A stretch of DNA of 64,000 bases. It comes from Candidatus Solincola quzhuomuensis. GTDB taxonomy: Bacteria > Actinomycetota > Geothermincolia > Geothermincolales > RBG-13-55-18. The notes under the pieces were generated by a model that made no database searches, was not told where the DNA came from, and saw only the letters and a program-made list of their open reading frames with translations. This document shows, piece after piece, positions 1-64,000 of the stretch. The position numbers were made by a program, and so were the translations under genes. Where the stretch lies: positions 6,164 to 70,163 of the forward strand of contig JACVJF010000001.1 in NCBI GenBank assembly GCA_015711855.1, written 5' to 3'. Within the stretch, counting starts at the first letter, position 1. Every line of letters starts with the position of its first letter.

Positions 1-22
1 AGGAGAAAGGAGAAGCGAGTAC

Positions 23-706
23 GTGGAGCCCTTCAAGGTCACCGAGGGCGTCTTCATGGTGGGTGGACCGGAGATCACCGGGCCGGACGACTGCTGCGTG
101 TACTTGGTGGATCTCGGCCGGCCCATCCTCATCGACGCCGGAGCGGGCAATTCCGTGCGCCGACTGGTGGACAACCTGGAAGGGATGGGGTATTCGCCGA
201 GGGATATAGCCCTCTTGGTGCTCACCCACTGCCACATAGACCACGTTGGAGGAGCTCCCTACCTGAACGAGAAATACGGTATCCCTCTCGCCGCCCATGA
301 ACTCGACGCGTCCCCGCTGGAGAAGGGAGATGCCCGCCGCACCGCCGCCAACTGGTATGGAGTGGATCTGAAGCCCATGCAGGTCAAGAACGTGCTGCGC
401 GGAGAGAAGGGCGAGTTCCCCGGGGGAGTCTCCCCTCTGCGCTGGATACATACCCCGGGACACACCCCCGGTTCCATCTCGCTCTACTGCCATAACGGGC
501 TGTTCACGGTGCTTTTCGGCCAGGACATACACGGCCCCTTCTACGCTTCCTTCGGTTCGGACCTCGATGCCTGGGCGGAATCCATGCACCGCCTTATGGA
601 TCTCCAGGCGGACGTCCTCTGCGAGGGACACTTCGGCATCATCCGCCCCGCTTCCGAAGTACGGAGGTATATCCAAGATTACCTACGCAACTACGGCCGG
701 GGTTGA
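23..706 (+). CDS. MBL-fold metallo-hydrolase (beta-lactamase-like)
   Basis: HxHxDH motif 'LTHCHIDHVGG' and downstream His/Asp ligands; GTG start. Confidence 0.85.
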   Translation: MEPFKVTEGVFMVGGPEITGPDDCCVYLVDLGRPILIDAGAGNSVRRLVDNLEGMGYSPRDIALLVLTHCHIDHVGGAPYLNEKYGIPLAAHELDASPLEKGDARRTAANWYGVDLKPMQVKNVLRGEKGEFPGGVSPLRWIHTPGHTPGSISLYCHNGLFTVLFGQDIHGPFYASFGSDLDAWAESMHRLMDLQADVLCEGHFGIIRPASEVRRYIQDYLRNYGRG

Positions 707-825
707 CCCGGTCCGGGCGAGGGAAGACGGGTAGGGGATGGCCAACCCGACCGCACGCACCCCCAAAGGTCGGCGACGTCGCACCCTTGCGCGGAGAGGG
801 GTATTGCGTTCTTGCCGCAACTCGT

Positions 826-872
826 ATAATATATCGAAATGATATATCGAAATGATATATTATTACGTATTC
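826..872. promoter_or_regulatory. Candidate PadR operator: tandem copies of palindromic ATATCGAAATGATAT
   Basis: 'atatatcgaaatgat' repeated twice directly, each containing inverted repeat ATATC-N5-GATAT, 50 nt upstream of padR start. Confidence 0.35.
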
Positions 873-924
873 CCAGGATCCAGGCTCGCAAGCAATTCTA
901 AGGAAAGAAGGAGAGGGTGTAAAG

Positions 925-1554
925 TTGCTCGAGCTCGCCATACTGGGTGCGCTGAAGGAAAAGCCCATGCACGGTTACGAGCTGAAGAAGAGGCTTTCTT
1001 ACCTTCTGGGCCACCTGTGGAAGATAAGTTTCGGGTCGCTTTACCCTGCCCTCAAGCGCCTTGAGGCCAAGAACGCCGTGGAAAGGGCCTACACGGTGAA
1101 GGAGAAGACCCGCAACCGCTACGTGTACCGCATAACCCCCAAAGGGGAGGAGATCTTCCAAAAACTCCTGGAGGATACCCAGAGAGCATCGGAGATTACC
1201 GATTCCGACAAGTTCAGCCTGCGTCTGGCCTTTTTCCAGTATATGGAACCGGAGACGAGGCTGTGGCTTTTGGAAAAGCGGCGCAGCTACCTGCTGGAGA
1301 GGCTCAAGGAGATGGGCGGGACGGGAAAGTCCCGGTACAAGGAATCGGACAGCTACCGCTTGGGCCTATATCGCCACAGGCAGGAGATGCTCCGTAGCGA
1401 TATCAGATGGCTGGACGAGCTCATCGAGCAGGAGAAAAAGCACGTCCTGAAAAAGGATCGAAGCCGGGGGTCCCCGAGGAAGGTGGAGAAGGGGGGTGAG
1501 AAACTGCTCTTGGAGGGTGAGGCGCTGGAGAAGATCACGCCCATACAGGCCTGA
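925..1554 (+). CDS. PadR family transcriptional regulator
   Basis: N-terminal wHTH 'LAILGALKEKPMHGYELKKRL...GSLYPALKRLE' typical of PadR; SD upstream; TTG start. Confidence 0.8.
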   Translation: MLELAILGALKEKPMHGYELKKRLSYLLGHLWKISFGSLYPALKRLEAKNAVERAYTVKEKTRNRYVYRITPKGEEIFQKLLEDTQRASEITDSDKFSLRLAFFQYMEPETRLWLLEKRRSYLLERLKEMGGTGKSRYKESDSYRLGLYRHRQEMLRSDIRWLDELIEQEKKHVLKKDRSRGSPRKVEKGGEKLLLEGEALEKITPIQA

Positions 1555-1634
1555 TAGAAACGGGGCCTGAAAAAGGAGAGGACCATCCCCAAAGGGGATG
1601 TGAATATAGCGAGATCGAGGGAGGTTGAAGATAT

Positions 1635-2801
1635 ATGGGAAAGATCAGGACGGCCATAATCGGCGTGGGAAACTGCGCTTCCTCCCTGGTCCAGGGCATC
1701 CAATACTACCGGGAGGCCAAGGAGGGAGACCTGGTACCCGGACTCATGCACGTTTTCGTCGGACCTTATCACATCCGGGACATCGAGATCGTCTGCGCGT
1801 TCGACGTGGACGCCGACAAGGTGGGCAAGGACGTCTCCGAGGCCATCTTCAGCGGGAGGAACAACACCATAAAGATTAGCGATGTCCCTCGGCTGAACGC
1901 CCCGGTTTACCGCGGTCCCACCCTGGACGGGTTCGGTAAGTACTACCGGATGGTCGCCCGAGAGCACCCCTCGGAACCGGTGAACGTGGCCGAGGTGCTG
2001 GCCCGCCATGAGGTGGACGTAGTCATCAACTATCTGCCGGTGGGTAGCGAGAAGGCCACCCTCTTCTACGTGGAGGAGGCCTTGAAGGCGGGCTGCGGAG
2101 TGGTTAACTGCATCCCCGTCTTCGTGGCCAAGGAGGAGATCTGGCAGGGCCGTTTCCGGCGCCACGGGCTGCCCATCGTAGGGGACGACATTAAATCTCA
2201 GGTGGGTGCGACGATAGTCCATCGGGTGCTGGCCAAGCTCTTCAACGACCGCGGCGTGGTCCTGGACCGAACCGCCCAGCTCAACATAGGCGGGAACATG
2301 GACTTCATGAACATGCTGGAGCGTGAGCGCCTGGAATCCAAGAAAATATCCAAGACCGACGCCGTGGTCTCCCAGCTTACCCACAACATAGACAAGGACG
2401 ACGTGCACATCGGCCCCAGCGATTACGTGGCCTGGCTCAACGACCGCAAGTGGGCCTACATCCGGCTGGAGGGACGGGAGTTCGGGGACGTCCCCGTATC
2501 GCTGGAGTTCAAGCTGGAGGTGTGGGACTCCCCCAACTCGGCGGGGATCGTCATAGACGCCGTGCGCTGCTGCAAACTGGCCATGGACCGTGGGCTCTGC
2601 GGGGCCCTCATCGGACCCTCCGCCTACTTCATGAAATCACCCCCGGTCCAGTACTCGGACGACGTAGCCCGCCAGATGGTGGAGGACTTCATCGCCGGCA
2701 AGCCGGAGGGCATGCTCACCACCGCGGACTTCGGCAACGGCATGGACTTGGAAAGATCGGAAGGTCTCCTCTCTACCCAGGGCAACCCTGGGGAGGACTG
2801 A
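1635..2801 (+). CDS. ino1: myo-inositol-1-phosphate synthase (archaeal/actinobacterial type)
   Basis: '[25 protein letters not shown]' N-terminus and overall MIPS family pattern. Confidence 0.85.
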
Positions 2802-2957
2802 TGGGGAGATCGGTGGCGCTCGCCGCCCTCCGGGTGGACGGTTTTTACCCCTACAGACGCGACCGTTCCCACTTCTGCGGCGTGGGTTGACCTTTCTTCA
2901 TGTTGTGTTATATTACCGCCATGAACGTAGGGCAGGGATCTTATCCAGGAGGAAAGG

Positions 2958-3263
2958 GTGTTGGACGGAACGCATTCATATCACTGTAACCCCCTTACCG
3001 AAGAAGCCAACCTCCCCGTACAGGTCAAATGCTACTCCGGATTCAAGGCCAACGAGCGACCCCTGAGTTTCACCCTGAGCGGCCGCGAGTTCTCCGTCAT
3101 GGACATCGAGGGAAGCTGGTTCGAGGAGGACGAGAGCGGTCGGGAACGGAGGTCCTGTTTCCGGGTGAGGGCCGACGACGGAGACCTGTACCTCCTCAGC
3201 TATCATCCCGACGAAGATTCCTGGATGCTGCGCCGGGTCATCAGGCTGGGTGGCCTGTCCTGA
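2958..3263 (+). CDS. hypothetical protein (101 aa)
   Basis: GTG start with AGGAGG 8 nt upstream; coding-like composition; no family recognised. Confidence 0.45.
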   Translation: MLDGTHSYHCNPLTEEANLPVQVKCYSGFKANERPLSFTLSGREFSVMDIEGSWFEEDESGRERRSCFRVRADDGDLYLLSYHPDEDSWMLRRVIRLGGLS

Positions 3264-3377
3264 CAGCCCTGTGCCCTTGCTCCGAGCCCAAATCACTCGA
3301 GAGGGGATCATCCTTAAGGATACGGCCGCTCCCCACCGGACAACATCACGCGACGAGCTGACCGCCGCATAGGATTT

Positions 3378-3803
3378 TCAAGCGCGTTCCCGGATCATGA
3401 AAGTGGCCGTGGCCTTGGCCACCATCCTCCCCCCGGAATCGTAAAGGCAAGCCTCGCCCACGGCGATGGACTTCCCCTTTTGGATGACCTTGCCCTCCGC
3501 GCTCACCCAGCCGTCGCGCACCGGCGCCAGATAGTTTATCTTCATCTCCACGGTGATCATCGTCTCCCGCTCCAGGTCCATGAGAGTGGCCAGGGCGGCG
3601 GCGATGGCGGCGTCGGCCAAGGAAGCCAAGGCCCCGCCATGCACAACCCCGCCGGCGTTCAAGAGCTTCCTCTCCACCGGCAGCACCAGGCGGGATTTCC
3701 CCTCCTCCAAACCCTCCACCCGCATTCCCAGGAGCATGTAAAATGTGGAGGGGTCGGATCGGGAACGTATGATCCTCTCGTAACGCGACTTCTCGTTCTC
3801 CAA
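3378..3803 (-). CDS. PaaI/hotdog-fold acyl-CoA thioesterase
   Basis: 'GGVVHGGALASLADAAIAAALATL' hotdog thioesterase signature. Confidence 0.8.
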   Translation of the reverse strand: MENEKSRYERIIRSRSDPSTFYMLLGMRVEGLEEGKSRLVLPVERKLLNAGGVVHGGALASLADAAIAAALATLMDLERETMITVEMKINYLAPVRDGWVSAEGKVIQKGKSIAVGEACLYDSGGRMVAKATATFMIRERA

Positions 3804-3821
3804 CCTTAACCTCCGCGATTC

Positions 3822-4745
3822 TCACCCACGGAACCATTCCATCGTTCGTCGCAACCCTTCCTCCAGACCGGTGACCGGTTCCCAGCCCAGGATCTCCCGT
3901 GCCCGGGTAAGGTCGGGCTTTCGCCTGCGGGGATCGTCCTCGGGCAAGGGCAGGAAGGTTATATCCGAGGGGGAGTCCAGCATCTCCTTCACGAGCCGGG
4001 CCAGTTCAAGCACGGTCATCTCGCGGTCGTTCCCCAAGTTGATGACCTGCCCCACGGCTTTCTCGCTCTCCAGGGCCAAACAGATCCCCTCCACAAGGTC
4101 GTCCACATAGCAGAAGCTCCGGGTCTGGGTGCCGTCCCCGTAGACGGTAAGGGGAATTCCGGCCAGGGCTTGCTGGATGAAATTGGGAACAACCCTGCCG
4201 TCCTCCCGCCGCATGCGTGGTCCGTAAGTGTTGAAGATGCGCAGGATCACCGTCTCCAACCCGTAGAGACGACGATAGGTGGCCGTGAGCGCCTCAGCGA
4301 AACGCTTGGACTCGTCGTAGCAGGCACGCGGGCCCACCGGGTTGACGTTCCCCGGGTAGTCCTCGTCCTGGGGCACCTTTAAGGGGTCCCCGTAGACCTC
4401 CGAGGTGGAGGCCAGGAGGTAGCGAGCGCTGTTCTTGCGGGCCACTTCCAGGCTCTGGTAAGTACCCAGCGAGTTGACGAGCATGGTCTGGACGGGCATG
4501 CGCTGGTAGTCGACGGGGCTGGCGGGGCTTGCCAGGTGGGCCACGGCATCCACTTCCAGCGTGATCGGGGCGGTGGCATCGGCCAGGATGAACCTGAACC
4601 GCGGATTATCCCGCATATCCTCCAGGTTCTCCACGCTGCCCGTACACAGGTTGTCCAGGCAGTAGACGACATGCCCCAAATCGAGCAGTTTCGCGCACAG
4701 GTGAGAGCCGATAAACCCCGCTCCACCCGTTACCAGGATCTTCAA
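3822..4745 (-). CDS. UDP-glucuronate decarboxylase / NAD-dependent epimerase-dehydratase (UXS-like)
   Basis: 'MKILVTGGAGFIGSHL' Rossmann, YxxxK, strong UXS family similarity along length. Confidence 0.85.
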   Translation of the reverse strand: MKILVTGGAGFIGSHLCAKLLDLGHVVYCLDNLCTGSVENLEDMRDNPRFRFILADATAPITLEVDAVAHLASPASPVDYQRMPVQTMLVNSLGTYQSLEVARKNSARYLLASTSEVYGDPLKVPQDEDYPGNVNPVGPRACYDESKRFAEALTATYRRLYGLETVILRIFNTYGPRMRREDGRVVPNFIQQALAGIPLTVYGDGTQTRSFCYVDDLVEGICLALESEKAVGQVINLGNDREMTVLELARLVKEMLDSPSDITFLPLPEDDPRRRKPDLTRAREILGWEPVTGLEEGLRRTMEWFRG

Positions 4746-4818
4746 TATCCTCTCTCCCTTTCCTCTTCTCCTTTCTTGCAGGCAAACTCAGGTAAAGATT
4801 ACCGCAACCCGCAAGTCC

Positions 4819-5916
4819 TTAGATAGACCCGTTTCCCTCCTCCGCCAGGTAGAAGCGGAGGCCGGATGTCCGCAGGCGCTCAAAGGTCCACGGGTGGTTC
4901 AGGGCTTCCTCTGGGGCGTATAATCCGGCGGGCGGTTCCGAGCGCACCCATTCCACCGCCGAGGCCGTCAAGCAGGCGCTTGCCCTATAATAATCGCCGG
5001 CCGCCGCCACGCTGATCTTCATCCTTCGTCCTTGCCTGACCCCCTCGGCGGTTACCCTTATCAAGGAGGGGCAGTGGTCATCCTGCGAGCGCTTCCGTCC
5101 TCTAGCCAGTTGGAGGGCACCAAGGAAAACGTCCAAATACCCCTCATCCCCCACCCTGGATAGGCACTGAAGGAGGATGTCCACGCCCAGGCTCCCCGAG
5201 CCCGCTCGGAAGCAAACGTCCTGCACCTGCGGAAGGAAACGGGGAACGGTCAAGCATTCCGGGTGGTTAAAGTAATGCGAGAACATCCGTCCTGACGGAG
5301 GTGGAAACTCCACGGGCTCGGGCCAGCTCCCGGCCCGGACAGCTTCTTCCCTACCCCCCTTTAAAAGAACCGCCTTGCCGGAGAAGGAGCGTATTAGGTG
5401 ACGGATTGCCCCTTCGCCCAGAGAGGAGACGGGACCGGGCCGCCAGTAAAAGGTTAGGTTTCGCACCTCCTCCAACCGGGAAGCGGCTCGAAGGGCCAGG
5501 AGATTGGATAGCCCTGGGGTCATGCCGCACCCCAAAAGGACACGAGAACCCGTCCGCTGCGCCTCCTCCTGCAGGAAAAGGGCCTCCCGAGTCGTGGCGG
5601 CGTCATCGCAGAGGGAGAGATAATCGCGTCCCGTCTCCACGACCACTCGGATTACCTGTAGCTCGTGCAGGTGAAAGGGGCCCAGGCAGCCCACCACCAG
5701 GTCCGCTTCAGAAATCCGCTCGCGCAGGCTTCTCTCCTCGCCTGCCTCCAGATAGCGTAGGTGCACGGAAAAAGGAGCTGGATAATTAACCATCCTGCAT
5801 AAGGACTCGGCGTCCGCATCCGCGAGATATACAACCTCTATTCCCGGCAGGCGGGAAAGAGCGGCCAGCACCGCTCTGCCCGTTTTCCCCGCAGCTCCGA
5901 GGATTAACGCTCTCAT
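4819..5916 (-). CDS. saccharopine dehydrogenase-like NAD(P)-binding oxidoreductase
   Basis: 'MRALILGAAGKTGRAV' Rossmann N-terminus, Sacchrp_dh-like layout. Confidence 0.55.
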   Translation of the reverse strand: MRALILGAAGKTGRAVLAALSRLPGIEVVYLADADAESLCRMVNYPAPFSVHLRYLEAGEERSLRERISEADLVVGCLGPFHLHELQVIRVVVETGRDYLSLCDDAATTREALFLQEEAQRTGSRVLLGCGMTPGLSNLLALRAASRLEEVRNLTFYWRPGPVSSLGEGAIRHLIRSFSGKAVLLKGGREEAVRAGSWPEPVEFPPPSGRMFSHYFNHPECLTVPRFLPQVQDVCFRAGSGSLGVDILLQCLSRVGDEGYLDVFLGALQLARGRKRSQDDHCPSLIRVTAEGVRQGRRMKISVAAAGDYYRASACLTASAVEWVRSEPPAGLYAPEEALNHPWTFERLRTSGLRFYLAEEGNGSI

Positions 5917-6291
5917 GCCGAGTCGTTGAAGAGTCTTAGGGGATCGATCTCCCTCCAGGCGAGCTCCGGCGATACCTCCCCCTCCCTTCCGGAAATGTTC
6001 CTCCAGGCCAGGAAGGCCGCAAGCAGGGCCAGGGCCAGGGTAAAGCGGAATCGAAAGGGGGCCCTAGCGAGGCCGTTTTCGCGTCCCCGCCGGTTAACGC
6101 CGATCGCTTTCACGGTTCTTTCGCCTTGCTTCGACCATCTCAACGTTTCTTCGCACAAAAAGCCCCGAGAGCCAACGGCGACTCGGGTCGCCACAGGCCA
6201 TGTGTGCCCGGAGAAGCCTCATCCCCTTAATGGCTTTTGGGATATCCCGGCCTCCCTACCGCTAAGTAGACGGGGAAGGAGGTCCACGACG

Positions 6292-7389
6292 CTACTTGCT
6301 GAGGAGATCTTCCTCCACCTCCAGGCCAAGTTGCTTCACGGCCAGGGCGAAGTCGTGGGGGCTGGTAGCCGCCGAGACGGCGGTCTTGAAATCCACCAGA
6401 CCGTACCGGTACAAGTCCACCAAGGACTGGTCGAAGGTCTGCATCCCATAGTACTCGCCCTCGGCGATGATCTCCCTCATCACCGTGGTCGGTTCCTCGT
6501 TGATCAGCGCCTCGGCCATACGACCGGTCATCACCAGCACCTCCACCGCCGGGACCCTCCCGCTGTGGTCCTTTAGGGGAAGCAGCCTTTGTGATATGAC
6601 TCCCTTGAGCACGCTGGCCAGCGTCAGGCGGATCTGTTTCTGCTGCTGCGGGGGGAAGAAGTCGATTATGCGGTTAACCGTCTCCGTGGTATCGATGGTG
6701 TGGAAAGTAGAGAGCACCAGGTGACCGGTCATGGCCGCGTTCATGGCCGCCATCACCGTTTCCGGATCCCGCATCTCCCCGATGAGAATGACGTCCGGAT
6801 CCTGGCGGGTGACGTACTTGAGGGCATCCGCATAACTCTCCGTGTCCGTCCCGATCTCCCTCTGGTGGATGATGCTCTTCTTGTCCACGTGCAGGACCTC
6901 GATGGGGTCCTCTATGGTGATGATGTTCAGCTGGTCGTTGGTGTTGATGTAATCGATTATGGCCGCCAGCGTGGTGGTCTTACCGGCTCCGGCGGGCCCG
7001 GTGACCAGGATCAGGCCTCTCCGCTCCATGGCCAGGCGGCGCAAGACGGGAGGCAGGCCCAGCTCCTCGAAGGAAGGAACGGAGGTGGTCAGCACGCGCC
7101 TTATGGCTATGCCTACCGTGCCCCGCTGCTTGAAGATATTGGCTCGGAACCTTCCCAGCCCGGCGATGCTGTAGGCGAAGTCCACCTCGTTTCGCTCGGC
7201 GAACTTTTTGGCCTGTTTCTCGTTCATAAGGGCGTAGGCCGCCTCTACGGTATCCGTGGGGGAGAGGCGAGGAAAGTCCGATCTCATCAGCTGCCCGTCT
7301 ATGCGGAAATAAGGAGGGCTGCCGGCTTTAATGTGTAGGTCCGAAGCCTGCTTTTGCACCATGTATTGCAGGAGTTCCTGGATATCCAT
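6292..7389 (-). CDS. pilT: type IV pilus retraction ATPase PilT
   Basis: Walker A 'GPAGAGKTT', PilT N-terminal 'ASDLHIKAGSPPYFRIDG', Asp/His boxes; TAG stop. Confidence 0.9.
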   Translation of the reverse strand: MDIQELLQYMVQKQASDLHIKAGSPPYFRIDGQLMRSDFPRLSPTDTVEAAYALMNEKQAKKFAERNEVDFAYSIAGLGRFRANIFKQRGTVGIAIRRVLTTSVPSFEELGLPPVLRRLAMERRGLILVTGPAGAGKTTTLAAIIDYINTNDQLNIITIEDPIEVLHVDKKSIIHQREIGTDTESYADALKYVTRQDPDVILIGEMRDPETVMAAMNAAMTGHLVLSTFHTIDTTETVNRIIDFFPPQQQKQIRLTLASVLKGVISQRLLPLKDHSGRVPAVEVLVMTGRMAEALINEEPTTVMREIIAEGEYYGMQTFDQSLVDLYRYGLVDFKTAVSAATSPHDFALAVKQLGLEVEEDLLSK

Positions 7390-7503
7390 GTCATCCCCTC
7401 GCCACTTCCAAAACCGATTCAGGCCCCTAAAAGGTCTTCATTTTCGAATTAATGATAACACAGTCGGGGAAAGCGCCTGCATTTGCCGGCTTCAGTTCCG
7501 GCA

Positions 7504-8577
7504 TCAGATATTCCAGTAGGGACGTATGGCTCCCCGCGTGGCCTCCACTATCTCCATGCCCCTTCCGGAGGTGGGAAGACCGCCTCCGTAGACATCCTCG
7601 TCCTCCACCCGCAGGTCCTCACCGGCCAGAACGGCCACCGTATTGACGATGGAGCGAGCGACGGCAGAAAGGTTGTAGCCGCCCTCCAGGCAGGCCATGA
7701 CCTTGCCTCCGCAGACCTCCTCGGCCAGCTTCTTCAGCCGCGTGGCCATCTCGGCGTAGGAGGTGGATTTGAGGAGCATGGAACAAAGGGGGTCGCTGAA
7801 GTGAGCGTCGTAGCCCGCGGATATCAAGACCAGCTCCGGCTGGTACTTGAGGGCCAGGGGTACGATGACCTGGTCGAAAGCGGCCAGGTAGACGTCCTCT
7901 CCGGTGCGCGCCGGCAGGGGAAAGTTCACCGTGTAACCCTCGCCTTTACCCCTTCCCACCTCGTGGTAGCTGCCCGACCCGGGGTAATGTGGATACTGGT
8001 GCAGGGAAACGTAGAGCACTCGGTCGTCGTCGTAGAAGATGTCCTGGATCCCGTTGCCGTGGTGGGCGTCCCAATCCAGGATAAAGACCCTCTTCACGCC
8101 GAACTTCTCCATGGCGAAGCGTGCAGCAACGGCGTTGTTGTTGAAGAGACAAAAACCCATGCCGCGGGTAGCGGTGGCGTGATGTCCCGGGGGTCGTGCC
8201 AGGCAGAAGGCGTTGTCCAGTTCACCGGCGAATATGCGCTCCAGGCCTTCCAGGGCCGCTCCCGTCGATCGCAGGGCGGCCTCGTAGGAACGGGGGCTTA
8301 CGTGGGTATCGGCGTCCAGCCACCCGCCGCCCGATTCGGCCACCTGCTTTATCTTCTGGATATAGGTCTTGGGGTGGACCAGCTCTATCTCCTCCGGAGT
8401 GGCATCCCGCGGGGAAACTATGCTGATCTTCTCGGAAAGCCCCGTGCTCTCCATGGTCTGAAGGGTCACCTCCAGCCTCTCCGCTCGCTCCGGGTGGCCG
8501 AACCCGGTGTCGTGCTCCAGGTAAATAGGATCGTAGAAGACCGCGGTCCTGCTCATTTCCCCCCGCCTCCGACTCAC
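7504..8577 (-). CDS. histone deacetylase family protein (AcuC/acetoin utilisation-like)
   Basis: HDAC motifs 'FCLFNN', 'DWDAHHGNG', 'SGYDAH'. Confidence 0.85.
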   Translation of the reverse strand: MSRRRGEMSRTAVFYDPIYLEHDTGFGHPERAERLEVTLQTMESTGLSEKISIVSPRDATPEEIELVHPKTYIQKIKQVAESGGGWLDADTHVSPRSYEAALRSTGAALEGLERIFAGELDNAFCLARPPGHHATATRGMGFCLFNNNAVAARFAMEKFGVKRVFILDWDAHHGNGIQDIFYDDDRVLYVSLHQYPHYPGSGSYHEVGRGKGEGYTVNFPLPARTGEDVYLAAFDQVIVPLALKYQPELVLISAGYDAHFSDPLCSMLLKSTSYAEMATRLKKLAEEVCGGKVMACLEGGYNLSAVARSIVNTVAVLAGEDLRVEDEDVYGGGLPTSGRGMEIVEATRGAIRPYWNI

Positions 8578-8602
8578 CGAAACGCTTATCGTCCTTCCGG
8601 CC

Positions 8603-9634
8603 TTACCTCACGCGGACGGCTCCGCAAAAATCGCGCCTCCTCCCCAGATCGGCGATGCGCACCACGTCTCCGGTCCGCGGAGCGTGGATATACTGCCCGT
8701 TCCCTATATACAGGCCCACGTGACCGAATCCGTGGAAGAAAACCAGGTCCCCGGGTTGAAGCTCGGAATAGGAAACGGGTACCCCGCACCTGGACTGCAT
8801 GTAGGAGCTGTGCGGAAGCCTCACGCCCACCTGGGCATAACAGTACATGACCAGCCCCGAACAGTCGAAAGCGTCAGGGCCCGCGGCGCCGTATCGGTAA
8901 GGCTTCCCCAGCTGGGCATAGGCCACCTTGATCACCTCGGGCGCATAGGGGGGAGGTGGAGGAGGAGGTGTCCTCGGCCGGCTCACGGGAGTGGGTCGAG
9001 GGCTCACCGTCGCGGCACGGCGCGCCTCCTCCTGGGCGATGAGGTTGTTCACCTCCGCCTCCACGCCGGCCATGAGCTCTTTTCTCCTCCGCAGCTCGGC
9101 CTCGATCTGGCTCCTCTGGGCGTCGAGCTTGGCCAGCTCGGCGTCGAGGGCGGCGCGGCGGTTTTCCAGTTCCGATTTCGCCGCTTCCACCTCCTGGCGT
9201 GAAGCTATGATGGAGGCAATCATGTCCACGTCGTTACCGCTTATGCGGCGGGCACGGTCCAGGTTGGTATACAGGTCGTCCACGGTGCGGCTTTCGGTCA
9301 GCACCTCGAGTATGTCAGCGTTCCCCGACTTGTACAGCTCACGAATCCTCTGGCCCAGGATATCCTTCCTCTTCTCCATCTCTGCGGTGAGGGCGGCCAG
9401 CTCTCTCTCCTTCTCGGAGATGACCTCCTTAGCCCGCTCAATCCGGTATCTGGTGAGGTTGTACTGCTCGGTTATGGTCTCCAGCCTGGCGTCGATCCTC
9501 TGCACCTCTTCCTTGATCCGTTCCAGCTCGGCTTTCTTCTCCTGCACGGGATCGCCGAGCGCCCCCCGGGGGGGAACTATCGACAAGGCCGCGACCAGGC
9601 CTAGGCATAGTAGGATTATGGTCGTCCTCCTCAT
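8603..9634 (-). CDS. secreted NlpC/P60 peptidoglycan endopeptidase with N-terminal coiled-coil and Pro-rich linker (RipA-like)
   Basis: signal peptide, long coiled coil, 'PRPTPVSRPRTPPPPPPP' linker, C-terminal 'FDCSGLVMYCY...HVGLYIGNGQYIHAP' Cys-His catalytic core. Confidence 0.85.
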   Translation of the reverse strand: MRRTTIILLCLGLVAALSIVPPRGALGDPVQEKKAELERIKEEVQRIDARLETITEQYNLTRYRIERAKEVISEKERELAALTAEMEKRKDILGQRIRELYKSGNADILEVLTESRTVDDLYTNLDRARRISGNDVDMIASIIASRQEVEAAKSELENRRAALDAELAKLDAQRSQIEAELRRRKELMAGVEAEVNNLIAQEEARRAATVSPRPTPVSRPRTPPPPPPPYAPEVIKVAYAQLGKPYRYGAAGPDAFDCSGLVMYCYAQVGVRLPHSSYMQSRCGVPVSYSELQPGDLVFFHGFGHVGLYIGNGQYIHAPRTGDVVRIADLGRRRDFCGAVRVR

Positions 9635-9990
9635 CGTCGCTTCCAACCTCGACACGAACACCCCGTCCTCTCGCTCAAACACAGCGCCTACAAGTGCGAG
9701 TCGCGTTCTTCCTCATCGATCGCGACCACTGGTCAATGATATCACAACCTGTGTCGCGGCCGAAAACCGAGTGCAGTTCAATAACCGCCCCATGGCTGCA
9801 TTTGCCAGTCCCTTACAAGAATCTTCCAGTAATTTATGGGGTTTCCCTTCCCGCCCACAGGGTTAAGCACGGCCCGGAGAAACCCTCTTTCACTCGCCAC
9901 GTAAAGCAAGGGGCGTGTGTGATCCGACCCGGATGGAAAATCCTCCCGTGCATTTCCCTCTATCGGCCCCGATGTGGATAGGGACGTGCC

Positions 9991-11763
9991 TCAATTCCCC
10001 CGCCGCCGATCGGCCGTGAAGACCAGCGTGGCCTCGTTGCCCTCTCGGTTGAACCTCAGGTCATCGGCGTAATGTCTCACTATGAGCAGGCCCCTGCCCC
10101 TCTCCGACAGGATGTCCTGACGGCCTTCGCCCTCGGCGATGACCCTTCGGTGGTCGAAGCCCTCACCTTCGTCCCGTACCCTGATGATGGCCTTCGTTGG
10201 CTCCGCCTTCACCGTGATGTACACCTTCTTGGAGCGGTCGCAGCGGTTGCCGTGCTCCATGGCGTTGTGCAGTAACTCCTCCAGGCATAGGCGGAGGGTC
10301 ACGGGATCGCTCAATCCCTGGAAGCCCTGCAGGGTTTCCAGGACGCTGTCGATCACGTACCTTATCTGGCGCACGTCGGTGCCTACGGTCATGGTCAGGT
10401 CGTAGAGGTCCTCCAGCTCCAAGACCATGACCGCTATGTCGTCCGGCTGGGGCGCGTCGCCGGAAAAGAGCATTATCTCGTCGGCCAGGACGTCCAGAAA
10501 AGACTCGATATCCTCTTCACGGTGTTCGACGGCCAGCTCGGCGAGCCTTTTCCTGCCCAGGATCTGCCCCTTGAGGTTAAGGGACCCGGTAAGGCCGTCG
10601 GTATAGAACAACAACCTGTCTCCCTTCTCCAGTCGGACCGTCCTCTCCTGGAACTCGCCGTCCTCCATTAGCCCTACCGGGAATCCCTCCCCCTCCAGGA
10701 ATTCCACGGACCCCCCCTTCCTCCTCAACAGAAGAGGGGGTTCGTGCCCCGCCCGCACATAGGTAAGGGTGTTGTCGTTGTTGTCGTAAAAACCGTAGAA
10801 AAGGGTGGCGAAACCGTACTGAGACTCGGAGAAGAAGCGGCGGAAGGCGGCGTTGGCCTCGTCGAGTATGGTGCGCGGCGATATGTGCCGCCGTCCCAGC
10901 TCGTACAGGATGGTGGTGAGGACGGACATGATCAGCGCGGCCGGCATGCCCTTGTTGGCCACGTCCCCTATCATCAGCCCGAACTTCTGAGGACAGAAAT
11001 CGGTCCTCAGTTTCTGGCACCTGTCCTGGGTCTCCGCCCGGCAGTAGAAACAGAAGCGGGAATCCCTGTCCAGAGGAATGACGCTGAAAAAATCCCCGCC
11101 CACCGCTGATGCGGGCATCAGCCGGGAGACCATGCGCACGGAGGCGCAGGGCACGTGGGTGGAGATGATGGAACGCTGGATACGGCTGGCCAGACGCAGT
11201 TCTTTTTCCGTGCGGTCCTGGTCCTCTTTCAAGGCCTGGTAGAGACGGGCGTTCTCGATGGCGGCCGCTGCCATGTCCGCGAAAGATATCAGGTGCTCCA
11301 GGTCCGGGCGTTGAAAGCGGCGCGTGCGGGTGCAGGTGGAGACGTTGAGGACCCCTATTATCCTTTCCCCCACCCTCAGGGGGACGGCCAGAGCGCTCTT
11401 CACCGAGGGGTCGGAACCCCGAAAACGGCTGTCGGCCACCACGTCCTGCAGGATAAGAGGCTCTCCGTTCTGGGCCACCCAACCGGATATGCCTTCTCCG
11501 AGGGATACGCGAAACCTACACCCGTCGCCGAGCCCGCGCGAAGCCCTGATCACCAGATCCCCGTTCTCCTCCAGGAGCATGATGCTCCCCCGTTCCGCCC
11601 CGAGCAGCTCCATGGCCTGATCCAGGACGCGATCCAGGCGGTCGTTGAGGTCCAGGGTGGATACCAGGAATTTTCCCAGACGCAGGAGATCCCCTCCGGG
11701 TGATCCTCGCATATCCGGCTCCGTTTCCCGGCCGGCGACGTTGTCGGGCATCATCGCGCTCAC
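9991..11763 (-). CDS. GAF-PP2C (SpoIIE/RsbU-type phosphatase)-HATPase_c fusion, partner-switching regulator
   Basis: GAF N-terminus, PPM motifs 'GDVANKGMPAAL'/'DGLT', C-terminal RsbW-like kinase 'EELLHNAMEHGN...GRGLLIV'. Confidence 0.8.
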   Translation of the reverse strand: MSAMMPDNVAGRETEPDMRGSPGGDLLRLGKFLVSTLDLNDRLDRVLDQAMELLGAERGSIMLLEENGDLVIRASRGLGDGCRFRVSLGEGISGWVAQNGEPLILQDVVADSRFRGSDPSVKSALAVPLRVGERIIGVLNVSTCTRTRRFQRPDLEHLISFADMAAAAIENARLYQALKEDQDRTEKELRLASRIQRSIISTHVPCASVRMVSRLMPASAVGGDFFSVIPLDRDSRFCFYCRAETQDRCQKLRTDFCPQKFGLMIGDVANKGMPAALIMSVLTTILYELGRRHISPRTILDEANAAFRRFFSESQYGFATLFYGFYDNNDNTLTYVRAGHEPPLLLRRKGGSVEFLEGEGFPVGLMEDGEFQERTVRLEKGDRLLFYTDGLTGSLNLKGQILGRKRLAELAVEHREEDIESFLDVLADEIMLFSGDAPQPDDIAVMVLELEDLYDLTMTVGTDVRQIRYVIDSVLETLQGFQGLSDPVTLRLCLEELLHNAMEHGNRCDRSKKVYITVKAEPTKAIIRVRDEGEGFDHRRVIAEGEGRQDILSERGRGLLIVRHYADDLRFNREGNEATLVFTADRRRGN

Positions 11764-12104
11764 TTGAAGCTGGCCAGCGCCTCCTCTTCATCCTCGTACA
11801 GGTCGATGATCTTGGTGAAGCGGACCACGTCCAGAAGCTCCCTGATAGGATCGCCCGCCTTGAGGATCTTCAGCCTGCCGCGGTTCTGGGTGCATTTCTT
11901 AAAGGCATCGGCTATGGTGGACAGCCCCGCCGTGTTCACGTAGGTCAGACCCTCTATGTCCAAAAGGATGTTGTAGCACCCCTCGGCGAAGACCCTGTCC
12001 AAGGTTTCCGCGAAACTGTCCACGGTCTCGGAATCTATCACCCCCGACACCTTTATCACGGTAATTTCTTCCATATCTCCCGCGCGGGACACCGAGATCT
12101 CCAT
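11760..12104 (-). CDS. STAS-domain anti-sigma-factor antagonist (SpoIIAA/RsbV-like)
   Basis: 'ITVIKVSGVIDSETVDSFAETLDRV...LLDIEGLTYVNTAGLSTI' STAS signature; start taken at internal ATG (MEISVS). Confidence 0.75.
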   Translation of the reverse strand: MEISVSRAGDMEEITVIKVSGVIDSETVDSFAETLDRVFAEGCYNILLDIEGLTYVNTAGLSTIADAFKKCTQNRGRLKILKAGDPIRELLDVVRFTKIIDLYEDEEEALASFK

Positions 12105-12351
12105 GCCCGACCTCCTCTTCAGAACCCTGCATTGCACCAGTGAAGATATCGGCATATGGGGAGAGCTATTTAACCCGCAGCCCTTGCCCTTGATGGGCGC
12201 CAGCCGTAAATCCGCCGGGGAGACGCGAGAGGGGGACTTGTCAACCCTTCCCTCTACCGGAGCAAGGCGGACGAATAGCGCATTACACAACATTTAGTAT
12301 TGATAAAGCATCTTATTTTCTATATATTGTATACATGGGAAGGATGGTGGG

Positions 12352-14352
12352 ATGAAAGAAGACCTGACCCTATATCCCTTCACGGCCATCGTGGGGCAGG
12401 AGAGGCTTAAGCGCGCCCTTCTGGTCAATGCCGTAGATCCCCGCATCGGAGGTCTGCTCATCAAGGGAGAGCGGGGCACGGGCAAGTCGACCGCCGCCCG
12501 AGCCCTGGCCGAGCTCCTTCCGGAAATCGAGGTAGTCGCCGATTGCCCCTTCTCCTGCAACCCGCAAGTCGAGGAGGAGATGTGCACCAATTGCCGGTCG
12601 CGCTGGAACGCGGGGGAGCCCCTTCCCGTCGCCGTCCGCCCCATGCGCTTCGTCACCCTCCCCTTAAACGCCAGCGAGGACCGCCTGGTGGGAACCCTTG
12701 ACCTGGAAAAAGCCATGCGGGAAGGCGTCAAGGAATTCGAGCCCGGGCTGCTGGCCAGGGCCAACCGGGCCATCCTCTACGTGGACGAGGTGAATCTTCT
12801 CGAGGATCACCTGGTGGACCTGTTGCTCGATGCCGCGGCCATGGGCATGAACGTGGTGGAGCGGGAAGGGGTCTCTTTCGCCCATCCCTCCCGTTTCATC
12901 ATGGTGGGGACCATGAACCCGGAGGAGGGGGAACTGCGCCCCCAATTGGAGGACCGCTTCGGACTCTGTGTCCAGGTGGAAGGGGAAAAGGACGTGGCGG
13001 ACCGCGTGGAGGTTATGCGCCGCAGGCACTTATATCTGGAAAACCCCCACTTGCTCCGCGCTCAGTTTCAATCCCAGCAGGAGGAGCTGCGCCGGAGGAT
13101 CAAGAGGGCGCGGGAGATACTGCCCGAAGTGGAGGTCTCCGAGGACATCTTGGAACTCATCGGCCGTATCTCGCTGCAACTGGGTGTGTGTGGACACCGC
13201 GCGGATCTGGCCACCTATCAGGCTGCACGAGCCCTTGCCGCCCTTGAGGGAAGAAGGCTCGTCCAAGAGGGGGACGTCCGTGAAGCGGCGGAAATGGCCC
13301 TCATGCACCGACTGAGGCGCACCCCTTTCGACGACCAATTCAAGGACTTGGACCGCCTGGAGCGCATTATCCAGCGGGGAGGAAGATCCGTCGAACTTCC
13401 CCTGCAGGACGCCGCCGTCACGGAGAACACCGGCACCGGGAGGGCAGCGGACGACGCACAGGAGCGTTCTGCCTGCATCCCGCAGGCAGAAAGGCTTTCC
13501 GGTGCCTTTAATGCGGACTTGGACCTCCCCTCCCTTCAAGCGCTCGTCCCGGGCTCGGTGAGGACGGCAAGCGGAAAGCGCTCCGCCGTGGTGGCCGATT
13601 CCGGGAACGGAAGACGTGTCGGCCACCGTATGCCCAAGCCCGACGAGACCCTCGGTTCCGGAAACCTGGCCTTGGATGCCACTCTCCGCGCCGCGGCGGG
13701 GAGAACGGCGGGCACCGAACAGCCCTTCCAGATACGCAAGGAAGACCTGAGGGCGGCGATAAAGAAGCGCAAGGCGGGCAACCTGATCCTTTTCATATTG
13801 GACGCCAGCGCCTCCATGGGATGCCAGGAACGAATCGAATCCACCAAGAAAGCGGTACGGCAACTATTGGAAGACGCCTACCAGAAAAGGGACCGCGTGG
13901 GCCTGATCACCTTCCGCGACCAGAACGCTCAACTCATCCTCAACCCCACCAACAGCATACAGCTTGCCGACCTGCGCATCCGTGACTTGACCACCGGGGG
14001 AGCCACTCCCCTGAACCACGGCCTGGCCATGGGCCTTCTGGTGGCCAAACGGGAACTAAGGCGTGATCCGGACCTCTTTCCTCTCCTGGTCCTGATCACC
14101 GACGGTCATGGAAATGTGGGGCTGGCTTCCGGGGATCCATGGAAGGAAAGCCTGGAGATCGCGGGGAAGATCCGTGCCGAGGGATTACAGGGCGTGGTCT
14201 TCGACACCTCCAATCCTTCTTTCCGGCTGGGACGCCGAGCCTCCACCCAAGCGCGACGCATAGCCGAGGCCATGGGCGCCGCGTATTACCACCTGTCTTC
14301 ACTGCAGCCCCAAGAGATGCTGGAGAGGATCGAAAACCACCTCTCGGCATGA
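12352..14352 (+). CDS. ChlI/BchI-type AAA+ ATPase fused to C-terminal vWA (ChlD-like) domain; chelatase-family ATPase
   Basis: ChlI motifs 'YPFTAIVGQERLKRALLVNAVDP', Walker A 'GERGTGKST', 'ILYVDEVNLLEDHLVDLLLD'; Cys-rich insert; C-terminal vWA MIDAS 'DASASMG'. Confidence 0.8.
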   Translation: MKEDLTLYPFTAIVGQERLKRALLVNAVDPRIGGLLIKGERGTGKSTAARALAELLPEIEVVADCPFSCNPQVEEEMCTNCRSRWNAGEPLPVAVRPMRFVTLPLNASEDRLVGTLDLEKAMREGVKEFEPGLLARANRAILYVDEVNLLEDHLVDLLLDAAAMGMNVVEREGVSFAHPSRFIMVGTMNPEEGELRPQLEDRFGLCVQVEGEKDVADRVEVMRRRHLYLENPHLLRAQFQSQQEELRRRIKRAREILPEVEVSEDILELIGRISLQLGVCGHRADLATYQAARALAALEGRRLVQEGDVREAAEMALMHRLRRTPFDDQFKDLDRLERIIQRGGRSVELPLQDAAVTENTGTGRAADDAQERSACIPQAERLSGAFNADLDLPSLQALVPGSVRTASGKRSAVVADSGNGRRVGHRMPKPDETLGSGNLALDATLRAAAGRTAGTEQPFQIRKEDLRAAIKKRKAGNLILFILDASASMGCQERIESTKKAVRQLLEDAYQKRDRVGLITFRDQNAQLILNPTNSIQLADLRIRDLTTGGATPLNHGLAMGLLVAKRELRRDPDLFPLLVLITDGHGNVGLASGDPWKESLEIAGKIRAEGLQGVVFDTSNPSFRLGRRASTQARRIAEAMGAAYYHLSSLQPQEMLERIENHLSA

Positions 14353-14496
14353 GGTCTCATCACGAGCCGAGGACGTCGAGGGCGAGAGGCGAACGGTTTC
14401 TCGAGACAAAGAGCGCACCCTTCCTCGGTTAATGCGGTTTAACCCCAAAGTATCGAGCACCTCCTGCCGATATAGAGGGTTGAAGATTCGGGGGGC

Positions 14497-16368
14497 ATGA
14501 TGATGGGCAAAGGAGAAACAGAGAGCAAGCAAGCCGCCCGGAAAAGGCGCAAGCCACAGAGGTACCTCATGGGCCTCCTGGTGGTGGTGATCGCCGTCCT
14601 GGCGGGCGGCATGATGTCCGTTATGGCGGTCATGGGCTCTCCCTTCCGCTTCGTGGTTAGCGGCTTTCTGGGAGCCTGCGTTTTGGTTCTGACCCTCTTT
14701 CTCACCTGGGAATGGTGGCGGTATCGGGAGCAGAACAAGGAATACATAGACGAGATAACGGATCTCAACCTGCGCTTCGGCATCCTGGCCGACGCGGTCA
14801 GCGCGGTGAGCTCCACCCTGGACCTCAAGGAACTCGTGGAGAACATATTAGGGGTGATGCTAACCCTAACCAGTTCCAGTATAGGGGTCGTGCTGGTTCC
14901 GGACGAGGAGGGAAAGTACCTGCAGGTTCTATCCCACCGCGGCTTCCGGGAGGAAGCGGTGCGTGGACTTAAGATAAAGGTGGGAAAGGGAGCGGTGGGA
15001 AGCGCTTTCCTGACGGGTCGGATGCTCATCCGCGACGATCTTCCTCCAGATCCTCGTGCTCGGGACACTTACACGGAGGGTAAAAGCCCTCTCTCCCAAG
15101 TGATCATGCCCCTCAAGGCCAAGGGGGAGGTGGTGGGCGTGGCGGTGACCGCCACCTGCGAGGAGCACGAATATAAGCCGGAGGAGATCTCCCTGCTATC
15201 CAGCCTGAGCCACGAACTGGCCGTGGCCATGATCAACGTGGAACTCTACAGGAAGAGCCAGCAGACCCTGGAATGGCTGGCGGAAACCCAGGAATACACG
15301 GAACACTTCATCCAGGAAATGCTGGCCGGCGTCATGGTGGTCAACGCCGAGGGCGAGGTCATTTACTTCAACCGCGAGGCCGCGGAGATGCTGGGCATCG
15401 AGCCTAAAGAGGTCATTGGTATAAACTACCAAGATATGGTGGAGGATCGGGAAAAGTTCCGGTCCCTCTCCTATTTCCGGTCCATACTACGCATCTGCTT
15501 GGAGGAGGACCGCGCGTTCCGCCGGCACGAAATGGTCATCGAAGGGCCGGAGGGTGGCCGCATGACCATAAGCTTCAACGCCTTCCCCATGCACCGGGCA
15601 AAAGGCGGGCTTCTGGGAGCAGCGGTGGTCTTTATGGACGTCACGGCCATGAAGGACATGGAAAGACGACTCCGGCAACAGGATCACCTCTCCATCCTGG
15701 GGCAGATGGCGGCAAAGATTGCCCATGAGGTGAAGAATCCCCTGTTCGCCATAATAGGCTTGGCGGATGAGCTGGAGGAGGGGGAAACCGACCCGGAGCG
15801 GAAGAGGCTCCTGGAGATGATCCGTAAGGAGGCGTTGCTCGGCAACCAATGGATTTCGGGCATGCTAACCTTCAGCCGGGCCCCGTCCCCCGCCGGCGAG
15901 GAGACTCCGCTGCCCTTGGGGGAGGCCGTCTCCTCCCTCATCGAGGACTTCCTCCTCACCAATGAGAGGGAGGACGTGCGGATCGTCCGAGACCTGCCCG
16001 CCGATCTTCCGCCCGTTCTCCTCAACCGTGACAACCTGCGCCACGTGCTGTTCAACCTGCTGGAAAACGCCATCCACGCCATGCCCAGAGGCGGGACTAT
16101 CACCGTCAGCGCCCGCGAATCCGGCAACGGCTTCGTGGAACTCACGGTGGAGGACACGGGAGAAGGCATCCCGGAGGAGATCCTGCCTTCCATCTTTGAC
16201 CCCTTCTTCACCACCAAGGAGGGAGGCACCGGCCTGGGGTTGTCCATCGTCCAGAAGATCCTGCTGGACAGCGGCGGAAAGATAGAGGTACGCTCGCAAC
16301 AGGAAAGGGGAACGGTTTTCACCATCAGGCTTCCGACACGAGGGGTGAGCTATGGACGACGGTCGTAA
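14497..16368 (+). CDS. membrane-anchored GAF-PAS sensor histidine kinase
   Basis: 2 TM helices, GAF, PAS, HisKA 'IAHEVKNPL', HATPase_c '[12 protein letters not shown]'. Confidence 0.85.
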
Positions 16369-16729
16369 CGTCAAGCTACTCATCGTCGACGACAACGAGG
16401 GCGTACGCCACCTGGTCTCACGCTGGCTAGAACGGGCCGGTTTCCGCGTGGAGGAAGCCAGCGACGGGGCGGAAGCCGTGGAGCTGGTGAGAAAAAACCC
16501 TCCTGACGTCATCCTGGCCGACATACGTATGCCCAAGCTCGACGGCATCGAGCTGGCACGCATCGTCAAGGAGGAGTTCCCGCAGATCAAGGTGATACTG
16601 ATGACCGCCTATTCCTCTCCCCAGACCATAGCCCAGGCGCGACGTGAGGGCGTGGACGATTACCTGGAAAAGCCGTTTACCCGTGACCAGGTGGAAAAAA
16701 TGGCCCTGGAGATCATTTCCAGGAAATAG
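16352..16729 (+). CDS. single-domain response regulator (CheY-like receiver)
   Basis: 'LIVDDNEGVRHL...DVILADIRMPKLDG...KVILMTAY'; 17-nt overlap with kinase gene. Confidence 0.85.
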   Translation: MDDGRNVKLLIVDDNEGVRHLVSRWLERAGFRVEEASDGAEAVELVRKNPPDVILADIRMPKLDGIELARIVKEEFPQIKVILMTAYSSPQTIAQARREGVDDYLEKPFTRDQVEKMALEIISRK

Positions 16730-16758
16730 TTCTCTTTGTTCAAGCGCAGGAACGGACC

Positions 16759-17586
16759 TTAATCCCTTTTCGCTCCGGCGTTTCGCAAGGGGAGAAACGA
16801 GCGTTGGCGGCGCTCGAAGCTCACGATCTCCCTGTATCCCACCCTCTCCAGGACCTCCACCGCCAGGTGAAAATCCTGGCCCACTTCCCGGGGATCGTGC
16901 GCATCCGACCCCAGGGTAACCGGTATATCCCTCTCCCGACAGAGCCGGAGGAATTCCTCTCCAGGATATATCTCCCCGGCCGGCTTCCTCAGCCCGGCCG
17001 TGCTAACCTCCACCACCACATCGGCCGCGGCCACGCGGTCCAGACATTCCTCGTAGATCCGTCGCATGCTCCCACGCGGCCGAAATCCGAACTTCTTGAT
17101 GAGGTCGGGATGGGCTAACAGGTCGAAGAGCCCGCACTCCGCCGCATCTCCCAGAACCTGGAAATATAGTTCCCAAAGGGAAAAGAGGTCCCGCCCGCGA
17201 TAACCGTCCAGGTTGCGGGGATCGTCGAACCCCCATCCCTCCAGGAAGTGAACGGAACCCGTCACGTAGTCGAAGGGATAGTCATCCAAAATTTCCGTCA
17301 GCTCCCGGATGCGCTCCGCCACATAATCCACCTCGATGCCCAGCCGGATCCTCGGCCGGGAGACCCTGGCAGCCAGATCCTTCACCTCGCGAACGTAATC
17401 CGGCAGTTCGTCCAGGGCCATGCTGAGGGAAGGGTCCTGGATATGCAGGAGAGGGAAATGGTCGGAGAAACCGATCTCGGACAAGCCGAGGCGTCGTGCC
17501 CGTCGCACATAATCCTCGAGTTCACCGGCAGCGTGACCGCAGCGCCTGGTATGTAGATGGTAATCCACGAGTCCCCTGGCTCTCAT
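16759..17586 (-). CDS. hisK: histidinol-phosphatase, PHP family
   Basis: 'VDYHLHTRRCGHA' PHP His motifs, 'GFSDHFP', 'GSDAHD'. Confidence 0.8.
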   Translation of the reverse strand: MRARGLVDYHLHTRRCGHAAGELEDYVRRARRLGLSEIGFSDHFPLLHIQDPSLSMALDELPDYVREVKDLAARVSRPRIRLGIEVDYVAERIRELTEILDDYPFDYVTGSVHFLEGWGFDDPRNLDGYRGRDLFSLWELYFQVLGDAAECGLFDLLAHPDLIKKFGFRPRGSMRRIYEECLDRVAAADVVVEVSTAGLRKPAGEIYPGEEFLRLCRERDIPVTLGSDAHDPREVGQDFHLAVEVLERVGYREIVSFERRQRSFLPLRNAGAKRD

Positions 17587-17788
17587 GCCTACGAGGATAC
17601 CAGATGGGTCGCAGGCGCACACGATCCTTCCGCGCGAGACAAATGCCGATTCCCCGATCACTCCTCCCGAGCGAAGTAGAACGGGGGCCCCAAGGTGTGC
17701 CGTAAAGTGGTCGAGAATCTATCTTGGTGTTATACTCTTTTCGTATTTCGATTCAAAATGAGTGGTGCAGGGAAAGGAGGATTCCGCC

Positions 17789-17944
17789 ATGGGTAAGGCT
17801 AAAAAATTGACCAAAACCGAAAAGAAGCTGGCCAAGATCGAGAAGCAGAAGGGGAGCCTGGAGAAGAAGCTGTCCAAGTTGGAAAAGGCGCGCGAGAAAC
17901 TGAGGAAAAAAGCGGACAAGCTGGCCAAGAAAGTGGAAGGCTGA
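17789..17944 (+). CDS. small Lys-rich coiled-coil protein (51 aa), hypothetical
   Basis: strong SD 'AAAGGAGG' 7 nt before ATG; periodic K/L/E repeats 'KKLAKIEKQKGSLEKKLSKLEK'. Confidence 0.45.
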   Translation: MGKAKKLTKTEKKLAKIEKQKGSLEKKLSKLEKAREKLRKKADKLAKKVEG

Positions 17945-18025
17945 CCCGACCTTCAAGAGGTAAATATCGCTTGCCCTCTCCGCCGTCGCGGCGGAGATTT
18001 TTATACGGCAGAAAACGTATCGCAT

Positions 18026-18655
18026 CTATCTTTCTTCTCCCAACATGGCCAAAAGCGCTCGCTTGGCCCTCCGAAACTCCTCCTCCGTCAAGGCGCCCGA
18101 ACTCCCAAGTTCGTCCAGCCTGCGTATCCCCTCCACCAGTTCCAGCTCTCGAACCTTTACGCTTCCGCTCGTCCCTCCGCCGGCCGCCTCCATCTGCAGC
18201 CCTTCCTCTCCCAAGCCGGAGACGCTCGCCAAACGTTTACCCTCTCTCTCCTCCAGGAAGATGCGTTTCCTTTCCAGGATGAGGGTCCGTACCGTATTGG
18301 GATCGCCGATATTGGTGAAGGGTTGCTGGCCGAACTCGTCCGCGGACTCGATGATAAGGTCTCCGTAGTTGAAAATGCGCTCCCAGACGTTCTGCGTCCC
18401 GCTTATGTCGTTCACCTGGTCCAACGGAATGGCCTTGAAGCTCTTGTTCAATACCCCGGAAACCAGAATCAGCTTGCAATCGGTGAGGATGGTGTGGGTG
18501 AACTACCGCCGAAGAAGGGGATAAATCAGCCATCCCGCGACCACCACGGCGAAAGCCGCCCATGCCGCAGCCGTCCATATCCTGCTAAAGTCCCGGCTGT
18601 TGCGGAACCAGAACAGGGCGACCCATCCGGCGGCGATCAGGGTCGCGAGGTCCAC
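18026..18655 (-). pseudogene. YdbT-like membrane-anchored bacterial PH (bPH_2) + SHOCT protein interrupted by in-frame TAG
   Basis: two TM helices (GTG start ~18655) run in frame through TAG at 18503-18505 into the PH-domain ORF 18026..18451; C-terminal SHOCT 'ALTEEEFRRAKRALL'. Confidence 0.6.
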
Positions 18656-19133
18656 GGGCAACAGGAGATCTCTCTCCTTAAGCTTGCCTCTTCAGGAAGG
18701 ACCATAGCCCGTAGCGCATCAGCAAACACGCCGCGAGCACGCTTATCAGAAAACGTACCCCCAACCGGTCCTGGAGGATGGGCCCGGCTTGAACCTGGCT
18801 AGAACAAGCACCAGGACCACCACGGCTACAACACCGATCAGCAAGTTCCATCCTATCTCCTACAGGGAATGCCTCTTGATGAAGATCAGCTCCTCGCCCG
18901 ATTCCAACATCCCCGCCGCCGTCCCCTCCATCTCTCCCCTTTCCTCGATGATCGATACGGCATCGTAGGCGTTTCCACCCTTCCCTCGTCAACCTGCCGG
19001 GCGCGGCTCGAACGGGCCGGCGAGATCCTCGCAAAGTTATTTCCAGGCGACTTGGTTAGCCCGGCGTTGTCTTCCCACCGCAACCATCCCGCTGTTCACA
19101 AAGGCGGAAGTCCCCTCCCAAGCTTTCGGTCGT

Positions 19134-20039
19134 TCAGAAGCAGGTGATCCTGGTGAACTCCCGATAGCGATCCTCGATCTCCTCCAGGGTCAGGCTCCTA
19201 AGCCGCCGGCAGGAAAAGTCTTCCACGGCGAAGGAGGCGATGACGCTCCCGTAGACCACCGCCCGCCGGACGGCGTCCTCGTCGAGCGCCGTCTCCCTGG
19301 AAATAGCTCCCAAGAACCCGCCCCCGAAGGAATCCCCGGCTCCCGTAGGATCGAATACCGTCTCCAGCGGATATGCGGGAAGGGAGAAAAAGGTGTCGTC
19401 TCCCAGCATGACCACCCCGTGCTCTCCTTTCTTGATGATTACCCTGCTGGGGCCCATGGCCCGCAGCTTCCTGCCCGCGGCTATCAGATTCGGCTCGTCG
19501 GCCAGCTGGCGGGCCTCGGAATCGTTCAGAAGCAGATAGTCCACCCTGCTTATGGTCTCCAAGAGTTCCGGGCGCTTTTTCTCTATCCAGTAGTTCATGG
19601 TGTCGCAAAGCGTCAGCTGGGGAGAGCGGACCTGGTCCAGCACGTAGGACTGCAGCTCGGGATCGATGTTGGCCAGGAAGACGAACTCGGAATCCCGGTA
19701 CTCCTCCGGGATCTCCGGTCGGAAATCCTGAAAGACATTAAGCTGGGTCTCCAGGGTATGGGCCTCGTTGAGATCGTAGTCGTAATAGCCTCGCCAGCGG
19801 AACGTCCTTCCGGGCAACTTCCTCAAGCCCCGCAGGTCCACGCCTCGTGAGCTCAGGAATTCCAGGTGTTCGTCCGGGAAGTCCTCGCCCACCACCGCCA
19901 CCATCCTCACCTGGCCGAAAAAGGAGGCGGCCACGCTGAAATAGGTGGCCGATCCACCCAATACCTCCTCCGCCTCTCCGAAGGGGGTGCGTATCGTGTC
20001 CAGGGCTACCGACCCCACCACCAGGATGCTCATCCTCAC
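19134..20039 (-). CDS. PfkB family carbohydrate kinase (ribokinase-like)
   Basis: 'DPTGAGDSFGGGFL' PfkB signature 2, N-terminal 'GGSATYFS' motif. Confidence 0.85.
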   Translation of the reverse strand: MRMSILVVGSVALDTIRTPFGEAEEVLGGSATYFSVAASFFGQVRMVAVVGEDFPDEHLEFLSSRGVDLRGLRKLPGRTFRWRGYYDYDLNEAHTLETQLNVFQDFRPEIPEEYRDSEFVFLANIDPELQSYVLDQVRSPQLTLCDTMNYWIEKKRPELLETISRVDYLLLNDSEARQLADEPNLIAAGRKLRAMGPSRVIIKKGEHGVVMLGDDTFFSLPAYPLETVFDPTGAGDSFGGGFLGAISRETALDEDAVRRAVVYGSVIASFAVEDFSCRRLRSLTLEEIEDRYREFTRITCF

Positions 20040-20928
20040 CTCCTAAAACATGCGCTTCCCAATGTTCTTAGCTTAACATGCGTTCCATCTCTGCGGCGTT
20101 CCAGCCGCAAAGCCAGGCTCCAGGCACCGCCGGCCAAGGCGCACAGCCGGAAATCGAAAAACCGATAGAGCGGGACGGCGGCGGGTATCACCTCCTTGGA
20201 TGACCGAATATCGGAGCTGGGCCCCCGGCTCGCCACCAATACCCCCTGGCACGGGGGCATCAGGGGCAGGCTCCCTCGCGTCCGACGGGACAGCATGCCT
20301 CGCCATAAGGAGACTTGGGCTGACGGGGTGGCCGCTGGCCGGGAAGACCGGAAATAGGCAGGCCGTGTCGGGTAGCCGAAACCGGTCGAGCGGAAAAATC
20401 AGGCGGACGACTTCGCGTCGCGAAGAGAAAACGGCCCGCGAATCTCCGTGCCTCTCATTGGCCCGCCTCCCCGCCTCTTCCACCCTTCGGGGGGGGAAGA
20501 CGCGATCGAAGCGCCGTGTTCAGGTGAACCCGGTTTGTAAGTTCGGCGAGGCCTCCGCCGAGAATACCGAGCGGGAGGCCCGTCACAAAGATCAAGGTCA
20601 CATCCCGAAAACAGGACGCGTAGGCTGCGGAGATCGTCTTCGCCAAGAAACGTGGGTATGCCCTTGAGCCTCGATCCCAGGTTCTCCCGGTTGAAGGCGC
20701 CCAAGATCATTCCCGGCATCGCTTGATCTAACGAGCAGGCGCGCCCGTGGATGGGTAAGTCTCGGTAGGAAGAAAACGAGATGGCGCCGACGGTAACGAC
20801 CCCGGAATCCGAGGCCGGCCTCTATGAGCCGGCTCAGGGAAAAGCTTTCGCTCTCCGGTTAAAGTTGAATTGCCGGTGCATAATAGGTATATTTTCAACT
20901 GCAAAAACGCGACGAGAGGTGATCGGAC

Positions 20929-21222
20929 ATGCCCACTTACGAGTACAAGTGCATCGAATGCAGCGACGTGTTCGAGACCATACACGGGATGAACGAGACG
21001 GTGGAAGCCTGCCCCAAGTGCGGGGGAAGGGTGCGCCGCCTCTTCCATCCCGTGGGGATCATCTTCAAGGGATCCGGCTTCTACAAGACCGACTCCCGCT
21101 CCGCGTCCGACAACGGCAAGGAGGGGTTCAGCCCCGAGAAAATGGAGAAAGAGCTGGAGAGGGTGGGAGAAAGTAAGGTCGGAGATAAGAAGGCGGAATC
21201 CACCGGCAAGGAAGACCTTTAA
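20929..21222 (+). CDS. FmdB family zinc-ribbon protein
   Basis: 'MPTYEYKCIECSDVFE...CPKCGG' CxxC...CxxC. Confidence 0.8.
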   Translation: MPTYEYKCIECSDVFETIHGMNETVEACPKCGGRVRRLFHPVGIIFKGSGFYKTDSRSASDNGKEGFSPEKMEKELERVGESKVGDKKAESTGKEDL

Positions 21223-21249
21223 CGAACGGCGGGGACCCGCGGGAAAGGG

Positions 21250-22086
21250 GTGATCATGAGGCTTCCGGAGGCCAAGATCGGCATTTTCGGCGGTTCCGGT
21301 TTCTATTCGCTGCTCAAAGGCGCCAAGAGTTACGCCGTGCACACGCCATACGGACCGCCGAGCGACCGCTTCACTGTGGGAGAGCTGGGCGGGGTCACCG
21401 TGGTCTTCCTCCCCCGGCACGGTCGCTATCACCAGTTTCCGCCCCACCGCATAAACTACCGCGCCAACGTCTACGGGATGCGCGAGTTCGGGGTGGAGCG
21501 CATCGTCTCTCCGGGCGCCTGCGGGTCCCTGCAAAGGGAGATACCGCCGGGCACCTTCGTCCTCTGCGACCAGTTCGTGGACCGTACCGGAAGGCAGGAA
21601 TGCACCTTTTACGACGGTCCGGCGGCGGTGCACATAAGCTGTGCTGAACCTTACTGCCCCCAGATGAGGGAAGTATGCCACAGGCTTGCAAGCGAGCTGG
21701 GAATCCCCTGCCGCAACGGAGGGACGGCGGTGATAATCAATGGGCCCCGGTTCAGCACCAAGGCGGAGAGCAAGTGGTATCATTCCCAGGGATGGGACGT
21801 GATCAACATGACCCAATACCCGGAGGTGGTGCTGGTACGGGAGTTGGGCATGTGCTACCTCAACATATCCCTGGTAACCGACTGGGACGTCTGGGTCGCC
21901 GACGAGGAGGGCATGAAGACGGTTACCGCCGAGGAGGTGGGCCGGGTGTTCCGCGAGAACAACGAGAGGCTCCTCGTCCTCCTGGAAAAGCTCATCCCCG
22001 AGCTCTCCAAGGGGCGTACCTGCCAGTGTGCCGACGTTCTCGACGAGGCCACCATAAGTCCTTTGGAGATCCAGGAAAGGGTGTGA
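21250..22086 (+). CDS. mtnP: S-methyl-5'-thioadenosine phosphorylase
   Basis: 'KIGIFGGSGFY', 'VVFLPRHGRYHQFPPHRINYRAN', 'GWDVINMTQYPE' MTAP family. Confidence 0.85.
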   Translation: MIMRLPEAKIGIFGGSGFYSLLKGAKSYAVHTPYGPPSDRFTVGELGGVTVVFLPRHGRYHQFPPHRINYRANVYGMREFGVERIVSPGACGSLQREIPPGTFVLCDQFVDRTGRQECTFYDGPAAVHISCAEPYCPQMREVCHRLASELGIPCRNGGTAVIINGPRFSTKAESKWYHSQGWDVINMTQYPEVVLVRELGMCYLNISLVTDWDVWVADEEGMKTVTAEEVGRVFRENNERLLVLLEKLIPELSKGRTCQCADVLDEATISPLEIQERV

Positions 22087-22099
22087 AAAGAGAAGGCTC

Positions 22100-23314
22100 G
22101 TGATTCCCCGAAAAGGACTGCGTATTGCCACGTTTCGCGGCATAGACGTCTTCCTCCACTGGAGCTGGTTCATAGTCTTCACCATCCTGCTCTGGGTGGT
22201 GTTGCAGTTCTTTCGGGACAACGTCTCCGCGTCGCCAGCCGCCTACGTGCCGATGGCCCTGGTGACCACCTTTCTCTTCTTCGCCTCCGTTCTGTCCCAC
22301 GAGATCTCCCACTCGCTGGTAGCCAACCGCAACGGTGTCCCCATCCATCGGATCACCCTCTTCGTCTTCGGGGGAGTGGCCCAGATGGGAAGGGAGGTCA
22401 CCTCCCCGGGCGTGGAGTTCAAGATGGCGGTGGCCGGACCGCTCTGTTCCTACCTGCTCGCCCTGACTTTCGGCGGTGCGGCCTACCTGGCCTTTGTCCT
22501 GGAGGCGGAGGTAATCTCCTTCGGCTTCGTGCTACTGGCGGCGGTCAACTTCGGCTTGGGCACGTTCAACCTCGTGCCCGGCTTTCCCCTGGACGGGGGG
22601 AGGATACTGCGTGCCCTGCTCTGGCACCACTGGGGAGACATGGAAAGGAGTACCCACGCGGCCAGCCGCCTGGGCGAGGCCGTGGGCGCCGCACTGGCCC
22701 TGATGGGCCTGGCCATGATCTTTGTGGATCTCTTCCTGGATCAGTACGACCTGGTCTTCGCCGGAACCTGGTTAATACTCATAGGCACTTTCCTCGTCCA
22801 GGCGGCGGCCAACGGCTTTCGCCAGGTGCGCCTGCGCAAGTACCTGGCGGACGTCAGGGTCGCCGATCTCCTCCGGACCGGAATCCCCGCCGTGGATTTC
22901 TCCACCACCCTTGAAGAGGCCTACCGTGTCCACTTGGAGAGGTCCCCGCAATCCATGCTGGCCGTGCTCCATCAAGGCAGGCTGGCCGGGGAGCTGGGCC
23001 TGCAGGACCTGAAGAAGATCAGGCGTTCCCTCTGGGAGGACACCTCGGTGGGCACCGTGGCCAGGCCGCTGAAATCCGGGCAGGTAACGACGCCCGGCCA
23101 ACCCCTCTTCGAGGCCCTGCACCTTCTGGAAAAAACCGGAAGGGGCTTCCTTTGGGTGGTGGATGAAGGGCGCCTCCTGGGGGTGATCCTGGCCGAGGAT
23201 GTCCGCAGGATGGCCACCGAAGCGCTTCGTCGGGGGAAAACCATCTTGTCCCGGAAAGAAGGGCGGCCGGGTCGCCGCGCCCTATCCGAGGCCAACGGAC
23301 CCGGTGAAGTATAA
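22100..23314 (+). CDS. site-2 protease (M50) family metalloprotease with C-terminal CBS pair
   Basis: multi-TM, 'HEISH' HExxH, 'FNLVPGFPLDGG' motif, two CBS-like segments. Confidence 0.8.
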   Translation: MIPRKGLRIATFRGIDVFLHWSWFIVFTILLWVVLQFFRDNVSASPAAYVPMALVTTFLFFASVLSHEISHSLVANRNGVPIHRITLFVFGGVAQMGREVTSPGVEFKMAVAGPLCSYLLALTFGGAAYLAFVLEAEVISFGFVLLAAVNFGLGTFNLVPGFPLDGGRILRALLWHHWGDMERSTHAASRLGEAVGAALALMGLAMIFVDLFLDQYDLVFAGTWLILIGTFLVQAAANGFRQVRLRKYLADVRVADLLRTGIPAVDFSTTLEEAYRVHLERSPQSMLAVLHQGRLAGELGLQDLKKIRRSLWEDTSVGTVARPLKSGQVTTPGQPLFEALHLLEKTGRGFLWVVDEGRLLGVILAEDVRRMATEALRRGKTILSRKEGRPGRRALSEANGPGEV

Positions 23315-23423
23315 TAGATTAGTTGGCCGGAGCAGGTTGCGGAAAACCGCAAGGGCTCCCGGCGGTTCACAAGAGCAGGGAGGAAAGGCAGAGGCTTTCC
23401 GGATTCGAGGAAGGAGCAGTCCC

Positions 23424-24470
23424 ATGAAAACACGCATAACCGAGCTTTTGGGCATCGAGCATCCTATCCTGCTCTCCGGCATGAGCTGGATAAGCGTGCC
23501 CAAGATGGTGGCCGCCGTATCCAACGCCGGAGGCCTGGGTCTTCTGGCCACCGGCGTCCTGGATACCGAGGAGACCAGGAAGGCGGTACGGGAGATACGC
23601 GAGCTCACCGACAAGCCTTTCGGCGCCAACGTTTCGCTTCTCTTCCCGGGAGCGGCTCAGAACGCCCAGGTGCTGCTGGAGGAGAAGGTGCCGGTCATCA
23701 ACTTCTCCCTGGGCAAAGGGGATTGGATCGTGCAGGCGGCCCACGAGTACGGAGGAAAGGTCCTGGCCACGGTGACCAACCTCCGCCACGCGCGTAGGGC
23801 TCAAGAATACGGATGTGACGCGGTCATCGCCACCGGCAACGAGGCCGCGGCGCATGGGGAGCAGGTGACCACCTTCTGCCTGGTGCCCAGCCTGGCTTCC
23901 GGCCTGGACATCCCGGTGATTGCCGCCGGGGGAGTGGGTGACGGCCGGGGGCTGGCCGCCGCCCTGGCCCTGGGGGCGGAAGGCGTGGCCATGGGCACGC
24001 GTTTCATGACCACCGTGGAAAGTCCCCTTCACGAGAACTACAAGCGTCTGTCCCTGGAAAAGGACGTCTACGACACCCTCTATTCCAAACGCTTCGACGG
24101 CCTTTGGTGTCGCGTGCTGGATACGGAGGGGGCGCGCAAGGCCATAAAGCGCGGCCTCAATCCCATACAGATGCTCAAGGCCATACCCAACTCCCGGGCC
24201 ATCGCCCAAATGCTCAAGCTCCCCTATTGGAAGCTCTTCGTGGGGGTTCTCGCCTCGGGCTGGAAGAACGCCAAGCAGCTGGCCTACATGGCCAATGCCT
24301 TCAAGCTCATCCGCATCGCCACCGAGGACGGCGACACGGTCAACGGAGTTCTCCCTGTGGGGCAGGTGACCGGGCTCCTGCACGACATCCCCACCGTGCA
24401 GGAGGTCATCGAGCGCACCGTCCGCGAGGCCGAAGAGATCATCCGGGAGCTGGGGAAGAAGGTGGGCTGA
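23424..24470 (+). CDS. nitronate monooxygenase / NPD-family FMN oxidoreductase (FabK-like)
   Basis: 'ILLSGMSWISVPKMVAAVSNAGGLG' and 'IAAGGVGDGRGLAAAL' NMO motifs; ATG with SD 'GGAAGGAG'. Confidence 0.8.
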   Translation: MKTRITELLGIEHPILLSGMSWISVPKMVAAVSNAGGLGLLATGVLDTEETRKAVREIRELTDKPFGANVSLLFPGAAQNAQVLLEEKVPVINFSLGKGDWIVQAAHEYGGKVLATVTNLRHARRAQEYGCDAVIATGNEAAAHGEQVTTFCLVPSLASGLDIPVIAAGGVGDGRGLAAALALGAEGVAMGTRFMTTVESPLHENYKRLSLEKDVYDTLYSKRFDGLWCRVLDTEGARKAIKRGLNPIQMLKAIPNSRAIAQMLKLPYWKLFVGVLASGWKNAKQLAYMANAFKLIRIATEDGDTVNGVLPVGQVTGLLHDIPTVQEVIERTVREAEEIIRELGKKVG

Positions 24471-24686
24471 GCCGGTCGAGAAACATCGGCGGGAAAAAAG
24501 TCCCACCTTCCTCGCTCGCCGTGGAGGCCCTCTCTCCGCAGGTGGTAGGGCTTACGGTAATCCTTTGCGCTCTGGAGCACTCTTCTTCTCCCGTGGCGAA
24601 CCGGAGGGGTCGGCTTCCACCGTTCAACCCCGTCGCGGACTCAAACCGGTCTTGTGTACAAGTTAACCATGTTATATAATATTTAC

Positions 24687-25523
24687 ATGACCGAGGAGTT
24701 GATACTTGAACTGGAAAAAGTCTCCACGGAGGAGGGTGGCCTGAGGGTTATCCATCTCGAGGACGTTCGCAGACTGGCCGCCAAGCACGATCTTTCTCCA
24801 CTTGATGTGGAAGTGTCCTCCCTGGAGGCGGGAATCGTGCCCGCCCGCTACCACCGCAATATGGGGACGGTCGGCATCGAGGGTCAACTGAAGCTGTTGC
24901 GCGCTTGCGTCGGCGTCTGCGGACTGGGGGGGCTGGGAGGTCATGCGGTGGAATTCCTGGCTCGCATGGGGGTGGGCCACCTCGTCCTCGCGGATGGCGA
25001 CCGCTTCGTGGAAAGCAATCTCAACCGCCAAGCCCTTTGCCGGGAGATAGACCTCGGCCGTTCCAAGGCGGAAAGGGCCAGGGAAAGGGTGTTGGCCGTC
25101 AATTCATCTTTAAAGGTGACCGCTCACCAGCGATTCCTGAGCGCGGAGGAAGTCCCGGAGATCTTTGCCGAAGCCCAAGCGGTGGTGGACGCCCTGGACA
25201 ACGTCCCTTCCCGACTGGCACTGCAGGAAGGCTGCGCCGAACTGGGTATACCCATGGTCCATGGAGCCATAGCCGGAAATGCCGGGCAGGTGATGACCGT
25301 ATACCCCGGCGACCCCGGCCTGAAAGCTCTCTACCTTGCTGGGGAGGAACGAGGGGTGGAAGTGGTGGAAGGGAACCCCTCCGCCTTGCCCGCCCTGATA
25401 GCAGCCCTTCAGGTCCAGGAGGTGGTGAAGATTATCTGCGGGGGAGAGACCATCCGTCACGGCTTCCTTTTCCTGGACACTTCTTCCAATATATTCCAAT
25501 TCATCCCCCTGCGGGAGGCCTGA
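24687..25523 (+). CDS. ThiF/MoeB/HesA-family E1-like adenylyltransferase with ~55-aa N-terminal extension
   Basis: 'VGVCGLGGLGGHAVEFLARMGVGHLVLADGDRFVESNLNRQ' Rossmann and Arg finger; TATAAT 7 nt upstream of ATG suggests leaderless transcript. Confidence 0.75.
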   Translation: MTEELILELEKVSTEEGGLRVIHLEDVRRLAAKHDLSPLDVEVSSLEAGIVPARYHRNMGTVGIEGQLKLLRACVGVCGLGGLGGHAVEFLARMGVGHLVLADGDRFVESNLNRQALCREIDLGRSKAERARERVLAVNSSLKVTAHQRFLSAEEVPEIFAEAQAVVDALDNVPSRLALQEGCAELGIPMVHGAIAGNAGQVMTVYPGDPGLKALYLAGEERGVEVVEGNPSALPALIAALQVQEVVKIICGGETIRHGFLFLDTSSNIFQFIPLREA

Positions 25524-25617
25524 CGCGAATCGATTAGGCCGAACCCTCGGCCGACCGTCCTTCGTGAGGCCGCTCACTCCGCAACCGCTTTCTGAACAAA
25601 CGGGGAAAGGAGGACGC

Positions 25618-26280
25618 ATGAGACTATCCGCCGTCCGTTCTTCGCGGGTTTATCTTGCCGGAGCCGTCGCCGCCTCTGCGTTGGCCGCGTTCATGATCTT
25701 CGCTTACTTAAGAAGTGTGAGTTCCCGTGCCGCTGCCGTAGGCGAGCTGGTCAAACTGGTCGTGGCGGAGAGGGACCTCTCGGCTGGAGAGGTCCTCGAT
25801 TCGTCTTCCCTCACCCTAGTGCCCTTTCCGGAACGGTGTCTCCTCGCCGGATGTCACACGGATACGAGCTCCTTGATCGGACAGACCCTCTCCCGTCCCC
25901 TCCGCCGGGGGGAACCCGTCCTGGACAGTGCCCTCGTCAGCTCGTCCGCCGGCGGAGAGGTCGCCGCTGCCCTGGACCCCGGGTTTCGAGCCTTTCCCCT
26001 GTCCGCCAACTCGGTTGCCTTTCCTCCAGAGAAGCTGGCACCGGGCTGCAGGGTGGACGTCATCATCGTGGAGGGCTCAACGGCGCGCCTAGCCGTGGAG
26101 AACGTCGAGGTGTTGGAGACGACCTCTCTTCCTCCCGAAAGCGGGGCCCTTGCCGGGAGCACCTGGTCCGCTGGGGGGTGTTTCCTCCTGGAGATCACCC
26201 CTGAAGAGGCCTGTCTGCTGGCCGCCGCAATCGAGGGCGGAAGGGTGGAGATATTGCTGCGTCCCCTCAGGGAACCCTAG
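25618..26280 (+). CDS. CpaB/RcpC-like Flp pilus assembly protein (SAF domain)
   Basis: N-terminal TM, SAF-like 'VVAERDLSAGEVLDSSSL', C-terminal RcpC-like region; SD 'GGAAAGGAGG'. Confidence 0.6.
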   Translation: MRLSAVRSSRVYLAGAVAASALAAFMIFAYLRSVSSRAAAVGELVKLVVAERDLSAGEVLDSSSLTLVPFPERCLLAGCHTDTSSLIGQTLSRPLRRGEPVLDSALVSSSAGGEVAAALDPGFRAFPLSANSVAFPPEKLAPGCRVDVIIVEGSTARLAVENVEVLETTSLPPESGALAGSTWSAGGCFLLEITPEEACLLAAAIEGGRVEILLRPLREP

Positions 26281-26491
26281 ATAGGAAGCGAGCGTTTCGG
26301 CGGGCAAACTCCGGCCTTCCCGCAGCATGATCGGCTCAGGGCAAAGGAAGGGACTTCTTCACCGCCGTCGTATGTCGGGGCACGCCGCCGTCGCCGAACC
26401 CGCATCGCTGAAAGCAGCATGCACGTATACGGTTAATATGCGAGGCCCGCAGGCCGATAAATCAATAACGAAAGAGCCGGAGGTCTGGAAT

Positions 26492-27961
26492 ATGAGCGAG
26501 CAGGGACACATCCTCCTGGCCGATGACAATAAGCTGGTAGTCAAAGTGACCGGTTCCATCCTGGAGGAAGCGGGCTACCGGGTCGACGTCGCCTGGGACG
26601 GGATAGAGGCGGCCGTGAAAGCCTTTTCCCTGCTGCCCGACCTCCTCATCCTGGACATAGAGATGCCCAAGATAAAGGGCTATCAGGTCTGCAGGCTCCT
26701 TAAGGAGGACCGCCTCACTTCTTGGATGCCCATTATCATGCTCACCGGCAGGGAGCACCAAACCGACATGTTCTGGGGCCTCAAGGCCGGAGCCGATGCC
26801 TATATAACCAAGGGCTTCAAGCCGGAACACCTCCTGGAGAAGGTGGAGGAACTCCTTTCCGACACGGAGAGGCACCGGGAGGCCAAGGAGCTCTCCCGCC
26901 GGCGCAGGAAGCAGGTGAGCGAGGACTATGTGATCAACAAGATAACCGATCTTCTGGACCGCAAGCTCTTCGAGACCACCATCCTCAACGACATCGCCTC
27001 CTTGGCCGGCTCGCTGCAAGATTTCTCGGAAACGGTAAGTTCCATATTCCAGATATTAGGGAAACTCTTCAGCTATCACCTGGGGTCGCTACTCCTCTTC
27101 GAGGAGAAGGAGCTCTATCTCTACCTGAACCGGCCCACAACGCCTCAGATGCTGGAGAACGTGGCCTCCCGCGTCCTGGAGGTCGCCTCGGGTTACGCCT
27201 GGCCCAGCAAAGAAAACCCCTCCGTAGCCAGGACCATCCTGGGGGAAGAGAACTTGGTGGGAACGGGCGCGGAGAAACCTCCGGAGCTGATCGACGTCCA
27301 CCTCCCTCTTGTGGCCCACAGGGTCCCCATCGGCCTCCTGTTTTTGGCCGGGCCTCCCACCCCCGCTTTCAGGCGCGACACCCCCAGCATCCTCAACCTG
27401 GTCTGCAACGAGCTGGTGATGATCGTGGACAACGCCCGCCTCTACGAGGACGCCAAGCGCATGGCCATAACCGACGGGCTCACCAAGATCTACAATCATC
27501 GCTTCTTCCAGGAACTGTTCGAGAAGGAGTTCAGGCGATCGCTCCGCTACAACACCACCTTTTCCCTCATCATGCTGGACATCGATTACTTCAAGAAGAT
27601 AAACGACACTTACGGGCACCTCTTCGGAGACGAGATACTCAAGGACATCGCCATGATCATCAAGGGTTGTCTCCGCGCCATGGACATCCTGGCCCGCTAC
27701 GGCGGAGAGGAGTTTGCCATCTTGCTTCCAGAAACGGACCTGGAGAGCGCGGTCCAGACGGCGGAGCGCATCCGCTTGGCCGTGGAGAACCACGACTTCG
27801 CCGACCCCGAAGGAAAACCCGTGCGGGTGACCGTGAGCCAAGGAGTGACCTCCTACCCCGCCCCCGGCGTGGAGGACCGTTCGGACATGGTGGCCAAGGC
27901 CGACGCCGCACTCTACGAGGCCAAGGAAGAGGGCAGGAACTGCGTCCGGTATCGACCGTAG
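26492..27961 (+). CDS. response regulator receiver-GAF-like-GGDEF diguanylate cyclase
   Basis: receiver 'ILLADDNKLV...LLILDIEMPKIKG', GGDEF 'RYGGEEFAILL', DxLT 'DGLTKIYNHRFF'. Confidence 0.85.
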   Translation: MSEQGHILLADDNKLVVKVTGSILEEAGYRVDVAWDGIEAAVKAFSLLPDLLILDIEMPKIKGYQVCRLLKEDRLTSWMPIIMLTGREHQTDMFWGLKAGADAYITKGFKPEHLLEKVEELLSDTERHREAKELSRRRRKQVSEDYVINKITDLLDRKLFETTILNDIASLAGSLQDFSETVSSIFQILGKLFSYHLGSLLLFEEKELYLYLNRPTTPQMLENVASRVLEVASGYAWPSKENPSVARTILGEENLVGTGAEKPPELIDVHLPLVAHRVPIGLLFLAGPPTPAFRRDTPSILNLVCNELVMIVDNARLYEDAKRMAITDGLTKIYNHRFFQELFEKEFRRSLRYNTTFSLIMLDIDYFKKINDTYGHLFGDEILKDIAMIIKGCLRAMDILARYGGEEFAILLPETDLESAVQTAERIRLAVENHDFADPEGKPVRVTVSQGVTSYPAPGVEDRSDMVAKADAALYEAKEEGRNCVRYRP

Positions 27962-28440
27962 AGCGGCGTGGGGTGGTTCACGCCGGCATGAGAAAAGAGC
28001 CGCACGCCTTCCCGAGTCCGTGAAGACCCAACTGGGGGAGTCAAACAGTTGGTATCCCGTAAAGGTCGAACTTTTCCGGATGCACCCCGGAGGAAAAAGG
28101 CGCCGTTTTCTACTTGGTTTTCTCCTTCCCGCAACCACCTATTCCGCATGAACTTCCGTCCCGAGAACCCGTGCCGCACCGACTGGATCCCTTGTTCGGA
28201 GGTGTCGAGCCGTGCCGAAAATTGTCGGTGCCCCCCGTTACCATTTGGTCGAGGTGATGAGCATGGATTACATGGATTACGAGGAGATACGGAAAAAGCT
28301 GGAGGCAGCATACGAACTTGCGCCGGACGCGGAATCCTTCCTTCGCCAGGTGCTCATCATCTGGGCGGAATACGGAATAATTCAAGGGGATTGGTCCTGC
28401 TCCCTGGCCGAGGCAGGCTGACGATCGGCACCACCTCCGC

Positions 28441-29844
28441 TCAGCCGTGCAGCAGTAGCCTCCACAGGTTCAGGGCGCTGTCGGCGGCCATCTCCGTGCC
28501 CACTCCCCGCCCCCCGGCATCCGCGCCCACGAGGTAAAGCCCTTCCACGGGAGTGGTGTGGGAAGGACGGTTCTTTCCAACTTGGTGCCGGTTCTGGGCC
28601 AAGCCTATGACCTCCCCCGTGGAACGTCCCGATATTTCCGCTATATAACGGGTGTCCGTCCTGATTTTCCAGACGATGTGCTTCTCGATATCCGGGAAAA
28701 GGTCCCGCATGGTGTTCTCGATGCGGTCGAGTATCTCCTCGCATAACGCAGCGGCCTGTTCGCGATCCTCGAGACCTTGAGGAGCTAAAGAGCCGGCCAA
28801 CACCAGCTGGCATCCGGGCGGCGCCAGAGATGGATCGGCAGCGGTAGGCACAGGGACGAAAATGGCTGCCTGCCTTTCCACCAACTCGGGGCGGTGGAAA
28901 TCCGGGAAATAACAGAACAGGTGAGGCTTGACCACTTCCGCGTCCAGCGCGTATTTCACGCTGACCGCGCCGAAAGACAGCCGAAGGTTGTCCACCCAGC
29001 CCAGGTAATCGTCGGGGAAGTTGTGCCTCCCGGCCAGAGCCACCGTTTCCTTGATGCCCGTGTTGCTTATGACGATATCGGCGGGTATGAAGCCCCCCGC
29101 CTCCACTCCGCGCACCTTCCCTCCCTCCACCACTATGCGCTCCACGGGTGTGGAGTAGCGGACCTCCCCGCCCATCTCCTCCAGAGCTTTGAGATATCCG
29201 CAGGGCACTGCCCGCATGCCCCCTATGGGATAGCATAGGTTCTTCTCCCTAGCTTGCCGGGAGAAGCACAGGATGAATTCCCCGGCGGACGCCGCACGCC
29301 TCGATATGCACATGTACATACCGGTAAAGGCGTCCAGCAACCGGTTCAGCTGCTCGTCGTTCACGAACCTCTCGCAGTATTCGGCGAAGGACATCTCGTC
29401 CAGTTCCTCGAGCTCCCGGGGCGATCTCTCTCTGGCCAGATCCTTGAATAGCGCCCTGGCTCCCTCGCGGTTCTCGGGAAGAACACCTATCTCCTCGAAG
29501 AGCCGCTCCAATACATCATCATCTTCCATATTTTGGTATAAAACGGCCGTGCGCCCCCCCGTGGTGAGCTGCATGCCGGGCTCCAGCGAGCGATAGCTTA
29601 TCTCCGCTCCCACCAGTGTTGCTATCTCGCCCAGCGGCCCCTTGTCTCCCCGGGAAAGCCAATGTACTCCGGTGTCGTATACGAAGCCCTGGCGCTCGAA
29701 GCTGGCTGCCTTACCTCCCGGGAAGGAGTTCTTTTCCAGGACCAGAACCTGCGCTCCTTCCCTGGCCAAAAGGGCCGAGACCCCGGACCCCCCGATGCCC
29801 GTCCCTATGACCACCACCTTCTTGCCGGACAACCCTCCCGTCAC
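28441..29844 (-). CDS. phytoene desaturase-family FAD-dependent oxidoreductase (CrtI-like)
   Basis: 'KKVVVIGTGIGGSGVSALLAREGAQVLVLEKN' dinucleotide fold, CrtI-like length. Confidence 0.75.
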   Translation of the reverse strand: MTGGLSGKKVVVIGTGIGGSGVSALLAREGAQVLVLEKNSFPGGKAASFERQGFVYDTGVHWLSRGDKGPLGEIATLVGAEISYRSLEPGMQLTTGGRTAVLYQNMEDDDVLERLFEEIGVLPENREGARALFKDLARERSPRELEELDEMSFAEYCERFVNDEQLNRLLDAFTGMYMCISRRAASAGEFILCFSRQAREKNLCYPIGGMRAVPCGYLKALEEMGGEVRYSTPVERIVVEGGKVRGVEAGGFIPADIVISNTGIKETVALAGRHNFPDDYLGWVDNLRLSFGAVSVKYALDAEVVKPHLFCYFPDFHRPELVERQAAIFVPVPTAADPSLAPPGCQLVLAGSLAPQGLEDREQAAALCEEILDRIENTMRDLFPDIEKHIVWKIRTDTRYIAEISGRSTGEVIGLAQNRHQVGKNRPSHTTPVEGLYLVGADAGGRGVGTEMAADSALNLWRLLLHG

Positions 29845-30560
29845 TTTATACCTCCTGGATCTCGCCTCTTTCCCCCCTGCTCGCTTAGCAAACCGGACCG
29901 GAGCCGCGCCGGCGAGAGACCTCCCCGCCCATTAAATAGTAGAAACCCAAGATACCTTTGGGACCGTCGAGAACCGGTCTCGACGTTTTCTACTCGGCAT
30001 CCTGGGTTCCTACCTACGTTCCGGACGCGCAAGTATAAATGCGCTTGGAAACAGATTTTCTCGCCAGCCAGTTGGAACGAGTTTATAATATCATCGCCCT
30101 TGCGGGTGTCAATAGGGTGGGGGGTAATTTTGGGGTACCATTTTTGAAAATACCATAATATACCAATTATGACCTATCGTCAGTAACTTGTGAGGCCGCA
30201 GGGTTTCGGACTGGTTCCGCCTGGCCTCTCCTTCTCGTGATTACGGCGACCTCGAGCGTGCCTCCATCTCGCTGGGGTGTCCACACCCGCCCAAGAACAG
30301 GGCTTGCCCAAGGGACCGCGAGCAAGATCCAGCCGGCAAAATGGAAGGGCGAGCGGGCGTGACGGGTCCCGCCGGAGCCTTTCCAGTTCTTCCCCCGCGA
30401 CCCTTCTGGTATGATATGTCCAACAACCAAACCGGCGGGATCGTGGACACGGTCATTTCTCAAGGTTACGGTCTCCTCGGTGTGACCTGTTCCTGTCTTA
30501 GCGAACCTCGGCGCGAGAGCGGCGAGGCAAAGCGTCGGAGAGGAAAAGGAGGTCGGCAAG

Positions 30561-31475
30561 GTGGACTGGAAGGTCAAGGGGTGCTTGATCCCCCTGGTAA
30601 CACCCTTCGACGATAGGGGCCGCGTGGACGAGAAGGCCCTGCGCCGCCTAGTCAACTACTGCATCGAGGATCAGGCTGCCGCTGCCCTCATCCCGTGCGG
30701 GACCACGGGCGAATCCCCCACTTTGAGCCACCAAGAGCACATCAGGGTGATCGAAGTGGTCCAGGAGGAGACGGCAGGCAGGGTGCCGGTAATCGCCGGG
30801 ACGGGCAGCAACTGCACGGAAGAGGCTATAAAGATGACCTCAGCCGCCGAGAAGTTGGGGGTCGACGGCAGTCTGCAGGTCAGCCCCTATTACAACCGCC
30901 CCAGTCAGGAAGGGATATACCGACACTTCAAGGCCATCGCCGAGAACACCTCTCTTCCCATCATCCTCTACAACATACCCTTCCGGACCGGCCGCAACGT
31001 GGAGGTGGAAACCGTCCTGCGGCTGGCGGAGATAGATAACATCGTGGGCATCAAGGAGGCCTCCGGAGACATCCTCCAGGCGAGTTCTATAATCGAGGAG
31101 ACGCGCCGGGCGGGAATCGATTTTCACGTCTATTCCGGAGAGGACGCGGTCACCTTCATGATCCTCTGCCTTGGAGGAGCTGGGTGCATCGCCGCCGTGG
31201 GCCACATCCTGGGCAAGGAATTCGGCCGCATGTGCCAGCTGGTATGGGAGGGGAAATTGGAGGAAGCCCGCGACCTACACTATCAGGTTCTTCCCCTGGT
31301 GCGGGCGCTGTTCTGCGAGCCCAATCCCACGGCCATCAAGCAGGCCCTGAACTGGATGGGGGTGAAAGTGGGAGGGGTTAGACTGCCCCTGGTGGGCATG
31401 ACCGAAAAGGGGAAGGAAACCCTTCGTCGGGCCATGGTGGAACTGGGAAAAGCAACCCCCGAAGCCTGCGTTTAA
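30561..31475 (+). CDS. dapA: 4-hydroxy-tetrahydrodipicolinate synthase
   Basis: 'LIPCGTTGESPTLS', 'GSNCTEEAI', 'YNIPFRTG', Lys in 'IVGIKEASGD'; GTG start. Confidence 0.85.
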   Translation: MDWKVKGCLIPLVTPFDDRGRVDEKALRRLVNYCIEDQAAAALIPCGTTGESPTLSHQEHIRVIEVVQEETAGRVPVIAGTGSNCTEEAIKMTSAAEKLGVDGSLQVSPYYNRPSQEGIYRHFKAIAENTSLPIILYNIPFRTGRNVEVETVLRLAEIDNIVGIKEASGDILQASSIIEETRRAGIDFHVYSGEDAVTFMILCLGGAGCIAAVGHILGKEFGRMCQLVWEGKLEEARDLHYQVLPLVRALFCEPNPTAIKQALNWMGVKVGGVRLPLVGMTEKGKETLRRAMVELGKATPEACV

Positions 31476-31595
31476 GGACGGCTCCCTGAGGCCCTCATCG
31501 CGCTTGTTCCGCTCGCCGGTAATCCGGTTGCTTACCCCTTTTCCTTCTTCCATACTGGAGAATGCGGGAGAACGCGCGAAAAGGAGGTGAACCTA

Positions 31596-31865
31596 ATGTG
31601 CCGGGAAGGGATCGATCTGGTCACCCTGAAAGTGGCCTTAAAGCACTGTGCGGAACGCCTCCGACAGGAAGCGGACCACCTAAGACAATGGTCCGCGCTC
31701 GCCTCCAACGCCAATTTGGCGGAGGTCTCCGGGCGTATCGCTCAGGCCTTGGACCAGGTCAACAACAGCGAGGAGGCAGTCTCCTGGTGCGTGCATCAAC
31801 TGGCCGCCCTCCAGGTAGGGGGGACTACCGGCGGAACGGGAGGAGTGACCATAACCCCGATATAG
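31596..31865 (+). CDS. hypothetical protein (89 aa)
   Basis: SD 'AAAGGAGGTGA' upstream of ATG; no family recognised. Confidence 0.4.
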   Translation: MCREGIDLVTLKVALKHCAERLRQEADHLRQWSALASNANLAEVSGRIAQALDQVNNSEEAVSWCVHQLAALQVGGTTGGTGGVTITPI

Positions 31866-31876
31866 GAATCCGGATC

Positions 31877-32155
31877 CTATCCTCCGGCCAGGGGCGGGAA
31901 GATGGAGACTTCGTCTTCCTCCTCAAGCTTGGTGCGCTTGCCCTTGAGGTATCCCGCGTTCTGCCCGTTGACCAGGATTATGCAGTTGCGAAGATAGCGT
32001 GAGACCTTGTCCCCGTACCTCTTCTCGACTTCCTCGAGCACCTCGGCCACGTTGCGGGCGTCGCTCCGAAAATCCTTCTCCCCGGCCGCCTTTCTCAAGG
32101 TGGCGAAGAGCTTGACCGTGGGCACGTCCTTCCTCCCTAAAAGCTTGAGGCTCAT
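31877..32155 (-). CDS. MoaD/ThiS-family sulfur-carrier-like protein (C-terminal GG)
   Basis: ubiquitin-like size, ends '...LAGG', immediately downstream of AOR as in characterised AOR loci. Confidence 0.7.
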   Translation of the reverse strand: MSLKLLGRKDVPTVKLFATLRKAAGEKDFRSDARNVAEVLEEVEKRYGDKVSRYLRNCIILVNGQNAGYLKGKRTKLEEEDEVSIFPPLAGG

Positions 32156-32160
32156 CCCCT

Positions 32161-34227
32161 TCAACCGTGCAGGACTTCGGCGACGTCCTGCAGGCCCAGC
32201 TCCTCCAAGCGCCGCCGGCTGGGGCGGCCCTTCTCGTCGATGTCCCGGAGACGATAATACTCCTCGAGCATCTCGTCGAAGGCCACCGTCCTGCGCTGCC
32301 GCTCCGCCGGATCGCCTTGTTGTAGCTTCTTCCTGCTCAAGGAAAACATGGGCAGCTTGTTGAGGGAGGTCAGTATCTTATCCATGTTGGGGAAAAGGTA
32401 TTTCTTCATGAGATTTACCGTGGTGTCCTTGACCTTTTCCACTCTCATCTTACCCATGGGGACCATGGACATGAACTGGGGATACAGGGCCAGGTGCAGG
32501 CTGGAGGTCACCCCCTCGGGATGCGGTTCCAGGATACGGCGCGGCAGGCGGTCGTCCTCGCGAGTGGCCCCGCAGAGATTGCCGATGGCCCGTTTAAGGT
32601 ACCAGATGCGGTCTCCCACCTTGGCCAGCTCTTCCACCGTATAACCGAATCCGGTGAGGGTGCGAAGCGCCTCCGCCATGTCCGCGAGCGACCCGCCGGA
32701 TGCGTTCCAGGCATACTGGCAGATCACCGCGGAGTTGGCGATGACCCCCTTCTTTTGGGAGGCGATGGTCTGCGCCGCCTTTCCCTTGGCCCGGTAGGGC
32801 CAGGAGCGCTTCACGCCCAGTTCGTTGTGGTTGAGCAAGCCGAGGTCCACGTAGAGATTGGAATCCGCACAGTGGCAGGCCCCCCGGATGGAAGTGGCAT
32901 AGGTGAGGGCCATGCCCCACAGGGCGCGCGGGTCGTGCATGGGGCACTCCAGGCCCTTGACGTGGATGGCGAACTCCTGGCCGCCGTATTTCTCCGCCAT
33001 GGACCGCACTCCCTCGGCCATGTCGTCGCCGATCCCCTCGCGGAAGGCTATCCTGCGGATGAGCTCGAGCAGGACATCCGGCCGATTCCAGCCCAACCTC
33101 AAACCCCCGGTGTCCTCTTCCTTTATGAGGCCCTCCTCGAAGGCCTCCGTGGCGTAGGCGATGACTCCGCCGCAGGATATAACGTCCATCCCGTAGCGGT
33201 TGCAGAGCTCGTTAGCCTTGTGGTTGGCCTCCAGACTGTCCATCCTCTGCAGGGTCCCCAGCGCGGCGGCCGCTTCGTACTCCGAACCCGGACCTTCCTC
33301 CATGCGGTAGGGGCCTTCCTTTATCTCCACGATGCGCTTGCAGGCGATGGGGCAGGCGAAGCAGGAATGGGTGCGGGTGAGTATCTTCTCGGCCACCGTG
33401 GTCCCCCCCAGCTTCTCCGGGCCCTCGGCCCAGTAGGCCTCCCTCCAGTTCTTGACCGGGGTGTCCCCGATGGCCATCCCGTATTCCATGTGGACGTTGG
33501 ACCCGAAGGCGTGCAGCCCCTCGGCCACCATGCTGAACTTGAGGGTTTCCGACATCTTCTCTCGCGCCGCCTTGAAGCCGGCCTCGTCGGCCACGGGATA
33601 TTTCTTGTTCCCCCTGGCGACCACCGCCTTGAGGCGCTTATATCCCATCACCGCCCCCATGCCGCATCTCCCCGCGGTCGACCCCCGGTCGTTCATCACG
33701 TTGGCGTACTTCACCAGGTTCTCACCGGCCGGCCCGATACATATAACCTGGGCGCGCTTATCGCCCACCTCCTCCTTGAGGAGCTCCTCCGTCTCGTAAG
33801 TGTCCTTGCCCCACAGGTGGGAAGCGTCGCGTATCTCCGCCCCCTCGTCGGTCACGTAGAGATAGACCGGCTTTTCCGAAGCCCCCAGGACGATTATCCC
33901 GTCGTAGCCCGTCCGCTTTAGCTGGGGGGAGAAGTGTCCTCCCATGGAGGCTTCCCCCCATATGCCGGTAAGAGGGGAGCGGGCGCATATCTCCAAGCGG
34001 GAAACGCCCGGATAGCTGGTCCCCGAGAGAGGGCCGTTCATGATCATCAGAGGATTCTCCGGGGAGAGGGGATCCGCCTCCCATCCCCGGTGGTCGAAGA
34101 ACCACTTGGCGGCTAGCCCGCTGCCGCCCAGGAAATCCCGGTAGTGTTGCTCGGGAAGCTCCTCTGTTTCGATCTTCCCGGTGGTGAGGTCGACCTTCAA
34201 GACCTTGCCCCAGTTACCGCCCTTCAT
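32161..34227 (-). CDS. aldehyde:ferredoxin oxidoreductase, tungsten-containing (AOR family)
   Basis: 'MKGGNWGKVLKVDLTTGKIETEELPE...FLGGSGLAAKWFF' N-terminus and full-length AOR similarity; SD 'AAAGGAGGGG'. Confidence 0.85.
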   Translation of the reverse strand: MKGGNWGKVLKVDLTTGKIETEELPEQHYRDFLGGSGLAAKWFFDHRGWEADPLSPENPLMIMNGPLSGTSYPGVSRLEICARSPLTGIWGEASMGGHFSPQLKRTGYDGIIVLGASEKPVYLYVTDEGAEIRDASHLWGKDTYETEELLKEEVGDKRAQVICIGPAGENLVKYANVMNDRGSTAGRCGMGAVMGYKRLKAVVARGNKKYPVADEAGFKAAREKMSETLKFSMVAEGLHAFGSNVHMEYGMAIGDTPVKNWREAYWAEGPEKLGGTTVAEKILTRTHSCFACPIACKRIVEIKEGPYRMEEGPGSEYEAAAALGTLQRMDSLEANHKANELCNRYGMDVISCGGVIAYATEAFEEGLIKEEDTGGLRLGWNRPDVLLELIRRIAFREGIGDDMAEGVRSMAEKYGGQEFAIHVKGLECPMHDPRALWGMALTYATSIRGACHCADSNLYVDLGLLNHNELGVKRSWPYRAKGKAAQTIASQKKGVIANSAVICQYAWNASGGSLADMAEALRTLTGFGYTVEELAKVGDRIWYLKRAIGNLCGATREDDRLPRRILEPHPEGVTSSLHLALYPQFMSMVPMGKMRVEKVKDTTVNLMKKYLFPNMDKILTSLNKLPMFSLSRKKLQQGDPAERQRRTVAFDEMLEEYYRLRDIDEKGRPSRRRLEELGLQDVAEVLHG

Positions 34228-34534
34228 GAGCCATACCCCTCCTTTTTCCTGTCGGAAAGTTGGCATAAAATGCCATAACTTCCCGGCTGCCGGAACACCA
34301 CCTGACGTCAACAGGGGACGGCGGTAAGGCCTGTCGTCCGCCGAATTTTCCATGTCAGCCCCATAAAGCGACCAAGGACATTATAACAAATGCAAAGATC
34401 GCTCAGGGTTCGGGTTGGCGAGGGGCCGTGGAACTCGCCCACGCACGATAAATCGCCGCAAGCGGAAAATGGTGGCGGGAGAGGTTGCCTATGTCCGCCG
34501 ACGGAAGCCCGGGCGGGCATGCCCGGGAAAAAGG

Positions 34535-34627
<93 letters not shown>

Positions 34628-35783
34628 GCTGCACTCCTATTATATTTACATCTCGCGCCAACATCTAACGCCGGGCGAGGAGTGAGCACTTTTCTTGCTC
34701 GGAGCGCTTGCCTGACCCCCAGGGAACTGCTCGCCTCTCTCGAGGGTCTCGTTGGCTTTGTAGGTCCTTTCCATCACCGAAATCGACTCCAAATCCCATC
34801 GGACCGGATCCGCATTCGGGACCCACACCTAAGGTCACCAACATTGCGAAGTTCTTTCGCCTCACGCCTTAATAAATTCCTGTCACCCCTTCCCGCCACC
34901 CATCCCGGTCTCCACCGCATACACCCTTGTCACCGGAGGAAAGGTCTATAGTCGCCGCGGGCGTCCTTTCTCGCTCACTGATGGCGTGGTGGAACGATCT
35001 TTGATCGAGTCGACATGTACACCTGCTCATAGGCGTCGGTATGGCCAACGCCCAAATGCTTGATCGTTTTTATCCCCCCAAATGGAATAACGGCTTTCGT
35101 ACCATCCAAACCTCGTAAAGGACGAAAAAGTGAAAGGGGCGGAGACGAAAACTAAAGCGATATTCCCATTGCTCGCGGTCTTTTAATCTTCGCCTTGCTG
35201 ATATGGGGATGCGGAAGCGCCGGAGAACAGAGTGGCGGGGAACAGACCGGCTCTTTCCCGAAGGGAGAGAAGGCAAAGGCCGCTTTGGCTTACCTGGCCT
35301 ACTGGGCCGAGATAAAGAATATGGAGATTGCGGGGGAAATGTTGAACTCCATCACCGGATCCTAGTCGATTCCCCCAACCAGCCAAGGACAAAGGGCAAA
35401 ACACTCCCGAAAGAACGCTCCCTCGGCGACATGGATCTGAGGCCTTTTCGTTACAAGGATTCCGAGGCGGGCTTTTGGACGGCGGGGTCTGGCCGGCGGT
35501 TCGGAACTCCAGCGGAGGGGGATGCCGAGCCCTTTTTTTGACGCTTCTTTGGGCTTTTTCCTCTTGGATATTGGCCCGCGAGGAGAAGGCGCATCCCTTC
35601 TTCGTGCGCTCAAGGCCGCCTGAAACCAGCGAGGATGAAGGTTGACCGCTATTTAGCCGTGCCGCGCGGGATCCTCCCCTAAGGATAGCGAAGTTTCAAG
35701 AAGTCCTTCCTGACTCCTAATAGAAGGCGCATTCCTATAAAAGGATCCAAAACGGCCGGGCCGGGAGCGACGACGGGACGGGT

Positions 35784-36251
35784 TCAGGGGCGGGCACGCC
35801 GTTCCTCGAAAAACCCCTTCAGAAGGGAAAGGCATTCCTCCTCCAGGATGCCCTCGACGACCTCCAGGCGGTGGTGGATGGTCTCGTCGCTCACCAGGTT
35901 ATAGCGACTCCCGGCCGCTCCTAGCTTCGTGTCCCGAGCCCCGAACACCAGACGCGCCACGCGAGCCTGGACCAGGGCTCCGGCGCACATGGGACAAGGC
36001 TCCAGGGTCACGTACATGGTCGTTTTCTCCAGACGCCACCCTCCCAGTCTCCGTGCCCCTTCCTCCAATGCCAACATCTCCGCATGGTCCAAGGGGTTGC
36101 CGGTGGCCTCGCGCCGGTTGTGGGCCCTCGCCAGCACCTCGCCGTCCTTCACCAGCACCGCCCCCACGGGCACCTCGCCCTCCTCGGCGGCTAGGCGCGC
36201 CTCCTCAAGCGCCATCCGCATGAAATCCCTGTCGTTCACGTCGTCTCGCAC
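35784..36251 (-). CDS. tadA: tRNA-specific adenosine deaminase
   Basis: 'HAEMLALE' and 'PCPMCAGAL' CDA zinc motifs. Confidence 0.85.
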   Translation of the reverse strand: MRDDVNDRDFMRMALEEARLAAEEGEVPVGAVLVKDGEVLARAHNRREATGNPLDHAEMLALEEGARRLGGWRLEKTTMYVTLEPCPMCAGALVQARVARLVFGARDTKLGAAGSRYNLVSDETIHHRLEVVEGILEEECLSLLKGFFEERRARP

Positions 36252-36498
36252 TCTCCTTGGTCCTCCGGGAGGACGTATCCACGGACAAAGCCCTGCTTTA
36301 GAAGATCACCCGGCCGGGTAACGACCGACGGTCGTTACCCGGCAATCCCTTCCCGGTGTTTCCCTCGCGGGCATGATCCGTTCATATTCCGGAACTCGAC
36401 ACGCCGCCGTTTCCCTCCTGCGGCTTATACGGTCGAGCCTCAGCGACTCCCGTGCTCCTCCGACCATGCGTGAAGGTTTTCAATACTCAGTTCCGCAA

Positions 36499-38337
36499 TC
36501 AGAGCCGACCCCTTTCATCGTAATAGTCGTCGAGAAGTCGCCCCACGTCTTCCCGGGTGAGCAGGTTGCCGAAGTAGTCGTGAAGGCGTCCGCCCCGGCC
36601 CCAGAGCGGCTTTTCGTCGAACCAGGCCTCTGGGGGACGGTCCTCCTCCGGCCCCAATCCCTCGCGAACGTTGAGCTCCCGGTAGAGTTCCCAGGAGGCG
36701 GCGGCTTTCCCCATCATCTCCTCCACGGTGAGTTCCAAACCGGTGACCGCGGCCAGTAGGTCCCTTACGAGGAGGGCATGGTAGAATCGGTTTATCTGGA
36801 AACGGTTGCAGAGGCCTAGGGAGCTGAAGAGGCTGAACCAGTCCTCGGAGTAACGGGTGAGCCTTCCCACGTTCATTCCCCATGGGGGCGAGAAGATGCG
36901 CTCCAAAGCATCTTCCGCGACACCCATGCGCTCGGTGAGTCGACGCAACCTCTCCTCCGTCAACCCGGGCAAGTAGGTGGCCGAGCCGGCGCTGGCCGAG
37001 GTCGGGCCACGAGGAGAGACGATCTGTTCGAACTCCATGGTTCCCAGTCCGCTCACCCGCGGGTCGTATAGGCAGTCCTGGTTCCGCACCAGCATGGTGA
37101 ACCGTCTGGTGTCCTCCCCGAAATAGGCCAGGGCTCCCCTCCAGCCCGCGGCCAGAGCCCTGCTCAAATCCCCTCTGCCCTCGGTAACGCATACCGCCAG
37201 TCCTCGCAGGAGTTCCGCTCCTCTCACCAGAGGCACGCCTTCCACCCGGTCATCCCTCAAGATGCCGTGCTCCCTGAGCTCCAGGAGGTAGGCCGCCTGC
37301 CAGCTCAGGGTCATGAAGTCCAAACCCAGGTCGTCCAGAAGGGCCAGGGTGGAGGCCGCCTCCTCGGCATCCTTCATCCCCAGGGCGCAGCCGATGATGG
37401 CCGCGTTGAGGAAGGAGGTGGAATACACGGTCTTCCCGGATCCGGGAAGCAGCAGTTCGTCCTTGTCGGCAAGGAAACAGGAGGGACAGGATATACGCCT
37501 TTTCTTCAGCTTCAGGTAGGCTTGAGGGCCGAACCGTTGGGTTGCCTCCTCGAGGTCCTTCTCCGTAGCCCCATAGGGTAGGAGCTGCGCGGCGTACATG
37601 GGCCAGGCCCCGATCATGCCCAGTTCGGCGGCGGCCTCCCTGAGCTCGTATCTTTCCAATCTCCTGTAGAGCTCCCTGACCAGGGCATACAGCCTTTCAG
37701 GATCGGCGATCCGCACTGCGCCGCTCCCCTTCACCAGGATAGCTTTCAGGTTTTTAGACCCCAAGACGGCGCCAAGTCCGCCCCTCCCCAGGGTAGCGCA
37801 AGCGTCGACCATGGCCAGGGAGGAATGGACCAAGTTCTCCCCCGCGGGCCCAATGGCCAGGACGGAGAACCCCGGGTAGCCTTCCCACAGCACCCGGGTT
37901 GTCTCCAGGATGCCTTTCCCCCATAGGCCGCTCGCTGGGATGAACTCCACCCTGTCGTCCTCCACGGCCAGAACCGTCGGCTCGGGCGACTTGCCCAAGA
38001 TGACCAGGTGGTCCCATCCCGCCCACTTGAGATTGGCTCCCACCCCCATGCTCCCAGAGGCGGAGGCGACGGCCCCGGTCAGGGGAAAACGCGCGTTGGC
38101 CATGACCCGGGAGGCGCCTGGAATCGGTGTACCCACGAAAGGTCCCGCTCCCAGTATCACCGGGTTCCCGGGGGAAAGGGGATCCGTCCCGGGTTGGGAG
38201 TGATCGAGGAACAGGCGGTTGTTGAGCCCGAAGCCGCCCAGGTACCCCTCAGCGTAATCAGTGGGTAGGTTGGAGACTTCTATCTCCTTTCTTTCCAGGT
38301 CCACCACCAATATCCGTCCCGTGTATCCTTCGCGCAT
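36499..38337 (-). CDS. aldehyde:ferredoxin oxidoreductase family protein (second, divergent paralogue)
   Basis: 'GRILVVDLERKEIEVSNLPTDYAEGYLGGFGLNNRLF' AOR N-domain and full-length pattern. Confidence 0.8.
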   Translation of the reverse strand: MREGYTGRILVVDLERKEIEVSNLPTDYAEGYLGGFGLNNRLFLDHSQPGTDPLSPGNPVILGAGPFVGTPIPGASRVMANARFPLTGAVASASGSMGVGANLKWAGWDHLVILGKSPEPTVLAVEDDRVEFIPASGLWGKGILETTRVLWEGYPGFSVLAIGPAGENLVHSSLAMVDACATLGRGGLGAVLGSKNLKAILVKGSGAVRIADPERLYALVRELYRRLERYELREAAAELGMIGAWPMYAAQLLPYGATEKDLEEATQRFGPQAYLKLKKRRISCPSCFLADKDELLLPGSGKTVYSTSFLNAAIIGCALGMKDAEEAASTLALLDDLGLDFMTLSWQAAYLLELREHGILRDDRVEGVPLVRGAELLRGLAVCVTEGRGDLSRALAAGWRGALAYFGEDTRRFTMLVRNQDCLYDPRVSGLGTMEFEQIVSPRGPTSASAGSATYLPGLTEERLRRLTERMGVAEDALERIFSPPWGMNVGRLTRYSEDWFSLFSSLGLCNRFQINRFYHALLVRDLLAAVTGLELTVEEMMGKAAASWELYRELNVREGLGPEEDRPPEAWFDEKPLWGRGGRLHDYFGNLLTREDVGRLLDDYYDERGRL

Positions 38338-38468
38338 ATTCCCTTCTCCCCTCGCCGCATCGCCAAGATCCGACCCCGAGAAAAACCAGCAACGCCCTCC
38401 GAAGCCCCTCATAACCGCACATCCCGGGGCCCTATATCGTCCTCACCACCTTAGCGAGGCGAGCCCGA

Positions 38469-38735
38469 TCATTTCTCCGACCCCTCGTCCTTCGTCAAGG
38501 CTCCGGCGGGACACAGGGCGGCGCATCGCGCGCATCGATCACATTCTTCCTTAAAAGCAGCGACGGCCCCCCAGCCTGGGAAAGTGAGGATTATCCGGCT
38601 AGCGGAAGGGCCGCATTCCCCTTCGTGGAGGAGCGAGCACACCATCTGGCATGTGCGGCATCCGGTGCACCTTTCGGGATGATGAATCAAAGCATTCCTC
38701 CCATGATATCTACGTCCGATGTCGACATTGTACAT
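38469..38735 (-). CDS. 4Fe-4S dicluster ferredoxin
   Basis: 'CTGCRTCQMVC' and 'CDRCARCAALCP' motifs; directly upstream of AOR paralogue. Confidence 0.8.
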   Translation of the reverse strand: MYNVDIGRRYHGRNALIHHPERCTGCRTCQMVCSLLHEGECGPSASRIILTFPGWGAVAAFKEECDRCARCAALCPAGALTKDEGSEK

Positions 38736-39654
38736 TCTTCGCCTACCTTGGTCATCTTAGGACGAGCAAGCTCAAGGAATGCGTTCGGTTTTGCCGAAAA
38801 CCTTCTATTTCAATCCATCGCCCAAAGGGGTGGTTGTCCATGGCCGGGTCGGGAAACAAAATGCGCCGTTCAACGCTCGCGGTTTCGCTATGGTTCTCAT
38901 CCTAATCCTGTCGATCGTCGCTTACTTTCTCTTGGACATCATTTTTTAACCAATCGCCGTATCTCCGACAACAAGAAGAAGGCCGTCCAGGAATCGACCC
39001 GCACCCTCGATGGCACAAGAAACATGTTAGTCTTAAGCGAGTTCAACCCCTCCTACCTCAAGGTCTTCAACCAGGAACTTGTCCGGCGGGTCTTGGGGAG
39101 GCGACCTGGACTGCCTTTACGACTTCGCGATACAGGTGGCTCTTCTCTTATATCCCGTGGAATACGCAAGCATCATAAAAGACGGGCGGGTAATGACCTA
39201 TGGCGCTCGTGCGGGATGGAACGTAGATCCCTCCCGAATGCCGACAACGCCGCCCGAGGAAGGATACCTGGTACTGAACAGGCTGGGGGGACGGGAAGGC
39301 TTTTTTATCTCCATTTACAACCCGGTAGACCTGAGTGTACTCGGGCTGTAGGCAAGGGGCATTGTGCGTGGTCAGCCCCATCGAAAGACTCAACCGCCAG
39401 GCCTAGATGATCGTGGAGGGCACCTTCGAGGGCGAGGCGGAAGTGGAAGAGGGCAGCGCTTTCGCCGCCCTGCAGGGGCTTCTCCGCAGCGGCCAGAGGG
39501 TGCTGCGCGGTCTCGACGAACGCTTCAAAGAAGAAAGGGGGTTTTACGACGGAAAAGAATAAAGTTTCCTGGGTCGATCAACGATATATTTTATGAATTA
39601 GCCGCCCGCAGGTGCGCTCGGTCCGCCGAGAGGAGAGAGTGGAAGGAGGAATAA

Positions 39655-39888
39655 TTGGCCAATAAGCTGGCTCAGGAAATAGAGAAGATTCTCTCCGAGG
39701 CGGTGGGCGAGTTCATCGCCAAGGCCACGGTAAAGAAGAACTGCGAGCTTATCGGCTGCACTCCGGAGACCCTTACCGCTGCTCACCTTCCCGAGCTGGC
39801 GGAGAAGATCGACAAATCGGTCTCCTTCTTCTCCGGAAAAGAGGTGGGGAGTTCCCTAGCGGAGAAGATAAGAGCTTTAAAGGTGTGA
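39655..39888 (+). CDS. hypothetical small protein (77 aa)
   Basis: TTG start with AGGAGG 8 nt upstream; coding-like. Confidence 0.4.
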   Translation: MANKLAQEIEKILSEAVGEFIAKATVKKNCELIGCTPETLTAAHLPELAEKIDKSVSFFSGKEVGSSLAEKIRALKV

Positions 39889-40211
39889 GCTTGAGGAGCA
39901 GGCCCGGGGGATTTGCCCCCGGGCCTCATACACGGCAACGGCCTCGCGGGAAGATAAATCATTATAACCGCAAGGGTTGGGAAGCATCTCCTTCAAGCCC
40001 GGGAAAACCAAGTACAAAGCTTCAGGCAACGGGGGAAATCCGTGAACGAACCTTATCTTCCTGGGTTTTCCCGCGCCCTATACCACCCTTTAAGGCGAAA
40101 GATCATCGACGTCGGATCCCGAAGAGGGAACGGGTCAAAGCTTTCCTCACCATTTGCGCTTCTCCCTGATGGGTGACCGGGTTGATGGCCGCTGTGGATG
40201 TTGGGTTTCCG

Positions 40212-40820
40212 CTAGACCGCCAAACCCAGGGATTCCATGACCTCTTCCAACCTCTCCCGTTTTCCCCTCCACCTGTCCTCCCGGTAGAGGGCCGGGCAAT
40301 CCCGGAGGCGATGTTTCTCCTGCAGCAGGAGCAGGGCGAAGGCCAGACAGCTCTGCTCCCCGCACTCCCGGCAGTTGGTCTGGGGGAGAAGTCCGTAGAT
40401 GTCCAGGGGTTTTATCTTTATCTTCCCCTCGTAGACCGGCTTTATCTCCTTTCGGTGTTCATGGACGTAGTTCAATCGCTCCGCCAGCCAGGCCAATACC
40501 TCTTCGGCGTCGGCCACGTCGTCGGCCTTGGCTATGGTCACTCTGCGGGGGTACACCGTGACCAGCCGCGGACCCTTGGTGAAGGTGAGAGCGGGACGGT
40601 CGGCGGCATAGGTTGCCATCCCTGGCTTCCCCTCCGTTTGCCCGTCCTCTTGTCCCACTGCGGCGCCACCCTGCCCCACATAGGTGGCGTTGGCCAGAAC
40701 GGCGTTCAGATAAGGCAAAAGATCGCTCACATCCACCGGGATACGGGCAATGAGCCTTATCTTGGTCTCGTCGGCGAAGCAGGGTTCCACCTGTTCTATC
40801 TCTATCCTCTCGATGAGCAT
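40212..40820 (-). CDS. uncharacterised Fe-S protein with C-terminal PF04060-like (CFeSP AcsC/CdhE N-terminal-type) 4-Cys domain
   Basis: 'LPQTNCRECGEQSCLAFALL...DCPAL'; N-domain 'LLPYLNAV'; paralogue of 50704..51228; SD 'GAAGGGAGGAG'. Confidence 0.6.
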   Translation of the reverse strand: MLIERIEIEQVEPCFADETKIRLIARIPVDVSDLLPYLNAVLANATYVGQGGAAVGQEDGQTEGKPGMATYAADRPALTFTKGPRLVTVYPRRVTIAKADDVADAEEVLAWLAERLNYVHEHRKEIKPVYEGKIKIKPLDIYGLLPQTNCRECGEQSCLAFALLLLQEKHRLRDCPALYREDRWRGKRERLEEVMESLGLAV

Positions 40821-41122
40821 TCTCCTCCCTTCAAAATCGCCCGAGCCGCTTTCGCCCCGGCCGATATGCCCCATCCCTGCGCTTTAGCCCCCTAAACTCG
40901 GCCATACTTGTCCGCGCGGGTTTGGCCATCGGCGCTTCCTCCGCAGGAGGACATCGGCCCACATGTCCGCAAGCCTGGTTTCTTTGCGCTAAAAGCCTCA
41001 CCGGGGACCGCATCGAGAAGCGCCCGTTTTAACTCCCAGCTCGCGGAGAGAAAGCCCAGGGCGCTCCACAATCCGGAATCGCCCGCGTCGTTAAAGCGGA
41101 CTCCTCATTCCCGCACAGATCC

Positions 41123-42223
41123 TCAGAGGACCCCTTTCGCTTTCCTGACCGACCACCCCCTCGCGGCGAGGACGTCCTCGGCTTGCGATAAAACTCCCCG
41201 GATCTCTCCCTCAGCGCCTTCCAGTATCAGGAAATTTCCCCCGCACATATCCCCCCGCCTCCAGAGGACCTCCGGAAGCGGAAGAAAGGCCTCTCCCAAT
41301 ACCAGGCGCAGGACGGCCAAGACCGCTCGGACCTTCCTTCTTTCTCTTTCTTCGGCGGGTATGTCCCCGGAAAAGAGGGGGAGGAGATTCCCGCTTCCCA
41401 CCGGCCCCGGCCGATTATCCCGCAAGAACATCGCCTCGTCCACCAGCTCCTCGGGGTCCATGCGGTAAAGGTCCTCCCGCCGCAGCAATATCTGGCGGAC
41501 GCCGTAATCCCTCACCAACTCACCGGGCCGTGGAGGCAGTCTTTCGGCGTGGATCACAGTCACGACGCTTTTCCCCAACGCCTCCCTGAACTCCTCGGGG
41601 CTCCAGGGTAGTTCACCGCGATCCCCAAGGGAAAGAATGAGGTAGACCAGGCCCAGAGAGACCATCTGCCCGGAAATCTCTCTTAAGCGCCTCAGATCCC
41701 CCCTCCCGCCTGGCCTTTTGGCCATCAACTCCGAATCATCTATCAGTCCTTCTCCGGATAGGTCCAGGACCAGGGCGGGAACCACCTCCCGACCCGCCAG
41801 CGCTTCGGTCAGGGTTTCCGCGGCGCGACAAAGAACCTCTTCCTGCTCCTCCATTCCCAAGAGATACACGATGTCCTCGCGTTCCAGCGGTTCATTTGTG
41901 GATAGTTTTTCCATAACTGCGGCGAGCCTGGGGTGATCCGCAAACTCTGAAGCAAGTTTTCCCGAAAGCCCCTCGTCGGCCCTTGCGCCCACCTGCTCCG
42001 GGTAAAGTACCGCCTTGACCAAAACCGCATGTCCTTCCAGCAGGTCCACCGCTTTCCCGCCCTCCGAGACGGGCAAAGCTATGGCCGTGGTGCACAGCTC
42101 CCCGGCCTGCGGAGGAGCGGGCACCAGCCTTGCACGGAAACCCCTCTCCTTGAGTAGAGCCTCGGCGCGCAGCATGTGGTGGGTGGATGGAAAGACGAGG
42201 ACGGCTTCGCTTCTAAGGGCCAC
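41123..42223 (-). CDS. hypothetical protein with N-terminal DUF3343-like domain
   Basis: 'AVLVFPSTHHMLRAEALLKERGFRARLVPAPPQ' resembles DUF3343 (putative S/Se carrier); remainder unrecognised, no radical-SAM Cys triad. Confidence 0.5.
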   Translation of the reverse strand: MALRSEAVLVFPSTHHMLRAEALLKERGFRARLVPAPPQAGELCTTAIALPVSEGGKAVDLLEGHAVLVKAVLYPEQVGARADEGLSGKLASEFADHPRLAAVMEKLSTNEPLEREDIVYLLGMEEQEEVLCRAAETLTEALAGREVVPALVLDLSGEGLIDDSELMAKRPGGRGDLRRLREISGQMVSLGLVYLILSLGDRGELPWSPEEFREALGKSVVTVIHAERLPPRPGELVRDYGVRQILLRREDLYRMDPEELVDEAMFLRDNRPGPVGSGNLLPLFSGDIPAEERERRKVRAVLAVLRLVLGEAFLPLPEVLWRRGDMCGGNFLILEGAEGEIRGVLSQAEDVLAARGWSVRKAKGVL

Positions 42224-42226
42224 AAC

Positions 42227-42616
42227 TTATTCTCCCCGCAACACTTCTCCCGTCTCCAGAGTATATTTCACGTCCTCCAGATCGGGTACCCTCCCATAGG
42301 CTACCAGCTTGCCGTCCACGGCAACTGCCGGGAGCACGTAACGCAGGGAGAAGGCCACCCGGGAGGCGAAGTCCTCCTCCCCTATATCGCGCAGGTAAGC
42401 GGCGAGTTTTTTTAGCCCCTCGGCATAGCCCCGGTCGTCGCTCATTGCGTACCGGACAATCTCTGCCGAGGGAAACCTCTCTTCCACCTCGGACATCAAT
42501 ACCTCCAGCCGGGACAGCTTCTCGGCGTCCCTCAAGGATACCGGCCCGGAACAGGTACACGCCGGTGCGGGTATGAAGAATTCCACCTGGTGATCCCTTT
42601 CAGCCATACTTGCCAA
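42227..42616 (-). CDS. ArsD-like thioredoxin-fold arsenic metallochaperone (tentative)
   Basis: N-terminal 'FFIPAPACTCSG' vs ArsD 'FDPAMCCSTGVCG'; '...LPAVAVDGKLVAYGRVP' resembles ArsD C-region; 4 nt from ACR3 operon partners. Confidence 0.4.
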   Translation of the reverse strand: MASMAERDHQVEFFIPAPACTCSGPVSLRDAEKLSRLEVLMSEVEERFPSAEIVRYAMSDDRGYAEGLKKLAAYLRDIGEEDFASRVAFSLRYVLPAVAVDGKLVAYGRVPDLEDVKYTLETGEVLRGE

Positions 42617-42757
42617 CCGAGTCCTGTCTAGCCTTGGTATGCGGACTGATCAAAGGGCCGGTGCGCTCATAGTCTTTCGATTTCTTCCCGTTATTGACGC
42701 CATAAGAGCACTATTAGTCCCTTATCGAGTCGTCGAGGTTCGGCTTGCGAAACAAGC

Positions 42758-43927
42758 TCACACATCATTTGCCGAACCTCCGTTGGCGGCTACGGCGGCC
42801 GGTACTTCCTCGGGACGGAACCAGTGCTGGGTGCGTAAGCATATCTTAACCAAAAGAAGCATCACCGGCACCTCGATGAGCACCCCCACCACCGTGGCCA
42901 GGGCGGCTCCCGAGGCGATGCCGTAGAGCACGGTGGCCGTGGCGATGGCCACCTCAAAGTGGTTGGAGGCTCCGATCATGGCCGAAGGAGCTGCGTCTCG
43001 ATAATTGAGCCTTATCAGTTTGGCCAATCCGTACCCTATCCAGAATATGAGGTTGGTCTGGATGAACAAGGGTATGGCTATATAGAGGATGGACATGGGC
43101 TGGTCGATGATCAGCTGACCCTTCAGGCTGAAGAGGATGATCAAAGTCACCAGCAGGGCGATGATGGTGATGGGCGTGAGATAGTGGATGAACTTTTCCT
43201 GAAACCAATCCATGCCCTTGCGCTTCAGTATCCATTTCCTGGAAAAATATCCGGCTATCAGGGGGAGGGCCACGTATATGCCCACGGAGAGCACGATGGT
43301 CAGCCAAGGAACGGGCATGCTGTTGACGCCCAGGAGCCATCCGCCGAGGGGAGCGTAAAGGAAGAGCATGGTCAGGGAGTTGATGGCCACCATGACCAGG
43401 GTGTGGCCGTCGTTCCCCTTGGCCAGATAACCCCATACCAGAACCATAGCCGTGCAGGGGGCGATGCCCAAAAGGATGCACCCCGATATATAGGAACGGT
43501 AGAGCTCCGGCCTCAGTACCCCGTCCACCATGATACCCCCGGTGGTGGGTACATAGTGGGTACCGAGATCCGCGCCGGGAATCCATCTCTTGAAGACGAA
43601 GCCCAAAAAGAAGGTGGCGATGGCCACCATGGTGAAGGGCTTTATGCACCAGTTCACGAAGAGGGTGAGAAGCACCGGCTTGGGCGTTTTGCCCGCCTTA
43701 ATGACCTCGGCGAAGTCGATCTTGACCATGATGGGATACATCATGAAGAAGAGGCATATGGCGATAGGGATGGACACTTGGGCCACGGATATCTTGTCCA
43801 AGGCCTCTCCCATGCCCGGGAAAGCTTTGCCCAGCAGGATGCCTATACCGATGCACACCAAAACCCAGACAGTCAGATATTTCTCGAAAAAGCCCAATCT
43901 ACGCGCCACCTTAGGCTGCTCTACCAA
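42758..43927 (-). CDS. acr3: ACR3 family arsenite efflux transporter
   Basis: 10-TM protein with ACR3 hallmarks '[19 protein letters not shown]', '[12 protein letters not shown]'. Confidence 0.85.
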
Positions 43928-44399
43928 TTTTCTCCTCCTTCATTTACGTCTTACGCCGGTTATCTGGAACCGTTCGCCGCGAGTGCCCGCCCGGCAGAGA
44001 CAACATGCCTCTCACTATCAGCCGCATTCCCGACATTCGCGTCGAGAGGGCCGGCCGGCATTCTCCGTTCTCTTAAAACCGCCAACATCGCTCTCTTCCC
44101 TGAGTCCCCGATGCAAACTATTCCGGGTCGTTCGCGAAACCCGGATCAAACGGAACCCTCCCCATAACGGAACCCCCTCACGCCACGTTTTTCAGATGTC
44201 TTCTCCGTGCCTAAGAATTCGAGAAAAGGCCGTTTCGACCTCTCCGCTGACGACGGAGCCGCCGAATAATGGGATGAGGTCCTTCCCCCTAACGACCGGA
44301 GGCCTTTCGGCAACGAGAAACGGGTTTGTCTAGCGAAATCAGCGCCCATAGGATCGACCTTCCTGTGAGAACAACAGGTTACCGAACCCATATAGTACT

Positions 44400-44514
44400 C
44401 CCGTCGTGCCTATTTGGGGCGGCTGATCATAATTAACTATCTATTGACCAAACTAAATTTATCGATATATTAATTATTAAAGAAAATCGATGTCGAGGTC
44501 CATAGTCCACTACC
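44400..44514. promoter_or_regulatory. AT-rich divergent promoter/operator region between acr3 operon and arsR
   Basis: 'atcgatatattaattattaaagaaaatcgat': two ATCGAT palindromes flanking AT-rich core immediately upstream of arsR ATG. Confidence 0.35.
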
Positions 44515-44889
44515 ATGGCTATGAAAGCAAGAGAGTGCAGCGCATCAGAAACACATACCTCATCGGCTTACGAAGAAGCTTGTCCCGCCAAAGGGCGACT
44601 ATTTCTTCCCGAGGTCGACGAGGAAGCATTGAGAAAAACGGCGAAGCTGCACAAGGTCCTCTCGGATGAAACGCGGCTGAAGATACTCCTTTTTCTGCGG
44701 GAGGGTGAACTCTGCGTCTGCGATATCGTCGACGCCCTGGGTAAGCCGCAATCCACCGTTTCGCACCATCTCTTCCTCTTGCAGAATTCAGGCCTCATAA
44801 AAGCCAGAAAAAAGGGGCGCTGGAACATGTATTCCCTAAGCGATACGGCGAGGGCTCTCGGCGACTACTTCCTGAAAATCGGCTTGTAA
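44515..44889 (+). CDS. arsR: ArsR/SmtB family metalloregulator
   Basis: wHTH with 'ELCVCDI' metal-binding motif; divergent from acr3 operon. Confidence 0.85.
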   Translation: MAMKARECSASETHTSSAYEEACPAKGRLFLPEVDEEALRKTAKLHKVLSDETRLKILLFLREGELCVCDIVDALGKPQSTVSHHLFLLQNSGLIKARKKGRWNMYSLSDTARALGDYFLKIGL

Positions 44890-44954
44890 AGCCTGCCGGA
44901 CCGTAAAACGTTATACGAAGCGCACTATAACATCGGACTACGAGGCCCGGCGCA

Positions 44955-45830
44955 TCAAGGCCTTGCTCTCAGCACTAGGACCGGGATCTCGCTGTGGTTG
45001 ACCACGCTCTCCGCCACTCCGCCCAGCAATTTTTCAGGCAAGCGGCGATGTCCAAGCGCTCCCAACACGATGAGCGAGGCACCGATCTCCTTCGCCACCC
45101 TCAGGATGGTCGAGACGGGACCGCCTTCCTCCAGGCGGGTTTGTACGTTGCCGCAATGTGCCCCCAGGCAAGAGGCGAGCTCGCGCAGTTTCTCCATCCC
45201 GTGCTCCGCCTTTTCCTACTCCATTAATGTCTTCATGGCGCCCACATACGCGTCCTCGTCACGCTGCACATGCAAAAGAGTTATATCCTCGCAACAGGAC
45301 GAGGCCATCTCCTCCAATAGAGGCCGGAGGCTCTCCGCGTAGGCGGAGAAGTCGGTAGCCACAAGCACCTTCTCGAAGAGGAGGTCGCATACGGCCTCGC
45401 ACTCATACCCCTCATCCTTTTCGTGGATCCTACACTTATGCACCAACACCGGGCGGTCGGCCAACCGGAGCACCTTACCGCTGACGCTCCCGGTGAGGAC
45501 CCGCTCAAAGAACCCCGCGCCGTGTCCGCCGAGGTAGATCAAGGAAACATCCTCTTCAGCCGCCACGCGGAGGATCTCCCTGGCAGGCGAGCCCGGCTCT
45601 ATCCTTCGGACAACCTCCAAGCCTTCGATGTCCGGCAGGCGGCCGATCCTTTCGAGTTCCCGGCGGGCATAGGCCTCCATCAAATCCTTGGCCATTTCGG
45701 CGTGCCTGGCATCGACGGCATAGAGCAGGATCAACTCCTTCATCCCCGCCCTAACCAGTTCGCCCACACAGCCCAGAAGCCTCTCGGTGTACGGCGAGAA
45801 ATCCACGCCTAAGAGCACCTTTTCGAACAT
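44955..45830 (-). pseudogene. tandem universal stress protein (UspA x2) interrupted by in-frame TAG
   Basis: USP domain 1 intact; domain 2 runs 'ITLLHVQRDEDAYVGAMKTLME-TAG-EKAEHGMEKLRELA...IPVLVLRARP' in one frame; TAG at ~45216-45218; SD 'AAAGGAGGGG' at start. Confidence 0.6.
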
Positions 45831-46075
45831 GACCCCTCCTTTGATACAACAAGGTTGTTCCGACGAATGCAGGTGGCGGGCTACGCATAAACAGCATCTG
45901 TTCAAAACTTCATCATCGCATCGCCGCCCTTCGTCACGGGTCCGCACCTGCGTCGCTTTCCGCTTGCCGTCTCGGCAGGAAAAGATCCTATATATCGCCC
46001 TACAGCCTTGCGATGACGGACGTTTCTTGAAACGCTCGTTTCCGGCGCGGTCTTCACTCATTCGTTTGGAGGCGA

Positions 46076-46807
46076 TCATCCCTCCTTCCGCTCCAGCAGT
46101 GCCTTATACACGTTCTTGCCCCTCACGCGGGGCATGGCCTTTTCCCGCAGGGATTTAAGAGAATCGAGGATATCGTCAAGGTATCTCGCCGGGAAACCGA
46201 GCACGCATTCCCCCTCCGTCAGATCGGTGGCCTCGCGACAACCGTAGCAGCCTATGGACATATTCAGGCGCTGCTGCACGAAGGGGGTGATGGTCACGTC
46301 CACGCATGTGGCCTGAAGAACTGCGGTGTCGAAATGCAACCTTCCCCCGGTCTTGAACACGTGGGCCAATGCGATCCACATCAGGTGCTCGGCCATGGAC
46401 TCGACCACCACCACGTCCGGCTCCTCCTCCGCCTCCCCCAAAGGGCATAAGGACACCATCTTGTACCTGCCCATCTCCAGGCGTTGCATGGTGGAGAAGG
46501 TGTGCTTCACCGCCTCCTGGTTGCCAAAAATCCCCATCGCCGTCGGCATCTCCCCACTTATGAGGCGAGGCGGTGGATCGGCGAATCCCAGGGCCCACGC
46601 GGCAGCCGGGCAGGATATGTTCTCGGGGGTCAGCAGCACGTGCCTGCCCCTCCTCGCCTCCATGAGCACCTGACAGTAGCGCCGCTTGTCCGGTAGGTCG
46701 CACCCCGACAGAGGGGCTAATTCCTCGTGGAACTTCACCGCCACCGGACTGGTGGTCATGCCCAATATCTCCTCTATCTGGGAGGCTTTAATCGAAAAGT
46801 CGGACAT
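46076..46807 (-). CDS. DUF169 family protein
   Basis: 'ISCPAAAWALGF' and 'GCYGCREATD' DUF169 hallmarks. Confidence 0.6.
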   Translation of the reverse strand: MSDFSIKASQIEEILGMTTSPVAVKFHEELAPLSGCDLPDKRRYCQVLMEARRGRHVLLTPENISCPAAAWALGFADPPPRLISGEMPTAMGIFGNQEAVKHTFSTMQRLEMGRYKMVSLCPLGEAEEEPDVVVVESMAEHLMWIALAHVFKTGGRLHFDTAVLQATCVDVTITPFVQQRLNMSIGCYGCREATDLTEGECVLGFPARYLDDILDSLKSLREKAMPRVRGKNVYKALLERKEG

Positions 46808-46950
46808 TTTCTACCTCCTGCTTTTGTGCCATCGGAAAACATAGGTCATCACGCCGGCCTCCAAAACTGCCCGGCATGCCTCTCTCAAGGTCATACCGCT
46901 CCCAGGAACGAGGCTATATCCGCATTGGGCCTTTCCCTGCGGACGTCATG

Positions 46951-47534
46951 TCACGTCTGGGCCTCGCCAGGGGTTTCGTCCGGCGCCTCGTAACCTTCTT
47001 TGAAAAAGACCCTCTCGATGACCTCACTCAAGATGACCACCACCAGGGTAGCCAAGTAACGAGCGAGCATGAACTTCCAACCCAGAAACTGCAGCTCCAT
47101 CAACTCGGCGGGGATTTTTATGCACGCCCAAGCCGAAAGGAAGATGATCATATTCTCCACCTTGGCGCCCTTCCTCAGCAGCATCGACGTCAGCGGGAAG
47201 GCCACTTAGAGCGGGCCCATGGGTATACTCCCCAGGATGAAGGAAAGGATGACCCCCTTGACCCCGGATTCCTCACCCAGAAACCGGACGATGAACTCCC
47301 TTTCCACTCATACGCTTACCAGGCCCATGAGGATAAACACCGCGGGAAGGATCACGGCCATCTCCTGAAATATTCCCAAGCAACGTGTCGGGCTTGAGCG
47401 CCTTTCTCAGGAAGCGTGATGACCATGACCAGGAAAAGGGGTGCGATGAGGAAGAGGGTGGCATAATCCCATCGTATTCGCTTCCGAAGGCTCTCCTTTT
47501 TCCCCTCGGCCCCGATGTCGTCGTTTTTCCTCAT
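46951..47534 (-). pseudogene. DUF318/ArsP-like permease half-domain, disrupted by multiple frameshifts/stops
   Basis: four short frame-shifted pieces each resembling the N-half of the intact permease at 49227..50285. Confidence 0.45.
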
Positions 47535-47977
47535 CCTACGATCACCCCCACCACCACCGCGATGGCCACGGCGGCGACGAAGCTCAAAGCGTTTCTGGCG
47601 ATGGCGAACTTCTTTCCCAGCTCCTTGATCTCCAGGGGCAGGAACACGAAACCGACCATGGTCAGGGTGGTGATGAAGGCCGCGGTGGCCATGTAGCCGG
47701 CTCCCATGTCCAGCAAGGACCTGGCCAAGGGGAAGGCGATGATGACCGGAATGAAGAGCACCGCTCCTAAAAACGAGGCGATAGCCACCCCCTGCGCGCC
47801 GCTGTTCTTTCCGATCGCCTGCGCGATTACCTTGGGCGGGACGAAACCCACTATCAGGCCCACCACCAGGATGATGGCCAGGACACTGGGCAGAAACCTT
47901 ACAAAGCCTTTATAGGCCACGCGAAGCGCAGCTGCCGTCTTCCTCTGATCCTTGACCACACTCAGCAGCAGCAGCAC
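47531..47977 (-). CDS. DUF318/ArsP-like permease, C-terminal-half homologue (148 aa)
   Basis: aligns with C-half of 49227..50285 ('GNAIASVSGALMYFATL...' vs 'GAQGVAIASFLGAVLFIP...'). Confidence 0.5.
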   Translation of the reverse strand: MLLLLSVVKDQRKTAAALRVAYKGFVRFLPSVLAIILVVGLIVGFVPPKVIAQAIGKNSGAQGVAIASFLGAVLFIPVIIAFPLARSLLDMGAGYMATAAFITTLTMVGFVFLPLEIKELGKKFAIARNALSFVAAVAIAVVVGVIVG

Positions 47978-48058
47978 GCCGGTCAGCGCAGCGCGAGAAT
48001 GACGATGGTGGTTATGTCCATGCCGCTCCCTTCTTCCTCTTCCCTTGGGGCATTCTCA

Positions 48059-48412
48059 TCACAGCGCGTCCTCCAAGAAATTGACGCAGGCGTCCTCGGG
48101 AGCGAAGAGGTTGGCGGCCACTTCCACGGCTTTGAGGGTCGCCGCAGGCACGATGCAGGAGTTGCGGCAGCAGTGCTCCGAGGCCGCGCGGTATACCGCC
48201 GTGTCCCGCATGGGCAGGGTCATCTCGCTACCGGGGTTGACCTCCTTGAGCTCCTCCGCCAGCTCCGCGATATGCTCGCAGGAGGTCTCGAACTGCAAGG
48301 ACACGATTGTCTGGCTGCTCTTCCTGGCCGTGATCACCGTCTCCTTGCCGCACTGCCCTCCTTTGACAAACACTATGGCCATGCATTCCCTCCCCCGATC
48401 CCACCCGGACAC
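48059..48412 (-). CDS. DsrE/DsrF-like sulfur-relay family protein (tentative)
   Basis: size and pattern 'AIVFVKGG...CEHIAEL...ACVNFLED' reminiscent of DsrE/YchN fold. Confidence 0.35.
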   Translation of the reverse strand: MSGWDRGRECMAIVFVKGGQCGKETVITARKSSQTIVSLQFETSCEHIAELAEELKEVNPGSEMTLPMRDTAVYRAASEHCCRNSCIVPAATLKAVEVAANLFAPEDACVNFLEDAL

Positions 48413-48593
48413 TTATGGAAACGGGCTTCATCCTGCAACCCGGGTCACCCCGCTCATGACCCATGGTGCCCGAACTCCCTTCCCCTTTGTTGCCACACGA
48501 GTTTCTATCCCCCGGGTTTCGGCGCTTGCGGCTTGCACTTCTTGCGGGTTGAGGATCGCCGCTCTTAGGCCGGCGTTTTTAAAACAACGGTCT

Positions 48594-48977
48594 TTAACCC
48601 TTCGTCGCCAAGGCCTCCTCGATGCGTCGCTTGACTTCCGCCTTGATCCTCTCCTTCTCCTCTTCGTCATAGGCGAGCACAGGGGCCTTCTTCACCCCGA
48701 AATCCTCGACCATCTCCACCCGTAGGTCGGGCTTGCGGCCGGAGTGCTCCTCCACGATCTTGGAGCAGCACATAACCGGGCAGCCCTCGATGATCACGAA
48801 TAATTCCGCACCGGCTATTTTGTTGAGGCCCGTGTCCTTGTCGATGGCCACCGCGGGCAGGCATACCAGGTGGTAATCCTCGTTCTCCTTCACCAGCTCC
48901 GTGGCCACCGCCCCTGCCAGCTGTCCGGTGTTGGCGGCTCCGTAACATGTAGCGATAACAACCTTGAGCTCGGCCAT
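48594..48977 (-). CDS. DGC-domain protein (putative Zn/Fe-binding)
   Basis: 'VVIATCYGAANTGQLAG...YHLVCLPAVAID...FVIIEGCPVMCCSKI' matches DGC domain layout; SD 'AGAAGGAGGAAA'. Confidence 0.55.
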   Translation of the reverse strand: MAELKVVIATCYGAANTGQLAGAVATELVKENEDYHLVCLPAVAIDKDTGLNKIAGAELFVIIEGCPVMCCSKIVEEHSGRKPDLRVEMVEDFGVKKAPVLAYDEEEKERIKAEVKRRIEEALATKG

Positions 48978-49226
48978 TTTCCTCCTTCTGTTCCTTCGAT
49001 GCACGCATACAGCTGCTTTGCCTGCCTTCAAGCCGGTTCCAGAGCCATCCTTCGCCGTTTGCGTTTCGGCTCATAGGTATTACGGCACATCATCCGAACC
49101 GGATCGTACCCGCTGGGACCGCAAACGCTTGCGTACGATGACTCCGAGAAATACTGGCGCTGCCTTCCGCGATTTGTGGATACTTATGTCTTACGCCACA
49201 AACACTTTCTCCTCCGCTCAGCGTCA

Positions 49227-50285
49227 TCAAGCGAACATCCCGAACACGAACCCGGTGCCCATGGCGAAGAGACACACCAGGGCGATGTAGGTCAAGGCTT
49301 TCTTAGGGCCTAAAATCCTGATAAGCACTATCATGCTGGGCAGGGATAGCGCCGGACCGGCCAGCATGAGGGCCAGTGCCGGCCCCTTGCCCATTCCCAA
49401 GTCCAACAAACCGCGCACTATGGGCACCTCGGTGAGGGTGGCGAAATACATGAGGGCGCCGGAGACGGAGGCGATGGCGTTTCCCCCTATGGTGTTGCCT
49501 CCCACGTACCTGGAGATCACCTCGGGCGGGATTAGCTCCTTTATCACGCCGACCAAGAAGACCCCTAAAAGCAGCACAGGGAGGATCATCTTCACCATGC
49601 GCCAGGTCTCAAGGAACCAGGTCTTTATCTCCTCCCTGGTGAACCACCTCTTCACCAGGTAGATGAGTAAAGCCACGAGCAGCACTTCCCCTCCGTACTT
49701 GTAGATGTTGGCCATCTTGGCCGTGCCGTAGACCAGGATGGCGATGAGCACCCCGAAGTAGGCCAGGTTCTGGCGGCCTGGTCGTACCCGACTCCCGTCG
49801 TCGTAGGCGAAAACTCCGGCGGCCTCCGCCTCGAGCATCCGTTGCTCCTCTTCCTTGTGAAAGATGCCGGCCATGATCAGGCCGATGACGAAGGCGAATC
49901 CCACCGCTCCGATGATGCGGGCCACCCCCAGGTCGTACCCCAAGAGGTGGATGGAATAGGTCATGGCCAGGATGTTTATGGCCGGCGAGGAATAGAGGAA
50001 GGCCACCGCCGGCCCCAGCCCGGCCCCCTTCTCCCTTATCCCCGTGAAGAGGGGAAGCACGGTGCAGGAGCACACGGCCAGAATCGCCCCGGAAACCGAG
50101 GCCACGGAATATGCCAGGACCTTGTTGGTACGCGGACCGAAATACTTCATCACCGCCGCCGTGTTCAGGAAGGCGGCTATGGCCCCGGCGATGAAAAAGG
50201 CGGGGACCAAACAGAAGAGAGTATGCTGGGCCACGTATTCGTAGAGGGTCTTGAGGCCCTCCAACATCAACCCGCCGAAAGTCAT
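49227..50285 (-). CDS. arsP: DUF318 permease, ArsP-like (organoarsenical efflux permease family)
   Basis: two homologous 4-TM halves, 'AVCSCTVLP' resembling ArsP 'TPFCSCS' motif. Confidence 0.65.
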   Translation of the reverse strand: MTFGGLMLEGLKTLYEYVAQHTLFCLVPAFFIAGAIAAFLNTAAVMKYFGPRTNKVLAYSVASVSGAILAVCSCTVLPLFTGIREKGAGLGPAVAFLYSSPAINILAMTYSIHLLGYDLGVARIIGAVGFAFVIGLIMAGIFHKEEEQRMLEAEAAGVFAYDDGSRVRPGRQNLAYFGVLIAILVYGTAKMANIYKYGGEVLLVALLIYLVKRWFTREEIKTWFLETWRMVKMILPVLLLGVFLVGVIKELIPPEVISRYVGGNTIGGNAIASVSGALMYFATLTEVPIVRGLLDLGMGKGPALALMLAGPALSLPSMIVLIRILGPKKALTYIALVCLFAMGTGFVFGMFA

Positions 50286-50322
50286 GGGTTATCGCTTCCT
50301 TTCCTGGAATTGTTAAAAGCTC

Positions 50323-50565
50323 TCAAGACTCGAACCAGCTCCTTATCTCTTTCTTCGAAGGAACCTTCCCCTTGGAGACCACCTTTCCGTCGATCACCAC
50401 CCCCGGGGTGACGAGGACGTTGTACTTCATAATCTCCGACATGTCGGTCACTTCCTCCACCTCGGCCTCCAGGCCAAGCTCGGAAACCACCTCCTTGATG
50501 GCCTCCTTGGTGGCGATGCACTTCTTGCATCCGGGTCCCAGTACCTTGATCTCCATCTGACTCAC
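50323..50565 (-). CDS. thioredoxin-fold redox-active disulfide protein
   Basis: 'KVLGPGCKKCIAT' CxxC, 80 aa; typical partner of DUF318 permeases. Confidence 0.75.
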   Translation of the reverse strand: MSQMEIKVLGPGCKKCIATKEAIKEVVSELGLEAEVEEVTDMSEIMKYNVLVTPGVVIDGKVVSKGKVPSKKEIRSWFES

Positions 50566-50703
50566 CTCCGTTCAACTATATTCCTTTCCCCGTCATCGAA
50601 GGTCTTTCGTTCCGCCTGTAATGGGCGCACGACCGATATACACTTCCCCCGCGACATCCAGGGCTTCCAAGCCGACCGAACACGTTCCGTGCGACCCAAC
50701 GAC

Positions 50704-51228
50704 TCAGAGCCCCAGCTCCCTCAACTTTTCCAAATTCTCCTCCATGCCCGCCTCCAGAAGGGGAGGGCAATCCTCCACGCATCTCTCCCCTTCTACCAGC
50801 TGTGCAGCGAAGGCCATGCAGGAAGGCACTCCGCACTTCCCGCAGTTGGTGCGGGGAAGATAACGCAAAATGTCCAGGAGCTTGGGGGGAACCCGCGTGG
50901 TGTGGTCGGGCTCTATCTCCGCCCGTCGCTCCCAGATATCGTTTAACCGCTGCACGACCTTCCTGGCCGTTCTCTCGGCGTGGCCGCGGTCCTTGAGGTT
51001 GTTGATGCTGATCACGTTCTCGCGCAACGCGTACTTGTGAGCGCCTTCCCTCCAGACGATGGTCGGGACCTTGGAATCGTAGAAGGCGTTTTTCACTACG
51101 GCGTTGACGTAGGGCATGAGAGGTCCCAGATCGGCGTCCGTCTTCAACCGAGCCACCCAGATGGGCGACCCCGGGTCGCAGGGCGGCGAGAACATCTCCA
51201 ACTCGTAATGGTTTATGAACATGGACAT
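50704..51228 (-). CDS. uncharacterised Fe-S protein with C-terminal PF04060-like 4-Cys domain (paralogue 2)
   Basis: 'LPRTNCGKCGVPSCMAFAAQLVEGERCVEDCPPL'; N-domain 'LMPYVNAV'; paralogue of 40212..40820. Confidence 0.6.
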   Translation of the reverse strand: MSMFINHYELEMFSPPCDPGSPIWVARLKTDADLGPLMPYVNAVVKNAFYDSKVPTIVWREGAHKYALRENVISINNLKDRGHAERTARKVVQRLNDIWERRAEIEPDHTTRVPPKLLDILRYLPRTNCGKCGVPSCMAFAAQLVEGERCVEDCPPLLEAGMEENLEKLRELGL

Positions 51229-51266
51229 CCTTCTCCACTCCTAAAGCATCTGCTTGCGCTGCCGGC

Positions 51267-51485
51267 TCACCCCTCGCTCTTGCTCTTCCCGGTCACTATC
51301 TCTCCCTGGTTTGGTCGGTACGACTCCTCGAAGACCGGCACGCAGTGCGGAAGATCGGCCTCTTTGACCTTTTTCTCCAACACCTCCCGGATGAACTTCA
51401 AGGCTTCCTCGCGGTCGTCGTCGGCCAGGATGCGCTTTATCCAGATGAGCTCCTCCTCGCCGAGGGACACGGCTATCTTCTTCAT
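51267..51485 (-). CDS. small conserved hypothetical protein (72 aa), 'EELIWLKRI' family copy 1
   Basis: ATG overlaps stop of upstream arsR by 4 nt; paralogue of 53198..53398. Confidence 0.5.
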   Translation of the reverse strand: MKKIAVSLGEEELIWIKRILADDDREEALKFIREVLEKKVKEADLPHCVPVFEESYRPNQGEIVTGKSKSEG

Positions 51486-51895
51486 CCTCTTTTCCCTCCT
51501 CGCCCGTTCGCTTCGCTCCCCCGCTTCGCTCGTGCCGTTGGCGCCGGCGTGCAACACGCCGCATCCGGCCCTTCGCCAGGTTGGCCCCGATTGCCGAGGT
51601 AACGCAGAAATAATTCGGTGAGATTCCCGAGTCTCGCTTCCGCTACCGAATAATACGAGGACGTCCTCTCCTTCCTCGCTCTAAGAAAACCGGACTCTTT
51701 GAGCACGCTGAGGTGGTGTGAGGCCAATTGCTGCGAGATGCCGAGCTCCCTTTCCACCTCGCACACACAATGCTCTCCCCTGAGCAGCAGGCAGATTATG
51801 CGCAGACGGTTGGGGTCGGACAGGACCTTCAGTCCCTCCGCGAGTTCCACTATTCCTGGGTCCACAACGCACTTCAGAGTTTGCCCTTCGGCCAT
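51482..51895 (-). CDS. arsR: ArsR/SmtB family metalloregulator (second copy)
   Basis: 'RLRIICLLLRGEHCVCEVERELGISQQLASHHLSVLKESGF'; C-terminal tail with Cys pair. Confidence 0.8.
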   Translation of the reverse strand: MAEGQTLKCVVDPGIVELAEGLKVLSDPNRLRIICLLLRGEHCVCEVERELGISQQLASHHLSVLKESGFLRARKERTSSYYSVAEARLGNLTELFLRYLGNRGQPGEGPDAACCTPAPTARAKRGSEANGRGGKRG

Positions 51896-52329
51896 CTCTC
51901 CGACCTTTCACCAATTATTATTTGTACTAATTGCAATTTGTATTTTAACTAACCACGGCTCCTTGTCAATGACCAATACCATCATTGGAGGAGCGCCCCA
52001 TTTTTTCCTATCCGGATTGCCACCTCTTTGTCGGCCGGTTTGTCACGTTGCGTTACTGCCTGCCTTAGTCAAGACTCAAGACGCCGACCCCGTGATCCAG
52101 AGAAAGAGACAGCATCGAGACGCTTTCTGTGCCGGCTTCGTCCTCCATGCCTTGAGGTGGCGAGAAGCCCAGCGACACCGTTTACACGTTTAAGAAAGGC
52201 TCGGGCCTGGCTAGACCTCGCGGCGACACAACAACGGGAGTTGGGACAACCCAAAAAACCCGGCAACCGTACACTCCTGTTTGAATCCTGCGAAGGATAT
52301 GGTCGAGGGTTGCACGACATCACCCCAAA

Positions 52330-52430
52330 TTGGACCAACGTTGATCCCGCCGAAAAAAAACAATTGACATGATATGATTTTTTATAAAAATTATAAAAAT
52401 TCTTAATTCTTGCCAAATATTATCTCAGCA
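52330..52430. promoter_or_regulatory. AT-rich promoter-like island (TTGACA ... TATAAAAAT x2)
   Basis: 'caattgacatgatatgattttttataaaaattataaaaatt', GC far below window average, upstream of roadblock-like gene. Confidence 0.3.
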
Positions 52431-52488
52431 TAGGTTTCTTTGTCGATGGTAAAGCGAGAGGGAGGACGAAATGTAGGTTAGCGAGGAA

Positions 52489-52860
52489 ATGCAAAAGGTG
52501 ATCGATTCCCTTTCGGCGCTGCCGGGGTATATCTGCCATGGGCTGGTAAACTACCGCAAGGGGGTTTCCGCTTTGAACGAGGATTCCGATCCTCAAGACG
52601 AGGTGAACTACTTCCCTCAGCAGTGTTCGGCCATCATTCAGACCCTGGAAAAATCGCTGCAGAATCTGGAAGGAGGAAATCCCGACAAGCTGATGGTCGA
52701 ATCCTCCAAGATGACCATGATGATCTTTATAGTGAACGACACTTACTTCTGCGGTGTGGGGCTCAGCCCGGAACCCCCGCGGACGAAGCGGCTCGCCTCC
52801 TCGAGGAACTGCGGGAATCTTTCCGAAAGCAGCTTCCCGGATAAGGGGCAACGACCTTGA
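52489..52860 (+). CDS. roadblock/LC7 (MglB-like) domain protein (tentative)
   Basis: size and pattern 'LPGYICHGLVNYRKG...LMVESSKMTMMIFIVNDTYFCGV'. Confidence 0.4.
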   Translation: MQKVIDSLSALPGYICHGLVNYRKGVSALNEDSDPQDEVNYFPQQCSAIIQTLEKSLQNLEGGNPDKLMVESSKMTMMIFIVNDTYFCGVGLSPEPPRTKRLASSRNCGNLSESSFPDKGQRP

Positions 52861-53197
52861 AGCCGGTAGAAGGTTGAGTGCGCGAAGAGCCGCTTCAGAG
52901 GGAGATGGCCATTCGTATTTTTTTCTCCAGACCCTGGTGACTTTGTGACGACACATAATCCGGATAGCGCGCTGTGGCTTTTCCGGACTCGGTGTGCTAT
53001 GCTCCGTGCGCACATCGCCCCCCATTTTCGGCCAACAAGGGATGGGTGGAACAGGATCTATAAGGGCGGCGAAAATGCCCCTTCGTTTCGTCCGGCGGTT
53101 TATGGTTTTGAAATAAATCGAGGATGCTTTGCGCAACTTTTAGGATGCGCATGTTATCTTAGTAAAAGACCGCTCGAGCGGAGACCGGAGGTCCGGC

Positions 53198-53398
53198 GTG
53201 AGAAGGCTGTTGTTGAGCCTGGATGAGGACGAGCTGATCTGGCTGAAGCGGATCATCACCGACCAGGACAGAGACGAGGCCCTGGCGTTCGTCAACAAGA
53301 TACTCAAACCTCGCATGAAGGACGCGGAACGCCCCACGGGCCTGCAGAGGACCTTCGACTCGGGAGGTCCGCCAGGGCAGATAGGCGTGCCCCGCTGA
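53198..53398 (+). CDS. small conserved hypothetical protein (66 aa), 'EELIWLKRI' family copy 2
   Basis: 'SLDEDELIWLKRIITDQDRDEALAFVNKIL' vs copy 1 'SLGEEELIWIKRILADDDREEALKFIREVL'; 38 nt upstream of arsC. Confidence 0.5.
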   Translation: MRRLLLSLDEDELIWLKRIITDQDRDEALAFVNKILKPRMKDAERPTGLQRTFDSGGPPGQIGVPR

Positions 53399-53435
53399 TT
53401 TAAGGCATGGAGGGCGAGGGAGCGAGGGAGGACGC

Positions 53436-53837
53436 ATGGGCGGGAAGAAAGTTCTTTTCGTATGCGGCGAGAACGCCGCGCGTAGCCAGATGGCCGAGGC
53501 CTTCTTCAACAGCTTGGCCCGGAAATGGCGGGCGGAAAGCGCGGGAACCTTCCCGGCGGAAAAGGTGAACCCTTTGGCCGTGCAGGCCATGCAGGAGACC
53601 GGCCTGGACATTTCCTCCGCCACCCCCAAAGTCCTCGACCTGGGGCGTCTGGGCGATTTCGACCGCATCATCTCCTTCGGCTGCATCGCCAAAGCCGCCT
53701 TCCCCGCGCGGGACCGCCTGGAGGAATGGGCCCTTCCGGACCCCGGCAAGGGTGACATGGAGCTCATGCGAAGCGTAAGGGATGAGATAAGGAGGCTTGT
53801 CGGTTCCTTGGTCAAGGAGCTTGAGGGCGGCGACTGA
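53436..53837 (+). CDS. arsC: arsenate reductase, LMW-PTP family (thioredoxin-coupled)
   Basis: 'KVLFVCGENAARSQMAEAFF' CX5R P-loop plus downstream Cys. Confidence 0.85.
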   Translation: MGGKKVLFVCGENAARSQMAEAFFNSLARKWRAESAGTFPAEKVNPLAVQAMQETGLDISSATPKVLDLGRLGDFDRIISFGCIAKAAFPARDRLEEWALPDPGKGDMELMRSVRDEIRRLVGSLVKELEGGD

Positions 53838-54083
53838 CCGTTTGGACGCCCATCCTGTTGAAAACATGCCCCGTTCGCCCTTTCCTAGGCTTCAGGTACA
53901 AGCAGCTTCTTACCATCCTCCATATATACGGCCATCCAGCAGCCAATGGAGGTTCCCTTCGAGGTACACACCCAACAAGCCCGCCGCAAAGGAACCTGGT
54001 CACGAGCAAAAAGGGCAGGAAACGGAGTCGAGCGAACCCAGGCCTCCCCTGGGTCACACGCGGGTTTCCGGTTATTCGGCCGC

Positions 54084-54623
54084 TTACCCTTGGCGTTGTA
54101 GTCGCAAGACGTAGAATCCGATGATGAAGTTCATCGTCGACCTGGCCAGAAGAAATATACCGACCACCACCATGAACGCGTAGACCGTCTCCGCGGTCAA
54201 GGCCAGCATGGCGACGCCGAAAGCAAGGCTGATCGAGCCGAACGCGGCCAGGAAGCCCCTCCCGCTGAGCGGGGGTAGGTCGAGGGCCAAGGCGATCTCA
54301 ACGATACCCACGAAGATCGCCCATATCCCCACCAGAGCCGCCGCAAAGGCCAGGGTGAACTCCGTGTGGCGGACGAGCACCGTGCCGAGCAGCAGTCCCG
54401 CCACCCCCCAAACCAGCGTCCAGCCCCAGGGGATCCGGTTCGCGGCCAGGACCAAGGAGCGGATCAGGTTCACAACGCCATCCACGAGGAGGAAAATGCC
54501 GGCGATGACGATGAAGGTCTTGAGTGTGGCTCCCGGATAGGCGAGGAAGAGGACCCCCATGGCGAGGGCCAGGATACCCCTTAACACATATGTCCACCCG
54601 CTGCGGAGCACGATTCCTGCTTC
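54084..54623 (-). CDS. HdeD/DUF308 family membrane protein
   Basis: repeated TM pairs with 'GILALAMGVLFLAYPG' pattern; start at internal ATG (MEAGIV). Confidence 0.55.
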   Translation of the reverse strand, partial: EAGIVLRSGWTYVLRGILALAMGVLFLAYPGATLKTFIVIAGIFLLVDGVVNLIRSLVLAANRIPWGWTLVWGVAGLLLGTVLVRHTEFTLAFAAALVGIWAIFVGIVEIALALDLPPLSGRGFLAAFGSISLAFGVAMLALTAETVYAFMVVVGIFLLARSTMNFIIGFYVLRLQRQG

Positions 54624-55103
54624 CATAAGCCCTCCCCTTCTCCGTTGCTCATCGCCTTTCCTTGTCTCGGGCCGCCTCCCGCCTTCCAAAGGGGACCTCC
54701 TCTTTTTCGCCTCTGCCCCGGAGTTCTTTTTGCGGTTGCAAGCCTTAACCATTATATTCATCATACTCCTTATGCCTTTTCCTTTTCTTTCCCGTGGCCG
54801 GTTGGTTTTCCTCCGAAGCCGGCCCTTCTCCCGGGCAACACCACCCCTAGCCCCTCTCGTCTTCTCCTTGCCGCTTGTCAATGCAAGTATGTGCTTTGGC
54901 GATCAGGACGAAGTTCTCAAGCCCATCCCACGTCGACCTGTTCCCCGAATCCCTGGACCGTTAACGGATAGGCCAAAGACCGGAGCCGTCGAAGGGAAGC
55001 CTTTCGGATATAAATAGCCGGCGCACGAGCGGACCGCTTACGGCCAATCCGCCCGTGCGCCGCCTTTAATCTCCGCCGCCCTCGACGATTCAGCCCGTGG
55101 GCT

Positions 55104-56987
55104 TTAATCCTTGCCGCTGAGGTTTTCCTCCACGAAGTCGATGAGGGGCTCTATGACCTCGTTGGGGCGGCGGGAAGGCGCGTTGGCGCAAGCGGTGAGC
55201 ACGTCCATATGATTGTACCCCTTGATTAGCTTCCTCTCCCCCGGCACGGGAAAGAACATGAAGGTGCCCCCGCTCAGCACCCCCTGTTCGGCGATGAACT
55301 CTATCTTGGGCAACTCCGCGACGCGGTCCCCGTGTAGGAAGTTTATCCCGTATTCCCGAGCAAAGGGGAAGAGTGCCGCCACGATGTCCACCACCTGGCG
55401 GGTGGAGAAATACCACTCGGTCAAGTTCAGCGGCCCTTTGAATATCACCCTGGCCACGTCGTGGATGTCGCTGACCTCGTTCTCTGCAGTGGTATAAGTG
55501 ATTTTGCCCTCCGTGTCCTGGAAATTGGGATCCGATGCGTCGCCCACCTCGTCGAAGTTCACCCACCGGTATAGGGGGCCTTGCCTTAGGTGCAGGGCGT
55601 CCGGTCCCGCGTCGTTGGCGATGTAATATGGGCCCTGGCCCAGCATCCCACCCACCAGCTCGCCGATCACGGGAATGCCCCGGATGAGCTCCGAGGCGGG
55701 GAACTCCTTCTTCACCACCGTGCCCCCGCCCAGGAATCCCATGCTGTTCTGGATCATCCCCACGGGGGCTAAGGAATCGTCGAAGACCACGCCCAGCATG
55801 GCCTCGTTGGTATAGCGGAAATCGGTTATCTGCGGCACCCCGTCCATGAAGGTCTTAAGGTCTCGCGAGTGCATGAAACGCAGTAGCATCTGTGCGGACC
55901 CGGAGAAGGGCACTTCCCGCATCACGGTGCACTCCTCATCGGGTGCGTAATAGGCCATCATCCCCACCGCCTCCAGCAGGGCCATGGCCTCGGCGTCGAT
56001 CATGGGAAAGGGTAGGATGCGATTGGAGTTGGGGTCGACGCGCAGCTGACGAACCAGCGCTGCGTAATTGTCGGCAGTGATGTCCCGCAACATGTCCTGG
56101 AGACCTTGAGGCAGCTGTCTGATGACGGGCTCCACTATTTCGCTCACCGGCGTCACCGTGGTATCCAGCCCGAATATGCCCGCACAATTGGCGAACCCCG
56201 CGTCCTCCAGGGTCTCCGGGTCGCCGTCCAGGTCCCACCCGGCGAACATGGAGGTCATTATTCCGCCCAGGGAATGACCCCCTACGAAGACCTTTTCCCG
56301 GCGCACCTCCGGGTCCGGCACCATGGTCATGATGACCTTGAAGACGTCCTCGGTGGCCAGCTTGAGGCCGAACTCGGAGAGGAAGGGCACGTCGGGATCG
56401 CGGAGCCAACCCCGGAAGGTCCGGCCGTTGACCTCCTTTCCGAGATAGTAATAATCTATGGCCTCGCGGGCGGCCTGCTCCACGGTCATCCTGCCCGCCT
56501 CCACTTCTCCCTCCAAGTAGTTGGCCACCGAGAGGTCCTCCAAGGTGTTGGGCCTCCTCTCCACAGCCCATACCTCCAGGTTCAACCCCCGGAATCGCTT
56601 GGCGATATACACGAGCTGTCGCCCCAGGTATTCGAAGCCGTTGGCCCCTTCCAGTATCCCCGGGAGCATGACCAGCATGGCGTCGGTGGTCTCCGGATTC
56701 ACTATCTCGGGATCGCTCGCGCCCAGTGTCGATCCGTCGGCGGGCCTGAAGCGCAGAAAATGTATGTAGTCGCACTCCGGTGGCGGCTCGCCATTGTCCC
56801 GCGGCGCAGGGGAGTAGACCGTCTGCTCCTCCACCACCACCGCGGCGTCCACGTCCGCCTCGCTCCAGGACCTACCCGCAGGCGGATGAGGATACTCCGG
56901 CAAAGGCCCACCCGGTCGATAACATCCAGGCCAAACGAGGAGAACGGCGAAGGAGAGAGCGAAGGCAGCTTTGAGATATCTTTTCAT
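55104..56987 (-). CDS. secreted alpha/beta-hydrolase (lipase/esterase-like), large
   Basis: signal peptide 'MKRYLKAAFALSFAVLLV', nucleophile elbow 'GGHSLGG'. Confidence 0.6.
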   Translation of the reverse strand: MKRYLKAAFALSFAVLLVWPGCYRPGGPLPEYPHPPAGRSWSEADVDAAVVVEEQTVYSPAPRDNGEPPPECDYIHFLRFRPADGSTLGASDPEIVNPETTDAMLVMLPGILEGANGFEYLGRQLVYIAKRFRGLNLEVWAVERRPNTLEDLSVANYLEGEVEAGRMTVEQAAREAIDYYYLGKEVNGRTFRGWLRDPDVPFLSEFGLKLATEDVFKVIMTMVPDPEVRREKVFVGGHSLGGIMTSMFAGWDLDGDPETLEDAGFANCAGIFGLDTTVTPVSEIVEPVIRQLPQGLQDMLRDITADNYAALVRQLRVDPNSNRILPFPMIDAEAMALLEAVGMMAYYAPDEECTVMREVPFSGSAQMLLRFMHSRDLKTFMDGVPQITDFRYTNEAMLGVVFDDSLAPVGMIQNSMGFLGGGTVVKKEFPASELIRGIPVIGELVGGMLGQGPYYIANDAGPDALHLRQGPLYRWVNFDEVGDASDPNFQDTEGKITYTTAENEVSDIHDVARVIFKGPLNLTEWYFSTRQVVDIVAALFPFAREYGINFLHGDRVAELPKIEFIAEQGVLSGGTFMFFPVPGERKLIKGYNHMDVLTACANAPSRRPNEVIEPLIDFVEENLSGKD

Positions 56988-57430
56988 CGTCACCCCCTTG
57001 GTAATCCCCCCGAACGGCAATTCCCGCTGGGCTACTCCTTCGGACATGCGGCTGGGAATTCATGAACAGGATAGCACCTCAACCCCCGTCTATCCATCGA
57101 TCTCCATAATAATGTCATTCGTGCCATCTGTCAAACATGCATCCACATTTTCGCCATGAAACCTAAGGATCTGCTCGTAGAGCCGAGGCTCGATAGAGGT
57201 GCGGCGACCGAGCAGAAAAAATCCTTTTTATGCCTATATAAGGCAAGGCGATGGTGGTATGCGAAAGAGATAGGCGTTCCAAAAGAGAGTGCGCGTTGCC
57301 AATCGACGGTTGAAGTAATATTATGAATATAAAGGTCTTATAGGTTTGTGAGGCAGATCGTTCGGAGGTCCAAGCCTTTCGGCCTGGGCCTCCTGTCACT
57401 TTAGGAACGGGAAAAGAAAGGAGATGCCAA

Positions 57431-57859
57431 ATGAAGGTCGGCCCCTTCAAGACGGTGGTGCTTCACTACCAACTCTATGATGAGGAGGGCGTGCTCCTCG
57501 ACTCCTCACCCGAGGGACACCCTTTCAGCTTCGTCTTTGGCGAGGGAAGCATCATACCGGGGCTGGAAAGGGAGCTGGAAGGCATGGAGCCCGGCGAGAA
57601 CAAGGAAATCGTGGTGCAGCCGGAGGACGCCTACGGTCCGAAGAATCCCAACCTCATCCAGAGAGTCCCTCGGGAAATGTTCTCCGGCGGGGCCGAGCTC
57701 GAGGTGGGCATGTCCTACACGGGACGTACGGACGCGGGAAACGTGGTCAATTTCACCGTCACCGACATGGACGAGGAGAACGTGGAAATCGACCTCAACC
57801 ATCCCCTGGCGGGCAAGGTCTTGCGCTTCAAGGTAACCATCGAGGACGTGCTCGACTAG
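57431..57859 (+). CDS. FKBP-type peptidyl-prolyl cis-trans isomerase (SlyD-like)
   Basis: 'VVLHYQLYDEEG...FSFVFGEGSIIPGLERELEGM' FKBP fold with IF-type insertion. Confidence 0.8.
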   Translation: MKVGPFKTVVLHYQLYDEEGVLLDSSPEGHPFSFVFGEGSIIPGLERELEGMEPGENKEIVVQPEDAYGPKNPNLIQRVPREMFSGGAELEVGMSYTGRTDAGNVVNFTVTDMDEENVEIDLNHPLAGKVLRFKVTIEDVLD

Positions 57860-58145
57860 CGGCGTCCCACGCTCGGAACGCGGTCGGCCGGGAACGAAAT
57901 GTCGCGGCCTATGCGAGGAGAGGAAGGAAATTAATGGGAGAGAAGGTTCCGGTCGGCCCCGGAGAGAGGAGCCTGTCCCCGGATCGGGCAGCCGAAGGTC
58001 CCCGGCACGGACGTGCTAAGGATCCCCGGCTGGAGGCCCTGATATCGGATTGGAAAAGGGGAGAGAGGGACCGCTGGCGAGGGCACGGAAAATCCACGGG
58101 CAAACGCAAGCGCTGACTCCTTAACAATGCAAAACGGACATGCGC

Positions 58146-59435
58146 TCACGAGGACTGCCGCTCCTCCGGGGTTAGGCCCTGCCGCTCCTCCAGCCCCAAC
58201 AACGGCAGCAGCTTGCTCTTTCCGATGGCCTTCCAGTGATACTCGCGGAAGACGTGCTTGAAATGCTGATAGGTGGCGTGGGAGGACAGGAATTCGTGGA
58301 TCCTTCCGGCAACGGCCCGTGGGTCTTCATCCAATTCCACCACAATGGCGTTCCCTGTTTCGCCCAGCACTTCCCGCAAAGTGGGTATGTTGGTGCACAC
58401 GACGGGCATGCGCAGGAGGCCGGCCTCCAGAAGCGGCAGGCCGAAGCCTTCCGTATGGCTGGTTAGGAGCAACACGTCGGCCAGTGAGTATATGTCTCGG
58501 GTCGATTTCCAATCGGCGACGGTCGTGGTGCCGTCCGCCATGCGGTGCTCTCCCAGAAAGAGCACGTGCTCATCCATCTCCAGGTCCCTCACCAGCGCCT
58601 TCAGGCGCTCGAAATAACTCCCGGCTTCCGAATTGTGCGGATCGAGGTAACCGGTGATGATGAGGAGGAGGTTAGGATAATAGTAACGGAGGGCTCGGCA
58701 TATTCTTACGGACATTTCCAGATTTTTCCTCGGGGTGATGCGCACCGGAGATATGACGTTCAGGTCCCTCTCATAAAGGGAGAATTCCTCAATCAGCGCC
58801 GCCGCCTGGGGGGCCAGGGAAAGAAAATGAGAAAGGTCGATGCCGTTTCTCACAACCTCTATTTCCTCTTCCGGTAGGCTTAGGAGTCGGGAGAACTGAG
58901 AGCGCCGGTGCTCGGTGATGGTCACGTACCGGACCCCGGGAACCGGGGTGGTGATAAGCTCGTAAAGTGGTTCGTCGCGGGGTAGGCAGTAGGAGGGGTC
59001 GAAATAGGGAGAGTCGTGGCACCAGGCGATGGCCTTGAGGGAACCTTTTTCCAGGAGCATGCGTAAAGCGGCGGTGGCCACGAGATTGAAGGGCATGGTC
59101 AGCATGTTGTGCACGATAACCGCCTGGAAATCCGCCATGGCCTCTTTCAGCTTCTCGCGCAGGGCTTCGGCCGCCTTTGGGATCTCCTCTACGGAGATGC
59201 CTCGAAACGCCGGGAAATTGGAGGAGAGCTCCGGTATGAGCAATACCTCGACTTCCGGAGCGAAATCCCCTCCCGTGCCGGCGACGACCCGCACCCGTAG
59301 CCCGTGATCGGCCAGAAAACAAGCCTGATTGCGCAGGATGGTCTCCACGCCGCCTACCACCGGCGGGGCGCTGTAGTGGACAATGGCCACGCCAGGGCGA
59401 CGACCACCGCGAAAATCATGCGCTCTTGGCTCCAT
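58146..59435 (-). CDS. glycosyltransferase family 4
   Basis: GT-B C-terminal motif 'LLTSHTEGFGLPLLEAGLLRMPVVCT'. Confidence 0.75.
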   Translation of the reverse strand: MEPRAHDFRGGRRPGVAIVHYSAPPVVGGVETILRNQACFLADHGLRVRVVAGTGGDFAPEVEVLLIPELSSNFPAFRGISVEEIPKAAEALREKLKEAMADFQAVIVHNMLTMPFNLVATAALRMLLEKGSLKAIAWCHDSPYFDPSYCLPRDEPLYELITTPVPGVRYVTITEHRRSQFSRLLSLPEEEIEVVRNGIDLSHFLSLAPQAAALIEEFSLYERDLNVISPVRITPRKNLEMSVRICRALRYYYPNLLLIITGYLDPHNSEAGSYFERLKALVRDLEMDEHVLFLGEHRMADGTTTVADWKSTRDIYSLADVLLLTSHTEGFGLPLLEAGLLRMPVVCTNIPTLREVLGETGNAIVVELDEDPRAVAGRIHEFLSSHATYQHFKHVFREYHWKAIGKSKLLPLLGLEERQGLTPEERQSS

Positions 59436-59563
59436 GAGTCCATTATATAGGTGGGCCTCCGATCATTCCGAGTGCTCGTGGTCCGCAGGCCACTCTGCAA
59501 TATCGGTCGACCCATAAACAGAAAGCCAGGCCGGGCCCCTCGCCTTCAGCCTGGTTTCTTTAC

Positions 59564-59640
59564 TGGCACGCCCGGAGGGAGTCGAACCCCCAACCTACGG
59601 ATCCGTAGTCCGTCGCTCTATCCAGTTGAGCTACGGGCGC
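59564..59640 (-). tRNA. tRNA-Arg (anticodon ACG), CCA encoded
   Basis: hand-folded: acceptor GCGCCCG, D-arm GCTCAACTGGATAGAGC, anticodon loop CUACGGA, T-loop TTCGACT. Confidence 0.8.
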
Positions 59641-59991
59641 ACGCTTTACACTCGTCTTTCTGGTCAAACGACGATATATATTTTACCTTCTTCCCGCCTC
59701 CAAGCCAATACACCCGGCATACTCCACCACCCGTTGTGCCATGATCCCCAGATCGAACACTGAGATCACCCCGTTCTTCCTTTCCGACCCGGTTGTCTCG
59801 TCAGGATGATGGGGTGGTCTCTCGATCTTTTTAAACCACAAAGCGCCACTGGATCGATGCGGCATCGCCGCCTCGTGCCCTCCGAAGTTCGCAAAGGCCT
59901 CCTCTTTCTCAACCCGGCGTGCCGCGGCGACCTTGAAGGTTATGACGTGTCTGCAGCTACCCGCTACAGGGGATGCCGGATTGCCTTGTGG

Positions 59992-60222
59992 CTACAGACC
60001 GAGCTCGCTTTCGCCGAGCTGGGAATCGGAGAAGTCTTCCGGACTCACCGATTCCATGGTCCGGTCGAGTTCTTGGAGCAGGGAATCCATGTCCGAACGG
60101 TCCTCTACCTCTATCTGCATCTCCCGGTTACCCGACGGCATAGGAACCTCCCCGCCCTCCTCCTTTCCGCAGGATGAGGCCGCGAGAGAAGAGCTCAGCA
60201 GAATGAGGGTCACCAGACCCAT
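59992..60222 (-). CDS. small putative lipoprotein, acidic
   Basis: signal 'MGLVTLILLSSSLAASSCG' with lipobox-like ASSC. Confidence 0.4.
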   Translation of the reverse strand: MGLVTLILLSSSLAASSCGKEEGGEVPMPSGNREMQIEVEDRSDMDSLLQELDRTMESVSPEDFSDSQLGESELGL

Positions 60223-60287
60223 GCCCGCGGACCTCTTAAGCTTTCCGCCAATCACTTCGCACCCCCTTCAAATCGACTTTTCGCCGG

Positions 60288-60818
60288 TCAGGCTGACTCG
60301 GGAAATTGTTCTTTCAGGTCCTGGATGTCGGCGCGTATGGTCTGCTGATAGAACAGCCGTATGTCCATCACGTCCTGGCGGACTACTTGTAGGAGCCGGC
60401 GAGCCTCGCGGAGCATGGCGTAAAAACTGCCTTTAGCTTGCTCCGGTGAAAGTCCGGCGATCTCCTCGAGCTTCCGGATGAAAGCCTGGTAATCCTGGCT
60501 GAACTTAGCGAACATACTCCCCCAGGTGTTTAAGTCCTGCTCCAACTTGGAGACGTCGTACCCCTTGGCCCTCGCCCATTCCAATAATTCCTCTACGGTA
60601 CTCCTCACTCGCTCATACGTCTCCTGGTGCCTCTGCTGATTGTTGTTGAAGCGGGCGATGATGAGCTCTATGCGCTTTTGAACCAACTCCCAGCGTTCCT
60701 GTAAGCGCTCCTGTAAGCGGGTCTCCGTACCGGGCTGACCCTCCTGGGCCAAGGCGGGCGCGGCGGAGAAGGCAAGCACTGCGACCACCATGCCCACCAA
60801 AATGAAAGCCCTCCTCAT
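60288..60818 (-). CDS. secreted hypothetical protein, helical/coiled-coil
   Basis: signal peptide 'MRRAFILVGMVVAVLAFSAAPALA' after SD 'AAAGGAGGGG'. Confidence 0.5.
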   Translation of the reverse strand: MRRAFILVGMVVAVLAFSAAPALAQEGQPGTETRLQERLQERWELVQKRIELIIARFNNNQQRHQETYERVRSTVEELLEWARAKGYDVSKLEQDLNTWGSMFAKFSQDYQAFIRKLEEIAGLSPEQAKGSFYAMLREARRLLQVVRQDVMDIRLFYQQTIRADIQDLKEQFPESA

Positions 60819-61053
60819 CTTCATCCCCTCCTTTCGTCGAACCTCCTTTGCCGGGCCCCTCGGACTTCCGCCGGCATCGGAAAAGCCGGCCGTGGAGAGC
60901 ACGATTCGCATACCATCTCGGTAAGCCAAAAAGCTGCTCTCCTTTCTCGCATCCTTCCCATGGGCGGCCTCCCGGCCGTGTGCCATCGCCTATATCTTCG
61001 GGCGCACCGATTAAGAAATTGTTAACTAACTGATAAATCGTTGCAAAATCCCT

Positions 61054-61929
61054 TTAGCCTTCGCTCCACCTCCCCGCCTTCTCCTGCCTGCCGCGCGCAA
61101 AGCCGGCCGAAATCGCGCCGCGAGGGCAAGCCCTACGACATTCCAAACACCTTATGCATTCCGGCGAATCGGGGTCAGCGAAGATGTCGATGTCCACGGG
61201 GCAAACCCGGCGGCACTTGCCGCAGGCATCGCATCTATCCTCGTCGACCTCCAGCCGATAAAAGCTGAGGGGATTGCAGAGGCCGAGCACGGCCCCCAAG
61301 GGACACGCAGCCCGGCAGAAAGGTCGCTTGGAGAACATGAACCAGACCAGGAAGCCCACCAGGATAGCCACCTTAAACCAAAAAAACCAGCCGGCGGTAG
61401 GGAGCCCTCCTGTGGGTGGTGCCAGCTTCAGGACCACTCCGCCCTCCAGTGACCCCACGGGGCATAAGCGGGAGAACCAGCTAACCCCCGTGAATAGGGG
61501 AGCGACGATCACCAGGGCGACGAGGACCAGGTATCTTCCGCGGCGAATCAGGCGGGGAAGCTCCATTTTGGGCACGGGAATCTTGTACAGCAGGTCCTGC
61601 AGAAGACCGAAGGGACAGATCCAGCCGCAAGGCATCCTTCCTACGACAGTCCCTACCAGGCCCACCGATCCCAGCACGTACATAAGTGCGCTGAGGCCCT
61701 TGACGACCTGCTCCTTCGCCCCGCTTAGTCTTCCGGAAAGCAATCGGAACGAGTGTTGGAGGCTGCCGATCGGGCAGGAGAAGACCGTCAGCGGGCAAGC
61801 ATAGCAGTTCAAGCCCGGGATGCAAACCTTCTTGAGGCCACCTTGATAAATGGCTCGGGAAGAAAAATAGGAAAAATACGGGTTTATGGCCAGCGCAGCA
61901 AGGGCCTGGGTTATCCTCCTCGCGCCCAT
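61054..61929 (-). CDS. 4Fe-4S-binding polytopic membrane protein (NapH/MauN-like polyferredoxin)
   Basis: TM helices plus 'CDACGKCRRVCP' and 'CIRCLECRRACP' ferredoxin motifs and CxxC pairs in loops. Confidence 0.7.
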   Translation of the reverse strand: MGARRITQALAALAINPYFSYFSSRAIYQGGLKKVCIPGLNCYACPLTVFSCPIGSLQHSFRLLSGRLSGAKEQVVKGLSALMYVLGSVGLVGTVVGRMPCGWICPFGLLQDLLYKIPVPKMELPRLIRRGRYLVLVALVIVAPLFTGVSWFSRLCPVGSLEGGVVLKLAPPTGGLPTAGWFFWFKVAILVGFLVWFMFSKRPFCRAACPLGAVLGLCNPLSFYRLEVDEDRCDACGKCRRVCPVDIDIFADPDSPECIRCLECRRACPRGAISAGFARGRQEKAGRWSEG

Positions 61930-62328
61930 GATAAAGATGGTCTAGATAATGCCGATGCAGTCCAGGCAGACGACAGCAGCGTTGGCGTAAACCGTCCGCG
62001 GTCCCTCCCAGAGTAGGGAAAGGCTCAACGCCAGTGCGAAAAGAGCTGCCATGGCCCAAGTTATCCTCGATCTGAGGGGCTTACCTTCAGCAAGACGCGG
62101 GACTCTCCTCCTCAACCTCACTCACCTCCACGACTCGCCATCTTAGATCCAAAGCCTTGTTCCCAGTTTTACCCATTCCGAGGATCTTGTCGAGTGCCTC
62201 TCCGCATATGCGCCGAAGAAACGCCTGTAGTAGAATCGTGACGTTCGGGTTCCATGGGAATCTCCGACGACCCGTCGCTGAGCCGAGTATGAAGGGGGCA
62301 GTATATGTAAACAAGACGGAGGGGGAAG

Positions 62329-63105
62329 ATGACGCGTGGAGAGAAAGGATGGGCGCTGGTCACCGGGGCCTCAAGCGGAATTGGGGAAGCTTTCGCCAGA
62401 AGACTGGCCTTCGAAGGCTATGATCTCATCATCGTAGCCAGGCGGGTAGAACTCCTGGAAAGACTGGCCAGCGAGCTCTGCCGGAGCTGCGGCGTCGCCG
62501 TGGAGGTTGAGCCCGCCGACCTTAGCGTGGAAAGCGATATCGCCAGGGTGGCACAACGCATAGCGGAAGTGGGTCCCCTTGCCGTATTGGTGAACAACGC
62601 CGGTTTCTCCACCGCCGAGAAGTTCATGGAGGCGGACCTGCAGAGTCAGCTGCGAATGATCTACGTGCACAACCTGGCCACCATCTGGCTCACCCACGCC
62701 GCCCTGCGGGGGATGATCTCACATGGCCGGGGTAGCATCATCAACGTTTCCTCCGTTGCCGGCCTTATTCCCGCTCCTTATAACGCCGCATACGACGCCA
62801 CCAAGGCCTTTCTGGTGCTTTTCTCCGAGGGGCTGCACCAGGAATTGCGGGGAACAGGTGTCAGGGTGCAGGCTCTTTGCCCTGGATATACGCACACGGG
62901 CTTTCACGCCTCGATCGGCGTGGAGAGAAAAATCCCCGAGCCTTTCTGGCTGACCCCGGAGGAGGTGGTAGATGCCTCTCTTTCCGCCCTGGAGAGGGGC
63001 GCCGTCGTTTGCGTTCCCGGAAAGAAGCAGCATCTCTTCGTCTCCTTAATGCTGGCCTTGCCCCGTCCCCTGCGGTACCGACTAATCCGCCTGGTTGAAC
63101 GGTGA
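62329..63105 (+). CDS. SDR family short-chain dehydrogenase/reductase
   Basis: 'ALVTGASSGIG', 'NNAG', 'S...YNAAYDATK' catalytic triad. Confidence 0.85.
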   Translation: MTRGEKGWALVTGASSGIGEAFARRLAFEGYDLIIVARRVELLERLASELCRSCGVAVEVEPADLSVESDIARVAQRIAEVGPLAVLVNNAGFSTAEKFMEADLQSQLRMIYVHNLATIWLTHAALRGMISHGRGSIINVSSVAGLIPAPYNAAYDATKAFLVLFSEGLHQELRGTGVRVQALCPGYTHTGFHASIGVERKIPEPFWLTPEEVVDASLSALERGAVVCVPGKKQHLFVSLMLALPRPLRYRLIRLVER

Positions 63106-63212
63106 CTTACGACCCCCCGAACCGGCCTTGACCATTTTCCCGTTTGCCCGATTGGGCGACTCTCCCTGTCGAAGATCGGACTCCCTCCGAACATCGAGGA
63201 TCCGCCTTCTTC

Positions 63213-63300
63213 TGGCGGAAGGGGAGGGATTCGAACCCTCGAGGCGGCTTTCGCCACTCCACCCCGATTCCCCGGTCGGGCGGTTCCCCTCAAAAAGGCC
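63213..63300 (-). repeat. partial/degenerate tandem copy of tRNA-Ser(GGA) 3' half
   Basis: ~48-nt near-identical repeat 'cttctggcggaaggggagggattcgaaccctcgaggcggctttcgcca' at 63206-63254 and 63326-63373; upstream part lacks a matching acceptor 5' strand. Confidence 0.6.
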
Positions 63301-63331
63301 CCAGGCTTTTTGGAGGGCCTGGCGGTTCTTC

Positions 63332-63425
63332 TGGCGGAAGGGGAGGGATTCGAACCCTCGAGGCGGCTTTCGCCACCCACACGATTTCCAGTCGTGCTCC
63401 TTAGGCCAGACTCGGACACCCTTCC
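63332..63425 (-). tRNA. tRNA-Ser (anticodon GGA), CCA encoded
   Basis: hand-folded: acceptor GGAAGGG/CCCTTCC, anticodon stem CACGA/TCGTG loop CUGGAAA, long variable arm, T-loop GGTTCGAATCC. Confidence 0.75.
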
Positions 63426-63567
63426 GCGGACTCCATTCCGTGTCTCCTGCGATCCAGGCGACAGAAATAATTATAGATACGGGCTCCGCCGCTTTCCAGC
63501 GGAATAGGCATTTCCTGCCGGATCCGGCTCCTTGCGGCGCGGCGGTTTTTCGCAGTCCTCGCCGGCC

Positions 63568-63999
63568 TTACTCCTTGGCGACCTCCTTTTCTCGCTCCTC
63601 CAGGATGAGTTCCGCCGCCCTTTTCGCTGCCCTCCCCACCACCTCTGAGCAGTGCTCCAACATTCCCGACCGAAAGGCTTCCTTGAGTTCTCCGGGATCG
63701 TAAAGGTCGTAGGTCCTTCCCATCAGCTTCCGCTGGATGTCGTGACACCGGCAGCTCCCGTAGCTCTCCACGAAGAAATCGTGCAGCTCCTTGCACAGGA
63801 GGTAGGACCGCATGGGCTTCATCACGTCTCGGTGGTCCTTCCGCTCCCTGCCGAACAACAGGCCGATGACCATACACCCCCCGGTCAAAGCCCCGCAGGA
63901 GCCGTCCCCCGTCAAGCCTATGCCGTCGGCAAGCCCGCTGGCCGCCTTGAACACCCCCTCCTCCTCCATGTTTAACGCATCGAGGAGTCCGGCCACCAC
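63568..63999 (-). CDS. C_GCAxxG_C_C family putative redox-active protein (possibly 5'-truncated by window edge)
   Basis: 'GDGSCGALTGGCMVIGL' and downstream 'GSCRCHD...CSE' conserved Cys pattern. Confidence 0.55.
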   Translation of the reverse strand: MVAGLLDALNMEEEGVFKAASGLADGIGLTGDGSCGALTGGCMVIGLLFGRERKDHRDVMKPMRSYLLCKELHDFFVESYGSCRCHDIQRKLMGRTYDLYDPGELKEAFRSGMLEHCSEVVGRAAKRAAELILEEREKEVAKE

Positions 64000-64000
64000 G

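Follow-up and report, generated by a model that had tools for sequence, protein, structure and literature searches.

The region at positions 18026–18931 on the minus strand of the window, the 64,000-nt stretch of DNA analysed here with its roughly 60 genes, is very probably a genuine, non-functional pseudogene of a known domain family that carries multiple lesions. A tblastn search with the closest intact orthologue (P0001) placed its residues 1–301 at 18931–18032, and this extent is supported by a DNA alignment with the contig on which that orthologue is encoded (L001). The ancestral ATG start codon at 18929–18931 corresponds in the alignment to the start codon of the intact gene on L001 and lies just downstream of a purine-rich ribosome-binding site, GGAAAGGGGAGAG, which is likewise conserved with L001. 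The terminal stop codon is the TAG at 18026–18028. No second copy of the gene was found when the whole window was searched by tblastn with P0001.

The original prediction had described this locus as a GTG-initiated gene that is otherwise intact and reads through one in-frame amber codon. The amber codon itself, at 18503–18505, was borne out by translation of the minus strand, and the corresponding codon in L001 is TAC. In this frame, the segment VDLATLIAAGW...LIYPLLRR leads into the TAG and continues as FTHTILTDCKLILVSG... to a SHOCT-like C-terminus at 18026. The translation of 18026–18730 (minus strand) thus reads VDLATLIAAGWVALFWFRNSRDFSRIWTAAAWAAFAVVVAGWLIYPLLRR, the TAG at 18503–18505, and then FTHTILTDCKLILVSG...GEER followed by the terminal stop. 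However, the GTG at 18653–18655 is an internal codon, since the orthologues extend ~93 residues further upstream and exceed the 209-aa read-through product by ~90–100 residues at the N-terminus. Comparison with the orthologues and alignment of the start codon showed that the gene is ~280 nt longer than the segment first described. Three-frame translation upstream of 18661 recovered this missing N-terminal part in a broken state, with MEGTAAGMLESGEELIFIKRHSL, a stop codon, and EIGWNLLIG...RTGWGYV in succession, followed by LISVLAACLLMRYGLWSFLKR in another frame and then by KLKERDLLLPVDL.... The gene is therefore far from intact, and the premise of a single TAG does not hold.

Exactly four disabling differences separate the window copy from the syntenic, intact gene on L001. 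The most upstream is a TGG to TAG substitution at codon 24 (18860–18862), which replaces a tryptophan that is invariant in 21 of 21 orthologues and is encoded by TGG in L001. It is followed by a 1-nt deletion at ~18751/18752 (within 18749–18754; GTT-TTC in the window versus ATCGTTC in L001, alignment column 221), which sits in a run of four Ts, and after which the original frame meets a TGA at 18746–18748. A 2-nt deletion is then found at ~18685/18686 (within 18684–18687; GGC--AAG versus GGCGGAAA in L001, alignment columns 288–289). The last lesion is the TAC to TAG substitution at codon 144 (18503–18505), the only one of the four that had been noticed originally, which affects a conserved Tyr/Phe at position 2 of the bPH_2 profile. 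The two deletions add up to 3 nt, so that the reading frame is restored after 22 codons, and these 22 codons are homologous to the orthologues in the shifted frame only (LISVLAACLLMRYGLWSFLKR). This restoration of the frame explains why the downstream portion had looked clean. No uninterrupted ORF joins the transmembrane (TM) segments to the PH domain in the window copy, which is broken by two in-frame TAGs and two frameshifts. The locus is therefore a pseudogene derived from a bPH_2/YdbS-like family rather than a functional member of it.

The gene is intact in all 35 relatives examined, comprising 21 proteins and 14 species loci. In a large protein collection, 22 close homologues of 292–314 aa were found, which originate from Candidatus Solincola and other Actinomycetota metagenome-assembled genomes (MAGs) of the class Geothermincolia. 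Orthologues of the Geothermincolia type are encoded by single ORFs of 300–313 aa. All 21 orthologous proteins are single ORFs that align across each of the four lesion sites, and in a scan covering one genome for each GTDB species, 14 loci were recovered, all of them single ORFs free of internal stops. Orthologues naturally divided into separate TM and PH genes, the pattern that would have spoken against an interrupted gene, were thus absent from both sets. The closest orthologue, P0001, shares 79% identity with the window copy over the region aligned by BLASTP. It is located on Logan contig L001, where, as in the window, a small ORF and then a PHP-domain gene follow downstream. The gene upstream on L001, which is partial, shares 94.5% amino acid identity with the window ORF at 19134–20039. 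The Solincola loci L002–L007 are not syntenic with the window and hence could not be used to check the neighbouring genes.

The genomic surroundings of the orthologues fall into two kinds. In the window and in L001, the gene lies upstream of the small ORF and the PHP-domain gene. The small ORF in the window (17790–17944, plus strand), situated between the pseudogene and the PHP-domain gene, is rich in Lys and Glu and coiled-coil-like (MGKAKKLTKTEKKLAKIEKQKGSLEKKL...), and a 51-aa ORF of weakly similar sequence occupies the same position in L001 (1742–1897). In Candidatus Solincola tengchongensis and a related Actinomycetota MAG, the orthologue is found between a carboxylesterase gene and a MerR/TetR-type gene, and in the Solincola loci a gene for an AMP-binding enzyme also intervenes. 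The existence of two distinct neighbourhoods implies either that the gene has moved or that the two sets are old paralogues.

Hydropathy analysis and Pfam searches indicate that intact members of the family comprise four predicted TM segments, one bPH_2 domain and a C-terminal SHOCT domain, an architecture for which NCBIfam holds no specific model. The N-terminal part of the orthologues that was missing from the segment first described follows the pattern M..EMLE.GEEVIFDKRHSLWEIWRNFLIG...KFKPGPS...TNWGYI.LIS...KRRKL.E and holds two further hydrophobic segments. In the window, all features being on the minus strand, the TM1–TM2 region with the conserved KFKPGPS...NWGY loop corresponds to 18687–18859 and is broken by the two deletions. 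The TM3–TM4 hairpin corresponds to 18509–18670, with hydropathy segments at residues 89–110 and 119–142, and ends two residues before the PH domain. The two TM helices of the original prediction are thus present as a hairpin, but they represent the third and fourth segments of a four-TM protein. The bPH_2 remnant (PF03703) at 18281–18499 begins directly after the TAG at 18503–18505 and was matched with a Pfam E-value of 9e-13 and a score of 47.8–48.7 bits against a cutoff of 22; the score of 47.8 bits for the window copy compares with 56.3 and 62.4 bits in intact orthologues. The SHOCT remnant (PF09851) at 18050–18127 scored 22.1–22.5 bits, below the gathering score of 27, whereas intact orthologues exceeded this cutoff with 29.1 bits (P0001) and 33.2 bits (P0008). 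The predicted continuation into a PH domain is accordingly well supported, while the predicted C-terminal SHOCT domain is a sub-threshold match in this copy (22.5 versus 27). The order of TM hairpin, bPH_2 and SHOCT was right in outline. The description as YdbT-like was inaccurate, because Pfam detects a single bPH_2 stretch, not three, in the window copy and in the intact orthologues alike.

Relaxed constraint on the window copy is evident from its amino acid replacements. In a relative-rate test, in which the differences between the window copy and P0001 were polarised using the remaining 20 orthologues as outgroup and P0001 was assumed to be the true sister, 27 amino acid differences fell on the window branch and 7 on the branch of P0001 (binomial p = 0.0008). 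The window copy also carries seven private changes at columns that are invariant elsewhere, including D to I, W to R, F to T, and W to stop, compared with 0–4 such changes, mostly conservative, in each of the other 21 sequences. Pairwise dN/dS against L001 was 0.24 for the pseudogene, as compared with values of 0.14 (PHP gene) and 0.08 (upstream flanking gene, 19134–20039); the value of 0.24 is only moderately raised, as it averages over the functional sister lineage and the history before inactivation. In a rough check for consistency, the excess of ~50 nonsynonymous changes would imply ~0.08 neutral substitutions per site. At this level of divergence, the expected number of new stop codons in 906 nt is about two to three, and two are seen. 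The combination of four lesions with an excess of amino acid change points to an established pseudogene rather than to a one-step event.

Two other genes in the window are also broken. A tandem universal stress protein (Usp) gene at 44955–45830 (minus strand) contains an in-frame TAG at 45216–45218, in its second Usp domain. This site is E or K in 15 orthologues and is encoded by GAG in the relative P0149 (locus L022), which is 90% identical in amino acid sequence. The GAG to TAG change is the sole lesion of the Usp gene, and there is no rate acceleration (7 versus 5 changes), which suggests that it is either very recent or an error. It is this gene that represents the clean case of an in-frame amber codon, whether the codon arose by very recent nonsense mutation, is an error, or is a candidate for read-through. 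The other broken gene is the second half of a split ArsP_1-type permease at 46951–47534 (minus strand), a pseudogene with three lesions, namely a 1-nt deletion just past WEYF (~47363–47367), an in-frame TGA at 47308–47310 in place of a residue that is mostly W in homologues, and an in-frame TAA at 47206–47208 in place of the Y of GPLYVAFP in the homologues. Its homologues, of 180–205 aa, cover all three lesion sites in one stretch. The first half of the permease (47531–47977) appears intact, and its stop codon overlaps the ATG of the second half (ATGA).

Two of the three broken genes are located in an apparent arsenic/metalloid-resistance neighbourhood at ~42700–54000. Judging from translated ORFs, this neighbourhood contains a putative ACR3-type transporter (42758–43927), putative ArsR-type regulators (44515–44889 and 51482–51895), a DUF169-like gene, a small thioredoxin-like ORF, and a putative ArsC/LMW-phosphatase-like gene (53436–53837). 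Genes with Pfam support in the same region include a DGC-domain gene, a DUF6951 gene, and a gene with a putative Fe-S cluster (FeS) domain. A 352-aa permease-like ORF is found at 49227–50285. Elsewhere in the window, stretches of 0.9–1.8 kb at 20042–20923, 34640–35784 and 38442–40212 contain no convincing ORF by codon-position GC signal and have no Rfam match; the GC content of the 38–40 kb block is 0.574, which is below the window average. Such ORF-poor stretches may represent additional decayed genes, DNA of foreign origin or RNAs that lack annotation.

Of the three explanations originally offered for the TAG, namely pseudogenisation, assembly error and stop codon read-through, the first is the one supported, even though it was framed around a single stop codon. 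For the gene to be intact in the organism, the stops and indels would have to be consensus errors of the MAG, arising for example from low coverage or strain mixing. The window does apparently derive from a metagenome-assembled contig, with the fragment ORFs P0005, P0037 and P0162 all on one 89-kb NCBI contig, and one of the deletions lies within the T4 run. No independent copy of the sequence was found for cross-checking, and an exact 28-mer spanning the TAG, with its third base left free, had no match in JGI metagenome contigs. Against this, the window contains uninterrupted ORFs of 599, 682, 631, 740, 648 and 652 codons, besides some 55 further genes that appear intact, all despite 276 homopolymer runs of at least 5 nt. 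The eight lesions detected are confined to three genes, a distribution that does not fit random assembly error, and four of them fall inside 906 nt. By our own estimate, the probability that at least four of eight random lesions would fall in one 906-nt gene, given ~50 kb of coding sequence, is in the order of 1e-5. Two of the four lesions are substitutions, and the excess of non-disabling replacements at conserved positions would not be produced by random stop-creating errors. An artefact is thus very unlikely. Production of a full-length protein by read-through or by recoding of TAG, whether through pyrrolysine, an amber suppressor or a reassigned code, seems less probable still, and we give it hardly any weight. 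It could draw on the three in-frame TAGs in two window genes (18860, 18503 and, in the Usp gene, 45216), and on the Usp gene in particular, where the TAG is the only lesion and evolutionary rate is not raised. Read-through alone, however, would not rescue a gene with two frameshifts, and the in-frame TAGs align to three different classes of residue (W, Y/F and, in the Usp gene, E/K). TAG is, moreover, a normal terminator here, ending at least six other predicted window genes at sensible positions, among them a complete receiver-domain gene (16352–16729) that ends in TAG 30 nt before a convergent gene. The pseudogene itself terminates in TAG, as do 5 of the 14 orthologue loci of other species. 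No tRNA-CUA was present among the three tRNAs of the window. As these three tRNAs were also the only Rfam matches in the window, the gene has no annotated regulatory RNA or recoding element in its vicinity. The in-frame TGA and TAA of the permease half show that premature stops in the window are not specific to TAG, leaving TAG recoding unsupported; among nonsense codons, TAG is also probably the one that codons ending in G reach most readily in a genome with high GC3.

It is similarly hard to credit that the locus is a natural, functional split, with the TM part and the bPH_2–SHOCT part produced as separate polypeptides and perhaps with programmed frameshifting upstream. Gene calling did yield a C-terminal ORF of 132 aa (P0005), and the sequence would formally allow slippage of −1 on GUUUUC-UGA and of +1 at AGG-C. 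Yet not one split orthologue occurs among the 21 proteins and 14 loci, there is neither a start codon nor a ribosome-binding site after the TAG, and conserved residues are being lost in the window copy. The downstream ORFs begin at TTG codons inside the PH domain, the first at 18451 (~profile position 20) and P0005 ~9 codons further in, so they lack the first strands of the domain. Programmed frameshifting at both indel sites was rejected, as it would require two opposite shifts together with two read-through events, and no orthologue shares such an arrangement. A broader reading takes in all three broken genes, which are among roughly 60 in the window and all encode membrane or stress-related proteins. 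It holds that this Geothermincolia-like lineage is actively losing genes, or that an amber suppressor keeps genes with a single TAG, such as the Usp gene, partly functional, with the PH-domain gene as the oldest casualty. We regard it as improbable, if somewhat less so than an artefact at the PH-domain locus. Decay of a formerly functional PH-domain gene remains the preferred interpretation.

The nearest characterised relatives of the ancestral protein are YdbS and YdbT of Bacillus subtilis. YdbS of B. subtilis is a 159-aa protein of COG3402, while YdbT and the Enterococcus protein DdF belong to COG3428. The former comprises two TM segments and one PHb2 domain, the latter six TM segments and three PHb2 domains, and their enterococcal counterparts DdE/DdF are required for the export of a leaderless bacteriocin (PMC8657885). 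The family described here resembles YdbS in having a single bPH_2 domain (PF03703) directly after a TM hairpin, and several of the orthologues are named ‘membrane protein YdbS with pleckstrin-like domain’ by JGI. Intact members are, however, twice as long as YdbS and differ from it in possessing four TM segments, a motif conserved at the N-terminus and a SHOCT domain at the C-terminus, and the window copy is a pseudogene. With YdbT/DdF, the family shares the domain superfamily and the principle of a membrane-anchored topology, but it has one bPH_2 domain in place of three tandem bPH_2 domains and six TM segments. Intact orthologues qualify as SHOCT proteins (PF09851) by the Pfam threshold, in contrast to the window copy with its 22.1 bits. 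No YdbT-like partner gene adjoins the orthologue in the window, in L001 or in the neighbourhoods of L002–L007. By analogy with the YdbS/YdbT-type proteins, the ancestral role was presumably that of a membrane-associated PH-domain protein, and a role of the bacteriocin-transport type might be envisaged for the Geothermincolia family.

The ancestor was an inner-membrane protein of ~300 aa. It had a short conserved motif at its N-terminus (GEEVIFDKRHSLWEI), four predicted TM segments, one cytoplasmic bPH_2 domain, a linker of low complexity and, at the C-terminus, a SHOCT helix. In this genome, the gene has very probably been released from selection, and it has accumulated the two nonsense substitutions, the 1-nt and 2-nt deletions, and an excess of radical replacements at positions that are invariant elsewhere. 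From the ancestral ATG, translation would stop after 23 residues. The longest ORF that survives contains no TM segment and is missing the initial strands of the PH domain. We therefore expect no functional product from the locus, and we infer a loss of function and the absence of a folded product. In its multiple independent lesions, intact relatives, retained synteny and start region, and faster amino acid replacement, the locus resembles ordinary bacterial pseudogenes. Its only slightly unusual feature is that two deletions sum to 3 nt and bring the frame back after 22 codons. Nothing else sets the locus apart from an ordinary pseudogene.

For annotation, one pseudogene should be marked at 18026–18931 instead of a short ‘PH domain-containing protein’ ORF, and the locus should not serve as evidence of amber read-through or recoding. 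The analysis also defines the true architecture of the family, with four TM segments, one bPH_2 domain and a SHOCT domain, and contributes one small example of gene decay from an uncultured actinobacterium of the Geothermincolia type.

What the first reader, a model, noticed from the sequence alone, without database searches (positions are those of the whole stretch)
40200..54650. Two parallel ArsR-headed arsenic/organoarsenical resistance loci with uncharacterised conserved partners
Two ArsR copies each head a locus on the minus strand. Locus 1 runs acr3, an ArsD-like protein, a DUF3343 protein and a PF04060-like Fe-S protein, with arsR divergent. Locus 2 runs arsR, a small 'EELIWLKRI' protein, a paralogous Fe-S protein, a thioredoxin-like protein, an ArsP-like DUF318 permease, a DGC protein, a DsrE-like protein, permease remnants and DUF169. 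The first locus is followed downstream by the tandem-USP gene, and a second small-protein copy plus arsC, a roadblock/LC7 protein and HdeD follow the second locus. Each unit has its own regulator, transporter and Fe-S protein, which suggests a duplicated module rather than random accretion. Several members (Fe-S protein, small protein, DUF3343 protein, DGC, DUF169) have no established role in arsenic biology. The ArsP-like permease and thioredoxin-like partner point to trivalent organoarsenical handling.
Basis: partly seen in the sequence, partly recalled or inferred. Interest (0 to 1): 0.75.

Follow-up and report, generated by a model that had tools for sequence, protein, structure and literature searches.

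The report
Arsenic-resistance supercluster with uncharacterised iron-sulfur partners
A 14-kb arsenic-resistance gene cluster in an anaerobic actinobacterium carries conserved cysteine-rich and iron-sulfur helper genes of unknown function, which recur next to arsenic pumps in several phyla and may supply reducing power for detoxification without oxygen.

Summary
Corrections:
- The 'DsrE-like' gene is DUF6951.
- The 'permease remnants' are a conserved two-gene split DUF318 permease with one frameshift.
- The roadblock/LC7 call has no support.

The arrangement is not chance. The Fe-S protein family has at least 1,971 protein clusters and at least 584 hits in species-representative genomes. In 80 loci from six phyla it sits co-directionally with Trx_3, ArsR, DUF318/ArsP, Acr3, DGC, ArsC and ArsM.

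The 'duplicated module' reading is only partly right. The paralogues are ancient (31% identity). They mark two different conserved modules, which in close relatives form one contiguous array.

New findings:
- The Fe-S protein is a single TBP-fold domain with one invariant Cys, plus a PF04060 [4Fe-4S] domain.
- The 'DUF3343 protein' is a DUF3343 domain fused to a HydE/BioB-like radical-SAM barrel that has lost its CX3CX2C motif.
- The small protein is a new DxD family, translationally coupled to arsR.

Best mechanism (inferred): a ferredoxin-linked thiol relay supporting arsenic reduction and efflux. No accessory function has been shown, and organoarsenical specificity is untested. I rate it a new variant of a known kind, of moderate interest.

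The parts
40212..40820 (-). FeS1. A TBP-fold N-domain plus a C-terminal PF04060 [4Fe-4S] domain. It is the last gene of module B. The likely start is MLIERIE at 40820; the ORF extends to 40874.
   Evidence: Pfam PF04060, 42.5 bits. It is 31% identical to FeS2. It is 69% identical to the Fe-S gene that follows DUF3343x in L081. The alignment shows an invariant Cys plus CX2CX4CX16C.
41123..42223 (-). DUF3343x. An N-terminal DUF3343 (Se/S-carrier-like) domain with invariant Cys44, fused to a degenerate radical-SAM barrel of the HydE/BioB/PylB/ThiH type that lacks the CX3CX2C motif.
42227..42616 (-). Small CxC protein ('ACTCSG') with a weak Trx_3/ArsD-superfamily C-terminus. It always sits directly upstream of DUF3343x.
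   Evidence: Only sub-threshold hits: VcpD 20.7 bits, Trx_3 18 bits. It is 72% identical to the no-Pfam 132-aa gene in L081. The same position is occupied in L083, L084 and L085.
42758..43927 (-). Acr3 arsenite efflux permease.
   Evidence: TIGR00832, 402 bits against a cut-off of 282.8. It is 92.5% identical to the L081 Acr3.
44444..44502 (.). Divergent promoter-like region with the palindrome AATTTATCGATATATT (44456-44471), a candidate ArsR1 operator.
   Evidence: Promoter scan, 10 of 12 matches. Inverted repeat. Sequence read directly.
44515..44889 (+). ArsR1, an ArsR/SmtB repressor with the ELCVCD motif. It is divergent from acr3.
   Evidence: PF01022 67.8 bits and NF033788 92.8 bits. The CVC motif is conserved. 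It is not orthologous to the co-directional module-B arsR of relatives.
44955..45830 (-). Tandem universal stress protein, interrupted by an in-frame TAG at 45216-45218. It is probably not part of the conserved system.
   Evidence: Pfam Usp on both pieces. Translation and sequence read directly. It is absent from this position in L001 and L081.
46076..46807 (-). DUF169 protein, a recurrent but minor partner of the Fe-S family.
   Evidence: PF02596, 186 bits. DUF169 lies within a few kb upstream of an Fe-S gene in L012, L017, L025 and L030 (directly upstream in L017), and directly upstream of the DUF3343-FeS fusion in L086.
46951..47510 (-). Second half of a split DUF318 permease (ArsPb), with one frameshift near 47364-47370.
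   Evidence: tblastn with the L081 188-aa gene. Residues 2-50 align in frame -3 and residues 49-187 in frame -2, at 65-83% identity.
47531..47977 (-). First half of the split DUF318 permease (ArsPa), intact.
   Evidence: It is 85% identical to the L081 161-aa gene. PF03773 partial hit.
48059..48412 (-). DUF6951, a Cys-rich protein that includes a vicinal CC pair. It is not DsrE.
   Evidence: PF22263, 87 bits. It is 91% identical to the L081 gene in the same position.
48594..49031 (-). DGC-domain protein (four-Cys, putative Zn site).
   Evidence: PF08859, 69.9 bits. A DGC family lies on the same strand as the Fe-S gene in 11 loci. It is also part of the As-induced ArsR5-ArsP-ArsE-DGC operon of P. 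mercurii.
49227..50285 (-). Full-length DUF318/ArsP_1 permease with a CSC motif.
   Evidence: PF03773, 267 bits. The SO_0444 model scores 120 against 300 and the SaoE model 97 against 325, both below cut-off.
50323..50565 (-). Trx_3 / 'MTH895-ArsE family' thioredoxin-like protein with a CKKC motif.
   Evidence: PF13192 107.8 bits and TIGR00412 105.9 bits against a cut-off of 62. It is the most frequent same-strand neighbour of the Fe-S gene, found in 27 of 80 loci.
50704..51228 (-). FeS2. A TBP-fold N-domain with invariant Cys17, plus a PF04060 [4Fe-4S] domain.
51267..51485 (-). small1, a 72-aa member of a new DxD small-protein family. Its start overlaps the arsR2 stop in an ATGA.
   Evidence: Sequence read directly. 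The same 4-nt overlap occurs in L001 and L002. The family has 23 hits in 17 loci. No Pfam or PDB match.
51482..51895 (-). ArsR2, an ArsR/SmtB repressor with a CVC motif plus a conserved N-terminal Cys and a C-terminal vicinal CC. It heads module A.
   Evidence: PF01022 57.8 bits and NF033788 82.5 bits. Alignment.
51925..51969 (-). Promoter-like TTGACA-16-TAAAAT, followed by the palindrome TACAAATTGCAATTAGTA, a candidate ArsR2 operator.
   Evidence: Best promoter match in the region, 11 of 12. Inverted repeat. Sequence read directly.
53198..53398 (+). small2, the second member of the small DxD family. It lies 38 nt upstream of arsC.
   Evidence: It is 40% identical to small1. Sequence read directly.
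53436..53837 (+). LMW-PTP-type ArsC-like arsenate reductase. It has the CX5R Cys plus only one further Cys.
   Evidence: PF01451, 67 bits. All three ArsC NCBIfam models fall below cut-off, at 67-80 bits against 158-215.

Best explanation
What it is (high confidence). The region is an ArsR-controlled arsenic-detoxification supercluster in an anaerobic Actinomycetota genome of the Geothermincolales type. It is built from two different, anciently conserved modules.
- Module A is arsR2, small DxD protein, FeS2, Trx_3 ('ArsE-family'), DUF318 permease, DGC, DUF6951 and a split DUF318 permease.
- Module B is arsR, Acr3, CxC protein, DUF3343 fused to a pseudo-radical-SAM barrel, and FeS1.
- A small2-arsC pair lies nearby.

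How it most likely works (inferred, not shown).
- As(III) releases the CVC-type ArsR repressors.
- ArsC reduces As(V), and Acr3 exports As(III).
- The Cys-rich accessory set (Trx_3, CxC protein, DGC, DUF6951, the DUF3343 Cys, and the CSC permeases) binds and passes on thiophilic arsenic species.
- The two TBP-fold/[4Fe-4S] proteins are the low-potential electron entry point. They would carry electrons from ferredoxin, through the PF04060 cluster and the invariant Cys, to the Trx-like and dithiol proteins. This would keep the relay reduced under anoxia and power ArsC without an NADPH thioredoxin reductase.
- The pseudo-radical-SAM barrel would act as a ligand-binding or scaffold partner of FeS1, not as a radical enzyme.
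For: Identity of the parts.

Promoters and operators:
- The two best promoter-like sites in 15.5 kb lie in front of arsR2 and arsR1. Each has a palindrome.

Conservation:
- L001 carries both modules as one co-directional array.
- L081, L083, L084 and L085 keep arsR-(acr3)-(Trx-DsbD)-CxC-DUF3343x-FeS.

Fe-S family neighbourhood in 80 loci from Actinomycetota, Chloroflexota, Desulfobacterota, Spirochaetota, Bacillota and Planctomycetota. Counts are loci with the family within 5 kb on the same strand:
- Trx_3 27, ArsR 23, ArsP 19, Acr3 18, CcdA/DsbD 13, a ferredoxin-domain protein 12, DGC 11, ArsC 7.
- ArsM in 7 loci, on either strand.
- Acr3 density is 5.1 per 100 kb within 1.5 kb of the Fe-S gene. 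A genome with 1-2 copies gives roughly 0.03-0.05 per 100 kb (my estimate).
- Of the 40 loci with at least 4 kb on both sides, 19 have a thiol-redox partner and 16 an As-specific gene.
- Trx_3 or DGC is often the immediate upstream neighbour.

Other support:
- The PF04060 motif CX2CX4CX16C and one extra Cys are invariant.
- PF04060 occurs in RnfB and in the ACDS gamma subunit, both electron-transfer contexts.
- DUF3343-FeS fusion proteins exist.
- An ArsR-ArsP-ArsE(PF13192)-DGC operon is induced by As(III) and As(V) in P. mercurii ND132 (bioRxiv 10.1101/2022.10.17.512643).
Against: - No function of any accessory protein has been shown anywhere, and I found no paper on the Fe-S family.
- Only one extra invariant Cys is present. 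Ferredoxin:thioredoxin reductase uses a disulfide next to its cluster.
- About 28% of well-flanked Fe-S loci show none of the labelled partners, and 60% have no As-specific gene. The family is therefore not arsenic-specific.
- In this lineage arsR2, small1 and FeS2 are tightly packed (ATGA overlap, then a 38-nt gap). That fits a regulatory unit equally well.
- ArsC scores below all curated ArsC cut-offs.
- ArsPb is frameshifted and the USP carries a stop codon. Part of the middle block may be decaying, or the assembly may be imperfect.
Confidence: 0.4

Rival explanations
1. Regulatory co-sensor. The TBP-fold/[4Fe-4S] protein, together with the small DxD protein, is a redox- or arsenic-sensing partner of ArsR. 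It would act as a co-repressor or anti-repressor, or bind DNA itself through a TBP-like saddle formed by an FeS1/FeS2 dimer.
For: - arsR2, small1 and FeS2 are tightly linked, with an ATGA overlap conserved in L001 and L002.
- ArsR is immediately followed by the Fe-S gene in L003.
- IMG names the family 'ArsR family metal-binding transcriptional regulator'.
- FeS1-like and FeS2-like genes co-occur in 14 loci, which would allow a two-repeat TBP-like heterodimer.
Against: - The N-domain is acidic across the family (median pI 5.5, net charge -3; only 2% have net charge of +3 or more; n=139). This is unlike DNA-binding TBP cores.
- No HTH domain or ArsR fusion appeared among 87 + 120 listed homologues.
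- Only 35% of well-flanked loci have an arsR nearby.
- In Desulfobacterota the gene sits after Trx_3, DGC or CcdA and before arsC-acr3, far from arsR.
- It is fused to a DUF3343 Cys-carrier domain rather than to DNA-binding domains.
Confidence: 0.2
2. Not arsenic-specific. The set of FeS, Trx_3, DGC, DUF169, DUF6951 and DUF318 is a general system for thiophilic metals or reactive sulfur or selenium species, controlled by ArsR/SmtB-type regulators. It merely sits beside Acr3 and ArsC in resistance neighbourhoods.
For: - 24 of the 40 well-flanked Fe-S loci lack Acr3, ArsC and ArsM.
- Other partners are CcdA, VKOR-Trx, TauE, FmdE-like proteins and ABC transporters.
- The DUF3343-FeS fusion locus L086 has DUF169, a half-permease and DGC, but no arsR or acr3.
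- The nearest curated relatives of the permease are a Cu/Zn exporter (SO_0444) and SaoE.
- DUF3343 has been proposed as a Se/S carrier (PMC5322559).
Against: - The enrichment for Acr3, ArsC and ArsM near the Fe-S gene is strong, extends across phyla and is co-directional.
- Both regulators here carry the CVC As(III)-type motif.
- The equivalent ArsR-ArsP-ArsE-DGC operon responds to arsenic in P. mercurii.
- small2 is paired with arsC.
Confidence: 0.2
3. Metallochaperone. The Fe-S protein, the CxC protein and the DUF3343 domain bind As(III) or MAs(III) directly and hand it to Acr3 or the DUF318 permeases, as ArsD does for ArsA. The cluster would be structural.
For: - Each protein has an invariant single Cys or a CxC or vicinal Cys motif (and the translations).
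- The genes lie next to the transporters.
- The CxC protein weakly resembles the ArsD/VcpD and Trx_3 families.
Against: - No ArsA is present.
- The ArsD Pfam model does not match.
- A four-Cys [4Fe-4S] electron-transfer domain is not needed for a chaperone.
- A single Cys cannot chelate As(III) alone.
Confidence: 0.1
4. One reading: a recent local duplication produced two parallel, independent regulator-transporter-FeS units.
For: Two ArsR, two Fe-S, two small proteins and two or three permeases lie within 14 kb.
Against: - Paralogue identities are 31% (FeS), 45% over the HTH region (ArsR) and 40% (small).
- Each paralogue has closer orthologues in other genomes, with distinct partners.
- The transporters belong to unrelated families.
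- In L001 the units are one array.
Confidence: 0.05

Closest known systems
Canonical ars operons (arsR-acr3-arsC)
   Same: - ArsR/SmtB repressors with the CVC motif.
- An Acr3 above the curated cut-off.
- An LMW-PTP-type ArsC-like gene.
- Promoter plus palindrome in front of each arsR.
   Different: It contains about ten additional conserved genes with no established role: FeS1 and FeS2, small DxD proteins, the CxC protein, DUF3343x, DGC, DUF6951, DUF169, and the split and full DUF318 permeases. ArsC scores below the curated ArsC cut-offs.
ArsR5-ArsP-ArsE(PF13192)-DGC operon of Pseudodesulfovibrio mercurii ND132 (bioRxiv 10.1101/2022.10.17.512643). Also ArsEFG/ArsP of the Rosen laboratory, cited from my own knowledge.
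   Same: - The same four families (ArsR, DUF318 permease, PF13192 thioredoxin-like, DGC) lie in one operon.
- That operon is up-regulated by As(III) and As(V).
   Different: - As that paper describes it, the ND132 operon contains no TBP-fold/[4Fe-4S] protein and no small protein.
- Gene order differs.
- An organoarsenical role is assumed there too, not tested.
SAO system (Haft, bioRxiv 10.1101/2022.07.06.499078): SaoE permease, SaoT thioredoxin-like, SaoD, MerB-like SaoL, ABC transporter
   Same: - A DUF318-type permease plus a small thioredoxin-like protein plus several proteins with CC or CxxC motifs.
- A proposed organometal(loid) chemistry in anaerobes.
   Different: - No MerB-like lyase and no selenoproteins were seen.
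- The SaoE model scores 97 bits against a cut-off of 325.
- No Sao-family NCBIfam hit for the other genes.
PF04060 [4Fe-4S] domain of RnfB and of the corrinoid Fe-S protein / ACDS gamma subunit
   Same: The CX2CX4CX16C motif is shared. The best NCBIfam matches are to the N-terminus of ACDS gamma (59-60 bits) and to RnfB.
   Different: Here the domain is C-terminal to a single TBP-fold domain in a 170-200 aa stand-alone protein. There is no corrinoid or Rnf context.
TATA-binding protein fold (TBP-domain superfamily)
   Different: - A single repeat.
- About 10% identity.
- An acidic surface in most family members.
- No evidence of DNA binding.
HydE/BioB/PylB/ThiH-type radical SAM enzymes and DUF3343-radical SAM-BATS fusions (e.g. 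P0189)
   Same: - There is profile-level homology, including the N-terminal DUF3343 domain.
   Different: - The CX3CX2C cluster motif is absent and about 35 residues are deleted.
- The Pfam Radical_SAM model no longer matches.
- The genomic context is ars-type rather than a maturase-like pair of radical SAM genes.

Membership tests
ars operon (ArsR-regulated arsenic resistance) | ArsR/SmtB repressor with an As(III)-binding Cys motif | tested here: met
   Both ArsRs exceed NF033788. The CVC motif in helix 3 is conserved. ArsR2-type proteins also keep a C-terminal CC. As(III) binding itself was not tested.
ars operon (ArsR-regulated arsenic resistance) | Dedicated As(III) efflux transporter | tested here: met
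   The Acr3 equivalog TIGR00832 scores 402 bits against 282.8.
ars operon (ArsR-regulated arsenic resistance) | Arsenate reductase ArsC | tested here: inconclusive
   The LMWPc domain is above the Pfam cut-off. All three ArsC NCBIfam models are below theirs (67-80 bits against 158-215). Only two Cys are present.
ars operon (ArsR-regulated arsenic resistance) | Induction by arsenic and a resistance phenotype | not testable with these tools
   Needs an experiment. The analogous operon in P. mercurii is induced.
ArsP methylarsenite efflux permease (TCDB ArsP family) | PF03773/DUF318 fold | tested here: met
   267 bits against 32.3.
ArsP methylarsenite efflux permease (TCDB ArsP family) | Orthology to characterised C. 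jejuni ArsP, and MAs(III) transport | not tested
   No reference sequence was at hand. The only curated subfamily models that matched (SO_0444, SaoE) score below cut-off.
ArsD metallochaperone | ArsD family match with Cys12/13/18, and an ArsA partner | tested here: not met
   No ArsD Pfam hit at E<=0.01. The VcpD model scores 20.7 bits against 90. The motif is CTC, not CC..C. No ArsA-sized gene lies in the cluster.
MTH895/ArsE family thioredoxin-like (TIGR00412 / PF13192) | Family model above cut-off, and a CxxC motif | tested here: met
   105.9 bits against 62. The motif is CKKC.
SAO organometallic system (Haft) | SaoE, SaoT, SaoD and SaoL equivalogs together | tested here: not met
   SaoE scores 97.5 bits against 325. 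No other Sao model matched. No MerB-like gene is present.
PF04060 Fe-S domain | CX2CX4CX16C four-Cys motif | tested here: met
   It is invariant in 17 diverse members. Both window copies exceed the Pfam cut-off. Cluster binding itself was not tested.
TBP-domain DNA-binding proteins | TBP fold | tested here: met
   [not shown]
TBP-domain DNA-binding proteins | Two repeats forming a basic DNA-binding saddle | tested here: not met
   There is a single repeat. The family N-domain has a median pI of 5.5. Dimerisation was not tested.
Radical SAM enzymes (HydE/BioB-like) | Partial TIM-barrel fold with a BATS-type C-terminus | tested here: met
   [not shown]
Radical SAM enzymes (HydE/BioB-like) | CX3CX2C motif binding the SAM-cleaving [4Fe-4S] | tested here: not met
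   It is absent in all 20 family members and present in the distant relatives P0189, P0193, P0200 and P0203. PF04055 does not match the window protein.
   The only hit is DUF6951, 87 bits.
   No Pfam or NCBIfam hit at E<=0.01, and no PDB sequence hit below E 0.3. The fold was not modelled.

The most novel reading that the evidence does not exclude
The two TBP-fold/[4Fe-4S] proteins, possibly as an FeS1/FeS2 pair, together with the cluster-less radical-SAM-like DUF3343 protein, form a previously unknown, oxygen-independent, ferredoxin-driven enzyme system. It would chemically transform arsenic species in strict anaerobes. Possible reactions are reductive C-As bond cleavage of methyl- or aromatic arsenicals, or processing of thioarsenicals. 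FeS1 would supply in trans the cluster that the barrel has lost.
Probability: 0.08. Interest if true: 0.85.

Novelty: new variant of a known kind. Interest (0 to 1): 0.55.

Why it matters
Arsenic resistance is well understood in aerobes and model bacteria. How strict anaerobes keep their thiol-based arsenic machinery reduced is not known. Nor is it known how they deal with trivalent organoarsenicals without the O2-dependent enzymes ArsI and ArsH.

This locus, and its relatives in at least six phyla, point to a large unstudied protein family of at least 1,971 clusters. The family combines a TBP-like fold with an electron-transfer [4Fe-4S] domain and travels with Acr3, ArsC, ArsM, DUF318 permeases and thioredoxin-like proteins. 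If it is the electron entry point of an anaerobic arsenic-detoxification relay, that would add a new component class to ars systems. It would also give function to several DUFs (DUF3343, DGC, DUF6951, DUF169).

The pseudo-radical-SAM fusion is an example of an enzyme fold recruited after losing its catalytic cluster. A cultured carrier, Desulfosarcina alkanivorans PL12, makes the question directly testable.

Tried and rejected
- Literature searches for PF04060 with arsenic, for COG4871, for the COG-style name and for the TBP-domain superfamily found nothing usable.
- The P. bifermentans ArsP paper has no information on Fe-S or thioredoxin partners.
- An Rfam scan of 38-56 kb found no riboswitch or RNA in the long non-coding stretches.
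- The small protein family was compared with Pfam (E<=1) and with a PDB profile. Only scattered noise came back, so my impression of a ribbon-helix-helix pattern remains unsupported.
- The ArsD-like and roadblock-like ORFs were compared with PDB sequences, with no meaningful hit.
- The terminator scan was no better than shuffles.
- A look-up of the window's own DUF3343x protein (P0088) in the contig index found no record.
- The AFDB fold library was unavailable.
- Contexts of the distant DUF3343-barrel relatives are unrelated to arsenic, so they give no functional transfer. The intact radical SAM P0189 sits next to a HydG/ThiH-like gene. The Bacillota cluster-less group P0190 sits in a yycJ-htrA-rlmH-like neighbourhood.
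- Rejected: recent duplication (identities too low).
- Rejected: a mobile island. No mobility genes were seen, and synteny with the AFOR/ferredoxin genes is conserved in L081.
- Rejected: DNA-binding TBP function as the leading model, because of the acidic surface.

Full report
**1. What is in the window**

ORF listing and Pfam/NCBIfam scans give the following map for 40.2-54.9 kb.

On the minus strand:
- FeS1, 40212-40820.
- A 366-aa DUF3343 protein, 41123-42223.
- A 129-aa CxC protein, 42227-42616.
- Acr3, 42758-43927 (TIGR00832, 402 bits).
- A tandem USP, 44955-45830.
- DUF169, 46076-46807.
- Two half-size DUF318 genes, 46951-47510 and 47531-47977.
- DUF6951, 48059-48412.
- DGC, 48594-49031.
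- A full-length DUF318/ArsP_1 permease, 49227-50285.
- A Trx_3 / 'MTH895-ArsE family' protein, 50323-50565.
- FeS2, 50704-51228.
- A 72-aa small protein, 51267-51485.
- ArsR2, 51482-51895.

On the plus strand:
- ArsR1, 44515-44889.
- A second small protein, 53198-53398.
- An LMW-PTP ArsC-like gene, 53436-53837.

A DUF308/HdeD gene follows at 54084.

- The 'DsrE-like' gene is DUF6951.
- 'ArsD-like' rests only on sub-threshold hits.
- Roadblock/LC7 has no support.
- The USP lies downstream of DUF169 rather than downstream of locus 1.

The flanks hold aldehyde:ferredoxin oxidoreductases, ferredoxins and a glycosyltransferase. No mobility genes were seen.

**2. The organism and the closest relatives**

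- The closest homologues come from Actinomycetota and Ca. Geothermincolales MAGs.
- In L001 (FeS2 89% identical) the order is arsC(-), arsR, small, FeS, Trx3, ArsP, DGC, arsR, acr3, CxC protein, DUF3343x, FeS. All but arsC are co-directional and contiguous.
- In L081 the order is DGC, DUF6951, a 161-aa and a 188-aa DUF318 half-permease, arsR, acr3, Trx, DsbD, CxC protein, DUF3343x, FeS, followed by ferredoxin and AFOR. This matches the window's synteny.

Relative to these genomes the window has four differences:
- DUF169 and USP are inserted.
- A different, inverted arsR1 is present.
- There is no Trx-DsbD pair.
- There is one frameshift in the second half-permease.

The 'remnants' are therefore a conserved split permease. 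The USP carries an in-frame TAG.

**3. Are the partners really associated with ars genes?**

The Fe-S protein family:
- It is large. The single sequence finds 87 clusters and the profile at least 1,971 at E<=1e-5. At least 584 stretches match in one-genome-per-species contigs.
- In the 80 best loci, from six phyla, ORFs were searched with the window's proteins and clustered all-against-all.
- Loci with the family within 5 kb, on the same strand as the Fe-S gene: Trx_3 27, ArsR 23, DUF318/ArsP 19, Acr3 18, CcdA/DsbD-type membrane proteins 13, a ferredoxin-domain protein 12, DGC 11, ArsC 7.
- ArsM is also found in 7 loci, on either strand.
- A recurrent Desulfobacterota arrangement is ArsR-ArsP-Trx3(-Trx3)(-DGC)(-CcdA)-FeS-ArsC-Acr3. 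One example is the cultured Desulfosarcina alkanivorans PL12 (L073).
- Acr3 density falls from 5.1 per 100 kb within 1.5 kb of the Fe-S gene to 0.9-1.5 beyond 3 kb. Both figures are far above what 1-2 copies per genome would give (my estimate).
- Among the 40 loci with at least 4 kb on both sides, 14 have ArsR, 19 a thiol-redox partner and 16 an As-specific gene. 11 have none of the labelled families.
- The association is therefore real but partial. The family is not exclusively arsenic-linked.

The DUF3343x family:
- It is rare. Only 28 clusters are found at 90% identity, and only 11 representatives at E<=1e-30 among 1.84 billion.
- In every context retrieved it sits between the CxC protein and an FeS1-type gene, behind an arsR.

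The small protein:
- It defines a family of about 48-aa cores with an invariant DxD. There are 23 hits in 17 loci and no Pfam or PDB match.
- In Anaerolineae it typically lies between an FeS2-like and an FeS1-like gene.
- Here, and in L001 and L002, its start overlaps the arsR2 stop in an ATGA.

**4. What the unknowns look like**

FeS2 (AF2 pLDDT 88.7):
- Invariant residues are one Cys in the first loop (C17), a PYLNA motif and the CX2CX4CX16C motif.
- The N-domain is acidic in most members (median pI 5.5). This argues against a TBP-like DNA saddle.
- Some homologues (P0081, P0085) carry an N-terminal DUF3343-like extension. This fusion links the DUF3343 and Fe-S genes of module B. Their locus has DUF169, half-permeases and DGC, but no arsR or acr3.

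DUF3343x (AF2 pLDDT 82):
- A profile search found distant relatives that are DUF3343+Radical_SAM+BATS proteins with an intact CX3CX2C. The window's family lacks the motif and about 35 residues. It is a pseudo-radical-SAM protein.
- The intact relative and a second cluster-less group lie in non-ars contexts.

**5. Regulation**

- All ArsRs keep the CVC motif.
- The module-A type (ArsR2) also keeps an N-terminal Cys and a C-terminal vicinal CC pair.
- The two best sigma-70-like matches in 15.5 kb precede arsR2 (11 of 12) and arsR1 (10 of 12). Each has an adjacent palindrome.
- No Rfam element was found.

**6. Interpretation**

The identity of the region is well supported: it is an ArsR-controlled arsenic-detoxification supercluster made of two conserved modules.

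The paralogues are 31-45% identical and each has its own orthologues and partners. FeS1-like and FeS2-like genes co-occur in 14 loci, which suggests that they work together.

For the accessory genes I favour a ferredoxin-linked thiol relay, for these reasons:
- The most frequent and most adjacent neighbours are thioredoxin-like and disulfide-transfer proteins, and ferredoxin-domain proteins.
- PF04060 is an electron-transfer module in RnfB and in the ACDS gamma subunit.
- The extra invariant Cys and the DUF3343 fusion point to thiol chemistry.
- The host is a ferredoxin-based anaerobe.

This mechanism is inference only. The rivals are a regulatory co-sensor, a general thiophile system and a metallochaperone. 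None of them is excluded.

Published context:
- An ArsR-ArsP-ArsE(PF13192)-DGC operon is arsenic-induced in P. mercurii ND132.
- DUF3343 was proposed as a Se/S carrier.
- The SAO system is a loose analogue.
- I found no paper on the Fe-S family.

**7. Verdict**

The finding is real and non-random, and it belongs to a known kind (ars clusters). It also carries a conserved, unstudied accessory set, for which new structural assignments were obtained here. Organoarsenical specificity is untested. I score interest as moderate (0.55) and novelty as a new variant of a known kind.

Noticed in passing
window 45216-45218 (minus strand): The tandem USP gene is interrupted by an in-frame TAG (…KTLME*EKAEHGMEKLRE…). 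This could be a nonsense mutation, an assembly error or read-through.
   Followed up: partly
window 47364-47370: There is a single frameshift in the second half of the split DUF318 permease. The orthologue in L081 is an intact 188-aa gene.
   Followed up: partly
window 43928-44514: About 590 bp lie between acr3 and the arsR1 promoter region, with no convincing ORF and no Rfam match. In relatives arsR is co-directional, about 200 bp upstream of acr3. This stretch may therefore be a scar of an arsR replacement or inversion.
   Followed up: partly
window 51900-53190: A 1.3-kb stretch of lower GC (0.556) has no confidently assigned gene apart from the unassigned ORF 52489-52860. It contains an AT-rich block (52360-52450) with promoter-like sites on both strands and a 15-nt inverted repeat, TATGATTTTTTATAA/TTATAAAAATTCTTA.
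   Followed up: no
L083 8410-10443: A relative carries a DGC domain fused to a GCV_H (lipoyl-carrier-like) domain. It is followed by two more DGC genes and a Trx_3. This hints at a link between DGC proteins and dithiol cofactors.
   Followed up: no
L021, L022, L023, L024, L035, L039 (Anaerolineae): A recurrent triad of an FeS2-like gene, the 48-aa DxD small protein and an FeS1-like gene. It is often accompanied by LmbE-like, ABC-transporter, VKOR-Trx, TauE and FmdE-like genes rather than ars genes.
   Followed up: partly
L088 3036-5735: An intact DUF3343-radical SAM-BATS protein (P0189) lies directly after a second radical SAM-BATS gene. The pair resembles HydG/HydE and may be the ancestral context of the DUF3343x barrel.
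   Followed up: no
window 42758-43927 compared with 41123-42223: Divergence from L081 is very uneven. Acr3 is 92.5% identical and DGC and DUF6951 are 91-93%. DUF3343x is only 53% and FeS1 69%. This suggests different evolutionary rates or a recent exchange of part of the cluster.
   Followed up: no
window 32161-34353, 36499-38412 and 38469-38735: Two aldehyde:ferredoxin oxidoreductase genes and a 2x[4Fe-4S] ferredoxin lie just downstream of module B. The ferredoxin-AFOR pair is syntenic with L081.
   Followed up: partly

Follow-up and report, generated by a model that had tools for sequence, protein, structure and literature searches.

Arsenic resistance in strict anaerobes is, to our knowledge, understood mostly by analogy with aerobes, and we know of no settled source of reductant in anaerobes for ArsC, ArsM and ArsE-type proteins, and of no established enzyme for the reduction of methylarsenate. 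Small soluble accessory proteins that depend on cysteine are familiar from ArsR-regulated operons, where ArsD and ArsTX (thioredoxin reductase/thioredoxin) are encoded beside an efflux pump or ArsC. ArsD has a thioredoxin-like fold and a Cys12-Cys13-Cys18 As(III) site and is paired with ArsA, LMWP-type ArsC is thioredoxin-dependent, and ferredoxin:thioredoxin reductase (FTR) carries a redox-active Cys pair next to its cluster, in CPC and CHC motifs. ArsR-linked hgcAB uses one half of the corrinoid/Fe-S protein (CFeSP), the other half being the one with the [4Fe-4S] domain. In Pseudodesulfovibrio mercurii ND132, an ArsR-ArsP-ArsE-DGC operon is arsenic-induced (bioRxiv 10.1101/2022.10.17.512643). 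Here, a family of small proteins is described in which a TBP-like N-domain is followed by a [4Fe-4S] domain (the FeS family), and whose gene sits, in several phyla, between arsR, arsP/arsE, DGC, ACR3 and arsC. It is a candidate, and a testable one, either for the missing redox link or for a sensor of arsenic/redox state based on Fe-S. A full-text literature search retrieved no paper on this family, and the assertion of the first-pass annotation that such an Fe-S protein has no described role in arsenic resistance agrees with that search. The family is widespread and, in the literature searched, unstudied.

Two members are encoded in the window, the whole 64,000-nucleotide stretch of Candidatus Solincola quzhuomuensis DNA that was analysed (Table 1). 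Both open reading frames are present on the minus strand as annotated, and the paralogy claimed for their products is borne out by BLASTP, which aligns them end to end at 31% identity (E 3e-23). The motifs quoted for them were also recovered, namely PYLNAV, IKPVYEG and TNCRECGEQSCLAFA...DCP in copy 1, and PYVNAV, VPPKLLD and TNCGKCGVPSCMAFA...DCP in copy 2. The two copies are members of one two-domain family and fall into different deep clades, and the N-domain of copy 1 has a lineage-specific, Gly/Gln-rich loop insertion. For copy 1, the ATG at 40820 is the preferred start and is preceded by a GGAGG ribosome-binding site; the NCBI call (P0088) is a longer, 100% identical ORF of 220 aa that extends to 40874. 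A plus-strand ORF overlapping copy 1 (40173-40895) was taken as spurious.

Table 1 Features of the two ars modules in the window (positions are those of the window).
Feature	Position	Strand	Remarks
FeS paralogue 1 (copy 1), 202 aa	40212..40820	-	TBP-like N-domain, then PF04060 [4Fe-4S] domain
Copy 1 N-domain, TBP-like, residues ~1-134	40419..40820	-	Fold by homology to copy 2 model
Copy 1 PF04060 domain	40293..40388	-	CX2CX4CX16C
366-aa DUF3343 + BioB/HydE-like radical-SAM barrel protein, directly upstream of copy 1	41123..42223	-	Without CX3CX2C
129-aa 'EFFIPAPxCxCSG' CxC protein	42227..42616	-	Weak thioredoxin-fold/ArsD-related similarity
ACR3 arsenite efflux permease, first gene of copy 1 operon	42758..43927	-	TIGR00832, 402 bits (cut-off 283)
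ArsR1, divergent from ACR3...FeS1 operon	44515..44889	+	PF01022
DGC-domain four-Cys protein	48594..49031	-	PF08859
ArsP-family permease	49227..50285	-	PF03773, 267 bits
ArsE-type Trx_3 thioredoxin-like protein, directly downstream of copy 2	50323..50565	-	CxxC; PF13192, 107.8 bits; TIGR00412 'MTH895/ArsE family'
FeS paralogue 2 (copy 2), 174 aa	50704..51228	-	TBP-like N-domain, then PF04060 [4Fe-4S] domain
Copy 2 PF04060 domain	50761..50859	-	Cys129/132/137/154
Copy 2 N-domain, single TBP-like repeat, residues 1-112	50893..51228	-	
72-aa conserved small protein, between arsR2 and copy 2	51267..51485	-	
ArsR2, first gene of copy 2 operon	51482..51895	-	PF01022
ArsC, LMWP-type arsenate reductase	53436..53837	+	PF01451; thioredoxin-coupled class

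The C-terminal four-Cys domain had been proposed to be of the PF04060 type, and the corresponding HMM indeed matches both copies, at 42.7 bits for copy 1 (residues 145-176) and 54.0 bits for copy 2, with a gathering cut-off of 23 bits. Both have the Cys spacing CX2CX4CX16C, as does the CFeSP large subunit in its [4Fe-4S] domain. Across 52 aligned sequences, Cys129/132/137/154 do not vary; they are ~100% conserved over 146 representative clusters and align to the CFeSP ligand region in profile comparison. In the CFeSP large subunit, the family profile matched the N-terminal [4Fe-4S] domain (4djd_C residues 3-51, E 1.4e-14; further CFeSP matches, 2h9a_A and 4c1n_A), and RnfB was a weaker match. 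The Foldseek superposition of the predicted C-domain and CFeSP spans ~50 residues at 2.1-2.6 A, the identity being 37-39%. These similarities suggest that the C-domain binds a [4Fe-4S] cluster, which would be oxygen-sensitive and of low potential.

The label 'CFeSP-like' is apt for the ~45-residue cluster domain but not for the rest of the protein, which has no TIM barrel or corrinoid domain. The NCBIfam AcsC/CdhE model NF003195, with a cut-off of 306 bits, gives 59-60 bits and is matched at positions 2-57 of 450 only. The Cys spacing and a presumably low-potential [4Fe-4S] cluster are shared with CFeSP, whereas the cluster domain, N-terminal in CFeSP, is C-terminal in the FeS family, where it follows the TBP-like domain and is the sole CFeSP-like part. 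The CFeSP small subunit has no counterpart in the family, and the membrane anchor and extra ferredoxin domains of RnfB are also lacking. CODH/ACS, small-subunit and methyltransferase genes are not among the neighbours in the window and related loci, which are ars genes. In a CFeSP-like role, the cluster would reductively activate a corrinoid methyl carrier in arsenic methylation or demethylation. We regard this as extremely improbable: the protein has no corrinoid-binding domain, none is annotated among the neighbours examined, and the cluster domain also occurs in RnfB and other non-corrinoid proteins, although CFeSP is the top match of the C-domain in both sequence and structure, an ArsM-like methyltransferase gene adjoins the family member at one locus (L086), and ArsR-linked hgcAB draws on the other half of CFeSP.

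The N-domain, which the first-pass annotation had noticed in both copies and left anonymous, is common to both and can be identified as one TBP-like repeat in which a Cys is nearly invariant. In the predicted structure of copy 2, it has the strand-helix-four strands-helix order of the TBP repeat fold, and the conserved Cys is placed in the loop that joins strands 1 and 2. This residue (Cys14 in copy 1, codon 40779-40781; Cys17 in copy 2, codon 51178-51180) is invariant in the family alignment of 52 sequences and is kept in 135 of 145 representative clusters; besides Cys17 and the four cluster Cys, PYLNA and P107 are invariant in the alignment. Pfam gave no match to PF00352 (TBP) for either copy, and the profile search against the PDB gave only a weak one, 2z8u (E 0.013-0.016), in which the N-domain aligns in register to both TBP repeats. 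Identity with TBP proper, which needs two tandem repeats and a basic DNA-binding saddle, was rejected, as the family has one repeat, which is acidic (median pI 5.5) and bears, in addition, a further N-terminal strand and the Cys loop. Unlike TBP, the family is found mostly in Bacteria and is fused to an Fe-S domain, and its N-domain bears no sign of DNA binding. A survey of the TBP-domain superfamily describes no architecture of TBP-like and Fe-S domains (Brindefalk et al. 2013, PMC3597702). Thermococcales have proteins of ~95 aa that consist of a single TBP domain (PMC3597702).

The two-domain family is discrete. A search with the N-domain profile yielded 825 clusters (at 50% identity), nearly all with PF04060 after the N-domain and a length of 165-195 aa or 255-285 aa, and the family is present in at least 591 species genomes. 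All the carriers listed belong to lineages that we take to be anaerobic, and Desulfosarcina cetonica, Desulfamplus magnetovallimortis, Eubacterium callanderi and Acetoanaerobium noterae are carriers in culture. Tandem paralogues occur in some genomes, and the one match in a plasmid collection is in truth a mislabelled 2.6-Mb replicon without annotation. DUF3343 is fused to the FeS protein in P0106, and a divergent DUF3343-like N-extension is found in 93 further proteins (hhalign 96.8%, E 2e-10), its carrier Cys being lost in the ~268-aa class. This extension is seen in 18 of 146 representative clusters, and a regulator fusion in one. P0246, a distant family member, combines a MarR wHTH, a TBP-like and an FeS domain in a single chain.

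Such a chain is what might be expected if the family consisted of sensors or co-regulators. The [4Fe-4S] cluster and/or the conserved Cys would then sense As(III), redox state or cluster damage, and the TBP-like domain would convey this to ArsR-type repressors or to the machinery of transcription, much as WhiB-like Fe-S proteins do in trans. This reading, which we consider unlikely but credible, is consistent with the fold of the N-domain, to which a transcription factor comes nearest, and with the presence of PF04060 among the regulatory (sensory) domains of Clostridiales sigma-54 activators (PMC6615313). The FeS gene also follows arsR in the window (copy 2, with the 72-aa gene between) and in 5 of 81 genes sampled. 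The JGI name of the family, 'ArsR family metal-binding transcriptional regulator', points the same way, but it is a label and not a test; ArsR/SmtB identity was rejected, since neither copy has an HTH match (PF01022/PF12840) and the true ArsR neighbours match strongly. However, the family itself has no HTH, its N-domain is acidic, unlike DNA-binding TBP, the regulator fusion is far rarer than the DUF3343-like extension, and operon position is variable, with ACR3, DGC, Trx_3 or ArsC adjoining more often than arsR.

Each copy lies in an ars module of its own that is linked to ArsR, as had been claimed: ArsR genes adjoin and ars clusters surround both. Both are on the same strand in an operon-like cluster with an As transporter and ArsR, as is expected of an accessory component. 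In the copy 1 module, the order is ACR3, the small CxC protein, the DUF3343/pseudo-radical-SAM protein and the FeS protein, and promoter-like sites and an AT-rich palindrome (44456-44471) lie by ArsR1 (44444-44502). No Rfam family matched within 38400-54500, a span that takes in the 300-nt gap upstream of copy 1. The DUF3343 part of the 366-aa protein is Se/S-carrier-like with an invariant Cys44; the protein was rejected as a radical-SAM enzyme, the fold being present and the cluster motif absent. The 129-aa protein was likewise rejected as ArsD, its matches being sub-threshold (VcpD E 3e-4, MTH895 E 0.77) and its Trx_3 similarity weak. A homologue of it is encoded at the corresponding place in L081, L082, L086 and L087, and the 119-aa gene of the Omnitrophica locus L083 proved unrelated. 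With the window's DUF3343 and 129-aa proteins as queries, no matches were obtained in the 80 loci sampled; the copy 1-type module is therefore specific to the copy 1 clade.

In the copy 2 module, the start of the 72-aa gene overlaps the stop of arsR2 (ATGA), a palindrome lies near ArsR2 (51925-51942), and a gene of the same size and position as the 72-aa gene is called in L081. The module has the same backbone, found also in Desulfobacterota loci, as the ND132 operon, in which no FeS family member is reported (bioRxiv 10.1101/2022.10.17.512643), whereas many relatives have the FeS gene inserted after DGC or after arsR. Both window modules recur in related MAGs (L081, L086, L093), as ArsR-72aa-FeS-Trx_3-ArsP-DGC and ArsR/ACR3-119aa-DUF3343-FeS(-ArsC), in which stop codons overlap the start codons that follow. 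The ArsC proteins annotated in the islands of the window, L083, L086 and L093 are all of the LMWP type (PF01451).

To place these modules in the family, 81 family genes in 80 species loci were compared. Co-occurrence with transporters had been named as a check by the first-pass annotation: 30 of 81 genes have ACR3, ArsP or ArsC within 2.5 kb, against 7 of 80 loci (about 9%) at a control distance of 4.5-7.5 kb, the ArsC search being seeded on the LMWP (PF01451) type alone. This corresponds to ~37% of species-level loci, rising to ~54% for any ars-island marker. Thioredoxin-fold genes lie within 2.5 kb of 28 of 81 genes, versus 8 of 80 loci at the control distance, although arsE-arsP pairs belong to ars islands independently, which confounds this figure in part. 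The same-strand neighbours within 300 nt include ACR3 (12), DGC (10), Trx_3 (9), ArsC (6) and thioredoxin (5), and in L086 ArsC overlaps the stop codon of the FeS gene. Clades 5, 11 and 12 show a strong ars association, whereas it is largely missing in clades 1-4 and 13, which are mostly Chloroflexota/Anaerolineae. Several clades adjoin cysteine desulfurase, VKOR/thioredoxin or unrelated genes, Pyr_redox genes are also among the neighbours, and about half of the loci have no recognisable thiol or ars context. Thus the FeS family as a whole is not ars-specific. Ubiquity outside ars contexts, which had been held to speak against an ars role, is seen in part for the family and does not extend to the two clades in which the window's copies fall. 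The recurrence in arsenic-resistance clusters suggests that those clusters have a redox component so far uncharacterised.

The frequency of ACR3, the commonest immediate downstream neighbour (12 of 81), would also be expected of an arsenic metallochaperone whose Cys bind As(III)/MAs(III) instead of an Fe-S cluster and hand it to ACR3/ArsP, as ArsD does to ArsA. The five conserved Cys and the faint ArsD-related similarity of the 129-aa partner are consistent with such a role, which we nevertheless judge very unlikely, as the four C-terminal Cys match a domain with a crystallographic [4Fe-4S] cluster in CFeSP and Rnf, the FeS proteins have no similarity to ArsD, and the family is also found in many loci without As transporters. 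ArsD identity was rejected, there being no ArsD family match and no ArsA annotated in the ars clusters of the window and related loci; the partners of the FeS family are ACR3, ArsP, ArsE and DUF3343, not ArsA. Nor is there homology to ArsTX, from which, as from ArsD, the family differs in its predicted Fe-S cofactor and in its restriction to lineages that are presumably anaerobic.

Other neighbours point to sulfur. Cysteine desulfurase-like genes are directly adjacent in 5 lineages; class-V aminotransferase genes adjoin the FeS gene in L007, L011, L054, L062 (Eubacterium callanderi) and L094 (Acetoanaerobium noterae) and are found nowhere else in these loci. In Omnitrophica ars islands, SufC-SufBD lies directly upstream of the FeS gene, and DUF3343 'Se/S carrier-like' domains are fused or adjacent to family members. 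The family could accordingly serve in sulfur, selenium or Fe-S trafficking, the conserved Cys taking persulfide from a cysteine desulfurase or DUF3343 carrier and the cluster reducing the persulfide to release sulfide, or being itself transferable. In ars islands, this would allow repair of As-damaged Fe-S proteins or supply sulfide for thio-arsenic species; putative thioarsenicals were seen in P. mercurii ND132 grown with arsenic, although its operon has no reported family member (bioRxiv 10.1101/2022.10.17.512643). We consider trafficking rather unlikely, since desulfurase adjacency is a minority context (4 of 80 loci) and the DUF3343-like extension of the ~268-aa class has no carrier Cys. 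In addition, the PF04060 cluster has four Cys ligands, as is typical of stable electron-transfer sites and not of transferable clusters.

Our preferred reading, put forward tentatively from sequence as possible rather than probable, is that the FeS protein is a thiol-redox relay, built on a low-potential [4Fe-4S] cluster and a Cys, for the Cys proteins of ars islands. Electrons from a ferredoxin-type donor would enter through the [4Fe-4S] cluster and be used for thiol/disulfide or persulfide chemistry, both on the conserved Cys of the protein itself and on the small Cys proteins that are always encoded beside it (ArsE/Trx_3, the CxC 129-aa protein, DUF3343, DGC). The relay would keep thiol-dependent arsenic steps reduced, namely the turnover of LMWP-type ArsC and the passing of As(III)-thiol to ACR3/ArsP, the FeS protein acting as a ferredoxin:thioredoxin-reductase-like stand-in for NADPH-thioredoxin reductase. 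It may work as a homo- or heterodimer, which is suggested by the tandem paralogues and the single TBP repeat. Domain identity, the invariant Cys, the ars/thioredoxin-fold context, the conserved modules, the DUF3343 fusions and the sulfur links all favour a relay, as do the uniformly LMWP-type ArsC of these islands and the presumably anaerobic carriers. Like FTR, the FeS protein is a small [4Fe-4S] protein that is proposed to link one-electron donors to the thiol/disulfide chemistry of thioredoxin-fold partners encoded close by, but the analogy is functional only, as the FTR catalytic subunit has no sequence or fold relationship to the family. A relay is disfavoured by the conservation of one Cys beyond the cluster ligands, where FTR-type disulfide reduction uses a pair by the cluster, and by the loci, about half, that are devoid of thiol or ars context. 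The MarR fusion and the sensory use of PF04060 fit a sensor as well as a relay.

In a bolder form, which we hold to be more doubtful than sulfur trafficking, the FeS protein and obligate small Cys partners (ArsE/Trx_3, the CxC 129-aa protein, DUF3343) would make up an anaerobe-specific, ferredoxin-driven thiol reductase that replaces NADPH-thioredoxin reductase in arsenic detoxification, and could also be the long-sought pentavalent (organo)arsenical reductase feeding trivalent substrates to ArsP/ACR3. If this were true, a domain close in structure to the TBP repeat would exist in bacteria, where it would have been recruited for redox or protein interaction.

The ars islands of the window hold further Cys-rich, uncharacterised genes, which encode the DUF3343/pseudo-radical-SAM, DGC, DUF6951, DUF169 and 72-aa proteins.

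Two minus-strand ORFs are present at the positions of the putative paralogous Fe-S proteins (see table). For copy 1 the ATG at 40820 is the most likely start codon, since a GGAGG site ends 5 nt before it, and the resulting 202-aa product has the extent delimited in the first-pass annotation. The paralogy claimed there is borne out, as both proteins can be aligned over their full length with 31% identity (E 3e-23), and so is the expected HMM match: the C-terminal domain of both is a PF04060 member ("Putative Fe-S cluster" in Pfam; 42.7 bits for copy 1 and 54.0 bits for copy 2, cut-off 23), with Cys spacing CX2CX4CX16C. A 52-member family profile matched residues 3–51 of the CFeSP large subunit (4djd_C, E 1.4e-14), further CFeSP large subunits (2h9a, 4c1n, 9fzy) and, more weakly, RnfB, and in Foldseek the predicted C-domain fits onto CFeSP at 2.1–2.6 Å with 37–39% identity. 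The proposed likeness to CFeSP holds for the ~45-residue cluster domain but not for the rest of the protein. The AcsC/CdhE equivalog (NCBIfam) scored 59–60 bits against a cut-off of 306, covering model positions 2–57 of 450, and TIM-barrel and corrinoid domains are absent from both window proteins. No Wood-Ljungdahl genes were found among the annotated neighbours in this region of the window, and a corrinoid-linked role appears highly improbable. Because the resemblance is confined to the cluster domain, CFeSP identity was rejected for the whole protein; RnfB and ArsD identities were also rejected.

The N-domain is matched by no Pfam or NCBIfam model. Its profile alone aligned both repeats of Methanocaldococcus jannaschii TBP in register (E 0.013, not significant), which is suggestive of homology, and predicted structures place it in the TBP-domain superfamily. 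However, it fails the features of TBP proper, and TBP-like DNA binding is argued against because the N-domain is a single acidic repeat (median pI 5.5). Invariant in the 52-sequence alignment are Cys17 (copy 2 numbering), P39, N42 (PYLNA motif), P107 and the cluster motif. Across 146 representative clusters the four ligand Cys are kept in ~100% and the N-domain Cys in 135/145, giving five conserved Cys per protein; Cys17 is modelled in the loop joining the first two strands, where pLDDT is lower. That these proteins act as As(III) chaperones seems improbable.

To assess the extent of this FeS family (TBP-like N-domain plus PF04060), 1.84 billion representatives, clustered at 50% identity, were searched with the N-domain profile. 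We obtained 825 clusters (417 at E<=1e-10), nearly all of 165–195 aa (N-domain, then PF04060) or 255–285 aa. The longer class carries ~90 further N-terminal residues, which form a DUF3343-like domain of divergent sequence (hhalign 96.8%, E 2e-10, with a query built without the true fusion); protein P0106 is an unambiguous DUF3343::FeS fusion. Such fusions provide Rosetta-stone evidence. A scan with one genome per species identified carriers in at least 591 species, the matches listed including Chloroflexota, Desulfobacterota, Actinomycetota, Planctomycetota, Nitrospirota, Acidobacteriota, Bacillota and Archaea. To our knowledge, the carrier lineages are all anaerobic. NCBI names these proteins "(Fe-S)-binding protein" and JGI "ArsR family metal-binding transcriptional regulator"; despite the latter, domain search found no HTH in the window proteins, and ArsR identity was rejected on this ground.

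A literature search found no description of the family, in agreement with the earlier statement that a CFeSP-like Fe-S domain has no described function in As resistance. The architecture is not listed in a 2013 TBP-domain survey (PMC3597702), and a study of the ND132 ArsR-ArsP-ArsE-DGC operon does not mention an FeS-type gene (bioRxiv 10.1101/2022.10.17.512643). A known Fe-S domain here stands in an architecture and a functional setting that have not been described. The family is genuine, widely distributed and open to experimental test, but any function assigned to it is so far inferential.

As first proposed, each copy lies in a different ars locus, and both loci are ArsR-linked. FeS1 is the final gene of a minus-strand cluster (ACR3, 129-aa CxC protein, DUF3343 protein, FeS1), separated from the divergent arsR1 by promoter-like sites and an AT-rich palindrome. 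The 129-aa protein gives only hits below threshold, to Trx_3/MTH895 and to the VcpD family, which is related to ArsD, and a homologue likewise separates ACR3/ArsR from the DUF3343 gene in four other FeS loci (L081, L082, L086, L087). The second minus-strand cluster is ordered ArsR2, 72-aa protein, FeS2, ArsE/Trx_3, ArsP, DGC. Both arsR promoter regions of this 60% G+C sequence contain an AT-rich palindrome, AATTTATCGATATATT in one and TACTAATTGCAATTTGTA in the other, and these are candidate ArsR operators. A stretch of ~0.9 kb between ferredoxin/AFOR genes and a 77-aa ORF lacks a convincing ORF; neither this stretch nor the gap upstream of FeS1 has an Rfam match.

Coordinates of features in and around the two FeS modules (window positions)
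Feature	Position	Strand	Remark
Region without convincing ORF	38736-39654		~0.9 kb
77-aa ORF	39655-39888
Copy 1 ORF, longest form	40212-40874	-	ORF present
Gap upstream of FeS1	40821-41122		300 nt
DUF3343 protein	41123-42223	-	366 aa
CxC protein	42227-42616	-	129 aa; EFFIPAPxCxCSG
ACR3	42758-43927	-	TIGR00832, 402 bits
Palindrome	44456-44471		candidate operator
ArsR1	44515-44889		divergent from ACR3-FeS1 cluster
USP	45216-46079	-	between modules
DUF169	46076-46807	-	between modules
ArsP_1 fragments, two	46951-47205, 47531-47977	-	split or frameshifted permease
DUF6951	48059-48412	-	between modules
DGC	48594-49031	-
ArsP	49227-50285	-
ArsE/Trx_3	50323-50565	-
Copy 2 ORF	50704-51228	-	ORF present
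72-aa protein	51267-51485	-	start overlaps ArsR2 stop
ArsR2	51482-51895	-
Palindrome	51925-51942		candidate operator
66-aa protein	53198-53398	+	just upstream of arsC
LMWP-type ArsC	53436-53837		near copy 2 cluster

The 72-aa protein, whose gene is translationally coupled to arsR2, and the 66-aa protein are paralogues (41% identity, E 8e-13) sharing the motif E-E-L-I-W-[IL]-K-R-I, with no Pfam family. Homologues occur in 11 further FeS loci, and called small genes in L081 and L093 match them in size and position. USP, DUF169, ArsP_1, DUF6951 and DGC form a poorly characterised ars-island accessory set that recurs in Omnitrophica and others (L083, L090).

Both modules were found intact in further Actinomycetota MAGs. 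L081 reads ArsR-72aa-FeS-Trx_3-ArsP-DGC-ArsR-ACR3-119aa-DUF3343::FeS and L093 reads ArsC<73aa<ArsR>FeS>Trx_3>ArsP>ACR3. L086 has ArsR-118aa-DUF3343 protein-FeS-ArsC on one strand, with overlapping stop/start codons, and ACR3-methyltransferase-FeS on the other. Downstream of copy 1, the window shares synteny with L092 (Ca. Solincola sp.), and this places the origin of the window in a Geothermincolia-type actinomycete. Among 80 species loci, arsR-ArsP-Trx_3-(DGC)-FeS-ACR3/ArsC recurs in Desulfobacterota. In large Omnitrophica ars islands (L083-L085, MAGs), which also carry ArsR, ACR3-Usp and ArsC, SufC and SufB/D lie directly upstream of a DUF3343-like::TBP-like::FeS fusion.

Co-occurrence was quantified for 81 full-length FeS genes in the 80 species loci, using the zone at 4.5–7.5 kb in the same loci as control. 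ACR3, ArsP or ArsC lies within 2.5 kb in 30/81 versus 7/80 in the control zone, and any ars-island marker accompanies 44/81. On the same strand within 300 nt we found ACR3 (12), DGC (10), Trx_3 (9), ArsC (6), thioredoxin (5) and arsR (5). This arsR adjacency supports an Fe-S/Cys sensor working with ArsR, as do protein P0246 (313 aa), which joins a MarR-type winged HTH, TBP-like domain and PF04060 in one chain, and the use of PF04060 as sensory domain in sigma-54 activators (PMC6615313). P0246 is the sole regulator fusion among the 146 representative clusters, and we regard a sensor as rather unlikely.

Copies 1 and 2 fall in two separate deep clades. Ubiquity in non-ars contexts, which the first-pass annotation had held would count against the proposal, was seen in part: other clades, chiefly Chloroflexota/Anaerolineae, lie largely outside ars contexts, but the copy 2 clade is ars-linked in 7/7 and the copy 1 clade, which holds the DUF3343-linked genes and fusions, in a majority of members. 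The ars-island association is enriched, not exclusive. In five non-ars loci (L007, L011, L054, L062, L094), including the cultured Clostridia Eubacterium callanderi (L062) and Acetoanaerobium noterae (L094), a class-V aminotransferase (cysteine desulfurase-like) directly adjoins the FeS gene, immediately upstream or downstream. Together with the Suf and DUF3343 links, these neighbours lend support to sulfur, selenium or Fe-S trafficking, an unlikely role in our estimate. Genes for VKOR fusions, a Pyr_redox protein, DsbD and thioredoxins also recur beside FeS genes in the non-ars clades. At some loci the neighbouring genes are unrelated.

FeS genes constantly lie near small Cys proteins, and a thioredoxin-fold gene occurs within 2.5 kb in 28/81 versus 8/80 at 4.5–7.5 kb, although for Trx_3 the signal is confounded, arsE-arsP pairs being ars-island members anyway. 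We tentatively prefer a low-potential [4Fe-4S] relay. Electrons from ferredoxin-type donors would pass to the predicted cluster and on to thiol/disulfide or persulfide chemistry on the protein's own Cys and on ArsE, CxC protein, DUF3343 and DGC partners. In low-potential organisms, this would keep LMWP ArsC, which depends on thioredoxin, supplied and would maintain the hand-off of As-thiol species to ACR3 or ArsP. The relay reading is weakened by this confounding and because just one Cys is conserved besides the cluster ligands.

In ars islands on metagenome contigs (L088, L090/L091), GcvH-like lipoyl carriers and lipoate-protein ligase (LplA) lie by the FeS gene, with DGC::GcvH fusions, a small ferredoxin (Fer4), a CMD/AhpD-like protein and a lipoamide-dehydrogenase-like flavoprotein. 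These lipoyl genes merit attention, as arsenite classically targets dihydrolipoyl dithiols.

Follow-up and report, generated by a model that had tools for sequence, protein, structure and literature searches.

Results

The tandem universal-stress-protein (USP) gene on the minus strand at positions 44955-45830 of the window, by which the whole 64,000-nt stretch of analysed DNA is meant, consists of 291 codons, and its codon 205 is TAG. The window copy belongs to the tandem-USP family as a truncated allele. The interrupting TAG is best explained, with a probability of about 0.72, as a young nonsense allele or pseudogene produced by an ordinary GAG-to-TAG point mutation. A single G-to-T transversion in the lineage of this Geothermincolia-like actinomycetotal MAG would have changed Glu205 (GAG) to TAG, and termination at this codon under the standard code would give a 204-aa product composed of domain 1, the Cys-rich linker, and β1-α1-β2 of domain 2. 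Domain 2 of the truncated protein is almost certainly non-functional because the nucleotide-binding loop and the C-terminal strands are missing.

Layout of the interrupted USP gene

The gene and its parts were located as follows, with the basis of each assignment given in parentheses.

45835..45839, minus strand: GGAGG, Shine-Dalgarno-like, 4 nt 5' of the ATG (direct sequence reading)
45830-45828, minus strand: start codon ATG (direct sequence reading)
45219..45830, minus strand: N-terminal open part, 204 codons, from ATG to ...AMKTLME (sequence; secondary-structure map of the AF2 model)
45216-45218, minus strand: in-frame TAG, codon 205, 'cta' on the plus strand (sequence; GAG in the ortholog on contig L002)
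44958..45215, minus strand: in-frame continuation past the TAG, 86 codons (sequence, family alignment, AF2 model)
45195..45207, minus strand: possible restart site with GGAG (45207-45204), a 6-nt spacer, and ATG (45197-45195, conserved Met212) (sequence)
44957-44955, minus strand: natural TGA stop of the full-length gene (same position in 291-aa orthologs)

A complete USP domain 1, a Cys-rich linker hairpin, and β1-α1-β2 of domain 2 were encoded by the N-terminal open part. The frame downstream of the TAG (EKAEHGMEKLRELA...PVLVLRARP, also given as EKAEHGMEKLRELASCLG...SEIPVLVLRARP, and then TGA) supplied the rest of α2, β3, α3, β4, the G-x2-G-x9-G nucleotide-binding loop, α4, and β5 of domain 2, and these 86 codons were conserved, with no additional stop or frameshift. 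Pfam analysis of the read-through product revealed Usp (PF00582) in two stretches with an E value of 9e-49 and a score of 166 bits against a cutoff of 24. An ATP-binding loop of the form G-x2-G-x9-G-(S/T) is the motif of the UspFG/MJ0577-class USPs. The loop of domain 1 was formed by G101, G104, and G114-S115, which were invariant in the family alignment, and that of domain 2 by G257-x2-G260-x9-G270-G271, with G instead of S/T and with its codons located 3' of the TAG. Both Usp domains and the ATP-binding loop of a tandem USP were found at the locus, but an uninterrupted frame for the two domains was not. The sequence and the Pfam results confirmed the original prediction of a tandem-USP gene split by an in-frame TAG inside its second domain, the coordinates and quoted peptides of which were exact.

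Position of codon 205 in the fold

The structure of the protein was viewed in the AlphaFold (AF2) model of P0001, an intact homolog that has the same length as the window protein and aligned with it without gaps (mean pLDDT 80, pTM 0.83). In this model, domain 2 was composed of β1 (154-158), α1 (163-179), β2 (182-189), a low-confidence loop (190-197), and α2 (198-225), followed by β3, α3, β4, the glycine loop, α4, and β5. The model placed codon 205 at the N-terminal end of helix α2, just past the low-confidence loop, and the TAG therein interrupted domain 2 between β2 and most of α2, within the Rossmann-like fold and not between the two domains. A stop at this position spares domain 1 and the Cys-rich linker, and two thirds of domain 2, including G257-x2-G260-x9-G270, are lost.

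The tandem USPs 3LOQ (Archaeoglobus fulgidus) and Rv2623 (M. tuberculosis, PDB 3CIS) resembled the window gene in having two Usp domains and about 290 aa. The USP family profile matched 3LOQ end to end (residues 5-288, E = 1e-45) and also matched 3CIS. Unlike these two proteins, the window copy was cut at codon 205, and its family contained the Cys-rich inter-domain hairpin (HKCR...CE..C) and an SCC motif. The TAG was located on a Glu-rich stretch of 16 residues that was present in the window family but missing from 3LOQ, the nearest solved structure. Because the alignment column was occupied by E or K/R, the stretch was deleted in 3LOQ, and a low-confidence loop adjoined it in the AF2 model, codon 205 is a variable surface position, neither a catalytic nor a conserved site.

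Orthologs with a sense codon at the TAG site

A search over 5.8 billion proteins with the USP sequence yielded the 204-aa product itself together with many intact proteins of about 291 aa. The relatives were Candidatus Solincola and other Geothermincolia MAGs. The protein P0009 (204 aa, NCBI, from a contig of 89,303 nt) was identical to the N-terminal open part, and its 90%-identity cluster included the intact 291-aa protein P0121, encoded on contig L002 (Logan SRR24425660). This contig carried the closest relative, with the USP genes being 90% identical in amino acids and 90.3% in nucleotides. The codon of L002 at the TAG site was GAG (Glu), from which the TAG differs by a single coding-strand G-to-T substitution (plus-strand position 45218, C to A). 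In the family alignment, Glu occupied the codon-205 column in every close relative, and Lys or Arg did so in the distant ones. Analysis by tblastn over 56 fetched loci showed about 45 further homologous loci without a stop in the region, all with sense codons (E/K/R) at this position, and the sole exception was locus L001, described below; TAG was found at codon 205 in no ortholog.

Nei-Gojobori estimates against L002 gave a dN/dS of 0.23 (dS 0.23) for codons 1-204 and of 0.15 (dS 0.32) for codons 206-291. The low ratio and the lack of more stops or frameshifts past the TAG showed that the downstream part has not drifted. This leaves three readings, namely a mutation that is recent compared with the divergence from L002, an erroneous base, or a C-terminal part that remains in use. 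The lesion appears to be young, judging from the sequence, because the downstream 86 codons are intact and bear signatures of purifying selection. Like ordinary bacterial pseudogenes, the gene had a premature stop one step from the sense codon of an intact 291-aa ortholog (GAG in L002), multi-hit pseudogenes nearby, and surroundings in which the mix of stops matched the mutational supply. In contrast to such pseudogenes, it had only one lesion, and neither relaxed selection nor further lesions were visible yet past the stop.

A sequencing, assembly, or strain-consensus error would explain the same difference if the gene of the cells were intact (291 aa, with GAG) and the T had arisen as an artefact of the MAG consensus. 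The one-base difference from the ancestral codon, the intact remainder of the gene, and the low dN/dS past the TAG are all compatible with this explanation. The truncated allele was also present in only one assembly of the 5.8-billion-protein collection. Exact-protein look-ups with the truncated USP, the neighbouring DUF169 protein, and ArsR found no independent assembly of the strain on record, and a scan of GTDB genomes and JGI metagenomes yielded no second copy of the strain, only relatives of ≤72% identity and the Logan contig L002. However, roughly 50 other genes in the 64 kb were intact, which indicates a low overall error rate; all the other lesions were concentrated in two genes, as expected of real pseudogenes; and a natural nonsense allele was found elsewhere as a strain variant between L001 and L003. 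A base-call error is therefore considered unlikely, less so than the other alternatives but less likely than a young nonsense allele, and we infer that the T is real in the cells. The reading of the original prediction that a pseudogene or an error was the simplest account is supported by the GAG ortholog, the mixed stop types, and the other pseudogenes of the window.

Other damaged genes in the window

A composition-guided scan was performed for stops with coding-like sequence on both sides. With 45-codon flanks, it returned the USP gene only, and with 30-codon flanks it also returned other broken genes, which were assigned to two pseudogenes.

about 18026-18930, minus strand: bPH_2/SHOCT membrane protein pseudogene (YdbS/YdbT-like, about 303 aa in relatives)
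about 46951-47534, minus strand: ArsP_1-type half-permease pseudogene, 1.1 kb from the USP gene

The reconstructed bPH_2/SHOCT gene could be aligned over 100% of its length with intact homologs (301-313 aa), and its identity to the best of them was 74%. Its TAG at 18860 replaced a Trp that was invariant in all aligned homologs, and its TAG at 18503 stood at a position of Tyr/Phe in the homologs. Two deletions, of 1 nt and 2 nt, lay in short runs of T and A close to 18750 and 18690; they shifted about 20 codons out of frame, and four more stops occurred there in the original frame. The original prediction had counted the USP gene as the second case of an in-frame amber in an otherwise undamaged gene. 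This part did not stand, as the other amber gene, probably the bPH_2/SHOCT gene, contains two TAGs and two frameshifts.

Two Candidatus Solincola loci, L004 and L005, contained intact genes with 78% amino-acid identity to the ArsP_1 half-permease. In the window copy, TTCAAGGAG had become TTCAGGAG by loss of 1 nt near 47365, and a Trp and a Tyr of the Candidatus Solincola orthologs were replaced by TGA at 47308 and TAA at 47206, respectively. The partner half-permease (47531-47977) and a full-length ArsP_1 gene (49227-50285) were intact. Selenocysteine-type recoding of the permease TGA was considered and rejected, since the codon aligned with Trp in the orthologs and the gene was also frameshifted and interrupted by TAA.

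Altogether, the window contained five premature stops (three TAG, one TGA, and one TAA) and three frameshifting deletions, all of them in three genes (4 + 3 + 1). Because the lesions were confined to these three genes and roughly 50 others were intact, this clustering is the pattern of real pseudogenes and not of diffuse assembly error. Long-read homopolymer error was rejected as a general explanation on similar grounds, since the three deletions of 1-2 nt in short A/T runs were confined to two genes that also carried nonsense substitutions. The two multi-hit pseudogenes are older than the USP lesion.

TAG as a working stop codon

The stop codons of 41 confident genes in the window were TAG in 7, TGA in 25, and TAA in 9. 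TAG-ended genes of the window included the following.

6292: PilT-like T2SSE
16729: response regulator
26280: CpaB/RcpC
27961: RR-GGDEF
31877-32164: ThiS/MoaD family, ending ...PPLAGG-TAG
40212: FeS protein
57859: FKBP

The Pfam matches of the listed genes other than ThiS/MoaD reached the C-terminus, and the extensions past the TAG were short and not coding-like in all of them. The C-terminal Gly-Gly of the ThiS/MoaD family must be a free C-terminus, and the ThiS/MoaD gene with Gly-Gly directly before TAG is the clearest case of termination at this codon. TAG is a working stop in the organism of the window, as had been suggested from the pilT, response regulator, cpaB, and GGDEF genes. Over the whole window, TAG ended about 9 of about 55 genes (about 16%). 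A genome-wide reassignment would leave TAG unused as a terminator, and the window genes, on which this was judged, did use it.

One interrupted codon by itself forms no statistical pattern, and the comparison was made with all the premature stops of the window. The supply of nonsense mutations was counted over the 13,393 codons of the 41 confident genes. A single substitution separated 2305, 947, and 777 codons from TAG, TAA, and TGA, respectively (57% : 24% : 19%), and GAG alone accounted for 780. Three TAGs among five nonsense codons are what is expected from the one-step mutational supply under GC-rich codon usage. GAG, CAG, AAG, TGG, and TAC are abundant in a GC-rich genome, and most nonsense mutations there are therefore expected to create an in-frame TAG.

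Recoding of the TAG, either as pyrrolysine, by a suppressor tRNA, or by programmed readthrough, would give a full 291-aa protein, and the intact and conserved frame past the TAG and the share of TAG among the in-frame stops of the window (3/5) are in line with it. Pyrrolysine-encoding genes (mttB/mtbB/mtmB, with the pylTSBCD cassette) likewise show an in-frame UAG followed by a conserved frame. In these genes, however, orthologs share the UAG, which occupies a catalytic position, and pylT and pylS are present in the genome. The USP gene differed from them in that its orthologs had GAG or another sense codon and none had TAG, the position was variable, the family was unrelated to the known pyrrolysine families, and no pyl component was present in the window. 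The three in-frame TAGs of the window stood for E, an invariant W, and Y, a set that no single inserted amino acid could mimic. Additionally, the other TAG-bearing gene was frameshifted and beyond repair by readthrough, in-frame TGA and TAA occurred 1.1 kb away, the parallel stop in L001 was TAA, and TAG ends genes of the window, including the ThiS gene right after Gly-Gly.

No recoding machinery was visible in the window, as the original prediction had noted. ARAGORN and Rfam on the 64 kb detected neither a tRNA(CUA) nor any suppressor or unusual tRNA, and returned only tRNA-Ser(CGA), tRNA-Arg(ACG), and tRNA-Ser(GGA); Rfam found no element besides these three ordinary tRNAs. A Pfam scan of about 50 window genes found no pyl gene and no methylamine methyltransferase. 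A PYLIS-like structure was sought in the 119 nt from the TAG, and the RNA folded no better than shuffled sequences (-47.5 kcal/mol, z = -1.56, 17 of 200 shuffles as stable), which was not significant. PylRS genes have been reported in only two Actinobacteria genomes (PMC9630628), a finding that counts in favour of recoding, but a literature search found no paper linking Geothermincolia to pyrrolysine. Amber recoding is accordingly regarded as extremely improbable, and the suggestion of programmed readthrough or Pyl-type decoding found no support in the replaced residues, in the TGA, TAA, and frameshifts of the window, or in the Gly-Gly-TAG of the ThiS gene. A pair of in-frame ambers is no evidence for pyrrolysine unless the TAG is conserved in orthologs and pyl genes are present. 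The USP is an accessory stress protein of an uncultured Geothermincolia-like MAG, and a young nonsense allele of its gene has little biological weight; the practical value of the analysis lies in the negative result on recoding.

A second split allele in a related locus

The sole exception among the fetched loci was P0024 (58% identity, JGI sample 3300033149, locus L001), in which a TAA was located 4 codons upstream of the aligned TAG position. The JGI gene caller listed an 88-aa Usp gene just downstream of this TAA. The sister sample 3300033150 (L003) contained an intact 291-aa allele with GAA at the site, from which the TAA of L001 differs by a G-to-T change; the TAA lies at 3263-3265 of L001 and the corresponding GAA at 5621-5623 of L003. 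One extra GAG codon was also present nearby in the split allele of L001 compared with L003. Because the two contigs were 99.78% identical over 4.5 kb, the TAA of L001 is a strain-level polymorphism. The chance of two random nonsense codons this close in a 291-codon gene is roughly 3-10%, as a rough estimate in which the Glu-rich stretch was considered. Two independent Glu-to-stop alleles within 4 codons are therefore mildly unexpected, which hints that the site may be unusually tolerant.

These alleles bear on the question of whether the tandem USP tolerates a cut at the start of α2 of domain 2, or was even selected for it, either as a two-chain protein or as a recurrent adaptive loss-of-function polymorphism in an arsenic-resistance cluster. 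For a two-chain protein, translation would stop at the TAG and re-initiate at the ATG of Met212, and the chains of 204 aa and 80 aa would re-assemble as a tandem USP. The ATG lies 18 nt past the TAG and is preceded by the Shine-Dalgarno-like GGAG, so the 80-aa C-terminal fragment could be made from it if the putative site were used. In both split alleles (TAG in the window and TAA in 3300033149), which came from unrelated populations, an in-frame start codon followed downstream. The conserved downstream frame, the independent cut in L001 with its called 88-aa gene, and the location of the break beside a low-confidence loop, in a stretch deleted in 3LOQ, are also consistent with a tolerated split. 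However, the GGAG and ATG were equally present in intact orthologs, including L002, as plain codons (Ala-Glu...Met). Only 2 of about 47 loci were cut, each with a near-identical intact sister allele, which argues that the split is not fixed in any lineage, and the cut falls within the Rossmann-like fold (β2 to α2/β3) instead of between the domains. A tolerated or selected split is thus improbable, more so than a base error, although recoding is far less likely still. If the recurrent split were true, it would be a small curiosity on the fold tolerance of USP domains. The young nonsense allele remains the preferred reading of the window TAG.

Genomic surroundings

The USP gene was located within a cluster of the arsenic-resistance type that comprised ArsP_1 permeases, DUF169, ArsR, ACR3, DGC, DUF6951, and an arsenate reductase of the LMW-phosphatase type. 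The arsenic/metalloid-type island spanned about 40200-53900 of the window, and the same gene set accompanied the USP gene in L001 and L003. Besides the permeases, the following members were identified.

40212-40874 and 50704-51228: FeS-motif proteins
41123-42223: Se/S-carrier-like protein
42758-43927: ACR3/SBF
44515-44889: ArsR
46076-46807: DUF169
48059-48412: DUF6951
48594-49031: DGC-domain protein
53436-53837: LMW-phosphatase-type arsenate reductase

Synteny between contig L002 and the window extended over about 10 kb, from 45866 to about 35180, and the USP gene was the best-conserved segment. Nucleotide identity over this region was mosaic, with 90% for USP, 84% for the aldehyde:ferredoxin oxidoreductase (AFOR), 80.5% for ArsR, and only about 67% for ACR3. 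About 1.3 kb of the window (roughly 40864-42145), containing the Se/S-carrier-like gene, had no counterpart in L002. The mosaic suggests allele replacement or insertion in the island.

Two AFOR genes were present in the window on the minus strand, one in the region 31877-34353, followed by the ThiS/MoaD-like gene that ends in Gly-Gly-TAG, and the other at 36499-38412. A ThiF-family gene was found at 24654-25523. Three open reading frames gave no Pfam match at E ≤ 1e-5, namely 55104-57047 (minus strand, 647 aa), 60288-60986 (minus strand, 232 aa), and 38625-39410 (plus strand, 261 aa); the composition of the last one was only weakly coding-like (GC3 0.49), and it may not represent a real gene. 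The longest open reading frames of the M50 peptidase/CBS gene (22100-23314, plus strand) and the nitronate monooxygenase-like gene (23199-24470, plus strand) overlapped by about 115 nt, and the true start of the latter is probably further downstream.
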